DNA from: Escherichia coli | Lineage (GTDB): Bacteria > Pseudomonadota > Gammaproteobacteria > Enterobacterales > Enterobacteriaceae | Assembly: GCF_003334355.1 (NCBI RefSeq) | Contig: NZ_QOWP01000005.1 | Direction: 5' to 3' (one strand) | DNA: 64,000 nucleotides | Part shown: piece by piece, positions 1-64,000 of the stretch | Numbering within the stretch: position 1 is the first letter of the stretch | How the letters are laid out: the number at the start of each line of letters is the position of its first letter | Made by a program: the position numbers and the translations under genes | Notes under the pieces: generated by a model | The model's database searches: none | What the model was told of the DNA's origin: nothing | Seen by the model: the letters and a program-made list of their open reading frames with translations, nothing else

Positions 1-75
1 GGTGATTAGCTCAGCTGGGAGAGCACCTCCCTTACAAGGAGGGGGTCGGCGGTTCGATCCCGTCATCACCCACCA
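1..75 (+). tRNA. valY: tRNA-Val (anticodon UAC), 5' end truncated by window edge (first G missing)
   Basis: Anticodon loop CTTACAA flanked by cctcc/ggagg stem; T-arm GGTTCGATCC; 3' CCA at 73-75. Gene name assumed from position directly before tRNA-Lys. Confidence 0.85.
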
Positions 76-79
76 CTTC

Positions 80-155
80 GGGTCGTTAGCTCAGTTGGTA
101 GAGCAGTTGACTTTTAATCAATTGGTCGCAGGTTCGAATCCTGCACGACCCACCA
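80..155 (+). tRNA. lysV: tRNA-Lys (anticodon UUU)
   Basis: 76-nt cloverleaf: GGGTCGTTAGCTCAGTTGGTAGAGC D-arm, anticodon loop CTTTTAA, T-arm GGTTCGAATCC, CCA end. Confidence 0.9.
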
Positions 156-198
156 ATGTAAAAAAGCGCCCTAAAGGCGCTTTTTTGCTATCTGCGAT
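138..198. repeat. Direct repeat copy 1 (tRNA-Lys 3' end + terminator), 61 bp
   Basis: Reads identically to 294-354 by eye. Confidence 0.85.
160..188 (+). terminator. Rho-independent terminator of the tRNA operon
   Basis: GC hairpin agcgccctaaaggcgct followed by TTTTTT. Confidence 0.8.
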
Positions 199-293
199 AC
201 TCAAAGATTCGAACCTGCAGCAGGTTTGAGTTGAGCGCAGCGAAACAACGGAGCCGCTCGCGGCGACGGCCCGAAGGGCGAGCGAAGCGAGTC

Positions 294-354
294 ATCCTGC
301 ACGACCCACCAATGTAAAAAAGCGCCCTAAAGGCGCTTTTTTGCTATCTGCGAT
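294..354. repeat. Direct repeat copy 2 (orphan tRNA-Lys 3' fragment + second terminator copy), 61 bp
   Basis: Identical to 138-198; contains ...cctgcacgacccacca and the same hairpin/T-run. Confidence 0.85.
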
Positions 355-430
355 TTGTAAGATTGATTTTTCTTCTCAAGTTCCTTGTTCTTCTACCGAT
401 ATTACCTCGTACAGTGACGAGGACTGAACA

Positions 431-772
431 ATGGCCACTATCTCTTCAACTTCAATTCCTTCCATACAAACACAGAGTAGTAACAGGGCATCACAAGGTG
501 GCGATGTTGCTTCACAAATCGCGCGGATAAGTCAGCAAATCATCAAACTCACTCAACAAATTAAAGAGATTGTAGACACTAGCGGCAGTGCTGAAGACAA
601 GCAAAAACAGGCCGAATTGATTCAACAGCAAATCACCCTACTGGAAACACAACTGGCGCAGTTGCAGAGACAGCAGGCAGAAAAGGCGCAGGAGAAAGAG
701 CAGCGTTTGTCTCTGAATGTATCCCTTCTAAATCCTGTTGAAAAAACGACTCATATCGATATCTATATCTGA
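431..772 (+). CDS. FlxA-like glutamine-rich coiled-coil protein (113 aa), function unknown
   Basis: ORF with GAGGA RBS 8 nt upstream of ATG; Q/A/E-rich heptad-like segment ([30 protein letters not shown]) resembling the FlxA family as I recall it; not verified by search. 3' end overlaps yfeR stop by 10 nt. Confidence 0.6.
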
Positions 773-1689
773 TACAACGGATCCCCTTCCCGACCAGCCA
801 TTAGCGCATTGCCCTGGTCTCGTACCACGTCCCATAACGCTTCAGCGGCGGTGGAAAGTGAACGGTTCTTCCTGCGCACCAGCATCAACTGGCGTTCAAC
901 AACCGGCGTAATGCGCTGTACCACCAGTGGGCTACCTTCAGGCAATGGTAGCGCCAGTGCGGGAAGAATACTGATGCCGATGCCTGCGGCTACCATCGGG
1001 AACAGCGTCGCCGGATGTCCAATCTCCTGCACAATATTCGCCTGAATACCATTGCGCGCCAGCGCTGCGTCAATCAGCGGTCGGCTGCCTGACGCGTAAT
1101 CCTGCAACACCAATTTCGCTCCCTGTAATGCCTGCCAGGGTACATAATCTTCCACGGCCAAAGCGCTATCGCGATGGCAAAGCAGAAAGAAAGGCTCGGA
1201 AAGAATCGCTTCACATTGCAGATCGCCCACTGGGCCTGGATCGATGACGATGCCAAAATCGACATCTCCCTGGCGAATACTTTCCATTACCCACTGCTGC
1301 GGACGATCGTGCAGGACAAACTGAATATCTGGATAGCGGCGATGGCTTTCAGCAATGCATTGCGGAATAAGATGCGCGGAAATGGTCTGGCTGGCAGCGA
1401 CCCGAACTTTTCCGCTCAGTTGTTGCCCCATACGCCCGGTATCGCGCAACGTGCTGTTCAGTTCATCCAGCAGTCGCTCAAGACGCAAAGACAGCTGCTG
1501 CCCTGCATCTGTAAGCACCACTTCACGCGTGGTTCTGTCCAGCAGGCGAACACCAGTATGATTTTCCAGCTCCTTCACACTGTGACTCACTGCCGACTGG
1601 CTCAGGCCGATACGCTCTCCTGCACGACTAAAACTTTTCTCCTGCGCTACTGTGACGAAAACCTTTAATTGTTTTAAAGAATAATTCAT
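763..1689 (-). CDS. yfeR: LysR-family transcriptional regulator
   Basis: 308 aa; N-terminal HTH ([38 protein letters not shown]) and LysR substrate-binding domain; divergent from yfeH. Confidence 0.85.
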
Positions 1690-1778
1690 CTGTTTTCTTC
1701 ATGAATGGATGCAATAAATCAATTTTATTTCTCAAACTGGAAGAAGCACAATAGAACCATCGATCATCTGGAGTCTTT

Positions 1779-2777
1779 ATGAAACTTTTTCGTATCCTCG
1801 ATCCTTTCACCTTAACCCTGATCACGGTGGTGTTGCTGGCCTCTTTCTTTCCGGCCAGAGGCGATTTCGTCCCCTTCTTTGAAAATCTGACCACCGCAGC
1901 TATTGCCCTGCTGTTCTTTATGCACGGCGCGAAGTTGTCGCGTGAGGCGATTATTGCTGGCGGTGGTCACTGGCGACTGCATTTGTGGGTAATGTGCAGC
2001 ACCTTCGTGCTGTTTCCGATTCTGGGTGTACTGTTTGCCTGGTGGAAACCGGTAAATGTCGACCCGATGCTCTACTCCGGTTTTCTCTACTTGTGCATTC
2101 TCCCGGCTACCGTGCAGTCTGCAATCGCCTTCACGTCAATGGCGGGCGGTAACGTCGCGGCGGCGGTTTGTTCTGCGTCAGCATCCAGCCTGCTGGGGAT
2201 TTTCCTTTCACCATTGCTGGTTGGTCTGGTGATGAATGTTCACGGTGCAGGGGGCAGCCTTGAGCAGGTCGGTAAAATTATGCTGCAACTGCTGCTGCCG
2301 TTTGTGTTGGGGCATCTTTCCCGGCCGTGGATTGGTGACTGGGTGTCGCGCAATAAAAAATGGATTGCGAAAACTGACCAGACGTCCATTCTGTTGGTGG
2401 TTTATACAGCGTTCAGCGAAGCCGTCGTTAATGGTATCTGGCATAAAGTTGGCTGGGGATCATTGCTGTTTATCGTGGTGGTCAGCTGCGTTCTTCTGGC
2501 TATCGTGATTGTAGTTAACGTCTTTATGGCACGCCGACTGGGCTTCAATAAGGCAGATGAAATTACTATCGTCTTTTGTGGTTCGAAAAAGAGTCTGGCA
2601 AATGGCATCCCGATGGCAAACATTCTGTTCCCCACATCGGTGATCGGTATGATGGTGCTGCCCCTGATGATTTTCCATCAGATCCAATTGATGGTCTGTG
2701 CGGTGCTGGCGCGTCGATACAAACGCCAGACCGAACAGTTACAGGCACAGCAGGAAAGCAGCGCCGATAAAGCTTAA
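1779..2777 (+). CDS. yfeH: Inner-membrane transporter, bile acid:sodium symporter (BASS)-like family
   Basis: 332 aa, multiple hydrophobic TM segments; divergent partner of the LysR regulator. Confidence 0.8.
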   Translation: MKLFRILDPFTLTLITVVLLASFFPARGDFVPFFENLTTAAIALLFFMHGAKLSREAIIAGGGHWRLHLWVMCSTFVLFPILGVLFAWWKPVNVDPMLYSGFLYLCILPATVQSAIAFTSMAGGNVAAAVCSASASSLLGIFLSPLLVGLVMNVHGAGGSLEQVGKIMLQLLLPFVLGHLSRPWIGDWVSRNKKWIAKTDQTSILLVVYTAFSEAVVNGIWHKVGWGSLLFIVVVSCVLLAIVIVVNVFMARRLGFNKADEITIVFCGSKKSLANGIPMANILFPTSVIGMMVLPLMIFHQIQLMVCAVLARRYKRQTEQLQAQQESSADKA

Positions 2778-2992
2778 AGCGGACGCTTCAGGGGCTGGAC
2801 CAGTTGCGTCAGCCCCTCGGTTTTAATCAGCAGCGTGATTTGCATTAGCTCACCGAGCTTCCCTGCCGGGAATTCATCTTTGCGGGCAAACCACAGCAGA
2901 TACTCCTCCGGCAGGTCGATTAAGCGACGCCCTTTATATTTGCCAAACGGCATTATCGTATTGGCTATTTCAATCAGCTGCTCTTTTTCCAT
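2774..2992 (-). CDS. ypeB: Small conserved protein YpeB (DUF3820-like), 72 aa
   Basis: Internal start MEKEQLIEIANTIMPFGKYKGRRL chosen over the longer track ORF; sits directly 3' of ligA on the same strand. Confidence 0.7.
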   Translation of the reverse strand: MEKEQLIEIANTIMPFGKYKGRRLIDLPEEYLLWFARKDEFPAGKLGELMQITLLIKTEGLTQLVQPLKRPL

Positions 2993-2993
2993 C

Positions 2994-5018
<2,025 letters not shown>

Positions 5019-5025
5019 TCAATGC

Positions 5026-5050
5026 TAAAAACCCCCGACAAGCGGGGGTT
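5026..5050 (-). terminator. Hairpin + T-run between zipA and ligA (minus-strand sense)
   Basis: Minus-strand reading aacccccgcttgtcgggggttttt; lies about 17 nt upstream of the ligA start codon. Confidence 0.6.
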
Positions 5051-5079
5051 CGAAGAGGAGTTAATTTGCCTTAAGTGTA

Positions 5080-6066
5080 TCAGGCGTTGGCGTCTTTGAC
5101 TTCGCGGATGATGTCCTGGTACTCGCGCAATTTCTGCGGAGTCATCATACGGCGCTGATCGTCAAGCACGACACCGCCCACTTCATCGGCAATATGCTGC
5201 GCAGATTGCAGCATCAGCTTGAAGTTCTGCAGCTCGTCACCGTAAGACGGTACCTGCATAAAGATAGTGACACCCGGAGTAGTGAAATCCTTCATTTCAG
5301 GATCAAAGGTTCCCGGTTTCACCATATTCGCCAGGCTGAATAACGCCGGGCCGCTGCCATCCGGGCTAAGATGACGATGGTAAATATTCATATCGCCAAA
5401 AATGAAGCCCGCTTGTTGAATGCTGTTAAGAAGCAGTTCACCGTTTAGCTCGCTACCGTGATGCGCCGCGACGTTCATGATAATCACCGCTTCTTTGCGC
5501 TTCGGTTTATCCATAACTGGAGCCGGTTCCGCTACAGGCTCAGGCTGTGGTGCCGCTACGGGTTCTGCAGGCTGGAAAGCCTGTTGTGCCGGTTGCGGTG
5601 CTGAATGCACAGGCTGCGGCGCTGGCGCGACCTGTGGCGAAACTGGCTGCTGCAACGGCTGTTCAGGCTGCGGCTGATAGGCAGGCTGCTGCACCGGCTG
5701 CGCTGGATGCGGAGCATGTTGCGGCGGTACCTGCGCTTCAGGCGGCTGCTGGACCGGTTGACGCGGCTGCGCAGACGCATAAGGCGGTTGGTACTGGTGT
5801 TGCGGCGACGGACGAGCAGCCTCATGCTCCTGAGCGTTAGCCGGGGCATGATTCACGCGGTGAACACGAACCTCACCAACGCCCTCATCATCTTCGACAT
5901 CCTCGTCATAAGAATCGTCGTCACGTTTTGACTTCATTCGTTTTAATGGCCGATCGCGGAACATAGAAGATCGTTCTTTACGGCTGGTCCAGAAACCATG
6001 TACCAGTAAAGCGATTATGGCGATCGCGCCAACAATGATTAATATCAGACGCAAATCCTGCATCAT
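5080..6066 (-). CDS. zipA: Cell division protein ZipA (FtsZ membrane anchor)
   Basis: Start set at [22 protein letters not shown] (N-terminal TM); long P/Q-rich linker; C-terminal FtsZ-binding domain; 328 aa. Confidence 0.93.
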
Positions 6067-6295
6067 TATATTCTCTGTTGTTCTAACACCTTGCCACCAC
6101 GGCAAACATTTACTCACTAAGAGTATTTGCCGATTACCTCAAGTGCAAGTGCACTATTAACTTTCACAGCACAAAGATAGATGAAATCGTGCTTTTTGCT
6201 GTTTTTTCGAACATATCCTAACTGTCCATTGCGCAATTACCCGGTAAAATACGCAGAATTTTCCCGGGATTGGTCAAAAGGAGCTCATCCTGATT

Positions 6296-7057
6296 ATGGT
6301 TTCATCATTCACATCTGCCCCACGCAGCGGTTTTTACTATTTTGCGCAAGGCTGGAAGCTCGTCTCGCAACCTGGGATTCGGCGTTTCGTTATTTTACCG
6401 CTGCTGGTCAATATTTTGTTGATGGGGGGCGCATTCTGGTGGCTCTTTACGCAACTCGATGTCTGGATCCCGACTCTCATGAGTTATGTTCCGGACTGGT
6501 TACAATGGCTGAGCTATCTGTTGTGGCCCCTGGCTGTCATCTCTGTGCTGTTAGTGTTTGGCTATTTCTTCTCAACGATTGCTAACTGGATTGCCGCTCC
6601 GTTCAACGGTTTATTGGCTGAACAACTGGAAGCACGATTGACTGGCGCTACACCGCCAGATACCGGGATTTTCGGTATCATGAAAGATGTGCCGCGAATC
6701 ATGAAACGCGAATGGCAAAAATTTGCCTGGTATCTGCCACGCGCAATTGTATTGCTAATTCTTTACTTCATCCCTGGTATTGGGCAAACCGTCGCGCCGG
6801 TACTGTGGTTCCTGTTTAGCGCCTGGATGTTAGCCATCCAGTATTGCGATTACCCCTTCGATAACCACAAAGTGCCGTTTAAAGAGATGCGCACCGCCCT
6901 GCGCACACGCAAAATCACCAATATGCAGTTTGGTGCTTTAACCAGCCTGTTTACGATGATCCCGCTGCTTAATCTGTTCATCATGCCCGTTGCCGTTTGT
7001 GGCGCGACGGCGATGTGGGTCGATTGCTATCGCGATAAACACGCGATGTGGCGGTAA
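6296..7057 (+). CDS. cysZ: Sulfate transporter CysZ
   Basis: 253 aa polytopic membrane protein; immediately upstream of cysK. Confidence 0.93.
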
Positions 7058-7241
7058 CAATCTACCGGTTATTTTGTAAACCGTTTGTGTGAAACAGGGG
7101 TGGCTTATGCCGCCCCTTATTCCATCTTGCATGTCATTATTTCCCTTCTGTATATAGATATGCTAAATCCTTACTTCCGCATATTCTCTGAGCGGGTATG
7201 CTACCTGTTGTATCCCAATTTCATACAGTTAAGGACAGGCC
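7058..7241 (+). promoter_or_regulatory. cysK upstream control region (expected CysB-dependent promoter)
   Basis: AT-rich 184-bp leader upstream of cysK; CysB regulation is established knowledge, sites not mapped here. Confidence 0.4.
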
Positions 7242-8213
7242 ATGAGTAAGATTTTTGAAGATAACTCGCTGACTATCGGTCACACGCCGCTGGTTCGCCT
7301 GAATCGCATCGGTAACGGACGCATTCTGGCGAAGGTGGAATCTCGTAACCCCAGCTTCAGCGTTAAGTGCCGTATCGGTGCCAACATGATTTGGGATGCC
7401 GAAAAGCGCGGCGTGCTGAAACCAGGCGTTGAACTGGTTGAACCGACCAGCGGTAATACCGGGATTGCACTGGCCTATGTAGCTGCCGCTCGCGGTTACA
7501 AACTCACCCTGACCATGCCAGAAACCATGAGTATTGAACGCCGCAAGCTGCTGAAAGCGTTAGGTGCAAACCTGGTGCTGACGGAAGGTGCTAAAGGCAT
7601 GAAAGGCGCAATCCAAAAAGCAGAAGAAATTGTCGCCAGCAATCCAGAGAAATACCTGCTGCTGCAACAATTCAGCAATCCGGCAAACCCTGAAATTCAC
7701 GAAAAGACCACCGGTCCGGAGATATGGGAAGATACCGACGGTCAGGTTGATGTATTTATTGCTGGCGTTGGGACTGGCGGTACGCTGACTGGCGTCAGCC
7801 GCTACATTAAAGGCACCAAAGGCAAGACCGATCTTATCTCTGTCGCCGTTGAGCCAACCGATTCTCCAGTTATCGCCCAGGCGCTGGCAGGTGAAGAGAT
7901 TAAACCTGGCCCGCATAAAATTCAGGGTATTGGCGCTGGTTTTATCCCGGCTAACCTCGATCTCAAGCTGGTCGATAAAGTCATTGGCATCACCAATGAA
8001 GAAGCGATTTCTACCGCGCGTCGTCTGATGGAAGAAGAAGGTATTCTTGCAGGTATCTCTTCTGGAGCAGCTGTTGCCGCGGCGTTGAAACTACAAGAAG
8101 ATGAAAGCTTTACCAACAAGAATATTGTGGTTATTCTACCATCATCGGGTGAGCGTTATTTAAGCACCGCATTGTTTGCCGATCTCTTCACTGAGAAAGA
8201 ATTGCAACAGTAA
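7242..8213 (+). CDS. cysK: Cysteine synthase A (O-acetylserine sulfhydrylase A)
   Basis: 323 aa PLP-dependent fold; N-terminus [20 protein letters not shown]. Confidence 0.97.
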
Positions 8214-8235
8214 TGCCAGCTTGTTAAAAATGCGT

Positions 8236-8264
8236 AAAAAAGCACCTTTTTAGGTGCTTTTTTG
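8236..8264 (+). terminator. Rho-independent terminator after cysK
   Basis: aaaaaagcacctttttaggtgcttttttg: hairpin plus T-run. Confidence 0.8.
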
Positions 8265-8596
8265 TGGCCTGCTTCAAACTTTCGCCCCTCCTGGCATTGA
8301 TTCAGCCTGTCGGAACTGGTATTTAACCAGACTAATTATTTTGATGCGCGAAATTAATCGTTACAGGAAAAGCCAAAGCTGAATCGATTTTATGATTTGG
8401 TTCAATTCTTCCTTTAGCGGCATAATGTTTAATGACGTACGAAACGTCAGCGGTCAACACCCGCCAGCAATGGACTGTATTGCGCTCTTCGTGCGTCGCG
8501 TCTGTTAAAAACTGGCGCTAACAATACAGGCTAAAGTCGAACCGCCAGGCTAGACTTTAGTTCCACAACACTAAACCTATAAGTTGGGGAAATACA
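8265..8596 (+). promoter_or_regulatory. ptsH-ptsI-crr upstream regulatory region
   Basis: 332-bp non-coding leader; perfect inverted repeat TGACGT-N5-ACGTCA at 8433-8449 and a CRP-like half-site pair near 8389-8410; ptsH regulation by CRP/Mlc is established knowledge, exact sites are inferred. Confidence 0.4.
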
Positions 8597-8854
8597 ATGT
8601 TCCAGCAAGAAGTTACCATTACCGCTCCGAACGGTCTGCACACCCGCCCTGCTGCCCAGTTTGTAAAAGAAGCTAAGGGCTTCACTTCTGAAATTACTGT
8701 GACTTCCAACGGCAAAAGCGCCAGCGCGAAAAGCCTGTTTAAACTGCAGACTCTGGGCCTGACTCAAGGTACCGTTGTGACTATCTCCGCAGAAGGCGAA
8801 GACGAGCAGAAAGCGGTTGAACATCTGGTTAAACTGATGGCGGAACTCGAGTAA
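8597..8854 (+). CDS. ptsH: Phosphocarrier protein HPr
   Basis: 85 aa; active-site His15 in [10 protein letters not shown]; Ser46 region SASAKSLF. Confidence 0.97.
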
Positions 8855-8898
8855 TTTCCCGGGTTCTTTTAAAAATCAGTCACAAGTAAGGTAGGGTT

Positions 8899-10626
8899 AT
8901 GATTTCAGGCATTTTAGCATCCCCGGGTATCGCTTTCGGTAAAGCTCTGCTTCTGAAAGAAGACGAAATTGTCATTGACCGGAAAAAAATTTCTGCCGAC
9001 CAGGTTGATCAGGAAGTTGAACGTTTTCTGAGCGGTCGTGCCAAGGCATCAGCCCAGCTGGAAACGATCAAAACGAAAGCTGGTGAAACGTTCGGTGAAG
9101 AAAAAGAAGCCATCTTTGAAGGGCATATTATGCTGCTCGAAGATGAGGAGCTGGAGCAGGAAATCATAGCCCTGATTAAAGATAAGCACATGACAGCTGA
9201 CGCAGCTGCTCATGAAGTTATCGAAGGTCAGGCTTCTGCCCTGGAAGAGCTGGATGATGAATACCTGAAAGAACGTGCGGCTGACGTACGTGATATCGGT
9301 AAGCGCCTGCTGCGCAACATCCTGGGCCTGAAGATTATCGACCTGAGCGCCATTCAGGATGAAGTCATTCTGGTTGCCGCTGACCTGACGCCGTCCGAAA
9401 CCGCACAGCTGAACCTGAAGAAGGTGCTGGGTTTCATCACCGACGCGGGTGGCCGTACTTCCCACACCTCTATCATGGCGCGTTCTCTGGAACTACCTGC
9501 TATCGTGGGTACCGGTAGCGTCACCTCTCAGGTGAAAAATGACGACTATCTGATTCTGGATGCCGTAAATAATCAGGTTTACGTCAATCCAACCAACGAA
9601 GTTATTGATAAAATGCGCGCTGTTCAGGAGCAAGTGGCTTCTGAAAAAGCAGAGCTTGCTAAACTGAAAGATCTGCCAGCTATTACGCTGGACGGTCACC
9701 AGGTAGAAGTATGCGCTAACATTGGTACGGTTCGTGACGTTGAAGGTGCAGAGCGTAACGGCGCTGAAGGCGTTGGTCTGTATCGTACTGAGTTCCTGTT
9801 CATGGACCGCGACGCACTGCCCACTGAAGAAGAACAGTTTGCTGCTTACAAAGCAGTGGCTGAAGCGTGTGGCTCGCAAGCGGTTATCGTTCGTACCATG
9901 GACATCGGCGGCGACAAAGAGCTGCCATACATGAACTTCCCGAAAGAAGAGAACCCGTTCCTCGGCTGGCGCGCTATCCGTATCGCGATGGATCGTAAAG
10001 AGATCCTGCGCGATCAGCTCCGCGCTATCCTGCGTGCCTCGGCTTTCGGTAAATTGCGCATTATGTTCCCGATGATCATCTCTGTTGAAGAAGTGCGTGC
10101 ACTGCGCAAAGAGATCGAAATCTACAAACAGGAACTGCGCGACGAAGGTAAAGCGTTTGACGAGTCAATTGAAATCGGCGTAATGGTGGAAACACCGGCT
10201 GCCGCAACAATTGCACGTCATTTAGCCAAAGAAGTTGATTTCTTTAGTATCGGCACCAATGATTTAACGCAGTACACTCTGGCAGTTGACCGTGGTAATG
10301 ATATGATTTCACACCTTTACCAGCCAATGTCACCGTCCGTGCTGAACTTGATCAAGCAAGTTATTGATGCTTCTCATGCTGAAGGCAAATGGACTGGCAT
10401 GTGTGGTGAGCTTGCTGGCGATGAACGTGCTACACTTCTGTTGCTGGGGATGGGTCTGGACGAATTCTCTATGAGCGCCATTTCTATCCCGCGCATTAAG
10501 AAGATTATCCGTAACACGAACTTCGAAGATGCGAAGGTGTTAGCAGAGCAGGCTCTTGCTCAACCGACAACGGACGAGTTAATGACGCTGGTTAACAAGT
10601 TCATTGAAGAAAAAACAATCTGCTAA
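8899..10626 (+). CDS. ptsI: PTS Enzyme I (phosphoenolpyruvate-protein phosphotransferase)
   Basis: 575 aa; PEP-utilising enzyme domains; operon position between ptsH and crr. Confidence 0.97.
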
Positions 10627-10666
10627 TCCACGAGATGCGGCCCAATTTACTGCTTAGGAGAAGATC

Positions 10667-11176
10667 ATGGGTTTGTTCGATAAACTGAAATCTCTGGTTT
10701 CCGACGACAAGAAGGATACCGGAACTATTGAGATCATTGCTCCGCTCTCTGGCGAGATCGTCAATATCGAAGACGTGCCGGATGTCGTTTTTGCGGAAAA
10801 AATCGTTGGTGATGGTATTGCTATCAAACCAACGGGTAACAAAATGGTCGCGCCAGTAGACGGCACCATTGGTAAAATCTTTGAAACCAACCACGCATTC
10901 TCTATCGAATCTGATAGCGGCGTTGAACTGTTCGTCCACTTCGGTATCGACACCGTTGAACTGAAAGGCGAAGGCTTCAAGCGTATTGCTGAAGAAGGTC
11001 AGCGCGTGAAAGTTGGCGATACTGTCATTGAATTTGATCTGCCGCTGCTGGAAGAGAAAGCCAAGTCTACCCTGACTCCGGTTGTTATCTCCAACATGGA
11101 CGAAATCAAAGAACTGATCAAACTGTCCGGTAGCGTAACCGTGGGTGAAACCCCGGTTATCCGCATCAAGAAGTAA
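10667..11176 (+). CDS. crr: PTS glucose-specific EIIA component
   Basis: 169 aa; N-terminus [39 protein letters not shown]. Confidence 0.97.
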
Positions 11177-11190
11177 TTCTTGCCGCAGTG

Positions 11191-11221
11191 AAAAATGGCG
11201 CCCATCGGCGCCATTTTTTTA
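11191..11221. terminator. Bidirectional rho-independent terminator shared by crr and convergent pdxK
   Basis: aaaaatggcgcccatcggcgccattttttt: perfect hairpin flanked by A-run and T-run. Confidence 0.8.
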
Positions 11222-12070
11222 TGCTTCCGCCAGCGGCGGCAAAATCAATTCATCGCTCTCATGCTGCTGGGTGTAGCGCATCACTTCCAGTACGCGCAAC
11301 CCCGCTCGGTGCACTGCATCGGTTAACGCCTTCCCTTTCAGCAAGCCACTGATGAGCTGAGCACAAAACAGGTCGCCAGTCCCTTTCAGGTCGGTTTTTA
11401 CCCGTGAATGGGAAATGACATTCACGCTGTCGGCAGTGACCACCACAACCTGCATCTCCTGATTTTCTTCATTACCGGAGGCGCTGGTAACCACCACCCA
11501 TTTTAATGTGTCTGAAAGCAGACTTTTTGCGGCAGCAATGGCACTGTCGAGATCGCGGCAATTTTTACCGGTCAGGATTTCCAACTCAAAGATATTGGGG
11601 GTAATTCCCTGCGCCAGCGGCAGTAAATATTGTCGATACGCTTCGGGAAGGTCAGGTTTGACATAAATTCCGCTATCAATATCGCCAATCACCGGATCGA
11701 CCATGATCAATAGGTCAGGATGGTCTTTGCGTAGCGCAGTCAGCCACTCGGCAAGGATTTTGATTTGCGATGCCGTTCCCATATAGCCCGTGGTTACAGC
11801 ACGAAGTTGGCGCAGCGCATCACGCTCCTGAAGCGCACGCAAATAGCCGCTAAACCATTCGTCCGGAATCGCACCACCGTAGAAAGTGTCATAATGCGGC
11901 GTATTGCTCAGCAATACCGTCGGCACGGCAAAGACATTCAGGCCGTTCTGTTTGATAGCAGGCACGGCAATGCTGTTGCCCACGCTGCCGTAAACCACCT
12001 GCGACTGCACGGCGACGATATCCGCCTGCAGTGCCCTACTCTTATCGTTAAACAACAACAAACTACTCAT
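11219..12070 (-). CDS. pdxK: Pyridoxal/pyridoxine/pyridoxamine kinase
   Basis: 283 aa ribokinase-like fold; N-terminus [32 protein letters not shown]. Confidence 0.93.
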
Positions 12071-12106
12071 TTAATTTTTTCTCCTTGCCGATGATCCTCA
12101 TCGTAA

Positions 12107-12149
<43 letters not shown>

Positions 12150-12174
12150 CACAAAACAAGGATAAGGTAATTCA

Positions 12175-12549
12175 ATGAAGAAAATCATTTGTCTGGTCAT
12201 TACACTACTAATGACACTCCCCGTTTACGCGAAGTTAACTGCCCATGAAGAAGCCCGCATCAACGCCATGCTGGAGGGATTAGCACAGAAAAAGGATTTG
12301 ATATTTGTGCGCAACGGTGATGAACATACCTGCTATGAAGCGGTTTCTCATCTGCGTCTGAAGCTCGGCAATACCCGTAACCGCATTGACACTGCCGAGC
12401 AGTTTATTGATAAGGTTGCTTCGTCGTCATCGATTACTGGGAAGCCGTATATTGTGAAGATCCCCGGTAAGAGCGATGAGAACGCACAGCCTTTTTTACA
12501 TGCGTTAATTGCGCAGACGGATAAAACGGTGCCTGCGGAAGGAAATTAA
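12175..12549 (+). CDS. yfeK: Secreted protein of unknown function YfeK
   Basis: 124 aa; N-terminal signal peptide [19 protein letters not shown]. Confidence 0.8.
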
Positions 12550-12581
12550 TCCGCTTTGGGAAGGCATTTACAGGAGGTAAC

Positions 12582-13316
12582 ATGAAAAAACGCTTTATTT
12601 ATCACGATGAAAAATCGAATAAATTTTGGTGGATAGATTACGAAGGGGATAGTTTAGCTGTCAACTATGGCAAGGTAGGTAGTATTGGTAAATTCCAGAC
12701 AAAAGAGTTCGATAATGAAGAACAGTGTCTGAAAGAAGCCAGTAAATTGATTGCCGCAAAAATGAAGAAAGGCTATCAAGAAGATCCAAAGTTTAACTTC
12801 ATGGATCGCTACTATTTTGATGATGAAGAAATTGGGTTACATGTTAAAACGTCACACCCAAACTTCCAGTGCCATTTTACTGATCCACTTTATATGTGTT
12901 GCTGGGATGAAGAATCTCCTTTTGGCAGCGATGAAGGTGCTGATGCTCTAAACGTTCTTGAAAATAGCCTCCGTAAAGAGCCGGATCTGGACTGTGCTGA
13001 TTTCCCTCAAATGTTAATTGAAACTATGTGGGGTATGAAATACATCGCTATGGACAGTATTCTTGAAGAGGATGTTCGTGCGCAATTACTAGTCGATGAA
13101 ATGAGCACTATCCAGAGCAATATGATTACCTACGCAACTGCATTCGGTCAGATTAAAGTCATGGGTAAAATCTCCCATAAACTTAAAAAGATGGGACTCA
13201 ATGCACTAGCGCGTCATCAGCTTACCGCAAAAATTCTTCAATGGGGTGACGGTCAGGACTCACCAATACTTCAAAAAATGATTGATGACCTTACGGCGTT
13301 TCCTCACGAAAATTAA
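12582..13316 (+). CDS. yfeS: WGR-domain protein of unknown function YfeS
   Basis: 244 aa; N-terminal motif FWWIDYEGDSLAVNYGKVGSIGKFQTKEF typical of WGR domains. Confidence 0.8.
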   Translation: MKKRFIYHDEKSNKFWWIDYEGDSLAVNYGKVGSIGKFQTKEFDNEEQCLKEASKLIAAKMKKGYQEDPKFNFMDRYYFDDEEIGLHVKTSHPNFQCHFTDPLYMCCWDEESPFGSDEGADALNVLENSLRKEPDLDCADFPQMLIETMWGMKYIAMDSILEEDVRAQLLVDEMSTIQSNMITYATAFGQIKVMGKISHKLKKMGLNALARHQLTAKILQWGDGQDSPILQKMIDDLTAFPHEN

Positions 13317-13365
13317 ATACTGCATTTGTCGGCAGCAACAACTGTTAAAAAAGTGCGCTTTGTTT

Positions 13366-13470
<105 letters not shown>

Positions 13471-13504
13471 TGCGTTTGTCATCAGTCTCCGATGCTATTA
13501 ATCC

Positions 13505-14416
13505 TTAAATCCCCGCCCCCTGGCTAAAGTGCTCTTCCCCAAACACCCCGGTGGAAAGGTAGCGATCGCCACGATCGCAGATGATCGCCACCACCACCGC
13601 ACCAGGGTTAGCTTTTGCCACCCGCAGTGCTCCGGCAACCGCGCCGCCGGAGCTGACGCCACAGAATATTCCTTCCCGCACCGCCAGTTCGCGCATGGTG
13701 TTTTCCGCATCGCGCTGATGAATATCCAGCACCTCATCCACCAGAGAAGCGTTGAAAATCCCCGGCAGATATTCCGCAGGCCAGCGGCGAATGCCGGGAA
13801 TGCTACTGCCCTCTTCCGGCTGCAGGCCAACAATGGTCACCGGTTTGGATTGTTCGCGCATAAAGCGTGAAACGCCGGTGATAGTGCCGGTTGTTCCCAT
13901 GCTGGAGACAAAATGGGTAATGCGCCCGCCAGTTTGCTGCCAGATTTCCGGCCCGGTAGTGGTGTAATGGGCGTAAGGGTTATCGGGATTATTGAACTGA
14001 TCGAGCAGCTTTCCTTCACCACGATTAGCCATCTCCAGCGCCAGATCGCGCGCACCTTCCATGCCCTGCTCTTTGGTGACAAGAATCAGTTCCGCACCAT
14101 AAGCACGCATCGCCGCACGGCGTTCCTGGCTCATGTTGTCGGGCATCAGCAATTTCATGCGATAGCCTTTAAGCGCGGCAATCATTGCCAGCGCAATGCC
14201 GGTGTTACCACTGGTGGCTTCGATTAACACATCACCCGGTTTAATTTCCCCGCGCTTTTCCGCCTCGACGATCATCGAAAGCGCCGCACGATCTTTTACC
14301 GAACCTGCCGGGTTATTGCCTTCCAGTTTTAACCACACTTCACTGCCGTTATTCGGCCCCATTCGCTGCAACTTCACCAGAGGCGTATTGCCTATTGTTT
14401 GTTCTAATGTACTCAC
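13505..14416 (-). CDS. cysM: Cysteine synthase B (O-acetylserine sulfhydrylase B)
   Basis: 303 aa from a GTG start at 14414-14416 (VSTLEQTIGNTPLVKLQR); the longer track ORF extends into the REP-containing spacer and is rejected. Confidence 0.92.
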   Translation of the reverse strand: MSTLEQTIGNTPLVKLQRMGPNNGSEVWLKLEGNNPAGSVKDRAALSMIVEAEKRGEIKPGDVLIEATSGNTGIALAMIAALKGYRMKLLMPDNMSQERRAAMRAYGAELILVTKEQGMEGARDLALEMANRGEGKLLDQFNNPDNPYAHYTTTGPEIWQQTGGRITHFVSSMGTTGTITGVSRFMREQSKPVTIVGLQPEEGSSIPGIRRWPAEYLPGIFNASLVDEVLDIHQRDAENTMRELAVREGIFCGVSSGGAVAGALRVAKANPGAVVVAIICDRGDRYLSTGVFGEEHFSQGAGI

Positions 14417-14440
14417 GATCTCTATCCATACGTGGTGTTG

Positions 14441-14476
14441 CCTGATGCGACGCTTGCGCGTCTTATCAGGCCTACA
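14441..14476. repeat. REP element in cysA-cysM intercistronic spacer
   Basis: gcctgatgcgacgcttgcgcgtcttatcaggcctac palindrome. Confidence 0.8.
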
Positions 14477-14549
14477 GGTTACAAACCTTGCCATTAAAAA
14501 GCCCGGATCGCGGGAAGCGCCTCCGGGCGTTTAACATTCACTCAACCTA

Positions 14550-15647
14550 TCAGGCGCTTTGTGCGAGAGCAAGTTCCTCATCGCGGGTTTCGATACGCTC
14601 GTCGCCGTTATACAGCCGCGCATGTTGCAGACCAACGAATAAACGCTCGCCACGCTGCGGGGCATCGTCGCCATGCATCACGACCGTCAGCGGTTCGTTG
14701 TACCACCCCAGCGGCTGCACCACTAATTGGGTGTAGTGACCTTTCGGGCTGGCTTCCAGTACCTGTACCGGCAGCGGCGAATCGAGGCTGGTACGGCGGC
14801 TGATATCCACTTCCCAAGGGCGCAGGAAGAGATCCACCGGCCCCTGATACGCAGGTGTGTAGCCCAGCGGCCAGCGATGCGCGCCAACATGGAACTGCCC
14901 GCCGCGAATGGTTCCCTGCAGGCGGTTCACTTCGCCCATAAATTCGAGCACAAAACGGGTCGCCGGTTCGCGCCATACCTGATCCGGCGCGTCAGCCTGT
15001 TCAATATTGCCCTGGCTCATCACAACTACACGATCAGCTACTTCGGTCGCTTCTTCCTGATCGTGGGTCACAAAAACGCTGGTGAATTTTAGTTCTTCAT
15101 GGAGTTGACGCAGCCAGCGACGCAGCTCTTTACGCACCTGCGCATCCAGCGCGCCAAACGGTTCATCAAGCAGCAGAATTTGCGGTTCCACAGCCAGCGC
15201 GCGCGCCAGCGCCACGCGCTGTTTCTGGCCGCCGGAAAGCTGCGCCGGATAACGATCCGCCAGATGGGCAAGCTGGACCATTTCCAGCAATTTTGTCACT
15301 TTCGCTTTGATGGCTGCGGCATTCGGGCGCTCGCGACGCGGCAGCACCGTCAGGCCAAAAGCGATATTGTCGAACACCGTCATATGGCGGAACAGCGCGT
15401 AATGCTGGAACACGAAACCGACTTTACGATCACGTGCGTGCAGGCGGCTCACGTCGGTGCCGTGGAAGCGAATATGCCCGCTGGTTTGATGCTCCAGCCC
15501 GGCGATAATGCGCAGCAGCGTGGTTTTCCCGGAACCGGACGGCCCCAGCAACGCGACCATCTGACCTGAAGGAATATCCAGTGAGATATCGTTCAGCACC
15601 TGGGTGCGACCAAACGACTTCTTAATATTGGCAATCTCAATGCTCAT
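14550..15647 (-). CDS. cysA: Sulfate/thiosulfate ABC transporter ATP-binding protein
   Basis: 365 aa; Walker [13 protein letters not shown] signature LSGGQKQR, Walker B LLLDEP. Confidence 0.97.
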
Positions 15648-16512
15648 GATGTTCCTCCTGCTGTGCGCGTTTTTCCTGATTCTCCAGGCGCCACTGCAAC
15701 ATACTTTTTAAAAACAGGGTGATAATCGCCATCAGCGTTAACAGCGCCGCAGCGGTAAAGGAGCCGACGGTGTTGTAGTCCTGCTCCAGCAATTCAATCT
15801 GTAACGGCAGCGACAGGGTTTCGCCGCGAATCGAGCCGGAAACCACCGACACTGCGCCAAACTCGCCAATCGCGCGGGCGTTGGTCAGCACCACGCCATA
15901 AAGCAGCGCCCAGCGAATGTTCGGCAATGTGACGCGGCGAAACATCTGCCAGCCAGACGCGCCAAGCAAAATTGCCGCTTCGTCTTCCTGGCTGCCCTGG
16001 CTTAACATCACCGGCACCAGCTCGCGCACCACAAACGGACACGTCACGAAGATCGTGACCAGCACCATTCCGGGCCAAGAGAACATAATTTGCAGATTAT
16101 GTTCATCCAGCCAGCCGCCGAGCGGGCCGTTGGAGCCGTAGAACAGCAGATACACCAGACCGGCAACCACTGGCGATACGGCAAAAGGAATGTCCAGTAG
16201 CGTCAGCAGTAACTGGCGTCCGGGGAAGTTAAAGCGCGTCACCAGCCAGGCCAGCAGAATGCCGAACACCAGGTTCACCGGTACGGCAATCAGCGCAATC
16301 ATCACCGTCAGCCAAATCGCGTGCAACATGTCCGGATCGGCCAGATTCTGTAAAACCGGCATCAGCCCCTTGCTGAATGCCTGCACGAAGATGTAAATCA
16401 TCGGCACCAGCAGGATGAACGCCGAAACCAGCATCCCGATGCCAATTAGAAACCATTTGCCCCAGTTAATCGGGCGCGCGTCATAACGCTTCAATTGTGT
16501 CACTTCCGCCAT
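15637..16512 (-). CDS. cysW: Sulfate/thiosulfate ABC transporter permease
   Basis: 291 aa polytopic permease; overlaps cysA start by 11 nt. Confidence 0.95.
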
Positions 16513-17345
16513 TAATGACCTACCACACGCCGACCAAAGCGACTTTGCAGAGTGTTAATTGAGAACAGCAGTATCAGGGATGCCGCGAGGATCACCGAAG
16601 CAATCGCGCTCGCCGCCGGGTAATCAAACTCCTGCAAGCGCACAAAAATCATCAGCGACGTCACTTCCGTCTTCCACGCGATATTTCCGGCGATAAAAAT
16701 CACCGCGCCAAATTCACCAAGACTACGGGTAAACGACAGCGCCACGCCCGCCACCAGCGCCGGAGAAAGCTCCGGCAGCACCACTTTGCAGAAACTCTGC
16801 CAGCGCGTTGCACCAAGTGTTTCCGCCGCTTCTTCATATTCCGGGCCTAACTCTTCCAGCACCGGCTGCACGGTACGTACCACAAACGGAATGCTGGTAA
16901 AGGCCATCGCCACCGCAATCCCCAGCCAGGTATAGGTGACTTTGATATCAAACTTCGCCAGCCATTCACCGTAAAAACCGTTTACAGAAAAGAGCGAGGC
17001 CAGCGTTAAACCGGCGACTGCCGTTGGCAGCGCAAAGGGTAAATCCATCAGCGCATCAAGCAGCGTGCGGCCAGGGAAGCGATAACGAGTTAAGATCCAC
17101 GCCATCAGCAGACCGAAAACGCCGTTAAAAATCGATGCCACAAACGCCGACAGCAGCGTCACTTTGTAGGCTGCGACCACCTGCGGGTTGGTGATCACCT
17201 CCCAGTACTGCGCCCAGCTCATCTGGGCCAGCTGCATCACCAGCGCGGAGAGTGGCAGCAGCAAAATCAGGCAAACAAACAGCAGACTGGTGCCGAGGCT
17301 TAAGGTAAAGCCCGGCAGCACGCGTCTTGAAGAAACCGCAAACAT
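16512..17345 (-). CDS. cysU: Sulfate/thiosulfate ABC transporter permease
   Basis: 277 aa permease; stop/start overlaps with cysW and cysP. Confidence 0.95.
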   Translation of the reverse strand: MFAVSSRRVLPGFTLSLGTSLLFVCLILLLPLSALVMQLAQMSWAQYWEVITNPQVVAAYKVTLLSAFVASIFNGVFGLLMAWILTRYRFPGRTLLDALMDLPFALPTAVAGLTLASLFSVNGFYGEWLAKFDIKVTYTWLGIAVAMAFTSIPFVVRTVQPVLEELGPEYEEAAETLGATRWQSFCKVVLPELSPALVAGVALSFTRSLGEFGAVIFIAGNIAWKTEVTSLMIFVRLQEFDYPAASAIASVILAASLILLFSINTLQSRFGRRVVGH

Positions 17346-18361
17346 CAGTTACGCCCCGCCGATAACAGCTTGTCTAACTCGCCGCCGCTGGTGAAGTGGG
17401 TTTTCATCACTTCCGGCCAGGAGCCAAATTTGTCTTCCACGCGGAACAGCTCGGTCTGCGGGAATTTGTTTTTCAGTTTGTCCATGACTTCCGGGTTATT
17501 TACGCGGTAGTAATAGTCGGTGATGATGGTCTGCGCCTGCGGGCTGTAGAGCCAGTTCAGGTAGGCTTTTGCTGCTTTTTCCGTACCGTTGGCCTGCACA
17601 TTTTTATCGACCCACGCCACCGGGAATTCCGCCAGAATGTTGGTTTTCGGAATCACCACTTCAAAGCCCTGCGCTTCATACTGTTTGCGGATGTTGTTCA
17701 CTTCCGACTCGAAGCTGATCAGCACATCGCCCAGGCCGCGCTCGGCAAAAGTGGTGGTCGCGCCACGACCGCCAGTATCGAACACTTCAACGTTTTTCAG
17801 GAACTGAGTCATAAACTGTTCGGTTTTGGCTTTATCACCACCGTCAGCTTTATCCGCTGCGCCCCATGCCGCAAGGTAGGTGTAACGCGCGTTACCGGAC
17901 GTTTTTGGGTTCGGGAAAATCAGCTTCACGTCGGAGCGCACCAGGTCGTTCCAGTCGTGGATATTCTTCGGGTTGCCCTTACGCACCAGGAAGCCCATGG
18001 TGGAGTAGAACGGCGAGCTATTCTTCGGCAGGCGCGACTGCCAGTCCGCCGGGATAAGCTTGCCTTTATCGTGCAGAATTTGTACGTCGGTCACCTGGTT
18101 ATAAGTGACAACGTCGGCTTTTAAGCCCTGCAAAATTGCCAGCGCCTGTTTTGATGACCCGGCATGAGATTGTTTTATCGTCAGTTTGTCGCCGCCGTTA
18201 TCTTTGGCCCATTGCTGTTCAAACGGCGGGTTCAGGGCGGCAAACAGCTCGCGGGAGACGTCATAAGAACTGTTCAGCAGTTCCGTTGCCTGTACATGGC
18301 CCGCCAGCAGCAGAGAAGCGACCAGCGCGAGTGAGTTCTTTTTCAGTAAGTTAACGGCCAT
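17345..18361 (-). CDS. cysP: Thiosulfate-binding periplasmic protein
   Basis: 338 aa; signal peptide [25 protein letters not shown]; first gene of cysPUWAM. Confidence 0.95.
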
Positions 18362-18518
18362 TGCGCACCCTTATAAATTTAATGACTTTCTAATAGCCAT
18401 CATATTTATAACGGACGTGAAAGGAGTAACGGTTTTATATACCGTTTGGTGATTTGGAAGTTGAAAAGGGAATAAGACGAAATCCTCCCCACAAATGCAG
18501 GGAGGAAACAGAGGTGAA
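18362..18518 (-). promoter_or_regulatory. cysP promoter region (expected CysB-dependent)
   Basis: 157-bp AT-rich spacer upstream of cysP; regulation is established knowledge, sites not mapped. Confidence 0.4.
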
Positions 18519-19310
18519 TCAGATACCGACGCTAACCGTCTCCGGCAGTGTGCTGCCGCCATCAATCACATTCTGTGTACCGGTTAAATAGCTGGATTCA
18601 TCCGATGCGAGGAAGGCCGCCAGTTCGCCGACTTCCAGCGGATCGGCGAGGCGACGCATCGGGATTGCTTTCGCCATTTCAGTCAGCACCGACTCTGGAT
18701 CTTCCGGGTTCGACTGGCGGGCAATGCTTTCCGCCATTGGTGTGCGCACGTATCCCGGGCAAATGGCGTTAACGCGAATACCAGACTGCGCGTACTCCAC
18801 CGCCAGCGATTTTGTCAGGCCAACAATCGCCGCTTTCGTTAAGGCGTACGCCGTTTCGCCAGGATCGGCCACCATATCACCAGTGACTGAAGACATCATC
18901 ACAATGCGACCATCTTTGCGGGCAATCATCTCCGGCAGCACCGCCTTCGTGACGTTCCATACGCCTTTAATATTGATATCAATATGGAAATCGCGATCTT
19001 CATCGCTCATATCGAGGAAACTGCCCAGACGACAAACGCCTGCGTTATTCACCAGGATATCAATGCGCCCTTCTTTTTCCTTCGCGCGCTTGATAGCTGC
19101 GGCGACCGACGCCGGGTCACGCACATCGGCGACAACCGCCGTACAGCGATGACCACGACCACACAGTTCGTCCGCCAGCTTTTCGATCTCAGGGGAGATA
19201 TCCAGCAAGATTAGGTTTGCGCCATGACGCGCAAAAGTTCTGGCAATTCCTTCGCCAATTCCCTGCAATGCGCCCGTAATCAGTGCTGTCTTGCCCGTGA
19301 GTTTACCCAT
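18519..19310 (-). CDS. ucpA: Short-chain dehydrogenase/reductase
   Basis: Start at MGKLTGKTALITGALQGIGEGIA (Rossmann TGxxxGxG); 263 aa; longer track ORF rejected. Confidence 0.9.
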   Translation of the reverse strand: MGKLTGKTALITGALQGIGEGIARTFARHGANLILLDISPEIEKLADELCGRGHRCTAVVADVRDPASVAAAIKRAKEKEGRIDILVNNAGVCRLGSFLDMSDEDRDFHIDINIKGVWNVTKAVLPEMIARKDGRIVMMSSVTGDMVADPGETAYALTKAAIVGLTKSLAVEYAQSGIRVNAICPGYVRTPMAESIARQSNPEDPESVLTEMAKAIPMRRLADPLEVGELAAFLASDESSYLTGTQNVIDGGSTLPETVSVGI

Positions 19311-19438
19311 TTTAATGCTCTCCTTGTTAATACAGAGCGTTACACTCCATTCCCTCTGAAAATACAGGATAAACAAAATATTGCTGCGGATCAGCTCACT
19401 AATTCAGGAAAATCTCAATCCAGTCGCTGCTTTATGCA

Positions 19439-20296
19439 TCATTTCAGGCGTTGTGTTAGCTCACTGCTGCGCTGAATCATTTTCAATGACTCCACATCAT
19501 TGAGTTGCACAAGACCAACAAACAGTAAATCGGTAACAGAATTTTGCGCCGTGCGGGTAGACATCGACGAGCTACGCCATTCGGTTTCACCGGAAACGGT
19601 ATCGAGCGTGAAATGCGCCAGCCGCCGCAGCGGAGAGTCAGCCAGAGAAGTAATGGCAATCACCGTTGCCCCCTGCTTTCGTGCCGCTTCTGCGCACAAG
19701 ACAATCTCTTTTTTACTGCCGCTGTAAGAGATAGCGATTTGTACATCGCCTTTTTTCAACGCCTGGGAAACGGTGGCTTGTACGTGCGTGTCGGCTTCGC
19801 AGGCCACGCGATAGCCAATTTTCATCAGTTTGAACGACAGATCGCGCCCCACCAGCGCCGACCCGCCCAGGCCCGTTATCTGGATAAACGGTGCTTTACT
19901 GATGACCTCAATGATTTTTTGCAGCCGCGCGTAGTCGAACAACGCACAGGTTTGCTCCAGCGCCAGCTCTTTTTCGCGATTCAGTTTGCGGGCAATCACT
20001 TCCAGCGAATCATCACTGGTAATCGAACTGTGCAGGTGCAGCGCCGTGGCATTCGTTTTCTCCTGGCTGGCACTGTATTCGCCTATTAACGCCATACGCA
20101 ATTCAGTAAATCCTTGTGCGCCGAGCTTCTGGGCAAACTTCACAATACTCGACTGGCTGATGCCGAGCTGTTTCGCTATCTTGCGCGAAGAGACGGATTT
20201 CAGCTCACTCACGTTGGCCCGCAGAAAGTCAGCAATTGTTTGCTCGTTCCCGGTAAATTCACTTTCCGCATTGCGTATTTTCGTCAGGTACAACAT
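19439..20296 (-). CDS. murR: RpiR-family repressor of MurNAc catabolism
   Basis: 285 aa from [14 protein letters not shown]; N-terminal HTH, C-terminal SIS domain; divergent from murQ. Confidence 0.9.
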
Positions 20297-20459
20297 CTTC
20301 CACTCTCCTGGGCTGGCAGCATAAATTCCGCTTAAGTTCTTATGACGCTCTTCACACTCTGCAAGTGTAGACTCAATGATTCCTTTAAGTCTGTCAATTC
20401 GGGATATATGATTCCATACATCTGCAATTATTTGATCGTAAATAGTAAGGTCACCACCG
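20297..20459. promoter_or_regulatory. murR / murQP divergent control region
   Basis: 163-bp spacer between divergent starts; operator positions not determined. Confidence 0.4.
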
Positions 20460-21356
20460 ATGCAATTTGAAAAGATGATTACTGAAGGCTCGAACACCGC
20501 CTCGGCTGAAATTGACCGCGTATCGACGCTGGAAATGTGCCGGATTATCAACGATGAAGATAAAACCGTACCGCTTGCCGTTGAGCGCGTACTGCCGGAT
20601 ATCGCCGCGGCGATCGATGTTATCCACGCCCAGGTAAGCGGTGGCGGGCGTCTGATTTACCTCGGTGCGGGAACATCCGGTCGTCTGGGGATTCTGGATG
20701 CCAGCGAATGTCCGCCCACCTACGGCGTGAAACCAGGTCTGGTAGTTGGATTAATTGCTGGCGGCGAATATGCCATTAAGCACGCGGTGGAAGGCGCGGA
20801 AGATAGCCGGGAAGGCGGCGTTAACGATCTGAAAAATATTAATTTAACGGCACAGGATGTGGTGGTCGGTATTGCCGCCAGTGGTCGTACGCCGTATGTG
20901 ATTGCCGGACTGGAATACGCGCGCCAGCTCGGTTGCCGTACAGTGGGAATTTCCTGTAATCCGGGGAGCGCCGTTTCAACCACCGCAGAGTTTGCCATTA
21001 CACCGATTGTAGGTGCCGAAGTGGTTACCGGTTCTTCGCGGATGAAAGCAGGTACAGCGCAGAAACTGGTACTCAATATGCTCTCCACCGGGCTGATGAT
21101 TAAATCCGGCAAAGTGTTCGGCAACCTGATGGTCGATGTGGTCGCCACCAACGAAAAACTGCATGTGCGCCAGGTCAATATCGTTAAAAACGCCACCGGA
21201 TGTAATGCCGAACAAGCGGAAGCGGCGTTAATTGCCTGCGAGCGCAACTGTAAAACGGCCATTGTGATGGTGCTGAAAAATCTCGATGCCGCAGAAGCTA
21301 AAAAACGCCTGGATCAACACGGCGGCTTTATTCGTCAGGTTTTAGACAAGGAATAA
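20460..21356 (+). CDS. murQ: N-acetylmuramic acid 6-phosphate etherase
   Basis: 298 aa SIS-domain protein. Confidence 0.95.
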
Positions 21357-21359
21357 CCC

Positions 21360-22784
<1,425 letters not shown>

Positions 22785-22788
22785 TATC

Positions 22789-24093
22789 ATGAAACGGACA
22801 ATGCTCTATCTTTCTCTGCTGGCTGTTAGTTGTAGCGTCAGCGCCGCAAAATACCCTGTTCTGACAGAAAGTTCGCCAGAGAAAGCAGGGTTCAACGTCG
22901 AACGGCTTAACCAGATGGATCGCTGGATTAGCCAGCAAGTTGATGTCGGTTATCCCGGCGTAAACCTGCTGATCATTAAAGATAATCAGATTGTGTATCG
23001 CAAAGCCTGGGGAGCGGCGAAAAAGTACGATGGCAGCGTGTTGATGGAACAGCCTGTCAAAGCCACCACCGGGACGCTGTATGACCTGGCCTCAAACACC
23101 AAAATGTACGCCACGAACTTCGCCCTGCAAAAGCTGATGAGCGAAGGCAAACTGCATCCTGACGATCGGATTGCGAAATATATTCCGGGGTTTGCCGATA
23201 GTCCAAATGACACCATTAAAGGCAAAAACACCCTGCGGATTTCTGACCTGCTGCATCACAGCGGCGGTTTCCCGGCAGATCCGCAATACCCGAATAAAGC
23301 GGTCGCGGGCGCGTTTTATTCCCAGGATAAAGGCCAGACGCTGGAGATGATCAAGCGCACGCCGCTGGAATATCAGCCCGGCAGCAAACATATCTACAGC
23401 GATGTCGATTATATGCTGCTTGGATTTATCGTCGAGTCGGTTACCGGTCAGCCGCTTGACCGCTATGTTGAAGAGTCGATTTATCGCCCGCTCGGCCTGA
23501 CACATACGGTATTTAACCCGCTGCTGAAAGGCTTTAAACCGCAACAAATTGCCGCCACGGAATTGAACGGCAATACCCGCGATGGCGTGATCCATTTCCC
23601 GAATATCCGCACCTCCACTCTCTGGGGTCAGGTGCACGATGAAAAAGCCTTTTATTCGATGGGCGGCGTTTCCGGGCACGCAGGTTTGTTTTCCAATACC
23701 GGCGATATTGCGGTGTTAATGCAAACGATGCTGAACGGCGGGGGCTATGGCGATGTGCAGCTGTTCAGTGCGGAAACGGTGAAGATGTTCACCACCAGCT
23801 CTAAGGAAGATGCCACTTTTGGCCTCGGCTGGCGCGTGAATGGTAATGCCACCATGACGCCGACGTTTGGCACGCTGGCAAGCCCGCAAACCTACGGTCA
23901 CACTGGCTGGACCGGAACGGTGACCGTTATCGATCCGGTCAATCATATGGCGATTGTGATGTTAAGCAACAAGCCCCATTCGCCAGTTGCCGATCCACAA
24001 AAAAATCCCAATATGTTCGAAAGCGGTCAGTTACCAATTGCAACTTATGGTTGGGTAGTTGATCAGGTGTATGCGGCGTTGAAGCAAAAGTAA
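22789..24093 (+). CDS. yfeW: Penicillin-binding protein 4B / beta-lactamase-fold peptidase
   Basis: 434 aa from MKRTMLYLSLLAVSCSVSAA (signal peptide); SxxK motif in LASNTKMYA; track ORF start 22702 overlaps murP and is rejected. Confidence 0.9.
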   Translation: MKRTMLYLSLLAVSCSVSAAKYPVLTESSPEKAGFNVERLNQMDRWISQQVDVGYPGVNLLIIKDNQIVYRKAWGAAKKYDGSVLMEQPVKATTGTLYDLASNTKMYATNFALQKLMSEGKLHPDDRIAKYIPGFADSPNDTIKGKNTLRISDLLHHSGGFPADPQYPNKAVAGAFYSQDKGQTLEMIKRTPLEYQPGSKHIYSDVDYMLLGFIVESVTGQPLDRYVEESIYRPLGLTHTVFNPLLKGFKPQQIAATELNGNTRDGVIHFPNIRTSTLWGQVHDEKAFYSMGGVSGHAGLFSNTGDIAVLMQTMLNGGGYGDVQLFSAETVKMFTTSSKEDATFGLGWRVNGNATMTPTFGTLASPQTYGHTGWTGTVTVIDPVNHMAIVMLSNKPHSPVADPQKNPNMFESGQLPIATYGWVVDQVYAALKQK

Positions 24094-24095
24094 TA

Positions 24096-24132
24096 AAAAG
24101 GCCAGTCAGTTTTGTTACTGGCTGGCCTTTAA
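24096..24132. terminator. Bidirectional terminator between convergent yfeW and yfeX
   Basis: aaaaaggccagtcagttttgttactggctggcctttaa: long GC stem with flanking A/T runs. Confidence 0.75.
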
Positions 24133-24150
24133 TCAATGAATCAGAAACGC

Positions 24151-25134
<984 letters not shown>

Positions 25135-25145
25135 TCAGACGCAAA

Positions 25146-25721
25146 TTAACGCCGCCAGATAATTTTACTGACTTTCCAGTTTTTCAGGGTATCGTCCGAA
25201 GGCATTAACCCTTCAGGACCACGCCATTCCCCGCTGAACTGGTAGCTAATATGTTGACTGCCTTCGGCTTTACATTCGACGGCACGATTATCATCACCAT
25301 CAGCTTTTTGGCAATTGCCAAATGCTTTGCTGTAAAGGTCGCTAAACGGTGTACCGATTTTAACACCGGTGTCAGCAGGAATATCGCTATCCAGCACGTC
25401 AATGCGGCTGATCGTGCCTTGCTCGCCGTTAATCACCATCGCCACATTGTCGTCTTTCATCACTTCAAAAAAGCGCACCACGTTGCCGTTCGCGGTTTTC
25501 ATTCCGCTGCGCAGGCGATAATCGCCATCAAGCGCATCAGCAATGGCTTGTTCTTGCAGTGGTGTGGACGCCGTTAATTCACCCACGCCCTGCTCGCTCA
25601 CTTTGGTGGACGACCCAAACCAGTTCCACGGGTTAGCGGCAGACCAGTTAACTGACGACATCGTGGAACAGCCGGTCAGCATCAACGGCATAGCGCATAA
25701 CATTAAACGCAGCGATTTCAT
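25146..25721 (-). CDS. yfeY: Outer-membrane lipoprotein YfeY
   Basis: 191 aa; lipobox LTGC in MKSLRLMLCAMPLMLTGCSTM. Confidence 0.85.
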   Translation of the reverse strand: MKSLRLMLCAMPLMLTGCSTMSSVNWSAANPWNWFGSSTKVSEQGVGELTASTPLQEQAIADALDGDYRLRSGMKTANGNVVRFFEVMKDDNVAMVINGEQGTISRIDVLDSDIPADTGVKIGTPFSDLYSKAFGNCQKADGDDNRAVECKAEGSQHISYQFSGEWRGPEGLMPSDDTLKNWKVSKIIWRR

Positions 25722-25808
25722 GTCACTTCCTTTGGTTATTCAATAACGTTGCTTGGAGTGCAAATTCACCAAAAAGTGCCGTTAAAGGTTGATGACAAAC
25801 ACAAAATT

Positions 25809-25906
25809 GCCTGATGCGCTACGCTTATCAGGCCTACTTTCTCCTGCAATATATTGAATTTTCGATGTTTTGTAGGCCGGATAAGGCGTTCTCGCCGCAT
25901 CCGGCA
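25809..25906. repeat. REP/BIME pair
   Basis: gcctgatgcgctacgcttatcaggcctac and gtaggccggataaggcgttctcgccgcatccggca. Confidence 0.8.
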
Positions 25907-25927
25907 TAAACAAAGCGCACCTCTGCG

Positions 25928-26377
25928 TTATTCTTTTTCTTCATTAAAACAAGCGCGTAAACGTCGATTGGTCAGCAGCCAGATTAACGCCACAATATCC
26001 GCCACTACCAGCGCCAGACCGATACCGCTAACGGATTCACCGTTCAGCCACAGCCACGGTTGCCAGCAAAGTAAAACCACCTGCGCCAACAGCAACAGAA
26101 AATAGAGTACACGCCAGGTGCGAGGAAACGTAGCCCGCCGACCGCTCAACAAAAACGCCAGCACCGCCGGAATGCCAGGAATCAGCCCCAGCCAGAAATT
26201 ATCGTGATCGGGATAAAACAGATTTAGCAGCGCAGTACCCTGCTCGCGCGACGCACCGGCAATGACAAACAGCACCCAGGTTCGCGCCTGAAGCAATAGC
26301 ACAAGCCAGAAGAGCAAGGGTAAACGCAGGCGACCGTGCGCATCATAATGGACAGGATGAAACTCAGTACTCTTCAT
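25928..26377 (-). CDS. yfeZ: Inner-membrane protein YfeZ
   Basis: About 149 aa, hydrophobic; start [15 protein letters not shown] chosen (alternative ATG 6 nt upstream). Confidence 0.8.
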
Positions 26378-26789
26378 CTTCAATCAAACGCTTACCCAGA
26401 CTCAGCACGTCGGCGTGTTCATATCCCAGGCGTTCATACATTCCGAGCACCATGTCGTTATCTTCCGGCACGTTGATCTGAATTTTCGGGCAGCCACGAG
26501 CAATCAGCTTTTTCTCCAGCCGATTAAGCAACGCATTGGCAATCCCACGCCCACGAAACTCTGGATGCACGCCAAGATAATAAGCAGACCCGCGATGCCC
26601 GTCATAACCGCCCATCACCGTTCCGACCACGTCACCGTTTACCTCAGCGACCAAAAACAAACTGACGTCATGGTTCATCTTACGCTCGATGTCCATTTCC
26701 GGATCGTTCCACGGACGCAGCAAGTCGCAACGCTCCCAAAGGGTGATGACCTCTTCGAAATCTTCCTGGCGAAATACGCGTATCTCCAT
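26364..26789 (-). CDS. ypeA: GNAT-family N-acetyltransferase
   Basis: 141 aa from [14 protein letters not shown]; acetyl-CoA binding motif region [10 protein letters not shown]. Confidence 0.9.
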
Positions 26790-27002
26790 GGTATTCGTTA
26801 CCTTTTTGCGGGTTAAAAGGCTGATTATGGCGTGAACGGTCGAATTAGCCAATATCTGACGAAAATCGGTTGAAAAAGTGGCATAATGGGGAGTTGTCAA
26901 CTATTGAAATGAAAAGTAAAACAATTCTCAACAGCAAACCGTCGTAACGGATTACGCGATACGATATAACATCTGGAACTTTATTATTACAACTCAGGCC
27001 GT

Positions 27003-27872
27003 ATGAGCACTTTTAAACCACTAAAAACACTCACTTCGCGCCGCCAGGTGCTGAAAGCCGGTTTGGCTGCCCTGACGTTGTCAGGAATGTCGCAAGCCAT
27101 CGCCAAAGACGAACTTTTAAAAACCAGCAACGGACACAGCAAGCCGAAAGCCAAAAAATCTGGCGGCAAACGTGTCGTTGTTCTCGATCCAGGTCACGGC
27201 GGAATTGATACCGGAGCGATCGGACGCAACGGTTCGAAAGAAAAACATGTGGTGCTGGCGATTGCTAAAAACGTCCGTTCCATTTTGCGTAATCATGGGA
27301 TTGATGCGCGTTTAACGCGTTCTGGCGATACGTTTATCCCACTTTACGATCGCGTTGAAATCGCCCATAAACATGGCGCAGATCTGTTTATGTCAATTCA
27401 TGCCGATGGCTTTACCAACCCGAAAGCTGCCGGTGCTTCGGTATTTGCCCTCTCTAACCGTGGGGCAAGTAGCGCAATGGCGAAATACCTGTCTGAACGC
27501 GAAAACCGCGCCGATGAAGTTGCCGGTAAAAAGGCGACTGACAAGGATCACCTATTGCAACAAGTGCTGTTTGATCTGGTGCAAACAGATACCATTAAAA
27601 ATAGTCTGACGCTCGGCTCGCATATTCTGAAGAAGATTAAGCCGGTGCATAAACTGCACAGCCGCAACACCGAACAAGCGGCATTTGTGGTGTTGAAATC
27701 ACCGTCGGTTCCTTCGGTGCTGGTGGAAACCTCGTTTATCACCAACCCGGAAGAAGAACGGCTGTTAGGCACGGCGGCGTTTCGTCAGAAAATCGCCACA
27801 GCGATTGCTGAAGGCGTGATCAGTTATTTCCACTGGTTCGACAACCAGAAAGCACATTCGAAAAAGCGATAA
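27003..27872 (+). CDS. amiA: N-acetylmuramoyl-L-alanine amidase
   Basis: 289 aa; Tat-type signal (SRRQVLKAGLAALTL); amidase_3 fold. Confidence 0.95.
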   Translation: MSTFKPLKTLTSRRQVLKAGLAALTLSGMSQAIAKDELLKTSNGHSKPKAKKSGGKRVVVLDPGHGGIDTGAIGRNGSKEKHVVLAIAKNVRSILRNHGIDARLTRSGDTFIPLYDRVEIAHKHGADLFMSIHADGFTNPKAAGASVFALSNRGASSAMAKYLSERENRADEVAGKKATDKDHLLQQVLFDLVQTDTIKNSLTLGSHILKKIKPVHKLHSRNTEQAAFVVLKSPSVPSVLVETSFITNPEEERLLGTAAFRQKIATAIAEGVISYFHWFDNQKAHSKKR

Positions 27873-28775
<903 letters not shown>

Positions 28776-28780
28776 CTCCC

Positions 28781-29833
28781 TCACCCCCACTCCCGCATCC
28801 GCTGATGCAGCGTCAGTGACGGCTTCTCGGAAAACAGCTGCTGGTAATCCGTGGCAAATTGCCCCAGATGCCAGAATCCCCACTGCATGGCGGCGTCTTT
28901 TACCGTCATACTTTGCGACCACGGACTTATCAGTTCGCGGCGTACGGCGTTCAGGCGAATGCGTTTCAGCCACGCGTTCGGGCCAATGCCTAAAATAGCG
29001 TGAAACGCGTTTTGTAGCGTGCGGCGGCTGACATGCAGTTGATTACACAAATCCAGCACCGTCACCGGTTCGGACATGTTTTCCAGCACATATTCACGGG
29101 CGCGGGAAAGCAATCGACGGTAACTCTGATGACTGATGCTTTCCGCCGTCACCATTGGTTGCGCTTCTTCCAGCATGGCCCCCATCGCCATTAGCAAATT
29201 ATCCCCCAGCACTTTTCGCACTGCAGGCTGATGGAGATTTTCCGGATTCTCGCAAAACGTCGCCAGCGCCTGTTGGACAAAGCCCCACAGCGCGGCTTTA
29301 TGCTGCTCTTTCACTTCCAGCGCCGACTGGTTACGCAACATATGTAATACCCGATCCGGGTTATGCAAAAAGTTAGCCTGCCGGGTGATGACATCTTCAG
29401 AAAGCACCACGCCCAGGATCGTGTAATCATCCGGCGTGCTCAGTTCAAATTCAGTGCCACCAGGGCGGGTGGCGATTTCCGCGCTTCCCAGACATTGCGA
29501 ACCGATAAATCCCTGCTCACCGCGCGTCGCCGGAATGCCAAACCAGAACGAGTTCGGCCAGACCAGGCACGACTGACGCAGCGCCAGACCGGTGTATTCA
29601 CGAAAAACCTGAATATCATCGAGTAGAATTTCCGTAAATTCACCATGAAACTTGCCCGGATGCAGCTGATCGTAAATCTGCTGCCAGGCGGTAATCGTTA
29701 AAGCATGTTCATAGACATCCGTTGTCTGTCGTTGATGAACATTATCCACTTCGACCTTCGGCGTGAGCTTCAGGTTTTCGGGTAAGGGTTCATGATAAAG
29801 ATGGTGCAAATTGGCTGTACGGGTCTTTTTCAT
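28781..29833 (-). CDS. eutR: AraC-family activator of the eut operon
   Basis: 350 aa; C-terminal AraC HTH; last gene of eut cluster. Confidence 0.95.
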
Positions 29834-29878
29834 GATGTTAATGCCGGGTGTTGTAGGACACCCGGCACCTCCGACAGG

Positions 29879-30379
29879 TTAATGGGGCTTGAGACGATAA
29901 CGACTACTGCGTTTACGTAACGTCCCGGCAGAAAAGAGCTGTTCGAGCGCATTTCTGGCTTTTTCCAGCGGCCAGCCAAAGTGGGCAGCCACTTCTCCTG
30001 CCGTCATTCCCTGACGTACTGATGTTAACAGCGCCAACAACTCGTCAGCAGATTCCGCGACGATAACTGGCGCGTCGGGTTCCCTTACGGGTTGCTTCGG
30101 CTGGCGGTTAAAGCCAGTAACCAGCCACTGGGTGTCATCGTCTGGCCGACCGATCTCCTTGCGGCTGATGACACGCCCGGTACGCATCGCGGCAGCACAA
30201 CCTGCGTCCAGCGCCGCACGACACGCCGCCAGATCGCCTTCCACCACCAGCGTTAAGCGACCAGGGTCAAGCACTTCGTGACTGAGCAGACGAACGTTAG
30301 CTGCTTTGAGCATGGCATCCGCTGCATCTATCGCGGCGACCATGCCGTCCACTTCCAGCAATCCCAGTGCATTGATCAT
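29879..30379 (-). CDS. eutK: Microcompartment shell protein EutK (BMC domain + C-terminal nucleic-acid-binding-like domain)
   Basis: 166 aa from MINALGLLEVDGMVAAIDAADAMLKAANV. Confidence 0.93.
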   Translation of the reverse strand: MINALGLLEVDGMVAAIDAADAMLKAANVRLLSHEVLDPGRLTLVVEGDLAACRAALDAGCAAAMRTGRVISRKEIGRPDDDTQWLVTGFNRQPKQPVREPDAPVIVAESADELLALLTSVRQGMTAGEVAAHFGWPLEKARNALEQLFSAGTLRKRSSRYRLKPH

Positions 30380-30391
30380 CGGCAACCTCCG

Positions 30392-31051
30392 TTACGCACG
30401 CTGGATTGGATTACGCGCGATTTCCAGCACTGCATCGGTAAAGGCGTTACAGGCTGCTTTACACGCTGCCTGGCTACCGGTTAAAAATGCTGCCGAGTAG
30501 TTGGTTTCAGACGGTGGCGGGACATAGGTCGCCAGCTGTACGTCGGCAGACTTCAGGGCTGCATCAATGCCATAGGTCGCTTCCAGCGGCGGTGCCACCA
30601 GATACGCCATCGGATCGCCAAGCGTGATCCCGGCGGTTGATGAGAGATAAGAACCGGTACGCGAAACTACATGTGCCAGGAATGCCGTATCTTGCGCGTC
30701 ATTAGCCCACTGGAAAGCTGCGCCATTTTCAATATGCGCAATCATCGCATCCAGACCTGCACGCACTTCCGCCGGGTTTGGCCCACCAAGCATAATCAGC
30801 ACTTCACCGGCAGTCGGTGACGGGCCGTGTGCAGCGCCCGCATATAGCGAGCGGCCATACACCACTTCCACCATCGCCTGCTTGGTCGCTTCATCAGCGG
30901 CAATGTAGGTGACGTCATCGGAGTCGGCAGAAATCAGACCGAGGCTACGAATATGCGGCGGCAATTTCAGTTCACGCGCAAAATCGGCGTTAACGGAGGC
31001 AATCACCCGCATAGCGGTGACAGACGGTCGAATCAAATCTAAAGCTGGCAT
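30392..31051 (-). CDS. eutL: Microcompartment shell protein EutL (tandem BMC)
   Basis: 219 aa. Confidence 0.95.
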
Positions 31052-31060
31052 GATGCCTCC

Positions 31061-31948
31061 TTATCGGGTCATGTTGATGCCGGATGCTTTCTGCTCCAGC
31101 ATACGTTTCGCCAAATCCACAATGACGGCTGCGGCTTCAACCGGCGGCGTGCCGCCCTGGTGAATGTTAGAGATACAGGTGCGATCGGCCTCAACGGTGG
31201 TCGCCATACGCGGCGAGTAAACGGCGTAGCAGGAGAGGCTTTCTGACTGACCCAACCCCGGACGTTCGCCCACCAGCAGGATCACTACTTTCGCGCCGAG
31301 GATCTCACCGATCTGATCTTCAATCTTCACGCGACCATAACGAACAAAGAATGGTGTACCGACTTTCAGCCCGGCCTGTTTCAGGCCCGCCATCAGCGGT
31401 GGCAGGATCTCTTCGTAGTTCACGGTGATCGCATCAGTTGACAGGCCATCAGAAATAACGACCTGTACGTCCGGATTGGCAACACACTGCGCTTTCAGCG
31501 CTTCAACAGCTTCTGCACACAGGCGGCGGCCCATATCCGGGCGAGTCAGGTAGAGATTTTTGTCGCTAATTTCAGAGCGTACTTCCAGCAAGCCCTGCGC
31601 TTTCACCCACTCTTCCGGCACTTCTTTCAGTACGGTATCTTTCGAACGAGAGTGATCGGCCAGGAAACGCAGCAGCGCCTGCGTACGTGGACGCGGACCG
31701 GCACGACCGGTACAAACGCGGGCCACGGTGCTGCGGCGCAGTTCTGTTAATACGTCTGCGCGATGCGGATTTTCAACACCAATCCACGCTTTTGCTTCAG
31801 CGGAACCTAAATCCAGCGCACAGCTTTCCGAGGTCACCGGTGCCGCACAGTTGGTGGTGGCGCACTTTGCTTCTGACGGCGCGGGGGCCGCTTGTCCCAT
31901 TGACGCCATCACGCTGCGTACAATTTCTTCAATCTGTTTTTGATCCAT
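31061..31948 (-). CDS. eutC: Ethanolamine ammonia-lyase small subunit
   Basis: 295 aa. Confidence 0.95.
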
Positions 31949-31968
31949 GATATGTTATCTCCGCGTCA

Positions 31969-33330
31969 TCAGAAGAACAGTGACGGATCGCCCGCCCGTT
32001 TGGTCAGGCGACCGTTTGCCATAATGCCCATGCTTTCCAGCCAGCGTTCAAACTCCGGTGACGGGCGCAGGTTGAGTAACTGACGCACAGTGGCGGTATC
32101 GTGGAATGCGGTGGTCTGGTAGTTGAGCATGATGTCATCACCCAGCGGCATCCCCATGATGTAGTTGCAGCCTGCGGTGGCGAGCAGGATCATCAGGTTT
32201 TCGTTGAGGTTCTGGTCAGCGTCAGCGTGGTTGGTATAACAGCAGTCACAGCCCATAGAGATGCCACTCAGCTTGCCCATAAAGTGATCTTCTAAGCCAG
32301 CACGGATAATCTGGCGGTCGTTGTAGAGATACTCCGGCCCAATAAAGCCGACCACGGTGTTGACGATAAACGGATCGTAATGACGCGCCAGCCCGTAGTT
32401 ACGTGCTTCCATCGTTACCTGGTCTGCGCCGAAGTTAGCGCCAGCGGATAGCGCAGAGCCTTGTCCGGTTTCGAAGTAGAGGCAGTTTTCCCCGGCGATA
32501 CGGTTGAACTCCGCGCCCACTGCGCGCGCTTCGTCGAGCATCGCCAGCTCCACGCCAAACTCTTTCAGCCCTTTTTCGCTGCCACAGATACTCTGGAAAA
32601 TCAGCCCGCCCGGTGCGCCACGACGGATCGCTTCGATCTGGGTGGTGACGTGCGCCAGTACACAGCCCTGAGTTGGGATGTTGAATTTGTCGATCACGCC
32701 ATAGATGGTATCCAACACGCGGCTTAAGTTTTCCACGTCGTCAGTCACCGGGTTAACGCCGATCACCGCATCGCCCACCCCGAAGGAAAGCCCTTCGTAG
32801 ATTTGCGCGGCGATACTTTGCACGTCGTCACGGGTGTCATTTGGCTGCAAACGGGCGCTAAAGGTGCCCGGAATACCGATGGTGGTATTGGCCTTTTTGA
32901 TTACCGGCATTTTCTTCGCGCCGTAGATCAGGTCCGCGTTGGAGCAAATCTTCGCTACCGCCGCGACCACTTCCGAGGTCAGCCCTTTGCGGGTAAAGGC
33001 AATGTCGTCCACGCTGGTTTCATCGCTCAGCACATACTCACGCAGTTCGCTGATGCTCCAGTTTTTAATCTGGTTGTAGGCCGTTTCGTTAACATCGTCC
33101 TGAATCAGCCGCGTCACGCAGTCATCTTCATAGGCAATCACCGGATTATTGCGGATGTCCGCTACGGTCATTTCCGACAACACCTGCTTTGCCGCCACGC
33201 GCTCCTGTGAGCTTGCCGCTGCGACGCCCGCCAGCACATCCCCCGAACGCAGTTCGTTGGCTTTAGCCAGCACCTCTTTTACATCCTTAAACTGATATAC
33301 ATTGCCGAACAATGTGGTCTTTAGTTTCAT
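31969..33330 (-). CDS. eutB: Ethanolamine ammonia-lyase large subunit
   Basis: 453 aa. Confidence 0.97.
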   Translation of the reverse strand: MKLKTTLFGNVYQFKDVKEVLAKANELRSGDVLAGVAAASSQERVAAKQVLSEMTVADIRNNPVIAYEDDCVTRLIQDDVNETAYNQIKNWSISELREYVLSDETSVDDIAFTRKGLTSEVVAAVAKICSNADLIYGAKKMPVIKKANTTIGIPGTFSARLQPNDTRDDVQSIAAQIYEGLSFGVGDAVIGVNPVTDDVENLSRVLDTIYGVIDKFNIPTQGCVLAHVTTQIEAIRRGAPGGLIFQSICGSEKGLKEFGVELAMLDEARAVGAEFNRIAGENCLYFETGQGSALSAGANFGADQVTMEARNYGLARHYDPFIVNTVVGFIGPEYLYNDRQIIRAGLEDHFMGKLSGISMGCDCCYTNHADADQNLNENLMILLATAGCNYIMGMPLGDDIMLNYQTTAFHDTATVRQLLNLRPSPEFERWLESMGIMANGRLTKRAGDPSLFF

Positions 33331-33341
33331 AAGTCGTTCCC

Positions 33342-34745
33342 TCAGGAAGGAAATGCGAGTGATTTCACCGTCACCGGCACAACCGATCCGCCAAAAAGAG
33401 GCGTACCAATGTCGATATAGTCCCCCGCGCGGACAATCACTTCGTCAATGACTGCCAACGGGAGTTGTTGTAGCTGTGGGCGCAACAACATGCCCAGAGC
33501 TTTACCAAAGTCCTGCCCGGCCACCACCAGCAGGGGATGCGGATTCGGAAAACGCGCGACGAAATCGACCAACGCGTTGATGACCGTCAGTACCGCGGCG
33601 TAACGCACAGGCAGCGAGGCGGGAAGCGCCAGCACGTACGCGTCAGTTTTGGGATCAAGATCCAGCTGAATCAGCGCCTGTTGCCAGGCCCCCACCAGAT
33701 CCGTTTCATCAATCGGGATCGCCACCGGCAAATTGCGCAGCGGCAGTTGTACGCCCTCAAGCCAGATTGTGCTGCCAGAGAGCGAAAGGGTATGCGCGCC
33801 CGCGCCAATCACCGTGGCGCGCACGGTTTGCGCCGGAAACTGTACGTTCATCTCACGCAGGCGCGGATGGTCATGCAGCGCAGTTGCCAGCAGCGGGCCA
33901 ATATCGGCAAAACAGAACGGGTCGGCGGGCTGGTGGCGATAACATTCGCCCACGCCGCCAGAAAGCGTAATGATTTCGGGCGTAACACCTGCGGGCAGCA
34001 AACCGGTTTGCATCAATGCCTGCGCGAGCGGTGAGAGCGTTCCGTCAATCACTTCGACAATCAGTTCTGCCATCCGCCGGGTCACCTGCACCAGCTGCGC
34101 GCCGGTCAGCGAACGGGCGTCGGTGCCTGCACCGAAGCACTCATCCACAATCATCTGCCCCGGTTTATGAGCGTAAACCACGCGCCCGTGGCTGTCGGTT
34201 TCCAGCAGGCGACCACCGACGTTGAGGCAGGCAGTGCCGCTGATTTTTCCGGCATCGAACAGGGCGTAGTTCGCGGTGCCACCGCCGATGTCGATATTCA
34301 GTACCCGACACAGCCGTTGTTCAGAAAGGGTTTGTGCCCCGGCTCCGTGACCGGCGATCACGGATTCGAGGTGCGGCCCGGCGCTGGCAACGACAAAATC
34401 GCCCAGCGACTGAGAGAGCGCCATCACCGCCGGGCGAGCATTGCGGGTTTTCGCGCTTTCACCGGTGATGATGATGGCACCAGAATCAACGCTTTCCGGC
34501 TCAATACCCGCAGCATGATATTGCTCGAGTATTAAGGTTTTCAGTTCCGCTTCTTTTAAACCGCCCTGTTTATCGACAGGGGTAAAGAACACCGGACTTT
34601 GCCAGCTAATTTCGCGTTTAATGAATTCGTAGCGCGGCACCTGCGACACCGCCGCACGGTTAACCAGCTCCAGCCGGGAGAAAATCACCTGGGTGGTGGT
34701 GGTGCCGATATCGATACCGACGCTCAATAGCTGGCGAGTGTTCAC
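33342..34745 (-). CDS. eutA: Ethanolamine ammonia-lyase reactivase
   Basis: 467 aa; contiguous with eutB (11-nt spacer). Confidence 0.95.
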   Translation of the reverse strand: MNTRQLLSVGIDIGTTTTQVIFSRLELVNRAAVSQVPRYEFIKREISWQSPVFFTPVDKQGGLKEAELKTLILEQYHAAGIEPESVDSGAIIITGESAKTRNARPAVMALSQSLGDFVVASAGPHLESVIAGHGAGAQTLSEQRLCRVLNIDIGGGTANYALFDAGKISGTACLNVGGRLLETDSHGRVVYAHKPGQMIVDECFGAGTDARSLTGAQLVQVTRRMAELIVEVIDGTLSPLAQALMQTGLLPAGVTPEIITLSGGVGECYRHQPADPFCFADIGPLLATALHDHPRLREMNVQFPAQTVRATVIGAGAHTLSLSGSTIWLEGVQLPLRNLPVAIPIDETDLVGAWQQALIQLDLDPKTDAYVLALPASLPVRYAAVLTVINALVDFVARFPNPHPLLVVAGQDFGKALGMLLRPQLQQLPLAVIDEVIVRAGDYIDIGTPLFGGSVVPVTVKSLAFPS

Positions 34746-35968
34746 GATTGTGCCTCCGCTTCGGTTTTAGTCGCGGTCGCGTCTTCTTTTGGCACCAGCA
34801 TCATCGCCACGCCAATCGCCGTTACGCCGCCGATCAACTTGCCGACAATCATCGGGAAGATCATGGCGTTCATGTTGGCAGCGGCGAAGCCTAAGTGGTC
34901 GCCCAGGGCGAAAGCAGCGGAAACGGCGAAGGCGCAGTTGATGACTTTGCCGCGGGTATCCATCTGCTTCATCATGCCGAACATCGGGATGTTGTTGGCA
35001 AGCGTTGCCACCATGCCGGCTGCCGCGATGTTGTTCATATTCAGTACTTTACCGACGCTCATCAGCGGTTTTTCAAACCAGCGAGTCAGCAGCAGCACCA
35101 TCGGATACGCCCCTAACAGAACGCAGGAGATAGAACCGATAACTTCAATGGCGCGCATCACCTCACCGGGTTTATCGCCAGGGGCCATAAAGATAGGATC
35201 CAGACCGGGGATCAGTTCCCAGCCAAGCAGGAATTTCACTACCGCAGCGGCAAGACCGAGGGTGATCAATGCAACGAGGAATTTGGCGAAGATCTGGAAG
35301 CCGTTGATCATTTTTTCCGGGATGAATTTCAGCCCCAGCGCCACCAGAATCGCAACAATGATCACCGGGATCATGTTCATCAGGATCAGGGCGAAAGTGA
35401 ATTCCACCGGCTGGCCGTTGATCTGCACACCGGAGTACATAGCAACCAGACCACCAGCGATACAACCAATCGGAATGGTCACAATGCCCGCCAGCACGCC
35501 GAGCGCCAGATAACGACGGTCAGAAGGTTCGATAATGCCGAGCGCCACCGGAATGGAAAACACAATCGTTGGCCCCATCATCGACCCGAGAATTAACCCA
35601 GAGTATAGCCACGCGGCTACGTCGCCGCCCGCCAGCTCTTTGGCGAGGAAGAAGCCGCCCATATCGCACGCCAGCAGTGTTCCGGCGAACATCGATGGGT
35701 TAGCGCCGAGCATTTCGTAAACCGGAATAATTACCGGCCCGAGAACGTGAGCCAGTACCGGTGCCAGCGCGGTCATACCGACCATCGCCAGGCCCAGTGC
35801 GCCCATTGCCATAAAGCCTTCTTCGAACTGACCGCCTGATCCTTCGATACTTTTACCGAACTTACCGAGGAAACGAGCAGAACCGCCGAACTGCGACAGG
35901 ATCCTGTCTACGGCAGCTATCAGCATAAAGAACATCATGATGTACATGATGATTTCGTTAATTCCCAT
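34742..35968 (-). CDS. eutH: Ethanolamine permease/facilitator
   Basis: 408 aa polytopic membrane protein. Confidence 0.95.
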   Translation of the reverse strand: MGINEIIMYIMMFFMLIAAVDRILSQFGGSARFLGKFGKSIEGSGGQFEEGFMAMGALGLAMVGMTALAPVLAHVLGPVIIPVYEMLGANPSMFAGTLLACDMGGFFLAKELAGGDVAAWLYSGLILGSMMGPTIVFSIPVALGIIEPSDRRYLALGVLAGIVTIPIGCIAGGLVAMYSGVQINGQPVEFTFALILMNMIPVIIVAILVALGLKFIPEKMINGFQIFAKFLVALITLGLAAAVVKFLLGWELIPGLDPIFMAPGDKPGEVMRAIEVIGSISCVLLGAYPMVLLLTRWFEKPLMSVGKVLNMNNIAAAGMVATLANNIPMFGMMKQMDTRGKVINCAFAVSAAFALGDHLGFAAANMNAMIFPMIVGKLIGGVTAIGVAMMLVPKEDATATKTEAEAQS

Positions 35969-35998
35969 CGCCTTTACTCCCTGTTAGTTGTTATTTAT

Positions 35999-36183
<185 letters not shown>

Positions 36184-36184
36184 T

Positions 36185-37372
36185 TTATTGCGCCGCTGCG
36201 TACAGGCCGACAATCTGCTCCAGGCTGGCGGTACGCGGGTTACTGCGCAGACAAATATCTTCCAGCGCGGCCTGCGCCCATGCGCCGTAATGCGCAGATG
36301 TCGCACCAACATCGCCCAGTCGTTTACCAATCCCAACTTCCGCAATCAGCTCACTTACCGCGTTAATAGCGTCACGATCGTCGGATTTTTTAGTTCGCAG
36401 TGCCCGACCAATCTGACTAAAGCGTTCACGACAAACCATCCGGTTAAATTCCATCACCGTTGGCAGCAACATGGCGTTCGCGAGACCGTGCGGAATATGC
36501 AGCGCCGCGCCCGGCTGATGCGCCATCGCGTGGCACAACCCAAGACCCGCACTGGAAAACGCCATTCCCGCCATACATGAAGCCAGTAACATGCTCTCGC
36601 GCGCGGCAAGGTCGTGACCGTAGCCCACCGCTTTCGGCAGCGATTTGCCAATCATCGCAATGGCACCAATCGCCAGGCTGTCGGTAAACGGTGTAGCGTT
36701 CAGGGCGCTGTATGCTTCAATGGCATGGGTTAACGCATCAATGCCGGTCATCGCCGTGACATGCGACGGCACACCTTCGGTCAATGCGGCGTCGAGGATC
36801 GCCACATCCGGCATCAGCGAGGCATGGGCTAACACCTGCTTGCGCCCGCTCACCGCGTCGATAATCACCGTTACATTGGTGGTTTCAGAGCCGGTTCCGG
36901 CGGTCGTTGGAATGGCAATCAGCGGCAAGCGCGGTTGCAGAACGCTGGTTTCTGACATCTCTGCCAGCGTGCTATCGGGGTTCGTCACCAGCAACGCCAC
37001 GGCTTTCGCCGCATCCAGCACCGAGCCGCCGCCAAATGCGATCACCCCATCACAGCCTGACTCACGCAACTGCGCCACGGCTGCACACACGTCGGTAATG
37101 CACGGTTCGCCCACCGGACATGGCCAGAGCGTCATGGCGATGCCTTTAACAGCCAGGCTGCGCGTCAGCCCGGCGGTCATCCCCGCCTGATGCAAAAAGC
37201 TGTCTGCCATCACGAACAGATGTTTCAGCCCACGCGTTTGCGCTTGCTGCCCGCAACTGCTCACCGCGCCCGGACCGCAAAGCGTCACCGGTGGAACGCT
37301 AAATGTTTTTACCCGTTGCAGATTCAGGGTATCGAACGCCTGAAAGAGCGCGGTCTGCAATTCATTTTGCAT
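36185..37372 (-). CDS. eutG: Iron-containing alcohol dehydrogenase
   Basis: 395 aa from MQNELQTALFQAF; Fe-ADH fold. Confidence 0.93.
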   Translation of the reverse strand: MQNELQTALFQAFDTLNLQRVKTFSVPPVTLCGPGAVSSCGQQAQTRGLKHLFVMADSFLHQAGMTAGLTRSLAVKGIAMTLWPCPVGEPCITDVCAAVAQLRESGCDGVIAFGGGSVLDAAKAVALLVTNPDSTLAEMSETSVLQPRLPLIAIPTTAGTGSETTNVTVIIDAVSGRKQVLAHASLMPDVAILDAALTEGVPSHVTAMTGIDALTHAIEAYSALNATPFTDSLAIGAIAMIGKSLPKAVGYGHDLAARESMLLASCMAGMAFSSAGLGLCHAMAHQPGAALHIPHGLANAMLLPTVMEFNRMVCRERFSQIGRALRTKKSDDRDAINAVSELIAEVGIGKRLGDVGATSAHYGAWAQAALEDICLRSNPRTASLEQIVGLYAAAQ

Positions 37373-38198
37373 ATAGCCCCTCCGCTTTCTCTCGCCCACT
37401 ACTGGCGATCGCCAGCGGGGTCATAAACAAACTGTGCTGCGGTAAATGCACCTGTAACGCCGGGAATTGTTTGCGAAACAGTTCCGCCACGCCCGGTTGC
37501 AAACAAGAGCCGCCCGCCAGCCATAAATCAGTAATGCCCTGCCCTTCAATATGCCGGGCGACAATGTCCGCCATTTTTTCGTACACCGGTTTCACCGCAG
37601 GCCAAATCTCTTCACCGTGACCGCGCTTGTACTGCTCCGCCTCTTCCAGCGAAATACGGCGATTTCCGGCGAGAGTCAGAGAGATGTGATGTCCGCCGGT
37701 GGCTTCATCCGCCGAGTACGTCACCTTGCCCTTTTTCACGATGGCAATGCCGGTAGTGCCGCCGCCGATATCCACTACACCGGCGTTGTCCAGTTGCAGC
37801 AGATCCGCAACTGCGGTTGGCTCATCCAGCACATGGCTCACTTCCAGCCCGGCAGATTCCAGCACGTTGATGGAAATACGCGGGTCCGTACCTGGAGGAA
37901 ATGAAGTCGCCGCATGGCTAAAACGAAGACCGAATTGCTGCTCAAGAGTGTCGAGATGGCGACGAACAATGGTGACCGCACCGAAGAAATCCCAGACGAT
38001 GCCGTCGCGGACCACATCGGCCCAGTCGAGGCATACCGCCACCGGCTGACCGTCGCGGTCAACAACCATCGACACCACATCGCAGGTGCCCAGATCCACC
38101 CCCAGCCACAGCGGAGATTCCGTCGCGGCGGGCGTCTGGTTACACAGCGTTGCCGCCGTTTGCAGACGTGGGGTGAGCCATTGTTCGTCGTGCGCCAT
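37362..38198 (-). CDS. eutJ: Hsp70/actin-fold chaperone-like protein EutJ
   Basis: 278 aa; DIGGGTTG nucleotide-binding motif. Confidence 0.93.
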   Translation of the reverse strand: MAHDEQWLTPRLQTAATLCNQTPAATESPLWLGVDLGTCDVVSMVVDRDGQPVAVCLDWADVVRDGIVWDFFGAVTIVRRHLDTLEQQFGLRFSHAATSFPPGTDPRISINVLESAGLEVSHVLDEPTAVADLLQLDNAGVVDIGGGTTGIAIVKKGKVTYSADEATGGHHISLTLAGNRRISLEEAEQYKRGHGEEIWPAVKPVYEKMADIVARHIEGQGITDLWLAGGSCLQPGVAELFRKQFPALQVHLPQHSLFMTPLAIASSGREKAEGLYAK

Positions 38199-38208
38199 CT
38201 GTTACTCC

Positions 38209-39612
38209 TTAAACAATGCGAAACGCATCGACTAATACACAGCGACGCAGACGGACAAACGTACGCGCGCTGGTTACCCCTTCACCGGTTGGCGTGGTGA
38301 TGGTCATGGTGGTCCAGCCTTCCCCGCCCAGCCCCAGCCCGGCAATGCACGGTCCGTTCTTAACGAAAATGCTGGTATCAATAGCATTCGCCATCTGGTT
38401 CATGTTTTCGATGTTGCGCGAGTGCATTGCCGCCGTGTGGTGGCAACCGCCTTCCAGTTTCACCGCCAGCGCAATGGCATCCGCCACGTTGGCGACGCGC
38501 ACGACGGGCAGCACCGGCATCATCAGTTCGGTCACGGCAAACGGATGTTCTGCAGTGGTTTCCACAAACAGCAAACGCGTTTCTTGCGGCACGTTCAGGC
38601 CGATTGCCGCCGCGATTTTCGCCGCATCGCGACCAACCCAGTCACGGCTGACGGTGCCTTTTCCGCGCTCGTCGATATTTTTCAGCAACACCGGTTGCAG
38701 CTGCTGCGCCTGTTCTGCGGTCAGTTTCACCGCGTGCTGGCCTTCCATCAGACGCATCAGTTCATCGGCTACGCTATCAACAACAATCAGTACCTTTTCG
38801 TCGGCACAAATGATGTTGTTATCGAAAGAAGCGCCTTTGACGATGGACTGAGCGGCACGGGCGAGGTCGGCGGTTTCATCCACCACTACCGGCGGGTTGC
38901 CAGCGCCTGCGGCAATCAGACGTTTATTGGTGTGTTTACGCGCCGCTTCTACTACCGCTTCGCCGCCGGTCACCACCAGAAGGCCGATGCCCGGAAACTT
39001 GAACAAACGCTGCGCGGTTTCGATATCCGGATTTGCCACAGTAACCAGTAAGTTTTCCGGCCCGCCTGCGGCAACAATCGCCTGGTTGAGCAGCGTGATC
39101 GCCCGCTGGGAGACTTTTTTCGCCGCCGGATGCGGGGCAAAAATGACGCTGTTGCCCGCGGCAATCAGGCTGATGGCGTTATTAATTACGGTTGCCGCCG
39201 GGTTAGTGGACGGAGTTACCGAAGCCACCACGCCCCAGGGCGCGTTTTCAATTAAAGTCAGGCCGTTGTCGCCGGTCAGCACCTGCGGAGAGAGACACTC
39301 AACGCCTGGCGTGCCGCGCGCCTGAGCGACGTTTTTGGCAAATTTATCTTCAACGCGGCCCATGCCGGTTTCACTGACGGCAAGTTCCGCTAAATCTCTG
39401 GCGTGTTTTTCGCCTGCCTCACGAATGGCAGCAATGGCTAACTGGCGCATTGCCACGCTTTTTAACCCTTGCTGGGCGACTTTGGCTGCCGCAACGGCGT
39501 CATCCAGGGACGCGAAAACGCCCATCTCATGAACGGCGGCGGGCGGCATGTCACTGCTTTGCATTTTCAGCAGTACCGCTTTCACCACCTGTTCAATATC
39601 CTGTTGATTCAT
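38209..39612 (-). CDS. eutE: CoA-acylating acetaldehyde dehydrogenase
   Basis: 467 aa aldehyde dehydrogenase fold. Confidence 0.95.
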   Translation of the reverse strand: MNQQDIEQVVKAVLLKMQSSDMPPAAVHEMGVFASLDDAVAAAKVAQQGLKSVAMRQLAIAAIREAGEKHARDLAELAVSETGMGRVEDKFAKNVAQARGTPGVECLSPQVLTGDNGLTLIENAPWGVVASVTPSTNPAATVINNAISLIAAGNSVIFAPHPAAKKVSQRAITLLNQAIVAAGGPENLLVTVANPDIETAQRLFKFPGIGLLVVTGGEAVVEAARKHTNKRLIAAGAGNPPVVVDETADLARAAQSIVKGASFDNNIICADEKVLIVVDSVADELMRLMEGQHAVKLTAEQAQQLQPVLLKNIDERGKGTVSRDWVGRDAAKIAAAIGLNVPQETRLLFVETTAEHPFAVTELMMPVLPVVRVANVADAIALAVKLEGGCHHTAAMHSRNIENMNQMANAIDTSIFVKNGPCIAGLGLGGEGWTTMTITTPTGEGVTSARTFVRLRRCVLVDAFRIV

Positions 39613-39623
39613 GATGTTCTGCC

Positions 39624-39911
39624 TTATTTGTGGAAAATTACCTGACCGCCAGACACCACCTCATCGACAATGCCAATCACGCACAGATCGACCGGTGACG
39701 TTTCGCTTTTATGCGCCTGGCGGGCGGAACTGCCACTCACCAGTAACACCCACTCCCCGGTCCCCGCGCCAATATTGTCGATGGCGACGGCGCATTGCCC
39801 GTCAGGATTACCTTGTGAATCAATCATTTCCACCATCAGCAATTTGTCATGCGCCAGTCCGTGATGGCGTACGGTACAAACAATTTGTCCAGTGACGACT
39901 GCCAGTTTCAT
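39624..39911 (-). CDS. eutN: Microcompartment vertex protein (EutN/CcmL family)
   Basis: 95 aa; MKLAVVTGQIVCTVRH. Confidence 0.93.
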   Translation of the reverse strand: MKLAVVTGQIVCTVRHHGLAHDKLLMVEMIDSQGNPDGQCAVAIDNIGAGTGEWVLLVSGSSARQAHKSETSPVDLCVIGIVDEVVSGGQVIFHK

Positions 39912-40017
39912 ACCCGCCTCCGTGGCGTATTTCAGGTAAAAGCTCCCCCTACCCTCCGCAGAAGGTAAAATGAAAAAGGAGAGAGCGTGACGCCCGAATC
40001 GACGTCACACAGGGTGA

Positions 40018-40311
40018 TTACAGGTTGCTGCTATCGCCTTTCAGGCCGATCGGGAAGACTTCTTCCAGGTCGCCGTGCGGACGCGGGATAACGTGTACAG
40101 ATACCAGCTCGCCGATACGCTGTGCCGCTGCGGCACCTGCATCGATCGCGGCTTTACAGGCTGCAACATCACCACGAACCATGGCAGTACACAGGCCGCC
40201 GCCAATCTGCTTAACACCAACCAGCTTGACGCGCGCAGCTTTCACCATCGCGTCAGAAGCCTCAATCAGTGCAACCAGGCCCCGGGTTTCGATCATTCCT
40301 AATGCTTCCAT
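40018..40311 (-). CDS. eutM: Major microcompartment shell protein (BMC-H)
   Basis: 97 aa from [26 protein letters not shown]; longer track ORF rejected. Confidence 0.93.
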
Positions 40312-40349
40312 TGTGCTTTCCTCTTTATCAGGGTCCAGAACGGGACCGT

Positions 40350-41366
40350 TCATTCAACCAGTGTTTGTAAACTGCTTTCGCGGTTCACTTCTGTCTGACG
40401 CGGCACAGCTGCCACCAGCGCCAGCTCGATAATTTCCTGCACGCTACAACCACGAGAGAGATCGTGCATCGGCGCGGCAAGTCCTTGTATCAGTGGCCCG
40501 ACGGCACGATATCCGCCGAGTCGTTGTGCGATTTTGTAACCAATATTTCCGGCTTCCAGCGACGGAAAAACCATCACATTGGCCTTGCCCTGTAGCGGGC
40601 TGGCAGGCGCTTTTTGCGCCGCCACTTCCGGCACGAAGGCGGCGTCAAACTGTAACTCGCCATCCACCACCAGCTTTGGTGCGCGCTCACGGACGATTTC
40701 TGTCGCCTGCTGGACGTTAGCAACACAGGGGTGACGGGCGCTACCATTGCTGGAAAACGACAGCATCGCCACGCGCGGCTCTTCTCCGGTGATGGCGCGC
40801 CAGGTTTCGGCACTGGCAAGCGCGATATCCGCCAGCTGCGCCGCCGTCGGCTGTGGCACCACGCTGCAATCGGCAAAGCCCAACGCCGGGCCGCTGTACT
40901 GTGGCAACATCAGGAAAATGGAAGAGAGCGTTTTACAGCCTGGCTGCAAGCCGATAATGCGTAATCCGGCACGCAGCACATTTGCCGTGGAAGAGAGGTT
41001 GCCCGCGATACAGACATCCGCTTTACCGGCGCTGACCATTGCTGCGGCGAACATCAGAGGGTCGGTAAGTTTTTCCAGCGCATCCGGCGGCGTTTTTTCG
41101 CCCGCGCGGGCCAGCCAGCGATGAGCAAATTCTTCCCGCATTGCGAGGTTGCCATGCGGATCAATCACCTGTAGCCCGTCCATCGCCACGCCGTGACTGA
41201 GCGCAAACTGACGAAGTTCAAACGGATTGGCGACCAGAATGGGCGTTGCCAGACCTTGTTGATGTAAATATTGCGCGGCTTTCAGCACACGTTGGTCTAA
41301 CGCATCCGGAAAAACCACTCTGGCGGGCGCTCGCAACGCCAGTTCACGACAACGTTCAATAATCAT
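40350..41366 (-). CDS. eutD: Phosphotransacetylase
   Basis: 338 aa PTA fold. Confidence 0.95.
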
Positions 41367-42165
41367 TGCGTTCCCCCAGTCGTTGTTGGATCTGCTTCAC
41401 CGTTAGCGGCTGCTTCGTTACGCTCAGGATCATCATCACGTAGACCGTGCTGGAAAGGCGGTTCAGCGCCTGCAAAATGTCCGGGCGTAATACTTCAAAG
41501 CTGCGGGTGATAAAGACCTGCGCCGCTACGGTTTCGGTTTCCCGCACTTTGGTGCGTAGCAGATTGAGCAACGCAGCATCGCGCCCGTGGCTGGCTTCCG
41601 GCACCAGATGATCGTGGTCGAGATAGCGCAGCGGCTGATGAGAAAGCCGATGCAGATCTTCGTCAGAAAGCCCGACAATCGCCTGGCAGCCCAGCGGTTC
41701 CCCCAGCGCATCGGCGCGCATAATGTTGCCAAGACGCGAACGGATATCCGCCAGCCACGGCTGCCACGGTTCCGCCAGTTCAATTTGCAGCCACACTACC
41801 AGCGCAATGGTGCTGTCGAGAACCGCGCGAAAACCCAGACGCGGATCGCTTTTGGCGACCATTTTTTCCGCCGACAGGTGAGTCAGCGTATCCGGCTTTT
41901 TTGCCACCGGCTGGCGACACAGTTCGCAGCACGCCTGCGGATGTTCATCGCTACTGGTCAGCCCATGAACGGGCTGCGGCTGCTGCTGTTCATCGTCAAC
42001 AAACAGGCGGCCCTGCTCGTCAATAAACTTGATGCGCAGATGGCGGCTTTCCAGCAACTCCCGGGCAGAGGGCGTCAGGCGACTGTCCGCAGGGAGATGG
42101 ATCTCTGCGCCTTCGCTGAGCGTATGGTTCGCTCTTAGCCATGCTTCGGTGATGAAATCTTTCAT
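41356..42165 (-). CDS. eutT: Corrinoid (cobalamin) adenosyltransferase
   Basis: About 267-269 aa; cysteine motif CCELC; start codon not resolved to within 2 codons. Confidence 0.9.
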
Positions 42166-42863
42166 AGGGATTGCCAGTTAGCCGGCCAGGCGACATACAG
42201 GAATTTCACGCTGGATGTCGTACCAAATTCGATGCTGGAGCCTTTCGGGATAAACATCACGTCGCCTGCTTTGGCGATCATGGTTTGGCCTTCGTGGCGA
42301 ACATGCAGCTCCCCTTCCAGCACCATGTCGATTTCGTCGTAGTTCAGGGTCCACGGGAAGAATGCGTTCTCCCACTGCATAAAACCGGCGGCCATGCTGC
42401 TGCCGTCGTCTCCGGTCACAAGATCAGTCAAGCCCACGCAATGCGGCTCTGCGCCGTCGAAACGACCAAACTTGACGCTACTGCCATCAATCACTTTGAT
42501 GCCGCCTTTGCCGGTCACCGATTTGAAGCTCGGCTGCATTGCGCCCTGCTCCAGCGACTGTTTTTCCTTCATCACTTTTTCCATCAGCTGTGCGACCAGG
42601 CTTTCGGTAAACTGGCCTTCCGGCAGCTGGGCAATGATGGTTTCGCGGATGCGCTGGCTTTCGGTTTTGTCGGCTGGCACGCTGGCGGGCACGGACGCCG
42701 TTACCGGGATCGATTCATCACATTCGGTGATGGTAAAACCCAGTAGATCCGCCACTTCACGGGCTTCCGGGGTAATAATGCTGGCGCGCAGAACCACGGA
42801 CATTGCCTGTTCGCCGCGCGCGTGTGCTTCACGAATATCATTCGCTGTGATGAGTTTTTTCAC
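42162..42863 (-). CDS. eutQ: Cupin-fold protein EutQ
   Basis: 233 aa. Confidence 0.93.
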   Translation of the reverse strand: MKKLITANDIREAHARGEQAMSVVLRASIITPEAREVADLLGFTITECDESIPVTASVPASVPADKTESQRIRETIIAQLPEGQFTESLVAQLMEKVMKEKQSLEQGAMQPSFKSVTGKGGIKVIDGSSVKFGRFDGAEPHCVGLTDLVTGDDGSSMAAGFMQWENAFFPWTLNYDEIDMVLEGELHVRHEGQTMIAKAGDVMFIPKGSSIEFGTTSSVKFLYVAWPANWQSL

Positions 42864-43317
42864 CTGCTTCCTCCTGTTTGGTGAGAGATGCCAGATAATC
42901 CACCAGTTGCTGCACGCTTTGCGGGTCGTGGCTGTTTAGCACGAAAATCGGCTCTTCGAAACCCGTCTCAAGCAATAACTTTCGCGTTGCGGCGACGTCA
43001 GCATCTGGCATGTCCGTTTTACTGATGACGGCGATTTGCCGTTTGCTGACGCCAATATCCAGCAACCCGGCAGGCAACCGACTTTCCGGGTCATTTGCGC
43101 CATGGACATAGATCAGCATGTCTACATCCTGTAGCGTGGTAATTAAGGCGTGATACCAGCGGGGATGGTTAAAATATTCACCCGGCGTATCAATATCGCC
43201 CTTATCATTAAATTCCACGGCCTGTGTTTTTCTGGCGAGGGTATAATTCCCCTGCAACGCATTAAATAACGTTGTTTTTCCTGCCCCGACGCTACCCACA
43301 AACGCAATTCGTTTCAT
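42838..43317 (-). CDS. eutP: P-loop NTPase EutP
   Basis: 159 aa; Walker A GSVGAGKTTL. Confidence 0.93.
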   Translation of the reverse strand: MKRIAFVGSVGAGKTTLFNALQGNYTLARKTQAVEFNDKGDIDTPGEYFNHPRWYHALITTLQDVDMLIYVHGANDPESRLPAGLLDIGVSKRQIAVISKTDMPDADVAATRKLLLETGFEEPIFVLNSHDPQSVQQLVDYLASLTKQEEAGEKTHHSE

Positions 43318-43329
43318 GAATGCCTCGTA

Positions 43330-43665
43330 TTAACTTTTGGTCATTTCACAAAGCGTATAATTTAATAAGCGACCTAAACCGCTGACGGTTTGTGATAACG
43401 CTTCTTCTACTGCGCCCACCGAGCCATAAATCACCAATGCACCGCTGAATCGGTCGAGAAAACCGATATGCACATCAGCGGCTTTCAGCGCTAAATCACC
43501 GGCGATCATCGCCGTTTCGCCGGGAGTTAGCGTCATAATGCCAATTGCGCCCGCATCCGGAACGCCGATTTTCTTCGCCAGTTCCTCACCGGGATGCGCG
43601 ATGAGATGCGCCAGTGTGACCTGTTTGCCGGGCACAAATTCCTGAATGATGCGTTCTTTATCCAT
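43330..43665 (-). CDS. eutS: Microcompartment shell protein EutS (permuted BMC)
   Basis: 111 aa from [15 protein letters not shown]; first gene of operon. Confidence 0.9.
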
Positions 43666-43957
43666 GAGTCGCCGCCTGTGAAAAACTTTCGTGTATCGTG
43701 ACAATTTTTCGTCAGAGTAAATAACAAAATTCGGCAAGCGCGTTTAAAAGGTGAGGTAGATCACTAAGAATGGAGAGATATTCGCTGTGGTGCATAAACT
43801 TTCATATGCAACGCATGAATATAAATAAAATAATATCGAGATATTATATAGACTGCTTTTTTTTATTATTCGCAAACTCAGTAATAAGCTTTACTAATAT
43901 ATTGCAGCTAAACTGCTTACCCTGAATATTCAGGGTAAGCGTGAGAGTTAAAAAAAA
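43666..43957 (-). promoter_or_regulatory. eut operon upstream region (expected EutR-dependent promoter) plus maeB 3' region
   Basis: 292-bp AT-rich non-coding segment upstream of eutS; contains perfect palindrome cttaccctgaatattcagggtaag (43916-43939). Confidence 0.45.
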
Positions 43958-46237
43958 TTACAGCGGTTGGGTTTGCGCTTCTACCACGGCCAGCGCCACC
44001 ATGTTGACGATACGACGCACCGATGCGATCGGCGTTAACACGTGAACCGGTTTCGCCACACCCATCAGCACCGGGCCGACAGTCACACCTTCCGAGCTGG
44101 AAACACGCAGTAAGTTGTAACTAATGCGGGCAGCTTCCATGTTCGGCATCACCAGAATATTGGCGGAACCTTTCAAAGAGCTGTCCGGCATACGGTCGTT
44201 GCGAATCGCTTCCACCAGCGCTGCATCGCCGTGCATTTCACCATCAATCATCAGTTCTGGTGCACGTTCCCTGACCAGTTCCAGCGCCTGACGCATTTTG
44301 CTCGACGACGGGCAGTCAGAAGAACCAAAGTTGGAGTGCGACAACAAAGCAACGCGCGGCTCAATACCAAAACGACGGACAGTTTCTGCCGCCATCAAGG
44401 TGATCTCCGCCAGCTCTTCTGCATCCGGTTCATCATTAACATATGTATCGGCAATAAAGGTGTTACCACTCGGCAGCAGCAGCGCGTTCATGGCACCTGC
44501 GGTGTGAACGCCATCGCGATAACCAAAGACATTTTTCACCACGCTAAAATGTTCATGATAATCACCCACCGTACCGCAAATCATTGCATCGGCTTCCCCA
44601 CGCTGAACCATGATCGCGCCGATCACTGTCGGGTTACTGATCAGCGCCCGCTGCGCCTGTTCCTGAGTGACGCCGCGACGCTTCATGATCTGGAAGTATT
44701 CGGTCCAGTACTCTTTAAAGCGCGGATCGGATTCGTTATTGACGATCTCAAAATCAACGCCCGCTTTGATCTGCAAGCCCAGTTTCTGAATGCGCATTTC
44801 GATCACGTTCGGACGACCGATAAGGATCGGTTTCGCCAGTCCCAGCGTTACCAGTTCCTGAGTGGCATGCAGAACGCGCGCCTCTTCCCCTTCCGGCAGA
44901 ACAACGCGCTTCGGCGCTTTGCGAGCCTGGGAGAAAATCGGCTTCATAAACAGGTTGGTTTTGTAAACGAACTCAGTCAGCTTGTCGATGTAGACGTCGA
45001 AATCAGCAATCGGACGAGTCGCCACGCCCGACTCCATCGCGGCTTTAGCGACCGCAGGAGCGATCTTAACGATCAAGCGCGGATCAAAAGGTTTTGGAAT
45101 GATGTATTCCGGACCAAAGCTCAGATCCTGATCGCCATACGCTGAAGCCACCACTTCGCTCTGTTCCGCATGGGCGAGTTCTGCAATCGCACGTACCGCC
45201 GCCAGTTTCATCTCTTCGTTGATGGCGGTTGCGCCAACGTCCAGCGCGCCACGGAAGATGAACGGGAAGCACAGGACGTTGTTCACCTGGTTCGGATAGT
45301 CAGAACGACCGGTGCAAATGATGGCATCCGGACGCACTTCTTTCGCCAGCGGCGGCAGAATTTCCGGTTCCGGGTTCGCCAGCGCCAGGATCATTGGCGC
45401 ACGAGCCATTTTCTTCACCATTTCCTGGGTCAGCACTTTCGGGCCGGAACAGCCCAGGAAAATATCCGCGCCTTCAATCACATCATCGAGGGTACGTTTG
45501 CCGTCATCCACCACCGCATATGCGGCTTTGGTTTCCGCCATGTTTGGCTCACGGCCCTGATAGATAACGCCTTTTGAATCGCAAACCACGATGTTATGTT
45601 TTTGCAGACCCAGCGCTACCAGCAGGTTCATACAGGCGATTGCTGCGGCACCCGCGCCGGAAACCACCATCCGCACGTCGGAGATGTTTTTCTCCACCAC
45701 GCGCAAGCCGTTGAGGATGGCGGCAGTGCTGATAATTGCCGTGCCGTGCTGATCGTCGTGGAATACCGGAATATTCATCCGCTCGCGCAGTTTCTGTTCA
45801 ATATAGAAACATTCTGGCGCTTTAATGTCTTCGAGGTTGATGCCGCCGAAGGTTGGTTCGAGCGCGGCGACAACTTCAATAAATTTGTCCGGGTCGAGTT
45901 CGTCAACTTCAATGTCAAATACATCAATCCCGGCGAATTTCTTAAACAGAACGCCCTTGCCTTCCATCACCGGTTTGCCTGCCAGCGCGCCAATGTTGCC
46001 TAACCCCAGCACCGCCGTACCGTTAGAGATCACCGCCACCAGGTTACCGCGGGCGGTATATTTGTAGGCTTTTAACGGGTCTTTTTCGATTTCAAGACAA
46101 GGTGCGGCAACGCCTGGTGAGTAGGCCAGCGCCAGATCGCGCTGTGTTGCCAGAGGCTTGGTTGGAGAAACCTGGATTTTCCCTGGAACTGGAAATTCAT
46201 GGAAATCAAGTGCACTTTGTTTTAACTGGTCATCCAT
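43958..46237 (-). CDS. maeB: NADP-dependent malic enzyme
   Basis: 759 aa; N-terminal malic enzyme domain plus C-terminal PTA-like domain. Confidence 0.97.
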
Positions 46238-46525
46238 TTGGTTGTTCCTTTCACGTAACGTTCACAAATAAAGTGTGTGGGCAACAGCCCCTGCCCACAA
46301 CGTGGCGCACATTATTACCCTGCCGGAGTCTACAGACTTTGAGCAAGTCCAAACTCTCACCATTAATATAATGTTTTGGTAATAATCCTATAACACTGAT
46401 GTTACCTGCTTAATCCAGCAATACCATGCCTGTCTGCTATGCTTTTTTGATGCGTTTAGCGAAATTTCTCAGAAGTGTGAATTAACGCACTCATCTAACA
46501 CTTTACTTTTCAAGGAGTATTTCCT

Positions 46526-47476
46526 ATGAACGAGTTAGACGGCATCAAACAGTTCACCACTGTCGTGGCAGACAGCGGCGATATTGAGTCCATTCGCCAT
46601 TATCATCCCCAGGATGCCACCACCAATCCTTCGCTGTTACTCAAAGCTGCCGGATTATCACAATATGAGCATTTAATAGACGATGCTATCGCCTGGGGTA
46701 AAAAAAATGGCAAGACCCAGGAACAACAGGTGGTCGCAGCGTGTGACAAACTGGCGGTCAATTTCGGTGCTGAAATCCTCAAAATCGTACCCGGTCGCGT
46801 GTCAACAGAAGTTGATGCACGCCTCTCTTTTGATAAAGAAAAGAGTATTGAGAAGGCGCGCCATCTGGTGGACTTGTATCAGCAACAAGGCGTTGAGAAA
46901 TCACGCATTCTGATCAAGCTGGCTTCGACCTGGGAAGGAATTCGCGCGGCAGAAGAGCTGGAAAAAGAAGGTATTAACTGCAACCTGACGCTGCTGTTTT
47001 CTTTTGCACAGGCACGGGCCTGTGCGGAAGCAGGCGTTTTTCTGATTTCGCCGTTTGTCGGGCGTATTTATGACTGGTATCAGGCACGCAAGCCGATGGA
47101 CCCGTATGTGGTGGAAGAAGATCCGGGCGTTAAATCGGTGCGCAATATCTACGACTACTATAAGCAACACCACTATGAAACCATTGTGATGGGCGCGAGC
47201 TTCCGTCGCACCGAACAAATCCTCGCCTTAACCGGCTGCGATCGACTGACTATCGCACCGAATTTACTGAAGGAGCTGCAGGAAAAAGTTTCGCCAGTGG
47301 TACGTAAATTAATCCCACCTTCTCAGACGTTCCCACGCCCAGCTCCCATGAGCGAAGCGGAGTTCCGTTGGGAGCACAATCAGGATGCGATGGCGGTAGA
47401 AAAACTGTCTGAAGGCATTCGTCTGTTCGCCGTTGATCAACGCAAACTGGAAGATCTTCTTGCCGCCAAACTATAA
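46526..47476 (+). CDS. talA: Transaldolase A
   Basis: 316 aa. Confidence 0.95.
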
Positions 47477-47495
47477 ACCAGCCACGGAGTGTTAT

Positions 47496-49499
47496 ATGTC
47501 CCGAAAAGACCTTGCCAATGCGATTCGCGCACTCAGTATGGATGCGGTACAAAAAGCCAACTCTGGTCATCCCGGCGCGCCGATGGGCATGGCTGATATT
47601 GCCGAAGTGCTGTGGAACGATTTTCTTAAACATAACCCTACCGACCCAACCTGGTATGATCGCGACCGCTTTATTCTTTCCAACGGTCACGCGTCGATGC
47701 TGCTCTACAGTTTGCTACATCTGACCGGTTACGACCTGCCGCTGGAAGAACTGAAGAACTTCCGTCAGTTGCATTCGAAAACCCCAGGCCACCCGGAGAT
47801 TGGCTATACGCCAGGCGTTGAAACCACCACCGGCCCGCTTGGACAAGGTTTGGCGAACGCCGTCGGGCTGGCGATAGCAGAGCGTACACTGGCGGCGCAG
47901 TTTAACCAGCCAGACCATGAGATCGTCGATCACTTCACCTATGTGTTTATGGGCGACGGCTGCCTGATGGAAGGTATTTCCCACGAAGTCTGTTCGCTGG
48001 CAGGCACGCTGGGACTGGGCAAGCTGATTGGTTTTTACGATCACAACGGTATTTCCATCGACGGTGAAACAGAAGGCTGGTTTACCGACGATACGGCAAA
48101 ACGTTTTGAAGCCTATCACTGGCATGTGATCCATGAAATCGACGGTCACGATCCGCAGGCGGTGAAGGAAGCGATCCTTGAAGCGCAAAGCGTGAAAGAT
48201 AAGCCGTCGCTGATTATCTGCCGTACGGTGATTGGCTTTGGTTCGCCGAATAAAGCAGGTAAGGAAGAGGCGCACGGCGCACCACTGGGGGAAGAAGAAG
48301 TGGCGCTGGCACGGCAAAAACTGGGCTGGCACCATCCGCCATTTGAGATCCCTAAAGAGATTTATCACGCCTGGGATGCCCGTGAAAAAGGCGAAAAAGC
48401 GCAGCAGAGCTGGAATGAGAAGTTTGCCGCCTATAAAAAGGCTCATCCGCAACTGGCAGAAGAGTTTACCCGACGGATGAGCGGTGGTTTACCGAAGGAC
48501 TGGGAGAAAACGACTCAGAAATATATCAATGAGTTACAGGCAAATCCGGCGAAAATCGCTACCCGTAAGGCTTCGCAAAATACGCTTAACGCTTACGGGC
48601 CGATGCTGCCTGAGTTGCTCGGCGGTTCGGCGGATCTGGCTCCCAGCAACCTGACCATCTGGAAAGGTTCTGTTTCGCTGAAGGAAGATCCAGCGGGCAA
48701 CTACATTCACTACGGGGTGCGTGAATTTGGCATGACCGCTATCGCCAACGGCATCGCGCACCACGGCGGCTTTGTGCCGTATACCGCGACGTTCCTGATG
48801 TTTGTTGAATACGCCCGTAACGCCGCGCGGATGGCGGCACTGATGAAAGCGCGGCAGATTATGGTTTATACCCACGACTCAATTGGCCTGGGCGAAGATG
48901 GTCCGACGCACCAGGCTGTTGAGCAACTGGCCAGCCTGCGCTTAACGCCAAATTTCAGCACCTGGCGACCGTGCGATCAGGTGGAAGCGGCGGTGGGCTG
49001 GAAGCTGGCGGTTGAGCGCCACAACGGACCGACGGCACTGATCCTCTCAAGGCAGAATCTGGCCCAGGTGGAACGTACGCCGGATCAGGTTAAAGAGATT
49101 GCTCGTGGCGGTTATGTGCTGAAAGACAGCGGCGGTAAGCCAGATATTATTCTGATTGCCACCGGTTCAGAGATGGAAATTACCCTGCAAGCGGCAGAAA
49201 AATTAGCAGGAGAAGGTCGCAATGTACGCGTAGTTTCCCTGCCCTCGACCGATATTTTCGACGCCCAGGATGAGGAATATCGGGAGTCGGTGTTGCCTTC
49301 TAACGTTGCGGCTCGCGTGGCGGTGGAAGCAGGTATTGCCGATTACTGGTACAAGTATGTTGGTCTGAAAGGGGCAATTGTCGGGATGACGGGTTACGGG
49401 GAATCTGCTCCGGCGGATAAGCTGTTCCCGTTCTTTGGCTTTACCGCCGAGAATATTGTGGCAAAAGCGCATAAGGTGCTGGGAGTGAAAGGTGCCTGA
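47496..49499 (+). CDS. tktB: Transketolase 2
   Basis: 667 aa from [27 protein letters not shown] (ThDP-binding region). Confidence 0.95.
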
Positions 49500-49502
49500 T
49501 GG

Positions 49503-49578
49503 TGATTGCCGGATGCTGATTGCCGGATGCGACGCTGACGCGTCTTATCCGGCCTACAGCGTCTTATCCGGCCTACAT
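49503..49578. repeat. REP element with internal short direct duplications
   Basis: tgattgccggatgc x2 and gtcttatccggcctaca x2. Confidence 0.75.
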
Positions 49579-49593
49579 GTCCCGCCATTTTGT

Positions 49594-50637
49594 TTAACGG
49601 GTGATCCACAACGTGGGCCAGGCGTCTGGCCCATGCCAGTTATCGCAGGTGGGTTCTGCGGCGTAACGCACCAGGCGAAAACGCTGACCGTCAAAGCGCC
49701 AGCGCGCCTGAATGCCACAATCGCTTAATCCGCGCCCTTTCGCTAAGGTCACCAGTTCACGCGATTTCTCATCAAATGTTGCGTTCATCAGTTCCAGTTC
49801 ATTCGTCTCCTGACCGTTGTTGAACGGCAAACGCAACCGAACCGGGCGCGAAGCTAGTGGCTTTTTACGCGACACAATCCATGCCAAATCAATGGTGTTA
49901 TAGGCCCCTGCCTCACAGCTAATCATCATCAGCGCTTTATCATCAGTCAGCGCAGTGACATTCACCTCACGACGCAATGGATCAAGCGAGCAGCGCAGAC
50001 CATTCATCCGCCAGTTTCCATAATCCAGCAAATCGTTGCGTTCTTCGAGTGAGAGTGGCGTCGGCGTTGGGTTAACCACCGCGCCCCCTTTCAGCGCAGG
50101 CGCGGGCGGTACGCTGAGCGGCGGTTCGTCCCCTTTCTTGATCCACGCGGTTTCACTGCCAACGCGCTTTTGCTGAGCATCAATAAACAACAACGCTGCT
50201 TTTAAGCCACTCAGAGAAATGGTCTGATCGCCATCGCGTAAGGTGATTGCCTTCCCTTCCTGAATCATCTGCAAAAACGCGGTGATGGTTGCCGTATCAT
50301 CGGTTACTAATAACCATGGTGAAATCCGCCACTTGTCACCACTTAACGCCAACGGCTCGCCATCTAACAGCAGCCGTGGCGCTATCTCCCCTTCTGACGC
50401 CTCCGGCGACTTCAATCCGCCGCGCTCAATACGTAAAACGGCATCGGTATGCGCCCCGGCGCTGCGGCTCAGGGTCATCACCAGTCCATTATGATCGCCC
50501 GTATTACGCGCCACGCAGAAATTTTGGTTATTACAGGTGACCTGCCAGTCGGAAAACGCCCGTTGCGCTGGTGCCGCCCACACCAAAGACGTCGGCAACA
50601 AAGCGAAAAAAAAGAGAAGGAAAATGCGATAGCGCAT
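49594..50637 (-). CDS. ypfG: Secreted DUF1176-family protein YpfG
   Basis: 347 aa; signal peptide MRYRIFLLFFFALLPTSLVWA. Confidence 0.85.
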   Translation of the reverse strand: MRYRIFLLFFFALLPTSLVWAAPAQRAFSDWQVTCNNQNFCVARNTGDHNGLVMTLSRSAGAHTDAVLRIERGGLKSPEASEGEIAPRLLLDGEPLALSGDKWRISPWLLVTDDTATITAFLQMIQEGKAITLRDGDQTISLSGLKAALLFIDAQQKRVGSETAWIKKGDEPPLSVPPAPALKGGAVVNPTPTPLSLEERNDLLDYGNWRMNGLRCSLDPLRREVNVTALTDDKALMMISCEAGAYNTIDLAWIVSRKKPLASRPVRLRLPFNNGQETNELELMNATFDEKSRELVTLAKGRGLSDCGIQARWRFDGQRFRLVRYAAEPTCDNWHGPDAWPTLWITR

Positions 50638-50762
50638 GGACGGTACGACCCCAGAAGTTCAAACAAACAGCACAAGTCGTATCTTCGTTGCGCAGGTAGC
50701 GCGGCTCAATCGGATTTGTCGGATTGAGCCAATAATAAACAACGAAATATTATTGTTATTTT

Positions 50763-51338
50763 TCAGTCCATTAAATGTGACGTTTGCAAATAGTTAAGCA
50801 ATAACACCGTCTTACCGTCACGTATCTCGCCGGTTTTGATCATCTCCAGCGCCTGGCTGAACGGCAGCTCGAGCACTTCAATATCTTCATCTTCGACACC
50901 GCCACCGGCGTTAGCGCGCTGATTGTCACTGTATTCGGCGATAAAAAAGTGGATTAGCTCAGTCACACCGCCTGGCGACATATACAGTTCAAATAATTTG
51001 CGCACTTCACCCACTTCATAGCCCGTCTCTTCAATCGCTTCTTTGCGAATACACACTTCCGGTTCGTCGTTATCCAGCAGCCCGGCGCAGCTTTCAATCA
51101 GCTGCCCGCTTTTATTGCCATTAACCCAGGTAGCGACACGGAACTGACGAATCAGAACCACGGTCTTTTTCTTCGTGTTGTACAGGAGGATCGTCGCACC
51201 ATTGCCGCGATCGTACACTTCACGTTTATGGCGGATAACTTCGCCGTCTTTGCGCGTGAGATCGTAAGTAATGTTGTGCAGGGTGAAATAGTTATCGGAG
51301 AGAATTTTGTCTTTAATGAGGGTGATTTGTTGCGTCAT
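50763..51338 (-). CDS. nudK: GDP-mannose pyrophosphatase (Nudix hydrolase)
   Basis: 191 aa from [18 protein letters not shown]; Nudix box around [21 protein letters not shown]. Confidence 0.9.
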
Positions 51339-51405
51339 ACCGACTCCACAGCGCGAAATGAACAATTATCTTACGCTGTGAAGTCGGGTTTGTCTGCGCA
51401 GGCTA

Positions 51406-53385
51406 TCAGTGAGATTTGACTGATTTTACCCCCAGCCAGTCAATAATCCCCTGTGCCGCATGACGTCCTTCTGCCATTGCGGTAACCACCAGATCCGCAC
51501 CACGCACGGCGTCACCACCAGCGAAGATTTTCGGATTGGTGGTCTGGTAACGGTACTGGCTTTCCACATCCGCGATGATGCGGCCCCATTTGTCTACCGT
51601 TACACCGTGCGACTCCAGCCACGGCATCCCGTGCGGATTGAAGCCAAACGCCATAATCACCGCGTCGGCTGGCATGACAAATTCACTGCCTTCCACCGGC
51701 ACTGGACGCCGACGCCCCTGGGCATCCGGCTCGCCAAGACGCGTGCGCAGGAAACGAATCCCGCAGACGTGACCTTGTTCATTCAGCTCAAGCGCCACCG
51801 GCTGGACGTTAAATTCGAAGTTGGCCCCCTCTTCGCGGGCGTTCTTCACTTCTTTCTTCGAGCCTGGCATGTTAGCTTCATCACGACGATAAGCGCAGGT
51901 GACGTTACTCGCGCCGTGGCGCAGTGCGGTACGCACACAGTCCATCGCGGTGTCGCCGCCGCCCAGTACCACGACGTTAAGTCCGGCGGTATTGATAAAC
52001 GGCTCTTCCGGTAGCTCTTCGAGCCCCATCACCTGTTTAGTGTTGGCAATGAGGAACGGCAGCGCGTCATAAACGCCCGGCGCATCTTCATTGGGTAAAC
52101 CCGCTTTCATGGAACGGTAAGTGCCTACGCCAACGAAGACCGCGTCGTATTGTTCCAAAAGCGAATCCAAAGAGACATCTTTACCCACTTCACAATTGAG
52201 TTCGAAGTGAATCCCCATCGCGCTGAAGATTTCCCGACGGCGTGCCAGCAGGGATTTATCCAGTTTGAAAGAAGGAATGCCGAAAGTGAGCAAGCCACCG
52301 ATTTCTGGATGGCGATCGTACACCGTCACCCCCACGCCATTGCGGGTCAGAACATCCGCACAGGCCAGCCCTGCCGGACCTGCACCGATAATCGCCACCC
52401 GCTTGTCCACTTTGGTGACATGGCTTAAGTCAGGACGCCAACCTTTCGCCAACGCCTGATCTGAAATGTAGCGTTCAATGTTGCCGATAGTTACCGCGCC
52501 GTGCTCATCGCGAATAGTACAGGCACCTTCACACAAACGGTCTTGCGGACAAACGCGTCCGGTAATTTCCGGCAGGGTGTTGGTCTGGTGAGAAAGCTCG
52601 ACGGCGGCGTCGATGTTTCCGGCTTTCACCAGTTCAATCCACTGCGGTATATGGTTATGCAGCGGGCAGGTCCATTCACAAACGCTGTGCTCGCCGCACT
52701 TAAGGCAGCGCGAGGCTTCCCGTTGTGCCTGGTCGGCGCGAAATGGCAGATAAATTTCATCAAAACCGGTTTTGCGCGCTTCAATCGCCAGTTTATCCGG
52801 CTCGCCACGCGCGGGCGTTGCCTGCATTTGTTCGACTTTACTCATTACCGGCATTTCTTGCGCCGCGGTACTGGCATGCCACGGTTGATGTTCCTGACGC
52901 GCGGTGCGCAAGCGGCGGGATTTCGCTATGCCGGAGAGTGCGACGTCAGTGACCAGTTGCAGCGCGTCCGCCGGGCAATTCTCAACACAGGCAGGACCGT
53001 TTTCGCGCCCCGCACAAAGGTCGCATTTATGCGCCGTGGCTTTTACTTTTCCTGCCGCGACGGGTGTCAGGACGATTTGCATCGTACCAAAAGGACAGGC
53101 CACCACGCAGGATTTACAGCCAATACACTTTTGCTGATTGACCTGAATGCTGTCATCAACGTGGCTGATTGCGCCATTAGGGCAGCTACGGGCGCAGGGC
53201 GCATCTTCACAATGGTGACAGGTCACTGCACTACGTTGCTGTTGATGTTTGATAACCGTAATTCGGGGATGAAAATGGTGTTGGCTCAGGACATGTTGCT
53301 CATCATTGTGAGCCATGACACAGGCGATTTCACAAGCATGACAACCCAGACATTGCTGACTGTTGGCCATAATAAAACGATTCAT
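51406..53385 (-). CDS. aegA: Fe-S / FAD-NAD(P)-binding oxidoreductase (glutamate synthase small-subunit-like)
   Basis: 659 aa; multiple 4Fe-4S ferredoxin Cys clusters at N-terminus, GAGPAG dinucleotide-binding motif. Confidence 0.9.
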   Translation of the reverse strand: MNRFIMANSQQCLGCHACEIACVMAHNDEQHVLSQHHFHPRITVIKHQQQRSAVTCHHCEDAPCARSCPNGAISHVDDSIQVNQQKCIGCKSCVVACPFGTMQIVLTPVAAGKVKATAHKCDLCAGRENGPACVENCPADALQLVTDVALSGIAKSRRLRTARQEHQPWHASTAAQEMPVMSKVEQMQATPARGEPDKLAIEARKTGFDEIYLPFRADQAQREASRCLKCGEHSVCEWTCPLHNHIPQWIELVKAGNIDAAVELSHQTNTLPEITGRVCPQDRLCEGACTIRDEHGAVTIGNIERYISDQALAKGWRPDLSHVTKVDKRVAIIGAGPAGLACADVLTRNGVGVTVYDRHPEIGGLLTFGIPSFKLDKSLLARRREIFSAMGIHFELNCEVGKDVSLDSLLEQYDAVFVGVGTYRSMKAGLPNEDAPGVYDALPFLIANTKQVMGLEELPEEPFINTAGLNVVVLGGGDTAMDCVRTALRHGASNVTCAYRRDEANMPGSKKEVKNAREEGANFEFNVQPVALELNEQGHVCGIRFLRTRLGEPDAQGRRRPVPVEGSEFVMPADAVIMAFGFNPHGMPWLESHGVTVDKWGRIIADVESQYRYQTTNPKIFAGGDAVRGADLVVTAMAEGRHAAQGIIDWLGVKSVKSH

Positions 53386-53590
53386 AACGACCTTCTTTTT
53401 TGGTTGTAAAAACCTTATTCTTTATATGAGTGTTGTTATTACCCGACTTACAGGGGAATCGGCAATGTTCATGTGCCCAGAATAAGTAACTATTTCGCTA
53501 TAAACTGTGGCAGATCAAATAATCCCATCACTGACTAAATTGCGTTTCAGCGAACTGGAACATTAATGATTTTTTGTGGAGAAGACGCGT

Positions 53591-55291
53591 GTGATTGTTA
53601 AACGACCCGTCTCGGCCAGTCTGGCCCGGGCCTTTTTTTACATTGTGCTGCTGTCGATTCTTTCCACGGGTATCGCTCTGCTAACTCTGGCGAGCAGTTT
53701 GCGCGACGCTGAGGCTATCAATATTGCCGGATCGCTGCGTATGCAGAGTTACCGCCTGGGCTACGACTTGCAAAGTGGCAGTCCACAACTCAATGCACAT
53801 CGCCAGTTATTTCAGCAGGCACTGCATTCACCGGTATTAACCAACCTCAACGTCTGGTATGTGCCAGAAGCAGTAAAAACTCGCTATGCGCATCTGAATG
53901 CCAACTGGCTGGAGATGAATAATCGGCTCAGCAAGGGCGATTTGCCGTGGTATCAGGCCAATATTAATAATTATGTTAATCAGATAGACCTGTTCGTACT
54001 GGCTTTACAGCACTACGCTGAACGCAAAATGCTGCTGGTGGTGGCGATTTCCCTGGCTGGCGGCATCGGTATTTTCACGCTGGTCTTTTTTACTTTGCGC
54101 CGCATACGCCATCAGGTGGTTGCCCCGCTGAATCAGCTGGTTACCGCCAGTCAGCGTATTGAACACGGGCAGTTCGACTCGCCGCCGCTGGATACCAACC
54201 TGCCGAATGAGCTTGGTCTGCTTGCAAAAACCTTTAACCAGATGTCGAGCGAGCTGCATAAATTGTACCGTTCGCTGGAAGCGTCAGTAGAAGAAAAGAC
54301 CCGCGATCTCCACGAGGCCAAGCGTCGTCTGGAGGTGTTGTATCAGTGTTCGCAGGCGCTGAACACTAGCCAGATTGATGTGCATTGTTTCCGCCATATT
54401 TTGCAGATTGTTCGCGACAATGAAGCGGCTGAATATCTGGAGTTAAATGTCGGTGAAAACTGGCGGATTAGCGAAGGGCAACCAAACCCGGAATTGCCGA
54501 TGCAGATTTTACCGGTGACAATGCAAGAGACGGTTTACGGCGAACTGCACTGGCAAAATAGTCACGTTTCATCATCAGAACCGCTACTTAACAGCGTTTC
54601 GTCGATGCTGGGACGCGGTTTGTACTTTAATCAGGCGCAGAAGCATTTTCAGCAATTATTGTTGATGGAAGAACGTGCGACCATCGCCCGCGAATTGCAC
54701 GACTCGCTGGCTCAGGTACTTTCTTACTTACGTATCCAGTTGACGTTACTGAAGCGTTCGATACCGGAAGATAACGCCACCGCACAAAGTATCATGGCCG
54801 ATTTTTCCCAGGCGTTGAATGATGCTTATCGGCAGTTACGCGAGCTGTTGACTACTTTCCGCCTGACGCTGCAGCAGGCGGATCTCCCCTCCGCATTGAG
54901 GGAAATGCTGGATACGTTACAAAATCAAACCAGCGCCAAACTGACCCTCGACTGCCGTCTGCCAACCCTGGCACTGGATGCGCAAATGCAGGTGCATTTG
55001 TTGCAAATTATTCGCGAAGCGGTGCTGAATGCGATGAAGCACGCCAACGCCAGCGAAATCGCCGTCAGTTGCGTCACCGCGCCGGACGGCAATCACACGG
55101 TTTATATCCGTGATAACGGGATTGGTATCGGTGAACCGAAAGAACCCGAAGGTCATTATGGTCTGAATATCATGCGCGAACGCGCGGAACGGCTAGGTGG
55201 GACGCTGACTTTTTCACAACCTTCCGGCGGCGGCACGTTAGTGAGTATTAGCTTTCGCTCTGCGGAGGGTGAGGAAAGTCAGTTAATGTAA
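53591..55291 (+). CDS. narQ: Nitrate/nitrite sensor histidine kinase
   Basis: 566 aa from GTG start (VIVKRPVSASLARAFF); two TM segments, HAMP, H-box ELHDSLAQ, ATPase domain. Confidence 0.93.
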   Translation: MIVKRPVSASLARAFFYIVLLSILSTGIALLTLASSLRDAEAINIAGSLRMQSYRLGYDLQSGSPQLNAHRQLFQQALHSPVLTNLNVWYVPEAVKTRYAHLNANWLEMNNRLSKGDLPWYQANINNYVNQIDLFVLALQHYAERKMLLVVAISLAGGIGIFTLVFFTLRRIRHQVVAPLNQLVTASQRIEHGQFDSPPLDTNLPNELGLLAKTFNQMSSELHKLYRSLEASVEEKTRDLHEAKRRLEVLYQCSQALNTSQIDVHCFRHILQIVRDNEAAEYLELNVGENWRISEGQPNPELPMQILPVTMQETVYGELHWQNSHVSSSEPLLNSVSSMLGRGLYFNQAQKHFQQLLLMEERATIARELHDSLAQVLSYLRIQLTLLKRSIPEDNATAQSIMADFSQALNDAYRQLRELLTTFRLTLQQADLPSALREMLDTLQNQTSAKLTLDCRLPTLALDAQMQVHLLQIIREAVLNAMKHANASEIAVSCVTAPDGNHTVYIRDNGIGIGEPKEPEGHYGLNIMRERAERLGGTLTFSQPSGGGTLVSISFRSAEGEESQLM

Positions 55292-55454
55292 TGCCTCCTA
55301 CTGACCAAAGAATACTTGCACTTAAGGTTCAGTATAAAAGGGCATGATAATTTACATTAACTCCTTTTTTTCTCCACGATTGGCTCGTACCTTGCCGCTA
55401 CAGTGAAGCAAGTCAAGCCTACAACGATACGCAGAAACACGAGGTCCTCTTTTA

Positions 55455-58400
55455 ATGGCGAATTTCTTTATTGATCGCCCCATTTTTGCCTGGGTGCTGG
55501 CAATCCTGTTGTGTCTGACAGGTACCCTGGCGATTTTTTCATTGCCCGTTGAACAATACCCCGATCTCGCGCCACCGAATGTGCGAGTGACCGCTAACTA
55601 TCCCGGCGCATCGGCCCAGACGCTGGAAAACACCGTGACCCAGGTTATCGAGCAAAATATGACCGGCCTCGATAATCTCATGTATATGTCATCTCAGAGC
55701 AGTGGCACCGGTCAGGCATCTGTCACTTTAAGTTTTAAAGCAGGCACCGATCCGGACGAAGCCGTGCAGCAAGTACAAAACCAGCTGCAATCAGCCATGC
55801 GAAAGTTACCGCAGGCGGTGCAAAATCAGGGCGTGACGGTGCGTAAAACCGGCGATACCAACATTCTGACCATTGCCTTCGTCTCTACCGATGGTTCGAT
55901 GGATAAACAGGATATTGCTGATTATGTTGCCAGTAATATTCAGGACCCGTTAAGCCGCGTAAATGGCGTCGGGGATATTGATGCCTATGGTTCGCAATAT
56001 TCCATGCGTATCTGGCTGGACCCGGCGAAACTCAACAGTTTCCAGATGACAGCTAAAGATGTCACTGATGCCATTGAGTCACAGAACGCGCAGATTGCGG
56101 TTGGGCAACTTGGTGGTACACCTTCCGTCGATAAGCAGGCGCTCAACGCCACCATTAACGCCCAGTCACTGCTGCAAACACCAGAACAGTTCCGCGATAT
56201 CACCTTGAGGGTGAATCAAGACGGCTCAGAGGTAAGGCTGGGCGATGTCGCCACCGTCGAAATGGGGGCGGAGAAATACGATTATCTTAGCCGCTTCAAT
56301 GGTAAGCCAGCCTCCGGGCTGGGGATAAAACTGGCCTCCGGCGCAAACGAAATGGCGACAGCGGAGCTGGTGCTCAATCGTCTCGACGAGCTGGCGCAGT
56401 ACTTCCCGCACGGACTGGAATACAAGGTGGCGTATGAAACCACCTCGTTTGTTAAAGCCTCCATTGAAGACGTGGTGAAAACGCTGCTGGAAGCTATCGC
56501 TCTGGTTTTCCTCGTTATGTATCTGTTCCTGCAAAACTTCCGCGCCACGCTGATACCCACTATCGCCGTGCCGGTGGTGTTGATGGGAACCTTCTCCGTA
56601 CTTTACGCCTTCGGTTACAGCGTCAACACCTTAACCATGTTCGCGATGGTGCTGGCGATCGGTCTGCTGGTGGATGACGCCATCGTGGTGGTGGAAAACG
56701 TCGAACGTATTATGAGTGAGGAAGGACTCACTCCTCGCGAAGCCACACGTAAATCGATGGGGCAGATCCAGGGGGCACTGGTCGGGATTGCGATGGTTCT
56801 TTCAGCGGTATTTGTACCAATGGCCTTCTTCGGCGGCACCACCGGTGCCATCTATCGCCAGTTCTCTATTACCATTGTTGCGGCGATGGTGCTGTCAGTA
56901 CTGGTAGCGATGATCCTCACTCCGGCTCTGTGTGCCACACTACTTAAGCCACTGAAAAAAGGTGAGCATCATGGGCAAAAAGGCTTTTTTGCCTGGTTTA
57001 ACCAGATGTTTAACCGCAACGCCGAACGCTACGAAAAAGGGGTGGCGAAAATTCTCCACCGTAGCCTGCGCTGGATTGTGATTTATGTCCTGCTGCTTGG
57101 CGGCATGGTGTTCCTGTTCCTGCGTTTGCCGACGTCGTTCTTACCGCTGGAAGACCGTGGCATGTTTACTACCTCGGTACAGTTGCCCAGCGGTTCAACG
57201 CAACAACAGACCCTGAAAGTCGTTGAGCAAATCGAGAAATACTACTTCACCCATGAAAAAGACAACATCATGTCGGTGTTTGCCACCGTTGGTTCTGGCC
57301 CTGGGGGTAACGGGCAAAACGTGGCGCGAATGTTTATCCGCCTGAAAGACTGGAGCGAACGCGACAGTAAGACCGGCACCTCGTTTGCCATTATCGAGCG
57401 TGCAACGAAGGCGTTTAACCAAATTAAAGAAGCTCGCGTTATCGCCAGCAGCCCGCCAGCAATTAGCGGTCTTGGTAGTTCTGCAGGTTTTGATATGGAG
57501 TTGCAGGACCACGCTGGAGCGGGTCACGATGCGCTGATGGCAGCACGTAATCAGTTGCTGGCGCTGGCGGCGGAAAACCCGGAGCTAACCCGTGTGCGCC
57601 ATAACGGCCTCGACGACAGTCCGCAGTTGCAGATTGATATCGACCAGCGTAAAGCTCAGGCGCTGGGCGTTGCTATCGACGATATTAACGACACACTGCA
57701 AACCGCCTGGGGTTCGAGCTATGTGAATGACTTTATGGATCGCGGTCGCGTGAAGAAAGTCTATGTGCAGGCAGCTGCGCCGTATCGCATGCTGCCAGAT
57801 GACATCAATCTCTGGTATGTCCGAAATAAAAATGGCGGCATGGTGCCCTTCTCTGCTTTCGCGACCTCACGCTGGGAAACAGGCTCGCCGCGTCTGGAAC
57901 GCTATAACGGTTATTCTGCGGTTGAGATTGTTGGGGAAGCCGCACCGGGGGTCAGTACCGGTACGGCGATGGATATTATGGAATCGTTAGTGAAGCAGCT
58001 GCCAAACGGCTTTGGTCTGGAGTGGACGGCGATGTCGTATCAGGAGCGGCTTTCCGGCGCGCAGGCTCCGGCGCTGTACGCCATTTCCTTGCTGGTGGTA
58101 TTCCTGTGTCTGGCTGCGTTGTATGAAAGCTGGTCGGTGCCGTTCTCGGTAATGCTGGTCGTGCCGCTGGGGGTAATCGGCGCGCTGCTGGCAACCTGGA
58201 TACGCGGGCTGGAAAACGACGTTTACTTCCAGGTGGGCCTGTTAACGGTCATTGGTTTATCGGCGAAAAACGCCATCCTGATCGTCGAGTTTGCTAACGA
58301 GATGAACCAAAAAGGCCACGACCTGTTTGAAGCGACGCTCCACGCCTGCCGTCAGCGTTTACGCCCGATTCTGATGACCTCGCTGGCATTTATCTTCGGC

Positions 58401-58568
58401 GTATTGCCAATGGCAACCAGCACGGGTGCCGGTTCCGGTGGTCAGCATGCGGTGGGTACTGGCGTAATGGGCGGGATGATTTCGGCCACTATTCTGGCTA
58501 TTTACTTCGTGCCGCTGTTCTTTGTACTGGTGCGCCGCCGCTTCCCGCTGAAGCCGCGCCCGGAATAA
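55455..58568 (+). CDS. acrD: RND-family multidrug efflux pump (aminoglycoside efflux)
   Basis: 1037 aa; N-terminus [18 protein letters not shown]; 12-TM RND architecture. Confidence 0.95.
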
Positions 58569-58573
58569 GCAAT

Positions 58574-58607
58574 AAAAAAGGCGACATGCTAATGTGTCGC
58601 CTTTTTC
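58574..58607 (+). terminator. Rho-independent terminator after acrD
   Basis: aaaaaaggcgacatgctaatgtgtcgcctttttc. Confidence 0.8.
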
Positions 58608-58666
58608 AACTTTCCGATTAAGAACCTGCTCAGCGGGTTCTTGCTGTTTGTACTTTGTCTCAGGAA

Positions 58667-58726
58667 TTACTTACGAAGCATAACTTCAATAAAGTCTTTC
58701 CAGTTCCCCAGTTCACGTTCAATCAT
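58667..58726 (-). CDS. ypfM: Very small protein YpfM (19 aa)
   Basis: Minus-strand translation MIERELGNWKDFIEVMLRK with GAGAGG RBS 5 nt upstream; found by hand, not in the supplied ORF track. Confidence 0.6.
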   Translation of the reverse strand: MIERELGNWKDFIEVMLRK

Positions 58727-59088
58727 AACAACCTCTCTTATAATTATGGGTATTCTACGGAAACAATATACCGTGGTGAAGCTAATTTACTCGATTGCTG
58801 CGATGACTACCTCCGGGGGACAAACCTTATGTAAATACTATGGTCCTGCGGTGATAATTTGTATGTGATACACAGCAACATTTCGAGATATTCATACGGC
58901 ATCTAATACTGATTTAATTCTGGTTAAAATACAGACAGATAACAAGATGAATATTCTTAATGTTTACGTTAAAAATGTTTAACATTATTTAATAGTTGTT
59001 AATTTGAATACTTCGATAATGTTATATTTCCTGATAATCATTTGCAGGCAAAATGTTTTCACCCTTAAATGAGTATTTATTCTCATAG

Positions 59089-59463
<375 letters not shown>

Positions 59464-59466
59464 TCT

Positions 59467-60594
59467 ATGTCGTGCCCGGTTATTGAGCTGACACAACAGC
59501 TTATTCGCCGCCCTTCCCTGAGTCCTGATGACGCAGGATGCCAGGCTTTGTTGATTGAACGTTTGCAGGCGATCGGTTTTACCGTTGAACGCATGGATTT
59601 TGCCGATACGCAGAATTTTTGGGCATGGCGTGGGCAAGGTGAAACGTTAGCCTTTGCCGGGCATACCGACGTGGTGCCGCCTGGCGACGCCGATCGTTGG
59701 ATCAATCCGCCGTTTGAACCGACCATTCGTGACGGCATGTTATTCGGGCGCGGCGCGGCAGATATGAAAGGCTCGCTGGCGGCGATGGTGGTAGCAGCAG
59801 AGCGTTTTGTCGCACAACATCCCAACCATACGGGGCGACTGGCATTTCTGATCACCTCTGATGAAGAAGCCAGTGCCCACAACGGTACGGTAAAAGTCGT
59901 CGAGGCGTTAATGGCACGTAATGAGCGTCTCGATTACTGCCTGGTCGGCGAACCGTCGAGTATCGAAGTGGTAGGTGATGTGGTGAAAAATGGTCGTCGC
60001 GGATCATTAACCTGCAACCTCACCATTCATGGCGTTCAGGGGCATGTTGCCTACCCGCATCTGGCTGACAATCCGGTACATCGCGCAGCACCTTTCCTTA
60101 ATGAATTAGTGGCTATTGAGTGGGATCAGGGCAATGAATTTTTCCCGGCGACCAGTATGCAGATTGCTAATATTCAGGCGGGAACGGGCAGTAACAACGT
60201 TATTCCGGGTGAACTGTTTGTGCAGTTTAACTTCCGCTTCAGCACCGAACTGACTGATGAGATGATCAAAGCACAGGTGCTTGCCCTGCTTGAAAAACAT
60301 CAACTGCGTTATACGGTGGACTGGTGGCTTTCCGGGCAGCCATTTTTGACCGCGCGCGGTAAACTGGTGGATGCGGTCGTTAACGCGGTTGAGCACTATA
60401 ATGAAATTAAACCGCAGCTACTGACCACAGGCGGAACGTCCGACGGGCGCTTTATTGCTCGCATGGGGGCGCAGGTGGTGGAACTCGGGCCGGTCAATGC
60501 CACTATTCATAAAATTAATGAATGTGTGAACGCTGCCGACCTGCAGCTACTTGCCCGTATGTATCAACGTATCATGGAACAGCTCGTCGCCTGA
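59467..60594 (+). CDS. dapE: Succinyl-diaminopimelate desuccinylase
   Basis: 375 aa M20 metallopeptidase fold. Confidence 0.95.
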
Positions 60595-60621
60595 TGAGTG
60601 GTTCTGCAAGAGGAAATAAGC

Positions 60622-60822
60622 ATGGACTGGCTGGCTAAATATTGGTGGATTCTGGTGATTGTCTTTTTGGTAGGCGTCCTGCTGAACGTGATTAAAGATC
60701 TCAAGCGCGTCGACCATAAGAAATTTCTCGCCAACAAGCCGGAGCTTCCCCCGCATCGTGATTTCAACGATAAGTGGGACGATGACGACGACTGGCCGAA
60801 AAAGGATCAACCGAAGAAGTAA
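60622..60822 (+). CDS. ypfN: Small membrane protein YpfN
   Basis: 66 aa from [21 protein letters not shown] (single TM), acidic C-terminus. Confidence 0.8.
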
Positions 60823-60837
60823 GCTGAGTGCTCAACC

Positions 60838-60917
60838 GTAGGCCGGATAAGGCGTTAACGCCGCATCCGGCAATGGTGAACGATGCCTGATGCGACGCTC
60901 ACGCGTCTTATCAGGCC
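60838..60917. repeat. REP/BIME pair
   Basis: gtaggccggataaggcgttaacgccgcatccggca and gcctgatgcgacgctcacgcgtcttatcaggcc. Confidence 0.8.
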
Positions 60918-60931
60918 AGGTAATCTGTCTT

Positions 60932-61630
60932 TTACATCATTTCAATCACATCATCATCGCCAGGCTTACCGCCACTTAGCGCTTCGTCGAAATAATGTTT
61001 CGGAATGGTATAACGCAAGTGATCCAGGGCAAATTGCATACTGCGATTGTCGATCGCATGGCCTAAATCCTCCACGATATCCAGCGTCACGTCACCACCG
61101 GCACTGATTAACGCTTCCTGCGCCGCAACCGCATGCGCCAGATCGATAACCGGATCTTCACCACCATGAATCAAGTGAATTGTTGTGGCTGTAGACGCGG
61201 TTTCCGGCAGGCTCGCATAGCGTCCGTTAAAGGCAATGACGCGCGAAGCAAGGCCCGGTTCGGCTTTAATGCTCTCCAGCGCCATAATCGCGCCTTGTGA
61301 GAAACCAATTAGCGCCGTGGCATTAGCCCCTACTCCGCTCTGTTTCTGCCAGTAGCGTACCGTCTCAATAAACGTCGGCATGATGGCATCCACACGCGCC
61401 TGGCGATTATCTTCCGTAATACCCTGCACCGAAAACCACTGACGCCCCGCCGGATTACCGCTCGGCTCCGCGCCACCGACACTCACCACCAGCGCATCAG
61501 GAAACAGCGGTGCAAACCAGCTACCTATTTCCCCCATTGCCACCGGGTTATCCCCGACACCGTGGAAAAGCAGTAACAACTGTTGCGCAGGTTTATCCGG
61601 GCTTTGAACAACAAAATGGTCATGTTTCAT
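60932..61630 (-). CDS. ypfH: Esterase / alpha-beta hydrolase
   Basis: 232 aa from MKHDHFVVQSP; GxSxG nucleophile motif GFSQG. Confidence 0.9.
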   Translation of the reverse strand: MKHDHFVVQSPDKPAQQLLLLFHGVGDNPVAMGEIGSWFAPLFPDALVVSVGGAEPSGNPAGRQWFSVQGITEDNRQARVDAIMPTFIETVRYWQKQSGVGANATALIGFSQGAIMALESIKAEPGLASRVIAFNGRYASLPETASTATTIHLIHGGEDPVIDLAHAVAAQEALISAGGDVTLDIVEDLGHAIDNRSMQFALDHLRYTIPKHYFDEALSGGKPGDDDVIEMM

Positions 61631-61703
61631 GGCGAACTCCTTAACTGATGTCATTAATTTTACGCCGCTGACTCACAATGACCATGGGAGAAAATTGAAG
61701 GAG

Positions 61704-63719
61704 TCAGTGAAAAAATTGCCATTGCGTTATGCGATCGCGCAGACGCTCAGTGCGAACCTCATTAAGTGCGAACAGCGCCTGCGCGGCCTCTTCCCGCTGG
61801 CGAACCAGTAACATCTTGCGGCCTGAAAGTTTAAGTGTGGTACATAACTGCGCGTCGCTGACGTTTTTCTGTAAACGCCCACGCAGCGCCGGTAATGCCA
61901 GTTCACTGGTTTGTAGCATACGCAATAAGCAACCTAACGATGTTAATAGCGGACGATGAGCGAAAGCAAAACCGGCCAGTTCAAGCCAGTCGTCGTCAGA
62001 AAGGACGGCATCGTTTAGTGGATCAACAGGAAGCGTTTCGCCATTCCACTTTGCGAGAGCTTGCGCATCGCGACGTAAACGGTAATGCTCACGTTCAGCC
62101 AGTTGTTTACCCGCATTACTCATCGGTAACAGCGCCATCGCCGTATAGCAACCGCTGCTGGCTTCACGATGATTACCCATCCGCACCAGCACAAAACCGC
62201 AGCGGTGCCAGAAACGCCATAACTCCCCGGTGTAACCAAAACTCACCGAAAGATAGTCGAGGTCACGCGTATATTGCAAAGCACCAGCAATAAGTTGCTG
62301 CCCTGTGCCTTCCCGCTGACGCGCCGGATGAACTGCTATCCGGCTGACCCGCCGTCCACGCAATGTCGCTGCCAGTGGATTGCTACCGTGCGCCGCCAGC
62401 GACTGGGCCACCAGATTACCCCGCGGGCGACGAAAACCTGCCCATACCGCCTGACTGAGTTGTTGAGATAATCCCCCCTCATCCACCAGCCACAGCGCTC
62501 CGGCAATCTCGTTTTCGCCAGCCGCCTGTAAAAAATATTGCCCTGGTGCATCCATCATCCGGCGTAAATCCAGCGGCGAAGTCCGGTAGTGCGCACCAGA
62601 CAATAACTGATAAACCTTTAACGGCGTTTCTGGCTCGCTTCGCCATAACGTTTGTTCAAATGCGGAAATGACGATATTGCCTTGTGGTGTATGGGTGAAG
62701 TTTTCATCGTCAAAAACCAGTGCCTCACTAACCATTTTTTCCAGCGGGCATCCCTGTGCCCAGCGGATCGGCTGTTGCAGTTCAAAACGGTGTAAATGCG
62801 GAAAGCGAGCGCAAAATTTCAGCAAAAAACCACGTCCGGTGCCTTCGTAGCCCTGCACCGTAGTGGTTAACAACGTTCGAGGAAAACGCGATACCAGTTG
62901 ATGCAACAACGGCGCAGGTATGGCTGCGGCTTCGTCGACCACCAGCCAGTCGGCTTGCTCATCGCTGGCTAACAAGGCATCCGGCGCAATAAAGCGAAAC
63001 TTCTCGCCCGCAAATTGTGCCAGTACATCCGTTGCCGCTTTTGCGGGCGCGGTGACAATCGCACTGCCCGCAATACGAGAAATGAGTTGCCCTGCCAGCG
63101 CCGACTTACCGCGCCCACGCGCAGCCGTTACCGCTGCCACGCCCGGCGGCATGGTCAGTAGCTGCTGTAAGAGTTGCTGTTGTTCTGGTTGTGGTGCGCC
63201 GGTCGCGGGGTGCCAGTCAGTACGGGGAGTAAAATGCGCCAACGAGAACGGCTGGTTTTGCCGCCAGAGGATAGCGTCGTTATCCGCCGTAAGTACGCGT
63301 TTGAGATGCTGGACAAAATGCGGCGTCGCAATAGGGTCAGGGCAATCACTCCAGCGCAGCGAGTCGGCATCAGGTTGGTTTTCCCACTCTTCCCATACAG
63401 GGAGTAACAAAACCAGCCAGCTTCCCGCTTTCAACGTTCCGCTAAGTGCTGCAAAGGCAGCGGCATCAAAGCCGTGGCGGGCGTCGAATACCGCATGCCG
63501 GAACTCGCGCCCAAGTAAAGTTTGTAGTGCCGAGGGAGAACAGTGGTTTTCAGCATCTGGCTGCGGCGAAATCCACAGCCAGTCGCCAGGTAAGGCATCA
63601 CGTAACTTAAGCGCATGATCAAAACACCAACCCTCTTCCCCGCTCAACACCAGCAAGCGGCGGATCCCTTCACGTTTCATTTGCGCTGTTAATGTGTGAA
63701 GCGCAGTCAGTTCAGCCAT
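61704..63719 (-). CDS. tmcA: tRNA(Met) cytidine acetyltransferase
   Basis: 671 aa; helicase-like P-loop GRGKSALAG plus C-terminal GNAT domain. Confidence 0.93.
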   Translation of the reverse strand: MAELTALHTLTAQMKREGIRRLLVLSGEEGWCFDHALKLRDALPGDWLWISPQPDAENHCSPSALQTLLGREFRHAVFDARHGFDAAAFAALSGTLKAGSWLVLLLPVWEEWENQPDADSLRWSDCPDPIATPHFVQHLKRVLTADNDAILWRQNQPFSLAHFTPRTDWHPATGAPQPEQQQLLQQLLTMPPGVAAVTAARGRGKSALAGQLISRIAGSAIVTAPAKAATDVLAQFAGEKFRFIAPDALLASDEQADWLVVDEAAAIPAPLLHQLVSRFPRTLLTTTVQGYEGTGRGFLLKFCARFPHLHRFELQQPIRWAQGCPLEKMVSEALVFDDENFTHTPQGNIVISAFEQTLWRSEPETPLKVYQLLSGAHYRTSPLDLRRMMDAPGQYFLQAAGENEIAGALWLVDEGGLSQQLSQAVWAGFRRPRGNLVAQSLAAHGSNPLAATLRGRRVSRIAVHPARQREGTGQQLIAGALQYTRDLDYLSVSFGYTGELWRFWHRCGFVLVRMGNHREASSGCYTAMALLPMSNAGKQLAEREHYRLRRDAQALAKWNGETLPVDPLNDAVLSDDDWLELAGFAFAHRPLLTSLGCLLRMLQTSELALPALRGRLQKNVSDAQLCTTLKLSGRKMLLVRQREEAAQALFALNEVRTERLRDRITQWQFFH

Positions 63720-63733
63720 CCCTGCCCCGGAAG

Positions 63734-64000
63734 TTAAATGCTTTTACCAAAAGTATTGCATTGTGCCGGATCGCCGCTGTCGAAACCACGTTTAAACCAG
63801 CTGTAGCGTTGCTGAGAAGTGCCATGAGTGAAACTGTCTGGTACTACTCGCCCCTGACTTTGCTGTTGTAAACGGTCATCGCCGATGGCCTGCGCCGCGT
63901 TCAGCGCCTCTTCCAGATCGCCGGTTTCCAGAACGCCTTGCTGCTGCATACTATGCCCCCAGACACCGGCAAAACAGTCGGCCTGGAGTTCCATACGCAC
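63734..64000 (-). CDS. ypfJ: Putative zinc-metallopeptidase-like protein YpfJ, 3' portion only (gene continues beyond window)
   Basis: C-terminal 88 aa ...[32 protein letters not shown]; 5' end lies outside the window. Confidence 0.8.

Follow-up and report, generated by a model that had tools for sequence, protein, structure and literature searches.

FlxA of Escherichia coli K-12 (b1566), which is encoded in the Qin cryptic prophage, is the founding member of the Pfam family PF14282, and the protein described here (hereafter the FlxA-like protein) belongs to the same family. K-12 flxA is reported to be dispensable for flagellum formation and motility. Promoters of the sigma-28 (FliA) class conform to the consensus TAAAGTTT-N11-GCCGATAA. 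K-12 flxA is preceded by TAAAGATT-N11-GCCGATAG, a promoter of the same kind as the motif found upstream of the FlxA-like gene, and of these two genes the K-12 one is that for which FliA dependence has been demonstrated. FliA binds at K-12 flxA, and deletion of fliA lowers the expression of this gene from 280 to 2 units (PMC4183435, Fitzgerald et al. 2014). K-12 FlxA was also detected in the culture supernatant, where it rises together with FlgK, FlgL, FliD, FliC, and FlgM (PMC6391000). The cytoplasmic protein CheY is present in the same supernatant list (PMC6391000); therefore, induction of the regulon combined with cell lysis explains the presence of FlxA equally well.

The small exported proteins of the late sigma-28 genes, such as FlgM, are a second point of comparison. 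Like the FlxA-like protein, they combine a promoter of the sigma-28 type with a small size and the lack of a signal peptide, and their N-terminus is disordered and rich in S, T, Q, and P, whereas FlgM and the FlxA-like protein have no similarity in sequence or fold. The third described system occupies the same chromosomal interval. In K-12 MG1655, the gene order is lysV, xapR, xapB, xapA, yfeN, and yfeR, and the xapR-xapB-xapA-yfeN cassette fills the space bounded by the lysV/RtT terminator on one side and the yfeR stop codon on the other, as the segment carrying the FlxA-like gene does here. The two differ in content and length: the cassette serves xanthosine catabolism and encodes a Tsx-like porin in 4.4 kb, whereas the FlxA-like segment measures 0.4 kb. 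A preliminary description of the locus had given this K-12 arrangement, and the K-12 annotation and blastn proved it correct.

A FlxA-like gene between lysV and yfeR

The whole stretch of DNA analyzed here (64 kb, hereafter the window) begins within a tRNA operon, and the features at its left end are as follows.

1–72: partial tRNA-Val gene, belonging to the valU-valX-valY-lysV tRNA operon in which the window starts
80–155, + strand: lysV, tRNA-Lys(UUU) (ARAGORN; Rfam tRNA, 79.2 bits; annotation of the identical genome)
138–198, + strand: first copy of a 61-nt direct repeat, comprising the lysV 3' end, a terminator hairpin (158–188), and a U-run
186–311, + strand: RtT-type RNA element (Rfam RF00391, score 46.7 bits, gathering score 45; "RtT sRNA" in RefSeq)
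294–354, + strand: second copy of the 61-nt direct repeat, with a second terminator hairpin (314–344)
358–761: haplotype-specific segment of 404 bp, in place of which K-12 has 4,398 bp (xapR-xapB-xapA-yfeN) (blastn)
376–403, + strand: sigma-28 (FliA) promoter motif, with the -35 box TCAAGTTC at 376–383, an 11-nt spacer, and the -10 box ACCGATAT at 395–402
419–423, + strand: Shine-Dalgarno sequence (GAGGA), separated from the ATG by 7 nt (sequence)
431–772, + strand: FlxA-like coding sequence, 113 amino acids, ATG start (ORF list; Pfam PF14282)
741–746, + strand: run of six A residues, the site of a one-base deletion in the 159-aa variants
763–772: 10-nt stretch, CTATATCTGA, in which the FlxA-like and yfeR coding sequences overlap tail to tail (ORF coordinates)
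763–1689, - strand: yfeR, a LysR-type regulator gene in convergent orientation

The lysV gene is the last of its operon and forms the left flank, yfeR forms the right flank, and both flanks are common to K-12. The interval from lysV to the yfeR stop codon measures 607 bp. The preliminary description had put it at about 600 bp with one ORF inside, and what it observed is correct throughout; to this can be added the RtT element and the 61-nt repeats with the second terminator, which also lie in the interval. The two repeat copies are 100% identical at a spacing of 156 (repeat search), the terminator hairpins within them have a folding energy of −19.1 kcal/mol (z −6.0), and the RtT element lies between them. 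K-12 also carries RtT, as judged from its sequence, and O157 Sakai is without it, as judged from the spacing. As a separate observation on this region, the yfeR gene of Sakai is a pseudogene.

The ORF of 113 amino acids with a good ribosome-binding site, which the preliminary description had likened to FlxA, was confirmed in both respects. Its product matched the Pfam FlxA model (PF14282) over residues 15–92 with an E-value of 3.2e-14 (53.3 bits), the same model was matched by 43/43 aligned relatives, and BLASTP gave 43% identity to K-12 FlxA over 74 amino acids of the helical core (E 4e-12). The two proteins are of similar length (110 amino acids in K-12 FlxA) and share an S/T-rich N-terminal tail, two helices, and the C-terminal sequence IDIY(I/V); by contrast, the linkers that precede their C-termini are unrelated. 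In RefSeq, the identical sequence is named "FlxA-like family protein" (WP_000201405.1), and the orthologue of O157:H7 Sakai, ECs_3279, is named "flxA". The gene is thus already catalogued in a known family, with an annotation as FlxA-like in approximately 1,300 complete E. coli genomes; the family assignment is correct, and its novelty is low. The Pfam match and dN/dS values of 0.02–0.18 among orthologues from other genera (see below) show that the ORF is a genuine protein-coding gene and no chance ORF. A scan of the protein against NCBIfam gave only weak coiled-coil noise, with nothing near the curated cut-offs, and neither the window protein in its exact form nor the Sakai allele was present in a large protein collection, in which only Shigella fragments were found. 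In the literature, "FlxA-like" and ECs3279 were unmentioned, and guessed Z-numbers of EDL933 returned irrelevant matches only; a paper on LysR regulators that names both flxA and yfeR makes no connection between the two.

Predicted structure of the FlxA-like protein

A HMMER search of 1.84 billion representative proteins retrieved 78 relatives at E < 1e-3. The family begins with M-T-T-I, followed by a tail of approximately 25 residues rich in S, T, and G; helix 1 has the pattern ASQIxRIxxQIxKLTQQLKE and is joined to helix 2 by a short G/S loop, and a Q/E-rich linker then leads to the C-terminus, EGVNxPSxxHQIDIYI. The family alignment shows that the EGVNxPS motif has been lost in the Escherichia/Pseudocitrobacter lineage. 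In the AlphaFold2 model built from the family alignment, the protein forms a helical hairpin (helices 24–49 and 54–99, mean pLDDT 68.8) with two disordered tails, of which the N-terminal one (residues 1–23) is rich in S, T, and Q and the C-terminal one ends in IDIYI. The N-terminus lacks a hydrophobic segment and hence a signal peptide, as judged from the sequence, and the protein has the size and fold of the FlxA family (approximately 110 amino acids, a two-helix coiled-coil core, and no signal peptide). The gene product is predicted to be a protein of approximately 12 kDa that would be synthesized in the cytoplasm and fold as an antiparallel helical hairpin with a conserved C-terminal IDIY(I/V).

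Foldseek found nothing significant in the PDB (best E-value 0.26, generic helical hairpins), and a search of PDB sequences with the family profile returned only designed coiled coils and PspA, so that neither search provided a functional analogue; the statement of the preliminary description that the ORF has no known function stands. Two candidates were set aside. The CdsO/FliJ-like hairpin at Foldseek ranks 2 and 4 was not counted as evidence. The YjfB "putative motility protein" family (PF14070), suspected to be related on account of a similar C-terminus, was dropped as unsupported, with 0 members of the alignment matching PF14070.

Conservation of the site in Enterobacteriaceae

Representative genomes of GTDB (one genome per species) were scanned with a pattern derived from an alignment of the 10 closest proteins, and the loci obtained were annotated by tblastn with the flanking E. 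coli proteins and by ARAGORN. Orthologues of the FlxA-like gene were found at no fewer than 54 loci in at least about 20 genera of Enterobacteriaceae, including Pseudocitrobacter, Kluyvera, Citrobacter, Pluralibacter, Lelliottia, Enterobacter, Cedecea, Yokenella, Leclercia, Trabulsiella, Buttiauxella, Kosakonia, Silvania, Phytobacter, Superficieibacter, and Siccibacter, among others. At all 54 loci among the matches listed, the gene lies between gltX-valUXY-lysV and yfeR-yfeH-ligA. Two loci obtained by exact protein look-up, one of them that of Pseudocitrobacter faecalis, have the same arrangement, and a distant member with 33% identity is still located between gltX and ypeB-ligA. This comparison of the lysV–yfeR synteny, which the preliminary description had proposed as a check, shows a fixed site for the FlxA-like gene, between the valU-lysV tRNA operon and yfeR, with which its 3' end interlocks.

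The genes xapRBA are missing from most genera with the FlxA-like locus, among the matches listed, and occur together with the FlxA-like gene in seven of the genomes listed. Six of the seven have the order lysV-xapR-xapB-xapA-FlxA-like-yfeR, in which the FlxA-like gene occupies the position of yfeN in K-12; these are three Enterobacter loci (Enterobacter chuandaensis, E. wuhouensis, and an Enterobacter metagenome-assembled genome) and three loci from Citrobacter, of which two belong to C. amalonaticus. The order in Silvania confinis is lysV-FlxA-like-xapRBA-yfeR. Because the FlxA-like gene is found at the same syntenic site in at least 54 genomes and at least about 20 genera, we conclude that it is an old resident of the lysV–yfeR site, that xapRBA and yfeN are the variable parts, and that the K-12-type haplotype is a replacement.

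Putative sigma-28 promoter

The motif at 376–403 reads in full TCAAGTTC-CTTGTTCTTCT-ACCGATAT-T. Both strands of the window were scanned with a position weight matrix (PWM) built from 52 K-12 FliA ChIP-seq motifs (PMC4183435, Table 2), and this site scored 16.5 bits, which ranked second among approximately 128,000 positions. Leave-one-out scoring of the validated flgKL, ycgR, trg, and fliC promoters gave comparable values. The top-ranking site in the window (18 bits, 23175–23202) lies inside pbp4b and is not a K-12 FliA ChIP-seq peak, which means that the score alone proves no function. The end of the motif precedes the ATG by 28 nt, and the transcription start is predicted near position 410, from which a leader of approximately 20 nt is expected. 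A hairpin in this leader (405–422), which would pair with part of the Shine-Dalgarno sequence, was not significant (z −1.05), and a sigma-70 promoter scan of positions 1–1900 found none. Seven sampled E. coli alleles vary between G and A at the first base of the -10 box; G is usual and the window has A. The same A stands at this position in the ycgR and fliDST motifs (PMC4183435).

A second PWM, made from 24 strong sites without flxA, was applied to the region from −170 to +40 of 54 orthologues. The median of the best matches was 16.7 bits against a 95th percentile of 7.4 bits for control windows, and 53 of the 54 orthologous loci among the matches listed exceeded this percentile. In nearly every listed locus the match is TCAAG...GCCGATA, its distance from the stop codon is roughly constant, and its spacer has diverged freely, and the same motif stands at the same distance in loci L006 and L007. 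Two relatives outside Enterobacteriaceae also carry a motif of this kind, a distant one with TCAAGTTT-N11-GACGATAA (21.7 bits) and another with TAAAGGTA-N11-GCCGATAG (11.6 bits); the motif was absent from the two most distant family members examined. From these matches we infer, with good support, that the FlxA-like gene probably belongs to the sigma-28 regulon. RNA polymerase containing FliA would then transcribe the gene from 376–403, and the two terminators of the tRNA operon would insulate it from upstream transcription. Transcription by sigma-28 would make it a class-3 (late) gene of the flagellar regulon, expressed only after completion of the hook-basal body and exit of FlgM, by analogy with K-12 flxA, for which such transcription has been demonstrated. 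The preliminary description had missed this motif, and with it the likely regulation of the gene.

Alternative haplotypes and relaxed constraint in E. coli

Alignment with K-12 by blastn revealed clean homology breakpoints at window positions 357/358 and 761/762. Positions 1–357 of the window correspond to 675–1031 of the K-12 locus (L002) with 99.7% identity, positions 762–1000 correspond to 5430–5668 of the same locus, and tblastn found no FlxA-like remnant in it. The final three codons of the ORF and its stop codon fall in sequence shared with K-12; the overlap at 763–772 is common to K-12 because this stretch is yfeR coding sequence. The FlxA-like segment was found in 1,317 of 5,426 complete E. 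coli genomes (~24%), including HS, O157:H7 EDL933, Sakai, and EC4115, and xapR was found in 4,089 (~75%; yfeN in 4,083). These two counts sum to 5,406 of the 5,426 genomes; therefore, the two arrangements are essentially alternative haplotypes, and strains with the FlxA haplotype, such as O157:H7 and HS, are almost always without xapABR, yfeN, and the xanthosine pathway of that cassette. The locus is strain-variable, as the preliminary description had claimed, and homologous recombination within the shared flanks would presumably exchange the two haplotypes. As a polymorphism between alternative haplotypes, the contrast with K-12 is ordinary and adds little by itself.

Nei–Gojobori estimates between orthologues within Kluyvera, Citrobacter, Enterobacter, Leclercia, Cedecea, and Buttiauxella gave the dN/dS values cited above at dS 0.2–1.9, and these low values indicate that the protein is under purifying selection in those genera. 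The seven E. coli alleles have 16 polymorphic codons, of which 12 are non-synonymous and 4 synonymous. All five changes between the window and Sakai are non-synonymous, and one of them is D110G in the IDIYI motif. This pattern suggests that constraint may be relaxed in E. coli, within the small numbers of 16 codons. Disrupted forms also occur: 159-aa variants have lost one base in the A6 run at 741–746 and read on antisense through yfeR, a 95-aa variant is frameshifted, the gene of strain NT1W25 is interrupted by IS1203, and strain HH97 has a scrambled third haplotype with a segment of approximately 1.2 kb. Taken together, the polymorphism, the frameshift variants, and the IS1203 insertion indicate that the E. 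coli copy may be losing its function.

It is possible, although on balance doubtful, that in E. coli the gene has become a decaying relic, in which the ORF and its promoter persist while the protein matters no longer, and that this is why it was replaced. The excess of non-synonymous codons, the change in the IDIYI motif of Sakai, the disrupted forms, the HH97 haplotype, the loss of EGVNxPS in the Escherichia/Pseudocitrobacter lineage, and the lack of the gene in 75% of E. coli genomes would all be expected of such a relic. However, at least 80% of the segment is kept in 1,308 of the 1,317 carriers, the helical core and the promoter boxes are unchanged among the sampled alleles (apart from the G/A position mentioned above), and 16 codons are too few to tell relaxed from weak purifying selection. 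Decay in E. coli is compatible with a vertically inherited, sigma-28-driven gene and does not exclude it.

Interlocked 3' ends of the FlxA-like gene and yfeR

The overlap between the ORF and the yfeR stop codon, already recognized in the preliminary description, extends over 10 nt in the window. Overlapping ends were found in 47 of the 50 listed loci that have yfeR, by 10 nt (YTAYRTYTGA) in 31/50 and by 4 nt in 16/50, and the four listed loci without yfeR keep the FlxA-like gene and its promoter. A scan for terminators on the + strand of positions 1–1900 found none and also missed both tRNA-operon terminators; folding of 740–860 (z −0.36) gave no terminator-like structure downstream of the stop codon. 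Sigma-28 transcripts should therefore run antisense into yfeR.

Such read-through raises the possibility that it is the transcription itself that matters, and that antisense RNA would couple yfeR and yfeH to the motile state. The conserved tail-to-tail overlap and the absence of a terminator-like structure after the stop codon agree with this idea, as does the presence in K-12 of a hairpin between yfeN and yfeR. We nevertheless regard it as improbable: the low dN/dS indicates that the protein sequence itself is selected, the gene and promoter are retained in the four listed loci that lack yfeR, K-12 flxA and the distant members have unrelated neighbors, and short convergent overlaps are common and may persist passively.

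Evidence on horizontal acquisition

The 404-bp segment consists of the promoter and the ORF only and carries neither an integrase nor another mobility gene. The two copies of the tRNA 3' end bracket the RtT unit and not the ORF, lie wholly to the left of the breakpoint, and are also present in K-12. A tblastn search of 50,697 phage records with the FlxA-like protein gave 0 matches. At 43.5%, the ORF has a lower G+C content than its flanks (~53%), which is explained by the Q/K/E/I-rich composition of the protein and does not outweigh the evidence from synteny. The distribution of the gene is sporadic within E. coli only, among the matches listed. None of the marks of a tRNA-associated island, namely a mobility gene, flanking tRNA-end repeats, and a distribution that contradicts vertical descent, was found. 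K-12 flxA, by contrast, is located elsewhere and is borne on a prophage, with matches in 1,200 of the 5,426 E. coli genomes and in one phage record, whereas the FlxA-like gene lies at the same chromosomal site from genus to genus and has no match among the phage records.

The preliminary description had placed the ORF next to a tRNA integration hotspot, and the picture of hotspot cargo that this implies had to be abandoned. That the segment is a small horizontally acquired islet at lysV, with xapRBA-yfeN as the native content, is very improbable and largely refuted already: the variation between strains, the low G+C content, the nearby 61-nt repeat, and the prophage location of the paralogue K-12 flxA would fit an islet, but they are opposed by the missing integrase, the position of the repeats, the conservation of the site and of the interlocked 3' end across genera, the lack of phage matches, and the xapRBA genes, which most genera lack and which, where present, lie on either side of the FlxA-like gene.

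Discussion

In this study, we compared the FlxA-like gene of the lysV–yfeR interval with the described FlxA of K-12 and followed it across Enterobacteriaceae. The gene is probably a chromosomal, vertically inherited orthologue of the FlxA family in Enterobacteriaceae, resident between lysV and yfeR, driven by sigma-28, and distinct from the flxA of the Qin prophage. For the protein, our guess is that it would have an accessory part in the motile state and be dispensable under laboratory conditions, and it could be a late substrate of flagellar export or a coiled-coil adaptor for a flagellar component. Whether FlxA-family proteins pass through the flagellar type III export system, or bind a flagellar component through the C-terminal IDIYI, is a more specific matter; we think such a role unlikely, but it would explain the occurrence of the sigma-28 promoter across at least about 20 genera, the disordered N-terminus, and the appearance of FlxA in the supernatant. 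If it were true, the FlxA family would be a conserved and unrecognized output of the flagellar system, and the interlocked 3' ends could couple yfeR and yfeH to motility.

What the analysis usefully adds is the syntenic FlxA lineage, the cross-genus sigma-28 promoter, the conserved overlap with yfeR, and, for E. coli, the indications that selection is relaxed and that the gene has been replaced. FlxA has hitherto been treated as an oddity of a K-12 prophage, and it now appears that the family has a chromosomal lineage of great age, which occupies a fixed site in Enterobacteriaceae, with a conserved sigma-28 promoter motif and strong purifying selection outside E. coli. The age of this lineage, its promoter, and the selection on it make FlxA a better candidate for a real function in the motile state, and Enterobacter, Citrobacter, or Kluyvera would be preferable to K-12 in the search for a phenotype.

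Sequence elements between lysV and the FlxA-like gene

Two short elements precede the FlxA-like gene (window 431-772, +).

138-354: duplicated lysV 3' end and terminator, comprising two 61-nt repeats 156 nt apart with an RtT-type element between them
405-422: small leader hairpin, CCUCGU-ACAGUG-ACGAGG, in which a portion of the Shine-Dalgarno sequence would be base-paired

The repeat/RtT unit is present in K-12 and the window strain, whereas O157 Sakai, EC6868, and others carry a single copy; its copy number is therefore variable, and recombination between the 61-nt repeats is presumably the source of this variation. Pseudocitrobacter has conserved the leader hairpin, but orthologues at greater distance have not; its comparison with shuffled sequences was not significant (z -1.05).

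A sigma-28-like sequence within pbp4b

The highest-scoring match in the whole window to a sigma-28 matrix built from 52 K-12 FliA ChIP-seq sites (PMC4183435, Table 2) was found at 23175-23202 (+), with 18.0 bits (GAAATATATTCCGGGGTTTGCCGATAGT), and is intragenic in pbp4b (yfeW) in the sense orientation. Because this site is absent from the 52 K-12 FliA ChIP-seq peaks, the match is probably a non-functional look-alike, or its signal is too weak for a peak call.

Disrupted and divergent alleles

E. coli HH97 (L008 2300-3520) carries a third lysV-yfeR haplotype of about 1.2 kb, which contains a partial, diverged FlxA-like sequence (86% identical over 154 nt) and long homopolymer runs without an intact ORF. 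A duplication that has since decayed, or an artefact of assembly, may explain this haplotype.

In E. coli NT1W25 (L010 2776-4430), the FlxA-like gene is interrupted by IS1203 (IS3 family) and is annotated as two pseudogene pieces split by this element. The Sakai allele has a D110G substitution within the conserved C-terminal IDIYI and adjoins a yfeR annotated as a pseudogene (L005 6445-7371). Fragments of the FlxA-like protein of approximately 46 to 75 amino acids, annotated in Shigella dysenteriae, S. flexneri, S. boydii, and S. sonnei, populate the protein-collection clusters of the 159-aa frameshift variants P0001 and P0002; one mislabelled fragment bears the name Mycobacterium tuberculosis, probably through contamination. 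The common full-length E. coli FlxA-like alleles are absent from the same collection.

Coexistence of xapRBA and the FlxA-like gene

Some Enterobacter and Citrobacter genomes possess xapRBA and the FlxA-like gene together, with the latter at the position of K-12 yfeN, and the Silvania confinis genome has xapRBA on the opposite side of the FlxA-like gene (coexistence was recorded at comparison loci L024, L036, L041, L045, L049, L055, and L038). These arrangements identify the xap cassette as the mobile partner in the lysV-yfeR interval.

Follow-up and report, generated by a model that had tools for sequence, protein, structure and literature searches.

How a small gene is expressed when it is wedged between two larger ones with almost no spacer, and how the transcripts that converge at its 3′ end are brought to a close, are the questions raised by ypeB in Escherichia coli. 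The window analysed here is a 64,000-nt stretch of the E. coli chromosome, in which each coordinate equals the MG1655 coordinate minus 2,525,167. Strain PSS-12 matches positions 1700-5100 with 100% identity, and this region was found in 5426 of 5426 complete E. coli genomes. RefSeq places yfeR, yfeH, ypeB, ligA, and zipA here, and its annotation of MG1655 and of a genome with 100% identity gives the coordinates stated below. The plus strand carries yfeH (1779..2777; 332 aa, bile acid:Na+ symporter family), which converges with ypeB on the minus strand (2774..2992; 72 aa, PF12843/DUF3820), and ypeB in turn follows ligA (2994..5009, minus strand), which encodes the 671-aa NAD-dependent DNA ligase. 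This arrangement of ligA, ypeB, and yfeH is ordinary and already annotated, and the antisense overlap of ypeB with yfeH is already published; what is added here is a small new example of a codon-constrained hairpin embedded in a neighbouring gene. Taken as a whole, ypeB is likely to be the distal cistron of a ligA-ypeB operon that is packed against the convergent yfeH. The comparisons below draw on 80 species-level loci encoding YpeB relatives, found with a seven-sequence alignment, in each of which LigA, YfeH, and ZipA were located. A search of Rfam gave no match at the ligA, ypeB, and yfeH junctions.

The gene itself is real. YpeB matches the Pfam model PF12843 (DUF3820, 'QSregVF_b') with an E-value of 4.4e-29 over model positions 2-66 of 66, and its family counts 894 cluster representatives at E<=1e-3 and shares a core that is strongly conserved (MPFGKYxGR..LPExYLLWF..GFPxGxLG..NGLExLxxPL), while synonymous sites of ypeB vary freely over most of the gene length. 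The AF2 model of the protein is a confident four-helix fold (pLDDT 95.5), and structure searches found no solved structure with this fold. A longer reading frame of 105 aa starting at TTG 3091, together with the 103-105 aa versions held in databases, was considered as the true YpeB and set aside, as only the 70-72 aa form is conserved; the longer start was rejected because the frame upstream of the ATG/GTG closes at once in seven species.

At its 5′ end, ypeB almost touches ligA. The earlier note had placed its start 2 nt after the ligA stop on the same strand, which is right as a difference of coordinates; on the minus strand, the ligA stop TGA (2996-2994) is followed by a single spacer nucleotide, G (2993), and then by the ypeB ATG (2992-2990), so that the mRNA would read UGA-G-AUG. 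This anatomy is widespread. In all 65 of the 65 Enterobacterales species loci, ypeB is preceded by ligA on its own strand, and in 58 of them the two genes are directly adjacent. The stop-to-start distance falls between -8 and +4 nt in 48 of the 65, being exactly 1 nt in 29 and 0 nt in 7, with 2, 3, -1 (AUGA-type), and -8 nt among the other variants. Ten Enterobacterales loci have a distance of 14-236 nt, and in seven (Photorhabdus, Xenorhabdus, Arsenophonus, and Moellerella) one membrane-protein gene is located between ligA and ypeB. Outside Enterobacterales, the ypeB homologue is never beside ligA: no ligA was found nearby in 15 loci from Vibrio, Salinivibrio, Pseudomonas, Microbulbifer, Cellvibrionales, and Tolumonas, and an ORF listing of the homologues outside the order revealed no recurrent neighbour partner. 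Judged from the compared sequences, the conserved ligA-ypeB and ypeB-yfeH junctions are more than chance.

A putative signal for translation of ypeB lies within the upstream gene. The last ligA codons contain a weak Shine-Dalgarno-like sequence, UGGGUA (2999..3004, minus strand), 7-12 nt upstream of the ypeB ATG, and the duplex of this sequence with the anti-Shine-Dalgarno sequence is predicted at -3.7 kcal/mol. In the closest clade, ypeB begins at the homologous position with ATG in 16 cases and with GTG in 13, and the start codon varies together with the Shine-Dalgarno sequence, GTG occurring mostly with a GGAG-type sequence and ATG often with a weak one. GTG-start species mostly carry GGGAG or GGAG (-6.4 to -8.4 kcal/mol), the exception being the species at locus L028 (-4.0 kcal/mol).

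Translationally coupled adjacent cistrons with stop and start codons within a few nucleotides of each other are well known, the classic cases being trpE-trpD, trpB-trpA, and galT-galK. ligA and ypeB resemble these pairs in lying on the same strand, in having stop and start 1 nt apart with a Shine-Dalgarno sequence embedded in the upstream gene, and in keeping this junction across a whole bacterial order; by contrast, the ypeB start flips between ATG and GTG, the homologue is not beside ligA outside Enterobacterales, and the coupling is a proposed one. RNA polymerase transcribing ligA would run on into ypeB, because a 1-nt junction has no room for a promoter or a terminator. Ribosomes ending at the ligA UGA would then re-initiate 1 nt downstream at the AUG (GUG in many relatives), presumably aided by the Shine-Dalgarno-like sequence in the last ligA codons, so that YpeB synthesis would be tied to LigA synthesis.

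The suggestion made in the earlier note that ypeB is co-transcribed with ligA is thus supported by inference, from the virtual absence of a spacer, the Shine-Dalgarno-like sequence in the ligA end, the conservation of the junction across Enterobacterales, and a consensus scan that gave no sigma70-like promoter match in 1600-6400. Published expression data agree with it. When co-expression was analysed across resistant E. coli strains, ypeB and ligA, without zipA, fell into one 45-gene module that otherwise resembles the SoxS/MarA/Rob regulon, and in a paraquat time course, ligA is among the SoxRS-regulated genes and zipA is not. The SMRT-Cappable-seq data contained no ypeB entry, PRECISE/iModulon gave no match, and the MarA/SoxS regulon literature that was searched does not mention ligA, ypeB, or zipA. 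A scan with the marbox consensus for SoxS/MarA/Rob returned 21 matches against 15 expected, 0 of them upstream of ligA, which lends no support to a recognisable marbox at that position. Altogether, it is almost certain that ypeB is expressed together with ligA, as the distal member of one unit, and co-transcription with translational coupling, which we infer from anatomy and conservation, is the best reading and a well-supported one.

Whether the unit extends further upstream, into zipA, is a separate matter. The earlier note had envisaged a zipA-ligA-ypeB transcript, and one long transcript of this kind could be the main source of ypeB mRNA: the three genes lie on the same strand, the zipA-ligA spacer is only 70 nt long, the scan gave no sigma70-like promoter between zipA and ypeB, and ligA needs a transcript that begins upstream of, or overlaps, a hairpin within this spacer, whether through read-through or through a promoter. 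However, it is this hairpin, AACCCCCG-CUUGU-CGGGGGUU followed by a T-run (5027..5050, minus strand), that makes a simple zipA-ligA-ypeB transcript doubtful. It ends about 18-20 nt before the ligA ATG, and all the Enterobacterales loci that were compared retain the GC hairpin, the T5-6 run, and the following GAUGGUG, the remainder of the spacer being variable. The element is a candidate for a conserved zipA terminator or a ligA attenuator. In the untreated samples of the bicyclomycin data of Adams et al., 219 reads fall in the 800-nt window upstream of MG1655 position 2529816 (minus strand) and 39 in the window downstream of it. Such counts would be expected if transcription dropped on entry into ligA, and they likewise argue against the long transcript, as do the SoxS-like module, which includes ligA and ypeB and lacks zipA, and the SoxRS list, which includes ligA and lacks zipA. 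We therefore regard a long zipA-ligA-ypeB transcript as rather unlikely to be the main source of ypeB mRNA; the terminator-like hairpin just upstream of ligA would instead largely insulate zipA from ligA. The consensus scan had missed this hairpin.

A further possibility is a promoter of ypeB's own. The earlier note had named a separate ypeB promoter as evidence that would speak against co-transcription, and on paper there is in part such a candidate, a sigma54-bound site inside ligA that is not conserved. Bonocora et al. 2015 (PMC4591121) reported the ChIP-seq site IS30 inside ligA, in sense orientation and 6-fold above threshold; transcription from it is predicted to begin 343 nt before the ypeB start. 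The corresponding -24/-12 motif, TTGGCATTGTCGTTGCA (3339..3355, minus strand; codons VGIVVA), is confirmed in the window as a near-consensus TGGCAT-N5-TTGCA at 3339-3354, with correct spacing of the -24 GG and the -12 GC. The same study showed that two comparable sites within genes act as promoters of the gene downstream, and cited a third from another group (PMC4591121). IS30 is like these sites (nagB to nagE, yqeC to yqeB, and rlmD to relA; PMC4591121) in being a sense, ChIP-bound, near-consensus site a few hundred nucleotides from the downstream start. From IS30, an mRNA with a 343-nt leader could arise under the signal of some enhancer-binding protein, and ypeB expression would therefore be at least partly independent of ligA.

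Several observations weigh against this reading. None of the 66 further species loci examined keeps the full motif, E. albertii and a divergent lineage that bears an E. coli label (L003) among them, whereas the validated sites were reported as conserved (PMC4591121). What is left in these loci is just the GG-N10-GC core, which the Gly and Ala codons of a conserved LigA peptide, G-I/V-V-V-A, dictate; the site therefore has the look of a by-product of coding. A distance of 343 nt lies just outside the range of 360-760 nt that was found to be enriched (PMC4591121); neither an activator, an upstream activating sequence, nor a transcript has been reported for IS30; and a promoter within ligA cannot account for the conserved 1-nt junction. 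The ligA-internal site is probably lineage-specific and fortuitous. It is possible as a putative extra ypeB promoter, and as the explanation of ypeB expression we consider it very unlikely.

At the other end of ypeB, the gene runs directly into yfeH. As the earlier note had stated, the two stop codons overlap by 4 nt: the yfeH TAA occupies 2775-2777 on the plus strand and the ypeB TAA 2776-2774 on the minus strand, with TTAA (2774..2777) common to both coding sequences. The same 4-nt overlap of stops is present in 28 sampled species, all with Enterobacteriaceae genus names, and it is kept as YTAR (TTAA, CTAG, TTAG, or CTAA) although the stops switch between TAA and TAG on either strand. In Erwinia, Pantoea, Mixta, Serratia, and Rahnella, ypeB and yfeH are separated by a spacer of 27-131 nt that carries obvious GC hairpins and T-runs. 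Overlap geometry was also considered as a sign of an embedded terminator and dismissed: exoX-ptrB of MG1655 has the same 4-nt overlap and contains no embedded hairpin or terminator, so that the geometry alone implies none.

What distinguishes the ypeB end is a hairpin on the yfeH strand, H1, which lies wholly inside ypeB and is antisense to its codons 56-68. It starts 13 nt after the yfeH stop and consists of AGGGGCUG-N12-CAGCCCCU (2790-2817), then CGG, and then UUUU (2821-2824), the whole element spanning 2790..2824 on the plus strand. Its 8-bp stem contains 7 G-C/C-G pairs and one U-A pair and has a predicted stability of -16 to -18 kcal/mol. First predicted from the E. coli fold alone, H1 was then found in all 28 overlap species, where 92.7% of alignment cells are paired and covariation is slight, with 6 cells changed on both sides, so that the case for the stem is chiefly one of conservation. 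The U-tract, UUUU(A/G)AU, follows a CNG spacer, or follows directly if two G-U pairs lengthen the H1 stem.

The codons that encode H1 are constrained beyond the needs of the protein, and only where the spacer has been lost; this is the observation that is new here. In the overlap group, K57 is AAA in 29 of 29 sequences, G60 is GGG in 27 of 29, L61 is CTG in 28 of 29, Q66 is CAG in 23 of 24, and P67 is CCC in 29 of 29, while elsewhere in ypeB the codons for Gly, Pro, Leu, and Lys vary. Normalised synonymous entropy in this group is 0.11 for the H1 codons versus 0.69 for the 49 other codons (Mann-Whitney p=2e-4). In the 28 Enterobacterales outside the overlap group, which have either a longer spacer or no convergent yfeH, the H1 codons vary freely (0.87 vs 0.78, p=0.8). 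The H1 loop and the flanking codons vary in both groups. The H1 codons were fixed beforehand from the E. coli fold, and the groups to be compared were defined once the data had been seen; moreover, the sampled species are related, and the p-values therefore overstate independence.

Stability of the embedded hairpin also goes along with loss of the spacer between the two genes. The median free energy is -17.7 kcal/mol at gaps of <=7 nt (n=32) versus -8.9 kcal/mol at gaps of >=15 nt (n=11; p=7e-4), and most ypeB-yfeH spacers of >=27 nt carry a GC hairpin of their own. Four further spacer-less loci (L028, L030, L037, and L046) have a differently placed hairpin, formed by the codons E62-G63-L64 and K66-P67-L68. 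In a few species that do have a spacer, Serratia for example, the 3′ codons of ypeB likewise hold a stable hairpin.

Intrinsic (Rho-independent) terminators can be shared by, or embedded in, convergent genes, in bidirectional or overlapping form, as described in the SEnd-seq literature. H1 is like these elements in having a GC-rich 8-bp stem and then a U-run, placed 13 nt after the yfeH stop, and related species have an ordinary hairpin terminator at the same place in their 27-131 nt spacer. It is unlike the shared terminators in that the whole element lies in the neighbour's coding sequence and is kept there by synonymous-site constraint, and in that its U-tract is short (UUUU) and offset by CGG. 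There is no U-tract after the hairpin on the ypeB strand, so H1 is not bidirectional. H1 is probably an intrinsic terminator or a 3′ stabiliser of the yfeH mRNA, and we conclude from the compared genomes that a structured element serving the yfeH strand appears to be accommodated within ypeB.

A plausible history and mechanism can be outlined on this basis. The ypeB-yfeH spacer would be ancestral and would have been lost in the genomes with Enterobacteriaceae genus names; the hairpin terminator that it carries in Erwinia, Pantoea, Serratia, and Rahnella would have been replaced by the use of H1. The yfeH mRNA would most likely be terminated or stabilised by H1 about 47-51 nt past its stop, so that its 3′ UTR would be antisense to the ypeB end. 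Transcripts that read through H1 may then be stopped by Rho inside antisense ligA, where published data place a bicyclomycin-sensitive termination region downstream of yfeH (centre at 3584, plus strand; MG1655 2528751), about 0.8 kb past H1, with a Rho score of 6.7 computed from 800-nt windows on each side (Adams et al.). This downstream region implies leakage past H1, and H1 would be at best a leaky or moderate terminator, because it has only four U's, with CGG between them and the 8-bp core stem. Adams et al. 2021 give curated Term-seq tables in which only prominent ends are tabulated; these have no entry at MG1655 252799x/252800x, where a 3′ end at the H1 U-tract would fall, no 3′ ends at any of the three predicted sites, and neither 5′ nor 3′ ends for ypeB, yfeH, or the zipA-ligA spacer.

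The packing could also be nothing other than neutral genome compaction, in which H1 is not a terminator, the antisense overlap has no regulatory consequence, and the H1 codons are frozen by another constraint, such as the structure or stability of the ypeB mRNA, a pause of ribosomes ahead of the stop codon, or a site bound by a protein or RNase. Overlaps of 4 nt between stop codons arise easily and are self-locking, as the hairpin-free exoX-ptrB pair illustrates, and the weak U-tract, the small covariation, and the missing entry among the prominent Term-seq ends are in keeping with such an account. It is countered by the codon AAA of K57, which forms the UUUU and is invariant only in the overlap clade; this is what one would expect of a terminator that serves yfeH, and not of a function in the ypeB sense strand. 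Embedded hairpins are, in addition, found wherever the spacer was lost, at a non-homologous position in the four species mentioned above, and are weaker where a spacer hairpin exists. Compaction without a function for H1 thus appears fairly improbable, and a 3′ element for yfeH is the preferred reading.

The ypeB strand would end differently. A second, weaker hairpin, H2 (GGCGCUG..UGUGCC; 2744..2765, minus strand), begins 9 nt and ends 31 nt after the ypeB stop, inside the variable tail codons of yfeH. Of 27 species, 21 have an unusually stable hairpin in this position, whereas it reaches only about -11 kcal/mol in E. coli, and H2 is a candidate 3′ structure of the ligA-ypeB mRNA. ligA-ypeB transcripts, for which there is no canonical terminator after the ypeB stop, would run antisense into the yfeH tail that contains H2.

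Since the coding sequences of yfeH and ypeB overlap, their transcripts must overlap as well. The proposal in the earlier note that the two 3′ ends are mutually antisense is borne out by published RNA-seq: yfeH-ypeB is listed in the MG1655 excludome as one of 165 convergent excludons (ExcludonFinder, NAR 2025, PMC12288877), inclusion in which means presence in at least 50% of 58 RNA-seq sets (PMC12288877). The pair resembles other convergent excludons in having overlapping transcripts from convergent neighbours (PMC12288877), and here the coding sequences overlap too. yfeH and ligA-ypeB have no obvious functional relation, and the listing refers to the overlap of their transcripts.

As to what YpeB does, its residues 12-38 (MPFGKYKGR..LPEEYLLWF) align with residues 172-201 of ExoX (hhalign E=7e-5, blastp 8e-5) and also with the C-terminal parts of two DnaQ-like NCBIfam models. 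YpeB thus resembles the C-terminal motif of exonuclease X (PF20600, ExoX-like_C) over this segment, and matches PF12843 from end to end. The link with ligA and the exonuclease motif suggest, as a lead only, an accessory role in DNA repair. All of these threads can be drawn into one joint reading, in which YpeB is a dedicated partner of LigA, FGKYxG...YLxW is a docking module, the unit is induced by SoxS/MarA/Rob, and a dual-coding yfeH terminator has evolved repeatedly; as a whole, we hold this to be distinctly unlikely. If it were true, YpeB would be translationally coupled to LigA in Enterobacterales, and the FGKYxG...YLxW motif would bring enzymes that process nicks or 3′ ends to a DNA structure or partner protein that they have in common. 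Induction of ligA-ypeB would go with that of the SoxS/MarA/Rob stress regulon. The yfeH terminator, for its part, would share its sequence with protein-coding information on the opposite strand, having arisen more than once upon collapse of the spacer.

The value of the H1 result is modest. H1 provides a clear and testable case in which constraint on synonymous sites keeps a probable terminator inside the coding sequence of a neighbour, while the likely ancestral, spacer-borne terminator is still visible in sister families. Studies of ligA expression would need to take into account both the deeply conserved terminator- or attenuator-like hairpin just before ligA and a small protein, YpeB, that is probably coupled to the ligase and carries a motif in common with ExoX.

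The convergent arrangement of ypeB and yfeH has a counterpart elsewhere in the E. coli chromosome, as the stops of exoX and ptrB in MG1655 (locus L083, positions 4780-4783) overlap by 4 nt, the same convergent stop overlap as in the yfeH-ypeB pair, and both pairs appear on the published list of 165 convergent MG1655 excludon pairs (ExcludonFinder, PMC12288877). The exoX-ptrB overlap was inspected for an embedded hairpin or terminator, and none was found. The exoX product, ExoX, carries the C-terminal motif to which YpeB shows a resemblance.

In published expression data, ligA and ypeB (2774-5009, minus strand) both belong to a co-expression module in which SoxS/MarA/Rob targets predominate (acrAB, zwf, fumC, nfo, sodA, fpr, and pqiAB, among others), and a 2007 microarray study listed ligA among SoxRS-regulated genes. 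A consensus scan turned up no recognisable marbox ahead of ligA. Within ligA, a bicyclomycin-sensitive (Rho) termination region has been published on the sense strand at window position ~4649 (minus strand; MG1655 2529816; Rho score 2.5).

The zipA-ligA spacer carries a GC hairpin followed by a T-run (5027-5050, minus strand), located ~18 nt upstream of the ligA ATG. The hairpin sequence is kept in all Enterobacterales examined, with the remainder of the spacer being divergent, and the terminator scan of the window made no call at this position. The hairpin has the appearance of a terminator for zipA with a second role as an attenuator or leader for ligA. Upstream of zipA, a full-length match to Rev42_5p_UTR, an Rfam 5′ UTR family whose source is soft-rot Enterobacteriaceae, spans 6120-6553 (minus strand); it lies far below threshold (46.5 versus 229 bits, E=5e-11), and on the basis of this match the sequence suggests that zipA has a conserved long leader.

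Exact sigma54-type motifs (TGGCAY-N5-TTGCW) occur twice in the window, compared with 0.31 expected. The first (3339-3355, minus strand) lies inside ligA and corresponds to a published ChIP-seq site. The second (8203-8218, minus strand) is a candidate recognised by its motif and runs antisense across the cysK 3′ end, a placement obtained by coordinate conversion (MG1655 ~2,533,370-2,533,385 versus cysK at 2,532,409-2,533,380).

At the start of the window, an RtT RNA match in Rfam (186-311, plus strand; 46.7 bits, gathering threshold 45) directly follows two tRNA matches. Between this tRNA cluster and yfeR, a FlxA-like ORF of 113 aa (431-772, plus strand) shares 10 nt (763-772) with the 3′ end of yfeR and occupies the position held by yfeN in MG1655; this segment is strain-variable.

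Among the proteins matched in the YpeB homologue search, one (P0123, 630 aa) contains nine tandem YpeB/DUF3820 domain matches, and ypeB of Photorhabdus cinerea (L061:4001-4195) is cut to 64 codons. In the symbiont Candidatus Pantoea persica (L074:4001-4567), the gene is a probable pseudogene, because its frame departs after about residue 63 and extends 321 nt into yfeH. In Pseudomonas nitroreducens (L076:3575-3988), a 137-aa ORF stands immediately upstream of the ypeB homologue, and the N-terminus of its product looks, by eye, like a signal peptide. The Pfam name of PF12843, 'quorum-sensing-regulated virulence factor', may stem from adjacency to a gene of this kind.

Follow-up and report, generated by a model that had tools for sequence, protein, structure and literature searches.

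Introduction

Over-prediction of gene starts by the longest-ORF rule is a well-known annotation artefact, which start-site predictors, like the manual re-curation of Escherichia coli MG1655, were meant to fix. It has several marks, all of which we recovered in the 64,000-nucleotide stretch of DNA analysed here (the window): in about a third of genes, an ATG, GTG or TTG is found in frame ahead of the start with no stop codon between; extension lengths are distributed as chance predicts; and some extensions overrun neighbouring genes. What we describe is already known as an artefact, and is not new biology.

Three further systems bear on the window. Like other GUG-initiated E. coli genes, cysM, narQ, eutA and eutQ have a GTG start that is conserved across genera, and the reported peptides of cysM and eutQ begin with methionine despite that codon. 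As with spurious ORFs read through REP elements, the cysM extension includes a REP copy, whose translation is rich in Arg and Lys (...CRPDKTRKRRIRQ...), although this holds for only one of the 18 over-extended genes. Lastly, N-terminal proteoforms defined by Ribo-RET and N-terminomics concern the same question, which in-frame starts are used, and the same datasets; real secondary starts were found there, whereas no extended N-terminus for the genes of this region is present among the TRAINSPOTTER rows examined (PMC13245402).

Results

Longest-ORF starts and curated starts

The window is a segment of the E. coli chromosome running from yfeR to tmcA. Compared with MG1655, it lacks the K-12 prophage CPZ-55, and individual genes show 96-100% identity. 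Curated MG1655 starts served as reference, all 60 MG1655 CDS were placed on the window, and over-extension was counted as the codons between the longest-ORF start and the curated start. By this measure 18 of the 60 genes (~30%) are over-extended. The artefact differs in no way in kind from that described previously; it is, however, rarer than chance predicts: with shuffled upstream sequences, 30.8 +/- 3.8 of the 60 genes would be over-extended, by a median of 16 codons (15.5 observed). The low count is probably due to tight operons, in which stop codons lie just upstream of many starts.

The initial annotation had named 14 genes as over-extended (zipA, ucpA, murR, yfeW, yfeX, ypeA, eutK, eutG, eutM, eutS, tktB, nudK, ypfN, and ypfH). 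The MG1655 start lies downstream of the longest-ORF start in every one, with extensions of 2-85 codons, all upstream. The list omitted cysM, narQ, yfeZ, and ypeB, the last of which lies beyond the range it covered. It was right that cysM and narQ carry GTG at their K-12 start positions (14416 and 53591), but not that only two genes do so, as eutA (34745) and eutQ (42863) have GTG starts too. The resulting 4/60 genes (~7%) is somewhat under the genome-wide GTG share of E. coli. Extensions were also said to run into a neighbouring gene or a REP element. The former holds for murR (into murQ, on the opposite strand), yfeW (murP), eutG (eutJ), eutM (eutD, by 4 nt), and tktB (talA), and also for yfeZ (ypeA) and ypeB (ligA); the latter holds for none of the named genes, only for cysM.

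We are highly confident that this is a normal E. coli segment in which the longest-ORF rule overshoots 18 of 60 starts, while ribosomes initiate at the curated K-12 codons. A mechanical rule under which an ORF opens at whichever ATG, GTG or TTG comes first behind an in-frame stop picks up chance start-type codons; these lie in untranslated 5′ leaders and spacers, in a REP element, and in the ends of neighbouring genes read in another frame. Initiation would occur at the curated codons, including the four GTGs, and the extra N-terminal residues would be absent from the proteins or present only as traces. That the discrepancy is a matter of annotation, and not biology, had been proposed from the outset, and annotation, protein profiles, Shine-Dalgarno pairing, peptides, and conservation agree on it.

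Evidence common to many genes

PGAP starts equal MG1655 starts in strain E41, whose DNA is identical to window positions 5000-25000, and in strain PSS-12 (identical to 39001-64000). The first position of the NCBIfam profile coincides with the curated methionine in 11 genes (exactly so in ucpA, murR, yfeW, eutK, eutG, eutM, eutS, nudK, ypfN, and ypfH), and lies at most a few residues off in five more; PGAP and the PRK-derived NCBIfam models depend in part on the K-12 annotation. Ten of the 18 over-extended genes have an MG1655 RefSeq protein version of at least 2, versus 2/42 others, which is consistent with past revisions of their starts.

Shine-Dalgarno (SD) pairing clearly favours the curated start in 12/18 genes, in which anti-SD duplex energies (kcal/mol) range from -5.8 to -10.3 there and from +2.6 to -5.3 where the longest ORF begins. 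It is weak at both candidate starts of zipA, cysM, ypeA, yfeZ, and ypeB.

In the part of Table S1 of PMC13245402 used here, peptides with the initiator methionine, or with it cleaved, are reported at the curated starts of cysM, ucpA, yfeX, eutM, and eutQ, with INRI-seq given for all five and Ribo-RET for cysM, ucpA, and yfeX. No experimental N-terminus at a longest-ORF start was found for any gene. A published N-terminal peptide was not found for zipA, murR, yfeW, ypeA, yfeZ, eutK, eutG, eutS, tktB, nudK, narQ, ypfN, ypfH or eutA; in genes of this kind the upstream codons are presumably untranslated as well.

Conservation was assessed in orthologous loci of Salmonella, Klebsiella, Citrobacter, Enterobacter, and E. 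marmotae. Every locus examined (100%) keeps the curated start codon, including the GTG of cysM, narQ, eutA, and eutQ. The extensions are mostly interrupted or poorly conserved: for nine genes no locus has the window-type extension intact, for six of the other seven only a minority does, and amino-acid identity is 0.07-0.62 in the extensions (0.80 in the 2-codon yfeZ extension) versus 0.48-1.00 in the first 30 residues.

cysM and REP elements

13505..14494, minus strand: cysM longest ORF (329 aa, ATG)
14417..14494, minus strand: cysM over-extension (26 codons from ATG 14494, through a REP element)
14414..14416, minus strand: cysM GTG start codon (K-12 annotation; GTG in 8/8 loci of other genera)
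14440..14475, no strand assigned: REP element between cysA and cysM (matching GCCTGATGCGACGC and CGTCTTATCAGGCCTAC exactly)

The cysM extension peptide begins MARFVTCRPDKTRKRRIRQ, and in 7/8 non-E. coli loci the extension is either missing or interrupted; other genera lack the REP element between cysA and cysM. Peptides beginning MSTLEQ... and STLEQ..., with Ribo-RET and INRI support, are among those reported (PMC13245402, Table S1). GCCTGATGCGACGC and the overlapping GCGTCTTATCAGGC recur at 60885-60916, within an Rfam naRNA4 match. The other REP clusters of the window (13368-13401, 25872-25905, 36000-36182, 49522-49576, and 60838-60916) are located at 3′ ends or separate convergent genes, and none of them lengthens an ORF, so that REP read-through is confined to cysM among the 18 genes.

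ucpA, murR, yfeX, yfeZ, and ypeB

18519..19376, minus strand: ucpA longest ORF (285 aa, TTG)
19311..19376, minus strand: ucpA over-extension (22 codons, TTG)
19439..20551, minus strand: murR longest ORF (370 aa, TTG)
20297..20551, minus strand: murR over-extension (85 codons, TTG; across the murR-murQ control region into murQ)
24151..25077, minus strand: yfeX longest ORF (308 aa, GTG)
25051..25077, minus strand: yfeX over-extension (9 codons, GTG)
26378..26383, minus strand: yfeZ over-extension (2 codons, TTG, inside the ypeA CDS)
2993..3091, minus strand: ypeB over-extension (33 codons, TTG, inside ligA)

For ucpA, SD pairing is -8.5 at the ATG versus +0.6 upstream, NF006080 position 1 aligns at residue 23 of the extended protein, the extension is broken in 3/3 loci, and a reported peptide, GKLTGK..., begins at position 2 (PMC13245402, Table S1). 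Pairing at murR is -7.8 at the ATG versus -2.4 upstream, and NF012026 positions 1-285 align at residues 86-370 of the extended protein. The operators through which MurR controls murR itself lie in the murR-murQ intergenic region (PMC9177960); the extension begins inside murQ, upstream of them. The curated ATG of yfeX has an SD value of -10.3, peptides MSQVQ... and SQVQ... are reported for it (PMC13245402, Table S1), and its extension is kept in only 1/5 loci. The yfeZ ATG is conserved in 5/5 loci and the upstream TTG in 3/5, while stops interrupt the ypeB extension in 2/3 Salmonella-like loci.

The eut genes

29879..30385, minus strand: eutK longest ORF (168 aa, TTG)
30380..30385, minus strand: eutK over-extension (2 codons, TTG)
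34743..34745, minus strand: eutA GTG start codon (K-12 annotation; missed initially)
36185..37399, minus strand: eutG longest ORF (404 aa, GTG)
37373..37399, minus strand: eutG over-extension (9 codons, GTG, inside eutJ)
40018..40353, minus strand: eutM longest ORF (111 aa, ATG)
40312..40353, minus strand: eutM over-extension (14 codons, ATG)
42861..42863, minus strand: eutQ GTG start codon (K-12 annotation; missed initially)
43330..43737, minus strand: eutS longest ORF (135 aa, TTG)
43666..43737, minus strand: eutS over-extension (24 codons, TTG)

Position 1 of the respective profile aligns at residue 3 of extended eutK (NF012010), residue 10 of eutG (NF011998), residue 15 of eutM (NF012018), and residue 25 of eutS (NF012012). 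SD values at the ATG are -10.2 for eutK and -10.0 for eutG. The eutK ATG is conserved in 4/4 loci, the eutG extension is intact in 0/7, a stop lies five codons upstream of eutM in 3/3, and the eutS extension is broken in 3/3. The eutA GTG is conserved in 7/7 loci, with no upstream in-frame start there, and that of eutQ in 3/3; the N-terminal peptide MKKLITANDIR is reported for eutQ (PMC13245402, Table S1). Separately, eutT carries a 1-nt deletion relative to K-12 and encodes 269 aa versus 267.

tktB, nudK, narQ, ypfN, and ypfH

47433..49499, plus strand: tktB longest ORF (688 aa, TTG)
47433..47495, plus strand: tktB over-extension (21 codons, TTG, inside talA)
50763..51365, minus strand: nudK longest ORF (200 aa, TTG)
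51339..51365, minus strand: nudK over-extension (9 codons, TTG)
53576..55291, plus strand: narQ longest ORF (571 aa, GTG)
53576..53590, plus strand: narQ over-extension (5 codons, upstream GTG)
53591..53593, plus strand: narQ GTG start codon (K-12 and PGAP annotation)
60598..60621, plus strand: ypfN over-extension (8 codons, GTG)
60932..61654, minus strand: ypfH longest ORF (240 aa, ATG)
61631..61654, minus strand: ypfH over-extension (8 codons, ATG)

The TIGR00232 alignment to extended tktB starts at residue 25, the SD value at its ATG is -6.4, and its extension is intact in 0/4 loci. NF011585 position 1 aligns at residue 10 of extended nudK, whose ATG is conserved in 5/5 loci and whose extension has an amino-acid identity of 0.33. 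In narQ the choice is between two GTGs: SD pairing is -3.3 at the upstream versus -6.4 at the curated codon, the former is absent and the latter conserved in 5/5 loci, and NF008184 position 2 aligns at residue 7 of the extended protein. Position 1 of NF010185 and of NF008525 aligns at residue 9 of extended ypfN and ypfH, respectively. A stop lies five codons upstream of ypfN in 2/2 loci; ypfH has SD values of -8.7 at the curated ATG versus -2.2 upstream, and its Citrobacter koseri orthologue is without any upstream start.

zipA, yfeW, ypeA, and alternative starts

5080..6117, minus strand: zipA longest ORF (345 aa, GTG)
6067..6117, minus strand: zipA over-extension (17 codons from GTG 6117; curated ATG 6066)
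22702..24093, plus strand: yfeW longest ORF (463 aa, ATG)
22702..22788, plus strand: yfeW (pbp4B) over-extension (29 codons, ATG inside murP)
26364..26900, minus strand: ypeA longest ORF (178 aa, TTG)
26790..26900, minus strand: ypeA over-extension (37 codons, TTG)

A few curated starts might themselves lie too far upstream, the true starts being zipA ATG2 (6063), yfeW Met5 (22801), and eutM Met6 (40296). In-frame ATGs do occur 1-5 codons downstream of the curated starts, murQ shows only a Met6-initiated N-terminus among the TRAINSPOTTER rows examined, and conservation cannot choose between the zipA ATGs, as both are invariant in 116 sequences. We nevertheless regard this as unlikely: a 10-residue eutM peptide starts at the curated Met1 (PMC13245402, Table S1), NCBIfam profiles begin at the curated methionines of yfeW (NF002968 position 1 at residue 30 of the extended protein) and eutM, and the yfeW N-terminus, MKRT..., would provide the positively charged n-region expected of a signal peptide.

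Less likely still, and in our judgement very improbable, is that some upstream codons are genuine secondary starts that yield minor N-terminally extended proteoforms beside the main protein. Alternative starts are common in E. coli, and many, including murQ Met6 in this region, appear in TRAINSPOTTER; candidates here would be yfeW ATG 22702, ypeA TTG 26852/26900, zipA TTG 6105, nudK, and yfeX. For yfeW, the upstream ATG has the better SD pairing (-5.4 vs. -3.0), which counts against over-extension, but Salmonella, in which the gene is located elsewhere, lacks the extension; a stop precedes the orthologue by 12 codons, and there is no upstream start. Similarly, no stop interrupts the ypeA extension in Salmonella and E. 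marmotae (ATG at -37), again counting against over-extension, and NF002959 extends 5-6 residues upstream of the curated methionine; stops break the extension in Citrobacter, Klebsiella, and Enterobacter, and amino-acid identity is 0.50 in the extension versus 0.98 in the CDS. In zipA, GTG(-17) is conserved throughout Enterobacteriaceae and TTG(-13) in most Enterobacteriaceae, Erwiniaceae, and Yersiniaceae loci, both further points against over-extension. The TTG, however, falls within a conserved inverted repeat, TGCC-N5-GGCA, which accounts for its conservation without a coding role. A start-type codon at -17 is found in only 43/114 Enterobacterales loci, 21/114 lack any upstream in-frame start, and the TIGR02205 alignment to the extended ORF starts at residue 21. 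Coding-type conservation was not seen in the extensions: variation by codon position is 0.139/0.079/0.044 upstream of zipA versus 0.097/0.002/0.294 in its CDS, with no concentration at third positions upstream.

That strain-specific mutations made genes longer than in K-12, as the divergence of the window from K-12 and the eutT deletion might suggest, has next to no chance of being correct and was rejected, since the curated start codons are all unchanged in the window and PGAP gives K-12 lengths on identical DNA; the upstream codons of zipA, cysM, and ucpA also lie at the same offset in other E. coli-like loci.

The zipA leader

5951..6137, minus strand: ultraconserved zipA block of promoter-proximal leader and codons 1-38 (identical over 187 nt in the Salmonella-like locus L007)

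The zipA extension sits within an ultraconserved block of promoter, leader, and first ten codons, of which we found no description in the literature. The leader blocks are conserved across Enterobacterales (alignment A2), and synonymous sites in codons 1-10 are almost invariant.

Over-extension by the longest-ORF rule

Sixty coding sequences of K-12 (MG1655) were mapped to the window, and each was walked upstream in frame from its K-12 start to the previous stop codon. By this measure, 18 of the 60 genes are over-extended, by 2-85 codons with no stop in between, at coordinates that agree with the mechanical ORF list:

Over-extended genes: in-frame codons upstream of the K-12 start, start codon of the longest ORF, and neighbouring coding sequence reached
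zipA, 17 codons, GTG
ucpA, 22 codons, TTG
murR, 85 codons, TTG, reaching murQ (opposite strand)
yfeW, 29 codons, ATG, reaching murP
yfeX, 9 codons, GTG
ypeA, 37 codons, TTG
eutK, 2 codons, TTG
eutG, 9 codons, GTG, reaching eutJ
eutM, 14 codons, ATG, reaching eutD
eutS, 24 codons, TTG
tktB, 21 codons, TTG, reaching talA
nudK, 9 codons, TTG
ypfN, 8 codons, GTG
ypfH, 8 codons, ATG
cysM, 26 codons, ATG
narQ, 5 codons, another, upstream GTG
yfeZ, 2 codons, reaching ypeA
ypeB, 33 codons, reaching ligA

The first 14 genes are those that the initial annotation had named as over-extended, and the ORF list and the mapped K-12 starts bear out every one of them; it had missed cysM, narQ, yfeZ, and ypeB, the last of which lies just beyond the range that it covered. 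Its statement that some extensions run into a neighbouring gene or a REP element holds for the neighbours (murR, yfeW, eutG, eutM, and tktB), but not for REP elements in the 14 named genes, as cysM is the only one of the 18 genes whose extension reads through a REP. When the 600 nt upstream of each of the 60 genes were shuffled, 30.8 ± 3.8 over-extended genes were expected by chance vs the 18 observed, and the median extension was 16 codons under shuffling vs 15.5 observed. The frequency and length of the extensions are thus compatible with the chance occurrence of start-type codons, and are not above it.

The cysM extension contains a REP element (14440-14475), an imperfect palindrome of ~35 nt identified by Hamming scans, in which the core and the tail motif of what we take to be the REP consensus both match exactly. 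The core and an overlapping tail motif recur at 60885-60916, inside an Rfam naRNA4 match (60841-60917); the 14440 copy received no Rfam call of its own. Further REP clusters, with four copies between eutH and eutG (36000-36182) and two between ypfN and ypfH (60838-60917), score as naRNA4 (RF02564) in Rfam.

Evidence for the curated starts

Megablast searches showed that window positions 5000-25000 are 100% identical to E. coli strains E41, OW1E2, and PSS-12, as are positions 39001-64000 to PSS-12. On this window-identical DNA (E41 for 5000-25000 and PSS-12 for 39001-64000), the NCBI annotation (PGAP) places the start of every gene concerned at the exact K-12 coordinate. Strain-specific lengthening of the genes is ruled out by these PGAP starts, together with the K-12 mapping. 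RefSeq protein versions of 2 or higher are found in MG1655 for 10 of the 18 over-extended genes vs 2 of the 42 others, which would be consistent with earlier revisions of their starts.

The energy of the anti-Shine-Dalgarno duplex is clearly better at the curated start for 12 genes (ucpA, murR, yfeX, eutK, eutG, eutM, eutS, tktB, nudK, narQ, ypfN, and ypfH), uninformative for zipA, cysM, ypeA, yfeZ, and ypeB, and better at the upstream ATG for yfeW. The extended translations were also scanned against NCBIfam for profile boundaries, evidence that is not fully independent, since the models derive partly from enterobacterial annotations. Position 1 of the model falls exactly on the curated Met in ucpA, murR, yfeW, eutK, eutG, eutM, eutS, nudK, ypfN, and ypfH; position 2 falls on residue 7 of the extended ORF in narQ; and the boundary lies within 2-4 residues of the curated Met in zipA, cysM, yfeX, and tktB. 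The alignment to the YpeA model NF002959 (147 positions, vs 141 aa in the curated protein) extends 5-6 residues beyond the curated Met, to a place (26790-26804, upstream of the ypeA ATG) where the window has no start codon; some of the sequences that went into this model were apparently over-extended themselves.

Experimental N-termini come from the N-terminomics study TRAINSPOTTER (PMC13245402, Table S1). For cysM, the peptides MSTLEQ... and STLEQ... begin at the curated GTG, which is also supported by Ribo-RET and INRI-seq (PMC13245402). The ucpA peptide GKLTGK... starts at residue 2 of the curated protein, the yfeX peptide MSQVQ... at the curated start, and a 10-residue N-terminal peptide of eutM likewise (PMC13245402). 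N-termini at the longest-ORF starts, which would have spoken for the extended forms, do not occur among the Table S1 rows for this region, and these rows include no N-terminal peptide of zipA, narQ, yfeW, ypfH, or eutA. The supplements of PMC9825163 (INRI-seq) and PMC4909307 (TetRP) hold no entry for zipA, narQ, tktB, nudK, or ypfH, nor, in one or the other case, for murR or yfeW.

GTG starts

Four genes, cysM, narQ, eutA, and eutQ, have a GTG at the K-12 start position, and in each case the aligned GTG is kept in other loci (8/8 for cysM, 5/5 for narQ, 7/7 for eutA, and 3/3 for eutQ). The NCBIfam boundaries agree with these starts, and Met-initial peptides from GTG are listed for cysM (MSTLEQTIGNTPLVKLQR) and eutQ (MKKLITANDIR) in the Table S1 rows for this region (PMC13245402). 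The GTG starts proposed earlier for cysM and narQ are therefore at the conserved K-12 position, but a count of two is too low, as eutA and eutQ share this feature.

Conservation of starts and extensions in other genera

A comparison within E. coli was set aside, as identity here stays at ~97.3% even for the complete genomes that diverge most (a difference of no more than ~2.7%). The exact HPr sequence was used as an anchor to fetch E. coli-like and Salmonella-like loci, and loci from Salmonella, Klebsiella, Citrobacter, Enterobacter, and E. marmotae were reached through proteins that cluster at 90% identity with MaeB, DapE, HemF, and AmiA. In every fetched locus, the position aligned to the K-12 start carries the same type of start codon. 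The window-type extension, on the other hand, is intact in none of the loci for ucpA, yfeW, eutG, eutM, eutS, tktB, narQ, ypfN, and ypfH, and in one locus each for cysM, yfeX, nudK, eutK, and ypeB. Partial exceptions to this lack of coding conservation are ypeA (intact in 2/5 loci) and the two-codon extension of yfeZ (3/5 loci), but the latter lies within the ypeA coding sequence. Amino acid identity is 0.07-0.62 over the extensions (0.80 in the two-codon case of yfeZ) vs 0.48-1.00 over the first 30 residues.

The cysA-cysM spacer is unrelated in Salmonella, Klebsiella, Citrobacter, and Enterobacter (nucleotide identity of 0.26-0.38 to the window's extension), and most of these loci have a stop 4-13 codons upstream of the cysM GTG. 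No murR orthologue occurs outside E. coli among the fetched loci. Its extension, which begins within murQ, spans the murR-murQ intergenic region that carries the MurR operators for murQP and for murR itself (PMC9177960), and both the Shine-Dalgarno match and the profile boundary are unambiguous for the curated start.

The view that the long ORFs are an annotation caveat and not biology is thus supported by annotation, Shine-Dalgarno energies, profiles, peptides of cysM, ucpA, yfeX, and eutM, and the cross-genus comparison. The over-extension is a textbook failure of the longest-ORF rule, an artefact that is already known, combined with ordinary GTG initiation, and it leaves knowledge of E. coli unchanged. 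Used raw, the longest-ORF track would give wrong N-termini for ~30% of the region's genes, which would hide signal peptides or membrane anchors (ZipA, PBP4B encoded by yfeW, and NarQ) and invent overlaps (murR/murQ, yfeW/murP, and tktB/talA), while a rule that searches for ATG only would miss four real GTG starts.

The zipA extension and leader

The comparison with Salmonella cannot resolve the start of zipA, because E. coli and Salmonella-like loci share 100% identity over the 71 nt that precede the ATG and over the gene's first 116 nt, in a 187-nt exact match of the window (5951-6137, minus strand) to a Salmonella-like locus. Species-representative genomes were therefore searched with MMQDLRLIL, back-translated so that synonymous sites stayed free, which gave at least 120 Enterobacterales loci (L026-L145). 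Among the matches listed, the 10-residue N-terminus of ZipA is universal, whereas a start-type codon at -17, where the window has GTG, is present in only 43/114 loci, and a TTG at -13 alone is kept in 37. In 21/114 of the loci listed, there is a stop 5-20 codons upstream of zipA and no upstream start; the listed loci without an upstream start are mostly from Photorhabdus, Xenorhabdus, Rahnella, Dickeya, Brenneria, and Hafnia. Over the same matches, variation in 13 upstream codons is 0.139/0.079/0.044 at positions 1/2/3, i.e., highest at the first and lowest at the third, vs the coding pattern of 0.097/0.002/0.294 in codons 11-38. The upstream stops, the lost start codons, and this pattern of variation show that the extension is not coding and place the start at the ATG-ATG pair; conservation does not distinguish between the two ATGs.

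Within the matches listed, 106 distinct zipA-leader sequences were aligned (alignment A2):

Features of the zipA leader in alignment A2
Block 1, ACTTGCACTTG, nearly invariant
After ACTTGCACTTG, a variable stretch of 10-12 nt
Block 3, GGCAAATAC[T/A][C/G]TTAG, nearly invariant
Inverted repeat, TGCC-N5-GGCA, nearly invariant
Motif GAACAACAGAGA, which contains ACA sites, nearly invariant

Blocks 1 and 3 would supply a -35-like TTGCAC and, after a 17-nt spacer, a -10-like TAnnnT; from this candidate pair, the 5' end of the zipA mRNA is predicted ~50 nt upstream of the ATG, close to the GTG that E. coli has at 6117. A strict sigma-70 promoter scan gave no hit in window 6000-6300, and what speaks for the proposed promoter is that a weak -35/-10 pair is conserved between species, not its consensus strength. 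Codons 1-10 of zipA are almost free of synonymous change among the matches listed (CGT in 116/116 and TTG in 115/116), and even rare codons are kept (ATA in 115/116 and TTA in 114/116).

A hairpin may form over the second AUG (GAUGCA-GGAUU-UGCGUC), but all six of its pairs are invariant, so that covariation neither supports nor rejects it. The covariation score of the whole leader structure, 0.038, equals the shuffle mean, with the hairpin pairs invariant; the RNAalifold covariation term is -0.45, the single-sequence fold reaches a z of only -1.84, and the leader has no Rfam match. As neither covariation nor folding energy supports an RNA structure in the leader, we do not claim one.

Among the papers searched, none treats control of the zipA mRNA or promoter. 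One study counts zipA as part of the MazF regulon and reports cleavage 12 nt upstream of the AUG (PMC5001579), a position that lies at GAACAACAGAGA and falls within the conserved AACAACAG motif. Conservation of this kind points to possible regulation of zipA, in its transcription or translation, by a protein, by a small RNA, or by folding of the mRNA at the start codon. We tentatively suggest, while considering it rather unlikely, that the non-coding extension lies within an undescribed cis-regulatory module that comprises the promoter-like pair, the inverted repeat, GAACAACAGAGA, and the first ten codons; if so, the module would control an essential cell-division gene. We regard the leader as a real but unexplained conservation signal and not as an established element. 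The near-fixed nucleotide sequence of the putative promoter, leader, and first ten codons of zipA throughout one bacterial order is the sole item of possible research value to emerge from the over-extended ORFs.

Gene order and other observations

The window has the following gene order:

yfeR-yfeH-ypeB-ligA-zipA-cysZK-ptsHI-crr-pdxK-yfeKS-cysMAWUP-ucpA-murRQP-yfeW-yfeXYZ-ypeA-amiA-hemF (first half)
eutRKLCBAHGJENMDTQPS-maeB-talA-tktB-ypfG-nudK-aegA-narQ-acrD-ypfM-yffB-dapE-ypfN-ypfH-tmcA (second half, after hemF)

It differs from K-12 in that eutB adjoins eutA and the CPZ-55 prophage is absent, and from E41 in having no IS1 between maeB and eutS. Identity to MG1655 is a mosaic of 100% blocks (cysK to yfeS, cysA, and amiA to eutH) and 96-97% blocks (cysM, cysWUP, and murRQP), which suggests recombination tracts. 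The cysP-ucpA and yfeW-yfeX spacers are ~150-180 nt longer in K-12, and the K-12 yfeY-yfeZ spacer is ~146 nt shorter because the window has a REP at 25872-25905.

The opening of the window (1-772) has two tRNA genes (1-72 and 80-152) and an RtT RNA (186-311), and K-12 yfeN has no match within the window. Two loci with the layout of the window (L006 and L014) have gltX immediately upstream of yfeR and lack the xap genes and yfeN. Gene content also varies between genera (L016 3093-4391, L020 175-1473, and L025 6135-7031): in Salmonella, the PBP4B homologue lies between aegA and nudK, away from murP; E. marmotae has no murR, murP, or yfeW, but murQ remains between ucpA and yfeX; and in Enterobacter (L019) the entire eut operon is missing, and maeB adjoins hemF.

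At codon 6 of murQ (20475-20477), a 15-residue peptide indicates alternative initiation at Met6 in K-12, a truncation by 5 aa, and a Met1 peptide of murQ is not among the Table S1 rows for the region (PMC13245402). Compared with K-12, the 3' end of eutT (41356-41372) has lost 1 nt near codon 265, which changes the C-terminus from ...RLGETQ* to ...RLGERNDY* (269 aa vs 267) and lengthens the overlap with eutD; PGAP treats this allele as intact (WP_087899199.1, strain PSS-12).

Other long exact matches across genera were also seen. Positions 33299-33428, which run from the last ~87 nt of eutA through an 11-nt spacer into eutB as far as its nt 32, match Salmonella (L024) and Klebsiella variicola (L023) exactly over 124-130 nt, far above the local background. 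In K-12, CPZ-55 is inserted at this block, and candidate reasons for the match are a prophage attachment site, translational coupling, or an RNA element. The pts operon has exact matches to Salmonella of 264 nt over the ptsI-crr junction (10423-10686), 114 nt around the ptsH start (8542-8655), and 119 nt inside ptsI (9076-9194), as expected where expression is very high and codon bias strong, although the run at the junction is notably long.

Follow-up and report, generated by a model that had tools for sequence, protein, structure and literature searches.

The perfect inverted repeat TGACGTACGAAACGTCA upstream of ptsH in Escherichia coli appears to mark the P1 start region of the ptsHI-crr operon and, with a confidence somewhat short of even, is predicted to be transcribed as a 5'-terminal stem-loop on the mRNA that begins at the upstream P1 start, and on that mRNA only. 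The promoter region itself has long been known; the palindrome adds at most a small twist and ranks as a minor, ordinary feature. The window (the whole 64-kb stretch of DNA that was analysed) is a segment of the E. coli chromosome with the gene order zipA-cysZ-cysK-ptsH-ptsI-crr. Its 383-bp cysK-ptsH spacer is identical to that of MG1655 (NC_000913.3 coordinates equal window coordinates plus 2525167) and is retained at 95-100% identity in all 5426 complete E. coli genomes. The repeat, with 6-bp arms in the form TGACGT-N5-ACGTCA, is present exactly as claimed in the first-pass annotation, and the distance from ptsH given there as about 150 bp corresponds to 156 nt between the palindrome centre (8441) and the ATG.

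Transcription starts of the operon are listed in the SMRT-Cappable-seq supplement, for which triphosphorylated 5' ends of MG1655 RNA were captured (PMC6131387). Comparison of the palindrome with these starts, the check that had been suggested in the first-pass annotation, places it on both P1 starts, inside the ptsH promoter region (Table 1). Starts within 5 bp of each other were merged in that study (PMC6131387), so that 2533600 and 2533607 represent separate clusters, and P1 consists of two overlapping promoters with starts 7 bp apart. Of 11 starts in the neighbourhood, 2 have a purine at the listed position and 7 at the next one; the tabulated coordinates are therefore probably too low by one base, the true P1 starts probably being G8434 and G8441 rather than 8433 and 8440. 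Since only starts paired with a defined 3' end were tabulated, a start that is missing from one of the sheets need not be unused. The majority of ptsH transcripts originate at P0 (451 and 403 reads), and in these the hairpin would be internal. On the upstream P1 transcript the palindrome spans +1 to +17, and on the downstream one about -7 to +10, with the last base of the TTTAAT -10 box (8433) serving as the first base of the palindrome. A consensus promoter scan of the spacer detects no strong sigma-70 match, which suggests that the ptsH spacer promoters lack strong consensus elements.

The P1 start pair, approximately 100 bp 3' of P0, lies in what we take to be the region of P1a and P1b of ptsH. 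The P0/P1a/P1b arrangement and the "promoter switch" exerted by CRP on the pts operon were reportedly described by Fox et al. in 1992 and by Ryu and Garges in 1994. That switch resembles the present case in having two starts a few base pairs apart about 100 bp 3' of P0, with a CRP site that activates one of them and occludes the other. A further likeness is that the upstream start is listed for glucose medium and the downstream start for rich medium (PMC6131387). A paper of 2023 (Sci Adv) claims that ampicillin binds DNA "around P1b".

Table 1. Features of the cysK-ptsH spacer and the start of ptsH (window coordinates)
Feature	Position	Strand	Basis	Details
CRP-like site TGTGG-CCTGCT-TCAAA	8263-8278			8/10 core; centre 8270.5, i.e., -61.5 from the P0 start 8332
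Promoter P0	8297-8334	+		TTGATT 8297-8302, 17-bp spacer, TATTTA 8320-8325, start 8332-8334; hexamers conserved
ptsH-ptsI-crr start 2533499	8332		PMC6131387	M9-glucose sheet; 451 reads
ptsH-ptsI-crr start 2533500	8333		PMC6131387	Rich sheet; 403 reads
Mlc-type operator ATTATTTTGATGCGCGAAATTAA	8335-8357			TT-N9-AA, A/T at +/-11; about +3 to +25 of P0, just 3' of the P0 start
Cra (FruR)-type box GCTGAATCGATTTTAT	8378-8393		sequence	GCTGAATCGATTT nearly invariant in all 79 Enterobacterales loci
CRP-like site TATGA-TTTGGT-TCAAT	8391-8406			7/10 core; centre 8398.5; conserved in Enterobacteriaceae
-10 box CATAAT of the upstream P1 start (8433/8434)	8421-8426	+	sequence	start 7-8 nt 3' of the box
-10 box TTTAAT of the downstream P1 start (8440/8441)	8428-8433	+	sequence	start 7-8 nt 3' of the box
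Inverted repeat TGACGTACGAAACGTCA (TGACGT-ACGAA-ACGTCA)	8433-8449	+	sequence	6-bp perfect arms, 5-bp spacer
Left arm TGACGT	8433-8438	+		first or second base is the upstream P1 start (2533600 = 8433; probably G8434)
ptsH-ptsI-crr start 2533600	8433		PMC6131387	M9-glucose sheet; 74 reads
Spacer/loop ACGAA	8439-8443	+		holds the downstream P1 start 8440/8441 (2533607 = 8440; probably G8441)
ptsH-ptsI-crr start 2533607	8440		PMC6131387	Rich sheet; 225 reads
Right arm ACGTCA	8444-8449	+		base-pairs with the left arm (8433-8438) when the first 20-60 nt of the RNA are folded
Distal partner UUCGUGCGUC	8489-8498	+		pairs with 8434-8443 in the full-length E. coli leader fold
ptsH-ptsI-crr start 2533731	8564		PMC6131387	operon table
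ptsH CDS (HPr, 85 aa, 100% identity)	8597-8854	+		ATG at 8597

When the spacer is scanned for the CRP core (TGTGA-N6-TCACA), just two sites reach 7 or more of the 10 matches, 8263-8278 and 8391-8406. The centre of the second one is located at -41.5 from start 8440 and at -34.5 from start 8433, which, to judge from the sequence, would be a class II activating position for the former and an occluding position for the latter; with 41.5-42.5 bp between this site and the downstream start, CRP-cAMP should favour that start. According to the proposed explanation, CATAAT would direct the upstream promoter to a start on the first or second base of the palindrome, and TTTAAT would direct the downstream promoter to a start within the palindrome spacer. 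Given that the upstream start is at the foot of the left arm, the respective mRNA would open with a stem-loop of 5-6 bp, 5'-(U)GACGU-ACGAA-ACGUC(A), that leaves no 5' nucleotide unpaired, whereas the downstream-start mRNA would lack the left arm and have a single-stranded 5' end. The upstream start would be the CRP-independent one, with the stem-loop formed only when RNA polymerase uses it. The explanation supposes that the hairpin forms and matters in vivo and that CRP would drive the start switch at these exact bases.

RNA folding predicts a hairpin in the first 20 nt of the upstream-start transcript (-6.4 kcal/mol from U8433, -5.7 kcal/mol from G8434) without an unpaired 5' nucleotide, and this hairpin is the minimum-energy structure for nascent upstream-start transcripts of 20-60 nt; the transcript from 8440 is predicted to fold with its 5' end unpaired. 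By analogy, a 5' stem-loop would hinder the 5'-end-dependent decay mediated by RppH and RNase E, and start-point choice would thereby also determine how stable the ptsHI-crr message is. The extended proposal, that the CRP-dependent switch doubles as a post-transcriptional one, is rather unlikely: without cAMP-CRP (i.e., on glucose) the message would carry a protective 5' stem-loop, and with cAMP-CRP it would start 7 nt downstream, within the loop, and carry none, such that CRP would govern where transcription begins as well as how fast the message decays.

The main alternative, somewhat unlikely in our assessment, is that the symmetry is incidental: the block 8427-8449 would be conserved on account of the second -10 box, the discriminator, the two starts and the initially transcribed sequence, and the repeat would be a product of chance, extended from 5 to 6 bp by a single E. 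coli substitution. As a class, the palindrome is nothing unusual relative to chance. Perfect 6-bp inverted repeats are frequent, with 25 of them having a 5-bp spacer in the window (15.6 expected under uniform composition), 17-31 for each spacer length from 0 to 12, and approximately 330 summed over these lengths; a chance expectation of zero is valid only for the exact 12-base word of the palindrome and is trivial. If the cysK terminator cluster is set aside, the 383-bp cysK-ptsH spacer holds just one 6-bp inverted repeat besides the palindrome, at 8556. Three observations do rise above chance, namely the exact match to mapped starts, arms that many Enterobacteriaceae conserve at a set distance from the -10 box, and two instances of compensatory change in both arms.

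Comparison with relatives bears on both readings. In an alignment of the 400 nt 5' of ptsH from 80 loci that encode HPr at 96-100% identity in different Enterobacterales species, hardly any variation is seen in the Cra box, CATAAT, the Mlc box, the P0 hexamers or the upstream CRP half-sites, and several of these elements stay nearly constant even in Serratia, Yersinia, Hafnia and Rahnella (e.g., CATAAT does not vary among 56 close relatives and hardly varies among 23 distant Enterobacterales). TTTAAT is 70-90% conserved, in Enterobacteriaceae only, and the same taxonomic limit applies to the block GTTTAATGACG..CGAAACGTCA that contains the palindrome and is 60-90% conserved. The only poorly conserved positions of this block, 8438-8439, vary freely, and the approximately 65 nt 3' of the block are variable and have been lost altogether from Enterobacter, Lelliottia and Huaxiibacter. 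The exact TGACGT-N5-ACGTCA is present in 5 of the 80 loci, and the 6-bp form in only 5-6 of the 57 Enterobacteriaceae loci; the usual form is TGACGA-N5-ACGTCA, i.e., 5-bp arms and a 7-nt spacer, with A in place of T at 8438 in other Escherichia (L008, E. albertii), Salmonella and Citrobacter. Pairing of the 4-bp GACG/CGTC core is kept in 35 of the 57 Enterobacteriaceae loci and broken in 22, including those of Kluyvera, Pseudocitrobacter, Buttiauxella and Cedecea, so that pairing has been lost in many lineages that retain the promoter. No palindrome-like repeat is found in Serratia, Yersinia, Hafnia or Rahnella, although CATAAT is kept there. Thus, the hairpin is dispensable. The CGAAA of the spacer is about as conserved as the arms, which points to a constraint that acts in part on sequence and not on pairing alone, presumably through the downstream start and the first transcribed bases. 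The rarity of the 6-bp form, the frequent loss of pairing and the conserved spacer favour incidental symmetry.

Several features of the pairing argue against it. In E. albertii, both arms are changed in a complementary manner (TGATG...CATCA), and in Enterobacter sp. kpr-6 the sequence at the same place is GGCGA-TACTT-TCGCC, again with complementary changes in both arms; a change in K. michiganensis is compatible with a G:U pair. In an anchored alignment, the proposed register has 70.9% of cells paired, compared with 12-54% for slid registers, and double changes are detected in 5 of the 6 pairs. Furthermore, the repeat begins on a transcription start, which by our own estimate is expected of about 2% of placements (383-bp spacer, four start clusters). 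The covariation statistics are weak: the score is 0.146 compared with 0.119 +/- 0.013 in shuffles, 15 of the 500 shuffles score as high, and related sequences can reach such values unconstrained. On four of five measures, 3-18 of the 500 shuffles are as high (85 of the 500 for pair types), which is within reach of relatedness alone. Because relatedness alone can produce covariation of this order, the pairing statistics are suggestive only.

An operator at this site is quite unlikely. Under this reading, a dimeric repressor other than CRP or Mlc would bind TGACG-N7-CGTCA across both P1 starts and block initiation or promoter escape. A dyad over +1 of both starts is a classic repressor position, the arms stand at fixed positions in many Enterobacteriaceae, and the two variable spacer positions are free to change. 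To this extent, the suggestion of a regulator-binding site in the first-pass annotation holds: the palindrome is located within the ptsH promoter region, and related genera conserve its arms, so that it is neither outside the promoters nor unconserved. Nothing in the analysis, however, pointed to a protein bound at the palindrome. The two proteins named there, CRP and Mlc, do not fit it (see below), and other regulators do little better when their consensus sequences are compared with the palindrome by eye. The Cra (FruR) operator consensus is RSTGAAWCSNTHHW; positions 8438-8451 match it at 8 of 14 positions, without the T of TGAA, and it is GCTGAATCGATTTTAT that fits instead, a box that we take to be a Cra site on the strength of that consensus and of what Ryu et al. 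reportedly described in 1995. None of the RbsR/PurR-type half-site (CGAAACG), MetJ, PhoP, ArcA, CusR, GlpR, KdgR, the MarA/SoxS box and EcoKI fits both arms, and with Cra, RbsR/PurR-type, MetJ, PhoP, CusR and other consensus sequences one half-site is fitted at most. The symmetric double changes tell against an operator as well, given that TGATG/CATCA in E. albertii and GGCGA/TCGCC in kpr-6 would damage both half-sites; the E. albertii change fits a base-paired hairpin better than a sequence-specific protein dyad. At the sensitivity of BLAST, no further copy of the element is found in any of the 5426 E. coli genomes. Finally, Ryu and Garges reportedly reproduced the promoter switch in vitro in 1994 with RNA polymerase and CRP alone.

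Very unlikely is the possibility that the palindrome belongs to a larger folded leader, in which 8434-8443 and 8489-8498 would close a 65-nt multi-branch domain in E. coli and the local palindrome would be a folding intermediate. The full-length E. coli leader folds at -51.6 kcal/mol (z = -3.4 compared with shuffles), and its minimum-energy fold uses the distal helix, a 10-bp one that is more stable than the local hairpin once at least 66 nt have been made. Beyond Escherichia, the distal partner shows no conservation, and Enterobacter, Lelliottia and Huaxiibacter, in which the local dyad persists, lack the distal region altogether. In Salmonella and Citrobacter, there is no distal pairing and the local hairpin is the minimum-energy fold, and in most Enterobacteriaceae leaders the local hairpin is found within the full-length minimum-energy fold; most stems in relatives have 4-5 bp and enclose a loop of 7 nt, reaching -2.4 to -4.5 kcal/mol. 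With its partner variable or deleted in relatives, the distal 10-bp helix was rejected as the conserved structure. Other RNA-level roles were considered and rejected as well. A terminator scan picks up the cysK terminator, a weak site at 8316-8330 and nothing else, and the palindrome is followed by GCGGTCAAC, so an intrinsic terminator or attenuator does not apply; the UhpU sRNA pairs inside the ptsH coding sequence (+12 to +26), away from the palindrome. No Rfam covariance model matches 8433-8449 even at an E-value of 10, and a full-text literature search for the palindrome sequence identified no paper and no description of the inverted repeat.

The motif scan that had been suggested to decide between CRP and Mlc, performed here with CRP core matches and the TT-N9-AA rule, fails for both proteins at the palindrome and finds better-conserved candidates elsewhere in the spacer. 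The Mlc/NagC operator is a 23-bp quasi-palindrome with an invariant TT at -6,-5 and AA at +5,+6, and A or T at +/-11 confers Mlc specificity (PMC4288165). No TT-N9-AA register is present over 8433-8449, those of the spacer being centred at 8329, 8346/8347, 8419 and 8562, and the Mlc-type box 8335-8357 is highly conserved in close and distant relatives. The palindrome matches the CRP core at no more than 5 of 10 positions in any overlapping register, a score attained by 7.2% of window positions, and the spacing of its arms (TGACG-N7-CGTCA) does not match that of CRP (TGTGA-N6-TCACA). With its centre at about +8 and 0 from the two P1 starts, it also lacks the activating geometry of CRP (-41.5, -61.5 or further upstream). 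Both half-sites of the CRP-like site 8263-8278 are 100% conserved in close relatives. Thus, even though both proteins regulate ptsH, CRP as an activator confirmed by gSELEX and lacZ fusions (PMC3105977) and Mlc as a repressor of "promoter 0" of ptsHI (PMC2238713), the chance that the palindrome is a binding site for either is negligible, with better sites (8263-8278, 8391-8406 and 8335-8357) that show the canonical spacing to mapped starts. The palindrome shares with the CRP and Mlc operators of pts its dyad symmetry and the intergenic region but matches neither motif, and in view of the negative scans it is neither of the two candidates of the first-pass annotation.

The preferred reading, a P1 start region with a 5'-terminal stem-loop on the upstream-start mRNA, has partial parallels among known systems. 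In E. coli mRNAs of the ompA and papA type, 5'-terminal stem-loops are said to be stabilising, as Emory, Bouvet and Belasco reportedly found in 1992, and the ptsH stem-loop is likewise at, or within one nucleotide of, the 5' end. With 5-6 bp and about -6 kcal/mol, its predicted stem falls short of theirs in length and strength and would be present on only one of several ptsH transcripts; an effect on half-life is proposed by analogy. In pyrC, pyrD and codBA of E. coli and Salmonella, start-site switching decides whether a 5' hairpin is formed. As in the pyrC type, the ptsH P1 starts are a few nucleotides apart and only the longer transcript contains both arms. The pyrC hairpin, however, hides the ribosome-binding site, and the choice of start is set by CTP/GTP pools, whereas at ptsH about 150 nt separate the hairpin from the ribosome-binding site and the choice would depend on CRP-cAMP. 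As the right arm, which ends at 8449, stops 148 nt short of the ATG (8597), the ptsH hairpin cannot mask the ribosome-binding site.

The ptsHI-crr operon encodes general components of the sugar phosphotransferase system, the driver of sugar uptake and of catabolite repression in enteric bacteria, and for 30 years work on the promoters of the operon has centred on CRP, Mlc and Cra. Should the symmetry be incidental, the present analysis amounts to a correct annotation only, namely that the palindrome marks the P1 starts and is not a CRP or Mlc operator. If the choice of the P1 start also decides the formation of the 5' hairpin, a modest post-transcriptional layer would be added to glucose signalling at ptsHI-crr, and the operon would provide a clean example of start-site choice controlling the fate of an mRNA far from the ribosome-binding site.

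The ptsH leader contains a hairpin that ends 35 nt upstream of the ptsH ATG and is better conserved than the palindrome at 8433-8449. Its arms (CTAAAGT/ACTTTAG) are almost invariant across 30 distinct Enterobacterales leaders, an invariance that extends to Yersinia, Serratia, Dickeya and Pectobacterium, whereas the inner part is variable; in Pluralibacter gergoviae (L007 among the HPr-encoding loci aligned), the entire helix is replaced by another helix. An Rfam search with the hairpin returned no match. A transcription start identified by SMRT-Cappable-seq lies directly 3' of the hairpin, 2 nt beyond its end and about 33 nt upstream of the ATG, and could represent a third ptsH promoter. The hairpin is a candidate RNA structure or, alternatively, a candidate DNA dyad at this proximal promoter.

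Features of the cysK-ptsH intergenic region
Feature	Window position	Description
cysK terminator hairpin	8236-8263	
Upstream CRP-like site	8263-8278	TGTGG-N6-TCAAA
ptsH leader hairpin	8530-8562	GGCTAAAGTC...GACTTTAGTTCC
Triphosphate-capped start	8564-8565	MG1655 2533731; operon table, PMC6131387

The start coordinates in the supplementary tables of PMC6131387 (MG1655) appear to be one base too low: among the 11 starts near ptsH, the listed base is a purine in two cases and the next base in seven. In the same data, 21 of the 74 reads that begin at the upstream P1 start (2533600) in M9-glucose terminate at MG1655 2534344 (window 9177), a 3' end labelled "novel TTS" that is located about 280 nt inside ptsI, so that these reads correspond to a ptsH-only transcript.

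The leader immediately downstream of the palindrome differs among the Enterobacterales. Enterobacter, Lelliottia and Huaxiibacter (loci L003, L009, L011, L014, L020, L039 and L053) lack approximately 65 nt of leader that E. coli carries after the palindrome (8453-8516), and in these genera the dyad runs straight into CAGCGCTAACAATACAGGCTAAAG; this absence implies that the corresponding part of the leader is dispensable. Only in E. coli can the 5'-terminal 10 nt of the transcript from the upstream P1 start (8434-8443) pair with UUCGUGCGUC (8489-8498), located 55 nt downstream, and the predicted helix encloses a 65-nt domain. The predicted fold of the full E. coli ptsH leader has a z-score of -3.4 versus shuffled sequences.

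According to a 2023 paper (PMC9995076), ampicillin is said to bind DNA within 12 bp "around P1b" of the ptsH promoter and to compete with CRP; "P1b" is the label used in that paper. Farther upstream, the CRP-like site adjoins the cysK terminator hairpin, and the T-tract of the terminator extends into this site. Given that the two elements abut or overlap, a single short stretch (8236-8278) comprises both the end of cysK and the activator site of the ptsH promoter P0.

Follow-up and report, generated by a model that had tools for sequence, protein, structure and literature searches.

Tandem, co-oriented arrays that carry recognised immunity families have been described as polyimmunity loci and catalogued together with those families (Zhang et al. 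2012, PMC3482391), and a related organisation is found in the recombinase-associated acquired interbacterial defence clusters, rAID-1 (Ross et al., 10.1101/471110). The latter are delimited by a 5′ XerD-like recombinase, at least two co-directional downstream genes, a GC content of at most 41% and repetitive intergenic sequences, with the additional requirement that the recombinase be at least 44% identical to the B. fragilis recombinase. Other relatives of the locus considered here are described through the WGR domain, which occurs in PARP1/2/3 and bacterial PARPs along with an ADP-ribosyltransferase domain, in B. fragilis Q64V53 (PDB 2ra8) along with leucine-rich repeats (LRR), and in E. coli MolR/YehH, a family defined by a WGR domain, a long helical region, DUF4132 and a length of more than 1000 aa. 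The Escherichia coli gene pair yfeK-yfeS, which touches on each of these systems, is already known and annotated. Both genes are among the few of E. coli K-12 still without a function, and a recent annotation effort credits yfeS with a regulator and no inferred function (PMC12356324). New here are the finding that the operon is of mosaic origin, a definition of the C-terminal YfeS domain (YfeS-C) and a testable immunity hypothesis. Taken as a whole, we give an even chance to the statement that this is a mosaic, sigma-E-driven two-gene unit in which yfeS is an orphan, immunity-like cassette independent of YfeK. As to its parts, we infer that YfeK and YfeS lack a functional link, and that YfeS may have an immunity-type function is a guess from association.

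The window, i.e. the whole stretch of 64,000 nucleotides that was analysed, is an E. coli K-12-like chromosome segment with the gene order ptsI-crr-pdxK-yfeK-yfeS-cysM-cysA, and its positions 11900-13600 are matched at 100% identity by several E. coli chromosomes in RefSeq, in which pdxK, yfeK, yfeS and cysM are annotated. RefSeq labels the yfeK product a 'YfeK family protein' and the yfeS product a 'WGR domain-containing protein'. In the ORF list, yfeK (124 aa) occupies positions 12175-12549 and yfeS (244 aa) positions 12582-13316, both on the plus strand. They lie between the divergent upstream neighbour pdxK (11219-12070, minus strand; ORF list and RefSeq annotation) and a REP/BIME cluster at about 13360-13470, which consists of two oppositely oriented REP hairpins (inverted repeats I1 and I2). 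Beyond it follows the convergent downstream neighbour cysM (13505-14416, minus strand, with a 303-aa annotated product; ORF list and RefSeq), whose stop codon is at 13505-13507. ORF coordinates and inverted repeats thus agree with the first-pass annotation, which had placed a co-oriented pair between pdxK and a REP cluster. It was also right that the two genes are closely spaced, the gap being 32 nt (12550-12581) rather than the 33 nt it gave. Its further reading of YfeK as a signal-peptide protein and of YfeS as a 244-aa WGR protein is borne out by an n/h/c layout at the YfeK N-terminus and by a Pfam match to WGR (PF05406) on YfeS residues 9-71 (E = 1.2e-17), and like its author we found no biochemical function for YfeK or YfeS in the literature, where the sole phenotypes among the papers searched are an arrest of growth by excess yfeK (PMC2685091) and the boric-acid sensitivity of a yfeS deletion (PMC11502571). 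Both are genuine genes rather than chance ORFs, as RefSeq annotates both and both show purifying selection between E. coli and Pseudocitrobacter. An Rfam search of positions 12000-13600 returned no match.

Upstream of yfeK, motif matching located a candidate sigma-E promoter at 12114-12141 on the plus strand, consisting of GAAACTT (-35), a 16-nt spacer and TCAAA (-10). It conforms to the GGAACTT-N16-TCAAA type by which the sigma-E regulon is recognised, and AACTT-N16-TCAAA has no other match within the 64-kb window, where 0.14 are expected by chance. Three further E. coli strains carry the candidate promoter without a change, and the corresponding position in Salmonella reads GCAACTT-N16-TCTGA. 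Published work names yfeKp as sigma-24 dependent (PMC11502571, PMC2685091, PMC3326320), includes yfeK among modelled sigma-E promoters (PMC3326320) and treats yfeKS as an operon of the sigma-E regulon (PMC2685091, PMC11502571). In cell death that follows loss of a restriction-modification system, yfeK and yfeS rise together with rpoE (PMC2685091), and a stalled autotransporter induces both along with degP, rseA and further sigma-E genes, with log2 fold changes of 1.7 for yfeK and 0.9 for yfeS (PMC6850105). No terminator-like site was found between the two genes. A sigma-70 promoter scan yielded no convincing yfeS promoter: its lone plus-strand match lies inside yfeK, and matches were no more numerous than in shuffled sequence. 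As no promoter was identified for yfeS, the gene is presumably transcribed by read-through from the sigma-E promoter of yfeK. The operon in the literature, the sigma-E motif and the lack of a terminator-like site together support the view, already voiced in the first-pass annotation, that in the present strain yfeK and yfeS form one stress-induced transcription unit.

The yfeK half of this unit is an old core gene that descended vertically across the Enterobacteriaceae. It was matched in every one of the 5426 complete E. coli genomes, and its product has counterparts in Pseudocitrobacter (85% identity), Klebsiella (77-82%), Salmonella and Citrobacter (both about 73%) and Enterobacter (70%). 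YfeK belongs to the DUF5329/YfeK family, with Pfam assigning residues 24-115 to DUF5329 (PF17263, E = 5.6e-31) and NCBIfam NF007646 scoring 276.7 bits over a cut-off of 171. Its first 19 residues (12175-12231, plus strand), followed by K, have the layout of a Sec-type signal peptide as judged by eye, without a predictor, and the mature product would be periplasmic. The gene is also a validated target of the sRNA MicA (PMC4618604). With its sigma-E-type promoter, envelope-stress induction, MicA targeting and exported product, yfeK resembles the small periplasmic proteins of the sigma-E regulon. A literature search returned no functional report on DUF5329, nor on DUF4240 or DUF4304.

The yfeS half has a different history. 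It was matched in 1387 of the 5426 complete E. coli genomes (1383 at a coverage of at least 80%), and junction comparison with three empty-site strains delimits a 967-nt accessory segment, positions 12538-13504 on the plus strand, that comprises yfeS and the REPs, the insertion point being exactly the stop codon of yfeK. In the junction alignment of these strains, the yfeS-less allele has the 8 nt CAATAATC in place of the segment, and in O157:H7 SS52, 09-02E and W150 the yfeK stop lies 2 nt from the convergent cysM stop. Two exact 8-nt direct repeats ATTAATCC (repeat family D8, placed by the junction alignment) bound the segment, the left one (12545-12552) holding the yfeK stop codon and the right one (13497-13504) abutting the cysM stop codon. 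Since the left copy contains the stop, YfeK ends in ...PAEGN where the insert is present and in ...PAQ where it is absent. The segment has a GC content of 0.39 (range 0.36-0.43) versus 0.53 for the window. It also contains the Shine-Dalgarno sequence AGGAGG of yfeS, read directly from the DNA at 12572-12577 on the plus strand, 4 nt before the ATG. yfeS is accordingly an accessory, horizontally acquired add-on in about a quarter of strains. A transposon origin was rejected, as no transposase or recombinase is encoded in the 967 nt. A simple deletion between the ATTAATCC repeats was rejected as well, since the empty allele CAATAATC differs from the product expected of it. It is well supported that yfeK and yfeS, co-transcribed in the present strain, were not co-inherited and are part of a mosaic operon. 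That yfeS is expressed along with the sigma-E regulon is probably a consequence of its insertion site rather than of its role, and the experiments done on K-12 yfeS apply to a gene missing from three-quarters of E. coli strains.

Given that the genes were not co-inherited, and that YfeK is exported but YfeS carries no export signal, it should not be taken for granted that the two share a function. We consider it highly improbable that the two form a functional envelope-stress module, for instance a sensor and its effector or a toxin and its antidote. Such a module would account for two co-transcribed and co-induced genes (PMC2685091, PMC6850105) that are 32 nt apart and whose adjacency recurs in Pseudocitrobacter, and the finding that excess yfeK expression arrests growth while excess yfeS is harmless (PMC2685091) bears a superficial likeness to toxin and antidote. 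It is, however, at odds with the fact that about 74% of E. coli genomes, like the sampled loci of Salmonella and Klebsiella, have yfeK but no yfeS. In these two genera, other genes fill the slot 3′ of yfeK: a SnoaL-like gene in Klebsiella and, in Salmonella, a 116-codon ORF of doubtful reality. In other phyla, none of the YfeS homologues at the sampled loci has a DUF5329 gene as its neighbour. Nor does the pair have the two co-inherited cytoplasmic partners of a type II toxin-antitoxin system, given the 74% of genomes with yfeK alone and the signal peptide of YfeK.

Within the family, the history of the segment can be followed through Pseudocitrobacter, where the order crr-EAL-pdxK-SnoaL-yfeK-yfeS-REP-cysM is found with the same junction repeats as in K-12. 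A recent insertion confined to E. coli was dropped as an explanation, since Pseudocitrobacter has the same insertion with the same junctions. Plain vertical inheritance from a common ancestor fits poorly too, because yfeS is far less diverged at synonymous sites than the genes that flank it. Compared gene by gene between K-12 and Pseudocitrobacter, yfeS shows 95.0% nucleotide identity (dS 0.19, dN/dS 0.13), and the flanking genes span dS values of 0.44-1.27: cysM has 91.0% identity (dS 0.44, dN/dS 0.032), crr 89.6% (dS 0.63, dN/dS 0.008) and yfeK 79.7% (dS 1.27, dN/dS 0.067). A sliding comparison of the two genomes peaks at 93-100% identity within yfeS and drops to 61-75% towards the 5′ end of yfeK. 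From these patterns we infer that the segment probably entered the family a single time from outside and was subsequently transferred between Pseudocitrobacter and Escherichia lineages into the same site.

Where present, yfeS is under purifying selection. This bears on the possibility, which we rate as quite unlikely, that yfeS in E. coli is a neutral, decaying passenger without current function. The gene is absent from most strains, is interrupted by IS elements (ISVsa5, ISKpn26, IS1203, IS1A) in several E. coli genomes and is truncated in Shigella, and its excess expression had no effect (PMC2685091), all of which would suit a passenger. The dN/dS of 0.13 between E. coli and Pseudocitrobacter and the 1383 genomes that retain yfeS at 80% coverage or more speak against decay. 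So does a deletion phenotype: cells without yfeS are more sensitive to boric acid, with an MIC of 45-50 mM versus 100 mM, and complementation was partial only (PMC11502571).

In a structure predicted with very high confidence (pLDDT 96.1, pTM 0.92), residues 1-70 of YfeS form a WGR domain of four strands and one helix, against which an all-helical domain (residues 72-244) is packed. In the DNA, the WGR domain (residues 1-71) corresponds to about 12582-12794 and the C-terminal domain to 12795-13313, both on the plus strand. Profile match and fold together make YfeS a member of the WGR family, with the signature YGK in place of WGR. The helical domain had no match in Pfam, NCBIfam or PDB sequences, and YfeS-C is a previously undescribed domain and a candidate for the domain databases. 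A profile built on it, run over 1.84 billion representatives, recovers at least 643 clusters at 50% identity, and it occurs combined with WGR in proteins of about 240 aa, by itself in proteins of about 170-190 aa, or with two WGR copies. Among 20 proteins, it was fused to DUF4253 in four and to DUF4240 in one, and a weak match to Imm26 (E = 0.15) was also seen. None of these partners is an established immunity domain. Three motifs of YfeS are invariant, TSHP (T90, H92, P93), PFGSDEGxD (113-121) and AFGQIKITG (187-195), and the clustering of their residues suggests a conserved ligand-binding or catalytic site. As it has no export signal, YfeS is probably cytoplasmic.

These features set YfeS apart from the described WGR proteins. 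Pfam finds only WGR in it, i.e. neither the ADP-ribosyltransferase domain of the PARPs nor the leucine-rich repeats of Q64V53, and the all-helical C-terminal domain has no PARP match, so that YfeS is not a PARP. It is not a MolR/YehH protein either, for its 244 aa contain no DUF4132, and the partner of its WGR domain is the new helical one. Standalone forms of YfeS-C are often called 'MolR family regulator' in AFDB, a database label without support here. We regard it as unlikely that YfeS acts in the cytoplasm as a stress factor or regulator that binds nucleic acids, its WGR domain reading DNA or RNA ends or lesions as in PARPs and its helical domain signalling or recruiting. The WGR fold and the conserved motifs would allow such a role, yet no helix-turn-helix, PARP catalytic domain or DUF4132 accompanies the WGR, the motif reads YGK, the induction of yfeS is already accounted for by the sigma-E promoter, and the 'MolR' names are unverified. 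A patchy, accessory distribution would also be unusual for a housekeeping repair factor.

That distribution reaches far beyond the enterobacteria. In a protein search with YfeS, Escherichia/Shigella sequences at about 80-98% identity are followed by a metagenome protein at 65% and then by relatives at no more than 58%, among them Paenibacillus, Dysgonomonas, Lysinibacillus and Clostridium. Bacteroides, Neisseria and Fusobacterium, likewise at up to 58%, are also among the closest non-enterobacterial homologues. When one genome from each of 100,044 species was scanned, 347 YfeS loci came up. They fall in Paenibacillus, Bacillus, Sporosarcina, Bacteroides, Dysgonomonas, Palleniella, Porphyromonas, Flavobacterium, Fusobacterium, Neisseria, Eikenella and Pseudomonas, as well as in Clostridia, Spirochaetes and one methanogen MAG. 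From the Enterobacteriaceae, the scan returned only a Pseudocitrobacter MAG (94%) and a fragment in Escherichia sp. MOD1-EC7003.

Many of these homologues sit in gene arrays. On four human-gut metagenome contigs (L006-L009), a 54%-identical homologue lies in long arrays of small, co-oriented, low-GC genes that include Imm10, Imm19, Barstar, SUKH, Macro, DUF4304 and DUF6678. The array directly follows a tyrosine recombinase in L007 and L008, and the intergenic regions contain repeated, attC-like elements of the form GCTAACAA...stem...CATTAGCA. Elsewhere, a Paenibacillus copy stands beside Imm10, DUF2199, DUF2750, GrpB and NUDIX, where DUF2750 corresponds to Imm16 in PMC3482391; a Lysinibacillus copy lies near a SUKH+Imm51 protein, and a further array (L013) contains WapI. 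Of 65 loci with an ORF on the match, 27 are in runs of at least four co-oriented small ORFs and 14 in runs of at least six. In 19 of the 65 (about 29%) the homologue is solo amid housekeeping genes, as in E. coli, for example inside the trp operon of Dysgonomonas or beside pth. Raw Pfam counts, taken without a matched random-gene control, gave, among the 20 commonest families listed, ankyrin (5), SUKH (3-4), Imm68 (2), Imm51 (2) and DUF4253 (2) for 190 flanking ORFs at 50 non-redundant loci. Counted in the same raw way, 119 ORFs from 16 arrays gave, again among the families listed, ankyrin (4), DUF4303 (3-4), DUF1963 (3), GrpB (3), DUF2262 (3), DUF6714 (3), SUKH (2-3) and Imm68 (2).

These neighbourhoods are the sole evidence bearing on function. 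The homologues share tandem, co-oriented arrays with recognised immunity families, and it is in this respect that the family resembles polyimmunity loci and rAID-1. The arrays are low in GC, some follow a tyrosine recombinase and carry attC-like repeats, and they are held in common with Imm10, Imm19, Imm51, Imm68, SUKH, Barstar, WapI, Macro and ankyrin; the family as a whole is patchy across phyla and occurs also as solo orphans. Leaving recombinase identity aside, L006, L007 and L009 show the features of rAID-1. The E. coli copy differs in being a single gene with neither a recombinase nor such attC-like repeats, and it stands outside any array of immunity genes; the E. coli locus is not an rAID-1 cluster. 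Immunity members are also expected immediately downstream of a cognate toxin, an arrangement that was not seen in the loci scanned. None of eight large upstream neighbours examined was a toxin (they included an S-layer protein, a histidine kinase, a TonB receptor, GyrA and BrxC), and no toxin domain appeared among the Pfam families listed for the 190 flanking ORFs. The accessible text of the immunity-family catalogue (PMC3482391) mentions no WGR and does not include the YfeS family among its named Imm families, and a literature search for a link of WGR to immunity proteins found none. The strongly conserved polar motifs of YfeS are atypical of binding-type, fast-evolving immunity proteins. In addition, sensitivity to boric acid, the sole phenotype on record for yfeS (PMC11502571), does not obviously point to immunity.

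One of these neighbours points in another direction. In a Clostridia MAG (L089), a YfeS-like ORF directly precedes brxC of a BREX system. Together with the existence of PHROG families that contain WGR and the behaviour of yfeS as a mobile cassette, this would be expected if YfeS belonged to anti-phage defence or another mobile-element conflict rather than to immunity against interbacterial toxins. We allow this only a slim chance, since the PHROG matches of YfeS cover the WGR domain only, no PADLOC family matched YfeK or YfeS at E values up to 1, and the E. coli locus has no gene for a partner effector.

Returning to yfeS as an orphan immunity-like cassette, the locus could work as follows. 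Envelope stress would activate sigma-E, and RNA polymerase would start at yfeKp and read through yfeK into the inserted yfeS, which would be translated from its own Shine-Dalgarno site. YfeK would then pass to the periplasm and YfeS remain in the cytoplasm as one rigid unit, with the WGR domain packed on the helical domain. Rather than being the working partner of YfeK, YfeS would bind an incoming interbacterial toxin or reverse its action; the WGR domain in YfeS is the reason to think that this toxin might act on nucleic acids. Going further, the YfeS family might be an unrecognised, widely mobile class of immunity or repair proteins against nucleic-acid-acting or ADP-ribosylating interbacterial toxins that is carried in integron-like polyimmunity arrays. 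In E. coli and Pseudocitrobacter it would have been captured behind a sigma-E promoter, which would place a cytoplasmic protection under a switch that is thrown when an attack damages the envelope, a broader reading that we put forward as speculative and rather unlikely. The link to polyimmunity arrays makes it cheap to ask experimentally whether YfeS protects against delivered toxins. Should an immunity role fail, what remains is an ordinary, annotated gene pair without a function.

Between yfeS and cysM, the inserted segment carries a further published feature. The sequence gcaacaactgttaaa, at 13335-13349 on the plus strand, matches a MarA ChIP-seq site reported in PMC5684230. As for the neighbouring REP cluster, a 1.7-kb query that includes it had a median of 39 matching places in an E. 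coli genome.

The 967-nt yfeS/REP insertion, which lies between the stop codon of yfeK and the convergent cysM gene, is bounded by an exact 8-nt direct repeat, ATTAATCC, whose two copies (12545-12552 and 13497-13504) coincide exactly with the two insertion ends. Strains without yfeS carry CAATAATC at the corresponding position of the empty allele. No transposase or recombinase was found within the inserted segment. Directly past the yfeS stop codon and still within the insertion, positions 13335-13349 match the published sequence (gcaacaactgttaaa) of a strong MarA ChIP-seq site, 'yfeS><cysM', reported in ETEC (PMC5684230); the 3′ ends of both flanking genes, yfeS and cysM, meet at this site. 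Rfam matches in the window comprised a pair of tRNAs with an RtT element after them at its start (1-311) and two matches to naRNA4, a REP-derived nucleoid-associated RNA (36049-36130 and 60841-60917), none of them close to yfeK-yfeS.

The accessory gene yfeS is itself interrupted by ISVsa5, ISKpn26, IS1203 or IS1A in several E. coli strains (matches H1-H7 and H9), with an IS1203 insertion common to five genomes among the matches listed. Where the upstream core gene yfeK is of the K-12 type, yfeS is almost always present as well (1427 vs 1387 genomes). Within E. coli, yfeK is unusually divergent; 1805 records show only 90-95% identity to the K-12 allele of this gene (12175-12549), and the copy in the empty-site strain O157:H7 SS52 (L001, 3500-3867) is annotated as a frameshifted pseudogene. 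The slot 3′ of yfeK also varies among Enterobacteriaceae, being occupied by a SnoaL-like gene in Klebsiella (L017, 3898-4293) and by a questionable 116-codon ORF in Salmonella (L016, 3876-4226), while in Pseudocitrobacter a SnoaL-like gene is located upstream of yfeK rather than after it (L103, 3481-3888).

Homologues of YfeS were also found elsewhere. In a human-gut metagenome contig (L006), the homologue resides in a recombinase-headed array whose gene cassettes are separated by intergenic GCTAACAA-stem-CATTAGCA repeats (e.g., 4917-5000 and 5730-5803), reminiscent of integron attC sites, a likeness described for rAID-1 clusters, i.e., recombinase-associated acquired interbacterial defence clusters (Ross et al., bioRxiv 10.1101/471110). 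A Clostridia MAG (L089, about 4900-9503) encodes a 358-aa YfeS-like ORF with the BREX gene brxC directly downstream, the latter identified by an NCBIfam score of 1170 bits. Finally, a homologue with 49% identity is present in an archaeal Methanomassiliicoccaceae MAG from a termite-gut-type dataset (L054, 4008-4712), the result of transfer between domains or else of faulty binning.

Follow-up and report, generated by a model that had tools for sequence, protein, structure and literature searches.

Can a repeated palindrome set the level of cysM apart from that of the transporter genes ahead of it? The initial annotation of the cysA-cysM junction proposed that it could: a REP element in the intercistronic spacer, carried on the operon mRNA, might act as a partial terminator or as a stability element and so uncouple cysM from the transporter genes. 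We analysed this junction in a window of 64,000 nt of Escherichia coli DNA (the window being the whole stretch under analysis) and compared it with the corresponding loci of related genomes.

The cysA-cysM junction

The window belongs to E. coli, and a 401-nt query spanning the site was 100% identical to strain 214-4 and was found in all 5426 complete E. coli genomes searched. The features of the junction, all of them on the (-) strand, are collected in Table 1. CysA is 100% identical to K-12 CysA (tblastn), the TGA stop codon of its gene occupying 14552-14550 (-). In the K-12 annotation the gene order is cysU-cysW-cysA-cysM, with a gap of likewise 133 nt between the last two. The spacer coordinates of the initial annotation are exact as judged by the ORFs and by the K-12 annotation, and cysM is indeed the last gene of the cluster. 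The GTG start assigned to cysM is also correct; it agrees with the translation, matches the K-12 annotation and is kept in nearly all orthologues examined. In mRNA orientation the spacer reads TAGGTTGAGTGAATGTTAAAC-GCCCGGAGGCGCTTCCCGCGATCCGGGC-TTTTTAATGGCAAGGTTTGTAACCT-GTAGGCCTGATAAGACGCGCAAGCGTCGCATCAGGC-AACACCACGTATGGATAGAGATC-GTG.

Table 1. Features of the cysA-cysM junction, in the order in which they are transcribed
Feature	Position in the window	Strand	Basis
cysA CDS, 365 aa	14550..15647	-	ORF list and translation; RefSeq annotation concordant
cysA-cysM intercistronic spacer, 133 nt	14417..14549	-	ORF coordinates; same length in K-12
GC-rich hairpin, outer stem GCCCGGA (14528-14522) / TCCGGGC (14507-14501), inner 3-bp stem	14501..14528	-	Inverted repeat, fold
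UUUUU tract, then AAU	14496..14500	-	Sequence
REP-bearing insertion of about 66 nt, common to E. coli and E. albertii	14426..14490	-	Alignment, spacer lengths
Single REP, mRNA strand GTAGGCCTGATAAGACGCGCAAGCGTCGCATCAGGC	14440..14475	-	Inverted repeat, motif count, Rfam, fold
cysM translation start: weak Shine-Dalgarno-like GGATAGAG (14427-14420), GTG (14416-14414)	14414..14427	-	Sequence
cysM CDS, 303 aa	13505..14416	-	ORF and translation; K-12 annotation concordant

An N-terminally extended CysM was considered as well. An ATG at 14492-14494 (-), directly 3' of the U-tract, is in frame with cysM and opens a 329-aa ORF (13505-14494) that traverses the REP. This candidate was rejected because the ATG has no Shine-Dalgarno sequence and the extension would be translated REP sequence, and because a +1 T indel, which gives a 134-nt spacer in other E. 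coli (for example strain L002 of our set and B2-type matches), disrupts the frame, while the GTG is conserved across genera. The 329-aa ORF is almost certainly non-coding, and its ATG is a potential trap for gene callers.

A REP element in the spacer

The palindrome reported for the spacer is real. Its two 14-nt arms (14440-14453 and 14458-14471) are 86% complementary around a 4-nt loop, forming an imperfect palindrome, and a GTAG tag stands immediately 5' of the stem on the mRNA (-) strand, at 14475-14472. Folded as RNA, the element has a free energy of -22.5 kcal/mol (z = -5.0), and none of 200 shuffled sequences was equally stable. The window contains 12 copies of its tail motif CTTATCMGGCCTAC, where 0.02 would be expected in 64 kb; all 12 have the ...GGCCTAC tail in common, and near-identical places number a median of 6, and up to 21, per E. 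coli genome (megablast). The Rfam model naRNA4, which is derived from REP325, gave a partial, sub-threshold match at 14439-14471 (37.9 bits). The element is a REP, far beyond chance. It lies entirely within the non-coding spacer, in an extragenic location, and in the path of transcription from cysA to cysM, as had been stated. A 153-nt spacer query was covered to at least 80% in 5422 of the 5426 complete genomes, at 96.8-100% identity; the spacer, REP included, is fixed in E. coli.

The remaining REP copies of the window are recognisable as Y-type and short Z-type; within the Y/Z1/Z2 nomenclature, we take the cysA-cysM element to be of the long Z1-like type. The RefSeq K-12 feature table contains no REP features and gives no official REP number for the element. 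The cysA-cysM spacer holds one REP only and is not a BIME, which comprises at least two alternating REPs. It is an ordinary, already catalogued kind of repeat, and the function proposed for it is the textbook one for REPs.

Other REPs were noted in the window. Shortly past the stop codon of cysM, in the interval where cysM and yfeS converge, is a cluster of two REPs (13362-13450), a Y-type and a short Z-type in facing orientation; its Rfam matches stay below threshold, naRNA4 scoring 40.5 bits and ES036/CssrF 36.6 bits, where the gathering score is 37.6. A further pair of REPs, a tandem duplication, occupies 36020-36059 and 36120-36159, about 100 nt apart, and two overlapping REP tails, 19 nt apart, are found at 49544-49576.

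The REP hairpin might by itself uncouple cysM, as a partial (Rho-assisted) terminator and/or as a block to 3' exonucleases that stabilises the upstream cistrons. The stability of the hairpin in mRNA orientation speaks for such a role. However, the sequence 3' of it is AACACCACG (AACACC), with no U-tract, so that this feature of an intrinsic terminator is missing from the E. coli REP, and REP effects are reported to be highly context-dependent.

A terminator-like hairpin after cysA

A GC-rich hairpin that is not a REP, and that is absent from the initial annotation, begins 21 nt past the cysA stop codon. Its outer stem consists of 7 bp of GC character and is followed directly 3' by UUUUUAAU; with its flanks, it folds at -20.3 kcal/mol. 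Both the MFE and the centroid folds of the whole spacer retain this hairpin together with that of the REP. The anatomy of an intrinsic terminator, that is, a GC hairpin with a U-tract within 0-2 nt on the transcribed strand, is present at 14496-14528. A standard terminator scan of the window made no call at this hairpin, because the scan demands a loop of 3-8 nt. Transcripts ending here would never include the REP, which argues against the REP as the regulator.

A U-tract of only 5 U and an internal loop in the stem mean that termination may be inefficient or absent, and the hairpin is possibly an RNA-stability element only. The short U5 and the interrupted stem also favour the view that neither hairpin terminates, the hairpin and U-tract being instead a processing or stability barrier, or a site for Hfq or another protein, and cysM being transcribed partly from a promoter of its own. 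Against this view, no sigma-70-like promoter was found when 13300-15000 was scanned on both strands.

A possible anti-terminator was also considered, in which the last cysA codons (14552-14566) would pair with the hairpin interior (14508-14522; 15 nt, 80% complementary). It was rejected because the pairing falls outside the MFE and centroid folds and would leave the outer terminator stem intact.

Conservation of the hairpin across Enterobacterales

Eighty CysM-relative loci, one genome per species, were assembled, and the spacer was taken where cysA lay directly upstream. A custom scan then searched for hairpins followed within 0-2 nt of the 3' arm by a tail in which four or more of the first five bases are T, a positive call being one of -8 kcal/mol or lower; dinucleotide shuffles and reverse complements were used as controls. 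On the coding strand, a hairpin with a T-rich tail was found in 54 of 57 cysA-cysM spacers, as compared with 36 of 171 dinucleotide shuffles and only 5 of the 57 reverse complements. The stems comprise 31 distinct 5'-arm heptamers and are unalignable across genera, with 5' arms such as GCCCGG in Escherichia and Citrobacter, AGCGGCC in Cedecea, GGGCGGG in Pantoea and AGGCAACC in Serratia; the stem of Photorhabdus is long and AT-richer. It is the architecture that is preserved across the order, not the stem sequence. The standard terminator scan calls the orthologous site in Citrobacter, Cedecea and Acerihabitans.

The initial annotation had thus probably given the partial-terminator role to the wrong hairpin, since both the U-tract and the order-wide, strand-specific conservation belong to the hairpin at 14501-14528. 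The feature conserved throughout the order is a hairpin with a T-tail and not a REP, which again weighs against the REP as the uncoupling device.

The position of the hairpin bears on how cysM is transcribed. From the end of the stem to the cysM start the distance has a median of 25 nt and is at most 40 nt in 42 of the 54 positive spacers; in most relatives the hairpin and T-tract end about 17-36 nt before the GTG. We infer that such a gap leaves no space for a downstream promoter, so that cysM would be expressed via read-through. No sigma-70-like promoter was detected in the three orthologous regions scanned (Citrobacter, Cedecea and Acerihabitans). The narrow gap and the promoter scans make it quite unlikely that the junction holds no terminator and that cysM is partly expressed from its own promoter, and the strand-specific T-tail is characteristic of terminators rather than of hairpins that only stabilise RNA.

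In two genomes of the set, Enterobacteriaceae RIT691 (locus L021) and Kluyvera genomosp. 1 (L013), a gene other than cysA directly precedes cysM. In L021 this gene is a large ORF (4-2433) with sub-cut-off matches to alpha-L-rhamnosidase models. The hairpin, the T-tract and a TGATAG stop context before cysM are kept in both loci (TGATAGGTT in L021 and TGATAGCTT in L013).

This gene order leaves room for an unrecognised cysM promoter. With cysM and its hairpin standing after a rhamnosidase-like gene, the cysP promoter is perhaps not obligatory, a point in favour of a cysM promoter and a hairpin that does not terminate.

Insertion history of the REP

The spacers of E. coli, E. albertii, Pseudocitrobacter faecalis, three Citrobacter and Lelliottia were aligned. 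The cysA stop codon, the adjoining TAGGTT, the hairpin and the T-tract are orthologous throughout the alignment. The spacer measures 133 nt in E. coli and E. albertii as against 66-68 nt in Citrobacter and Lelliottia, where the REP block is absent and only the hairpin and U-tract are found. The REP-bearing insertion of the two Escherichia species (Table 1) lies between the U-tract and the ribosome-binding region of cysM and is bracketed by ATGG repeats, which leave its boundaries ambiguous by a few nt. Its arrival widened the distance between the terminator-like element and the cysM start from about 19 nt to about 85 nt.

In P. faecalis a larger insert is found at the same point, with two REPs, one of them inverted relative to that of E. 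coli. At this locus (L004, 1407-1565), CysA and CysM are 96-97% identical to those of E. coli and the spacer is E. coli-like except for its REP content, which suggests either transfer or rapid REP turnover at the site.

GTAG-tagged REPs of other types or arrangements were found in the same spacer at 14 Enterobacteriaceae loci; in Enterobacter, Pluralibacter, Pseudescherichia and Phytobacter a T-tract forms part of the cysM-proximal REP itself. Judged from the alignment, the junction is a recurrent REP landing site, and the E. coli REP apparently postdates the terminator-like element. As to the stems, neither is touched by the positions at which the window and E. coli L002 differ; E. albertii has two stem changes, both of which yield G-U pairs. 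These changes are compatible with maintenance of the structure, at a level that is statistically not compelling.

Two explanations of the REP have to be weighed against this history. For a regulatory REP speak its fixation in E. coli and its retention in E. albertii with pairing-compatible stem changes only, as well as the T-tract on the cysM-adjacent REP of Enterobacter, Pluralibacter and their relatives. However, Citrobacter and Lelliottia dispense with the REP and retain the hairpin and U-tract, and we regard it as unlikely that the REP hairpin itself uncouples cysM. The REP could instead be a neutral passenger, a mobile or selfish palindrome lodged in a permissive, untranslated spot close to a terminator and having no measurable effect on cys expression. 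The varied REP types at the 14 loci point to recurrent insertion and turnover rather than to a conserved regulator, neither the ancestral hairpin with its U-tract nor the ribosome-binding site of cysM was disrupted by the E. coli insertion, and an identity of 97-100% within E. coli is no higher than ordinary intergenic conservation. On the other side, the displacement of the terminator-like element together with a new, stable hairpin in the cysM leader could plausibly alter mRNA decay or translation. A neutral REP is a realistic possibility, to which we give somewhat less than an even chance, and it is compatible with an uncoupling effect of the older, terminator-like hairpin.

Published expression and 3'-end data

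The Term-seq tables of Adams et al. 2021 and the TERMITe tables list no 3' end near K-12 2539584-2539716 and none for the whole operon, and the SMRT-Cappable-seq supplements list nothing for cysA or cysM and no 3' end for the operon. The lack of reported 3' ends at the site agrees with a junction at which neither hairpin terminates; as the tables hold no 3' end for any part of this operon, this absence is weak negative evidence. Only Campylobacter and Pseudomonas work came up when the literature was searched for promoters of cysM or for accounts of the cysA-cysM spacer.

A study of an APEC lsrR mutant (RNA-seq/qPCR) reports cysUWA up about 9-fold with cysM unchanged; cysP was reported unchanged too, so that these data do not cleanly isolate the cysA-cysM junction. 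The pattern fits uncoupling at that junction, whatever the causal element. Published bicyclomycin data place a strong Rho-dependent region inside cysP (K-12 2543521 (-), about 18354 of the window; Rho score 17). Premature termination early in the operon may outweigh the cysA-cysM junction for cys expression in rich medium.

A further Rho-dependent region in these data runs antisense to yfeS; it lies past cysM, just beyond the REP cluster at 13362-13450.

A model for the junction

On the basis of the anatomy, conservation, strand specificity, insertion history and REP family membership observed here, we propose the following for termination, how efficient it is and what the REP may do. The operon mRNA would form two independent hairpins within the spacer. 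The one at 14501-14528, with its U5, would be an ancestral terminator-like unit that stops a fraction of the polymerases that start at the cysP promoter and leaves a cysPUWA mRNA with a protective 3' hairpin. Only polymerases that read through would reach cysM, and read-through, together with the GTG start and the weak Shine-Dalgarno sequence, would keep CysM below the transporter proteins. The REP would be a later arrival in the Escherichia lineage, brought in downstream of the terminator within the insertion of about 66 nt; on read-through transcripts it would be at most a 3'-exonuclease barrier or a modest Rho-assisted attenuator.

We lean towards the reading that the hairpin and U5 are a leaky intrinsic terminator and 3' stabiliser that put cysM below cysPUWA, with the REP secondary at most. 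As regards the uncoupling of cysM proposed in the initial annotation, the REP is probably not its primary device, and the adjoining hairpin with UUUUU is the better candidate. The narrower proposal of a REP acting as a partial terminator or stability element keeps some footing in the stabiliser and attenuator roles documented for REPs between tandem genes, and is weakened by the missing U-tract and by the restriction of the insertion to one lineage.

The hairpin and U-tract might also be a conditional attenuator, its read-through depending on coupling to cysA translation, on sulfur or thiosulfate status or on a factor acting in trans. We consider this very improbable; if it were true, the thiosulfate-specific cysteine synthase would gain a layer of control separate from CysB, and recurrent REP insertions would re-tune the valve lineage by lineage.

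Comparison with known systems

REPs with effects inside operons have been described. Dar & Sorek cite a REP stabiliser in malE-malF (Newbury et al. 1987) and BIME-associated Rho-dependent attenuation (Espeli et al. 2001). REP325 in yjdM-yjdN has a dual terminator-stabiliser role, and 146 REP-containing tandem pairs show expression biased upstream (Harris et al. 2026 preprint). The REP325 precedent speaks for a regulatory REP at cysA-cysM, and the genome-wide bias of tandem pairs does so too and stands against a neutral passenger. The cysA-cysM element resembles these intra-operon REPs and BIMEs: it is an imperfect palindrome with a GTAG tag, placed between two genes that run the same way within one operon, and is transcribed as a stable hairpin that would be expected to favour the upstream cistrons. 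It differs from a BIME or the REP325 array in that there is a single REP, and from the REP/BIME systems in that a distinct terminator-like hairpin precedes it, so that only read-through RNAs would carry the REP.

Neither the element nor the concept is new, nor is a novel mechanism involved. The value of the analysis lies in annotation and experiment design: the targets for uncoupling are two separate hairpins, not the REP alone, and the older hairpin, with its terminator anatomy, more probably accounts for the uncoupling of cysM.

Leaky intrinsic terminators inside operons set the stoichiometry of distal genes, as do the rplL-rpoB attenuator and the internal terminator of rpsU-dnaG-rpoD. The cysA-cysM junction is like them in having a GC-rich hairpin with an immediate U-tract between a stop codon and the next cistron, and in that its distal gene, cysM, is proposed to depend on read-through. 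It differs in that its U-tract is only 5 nt and its stem is interrupted, and by its sequence it is a candidate terminator. The REP-terminators of Enterobacter, Pluralibacter, Pseudescherichia and Phytobacter occupy the same spacer and likewise consist of a GTAG palindrome just upstream of cysM; in those four genera, however, the REP stem and TTTTT(T) form one element, whereas E. coli has two hairpins and a REP with no T-tract. Related genera offer REP-less, REP-as-terminator and REP-plus-terminator versions of the junction, and the locus is a clean natural example of repeated REP insertion beside a conserved, putative intra-operon terminator.
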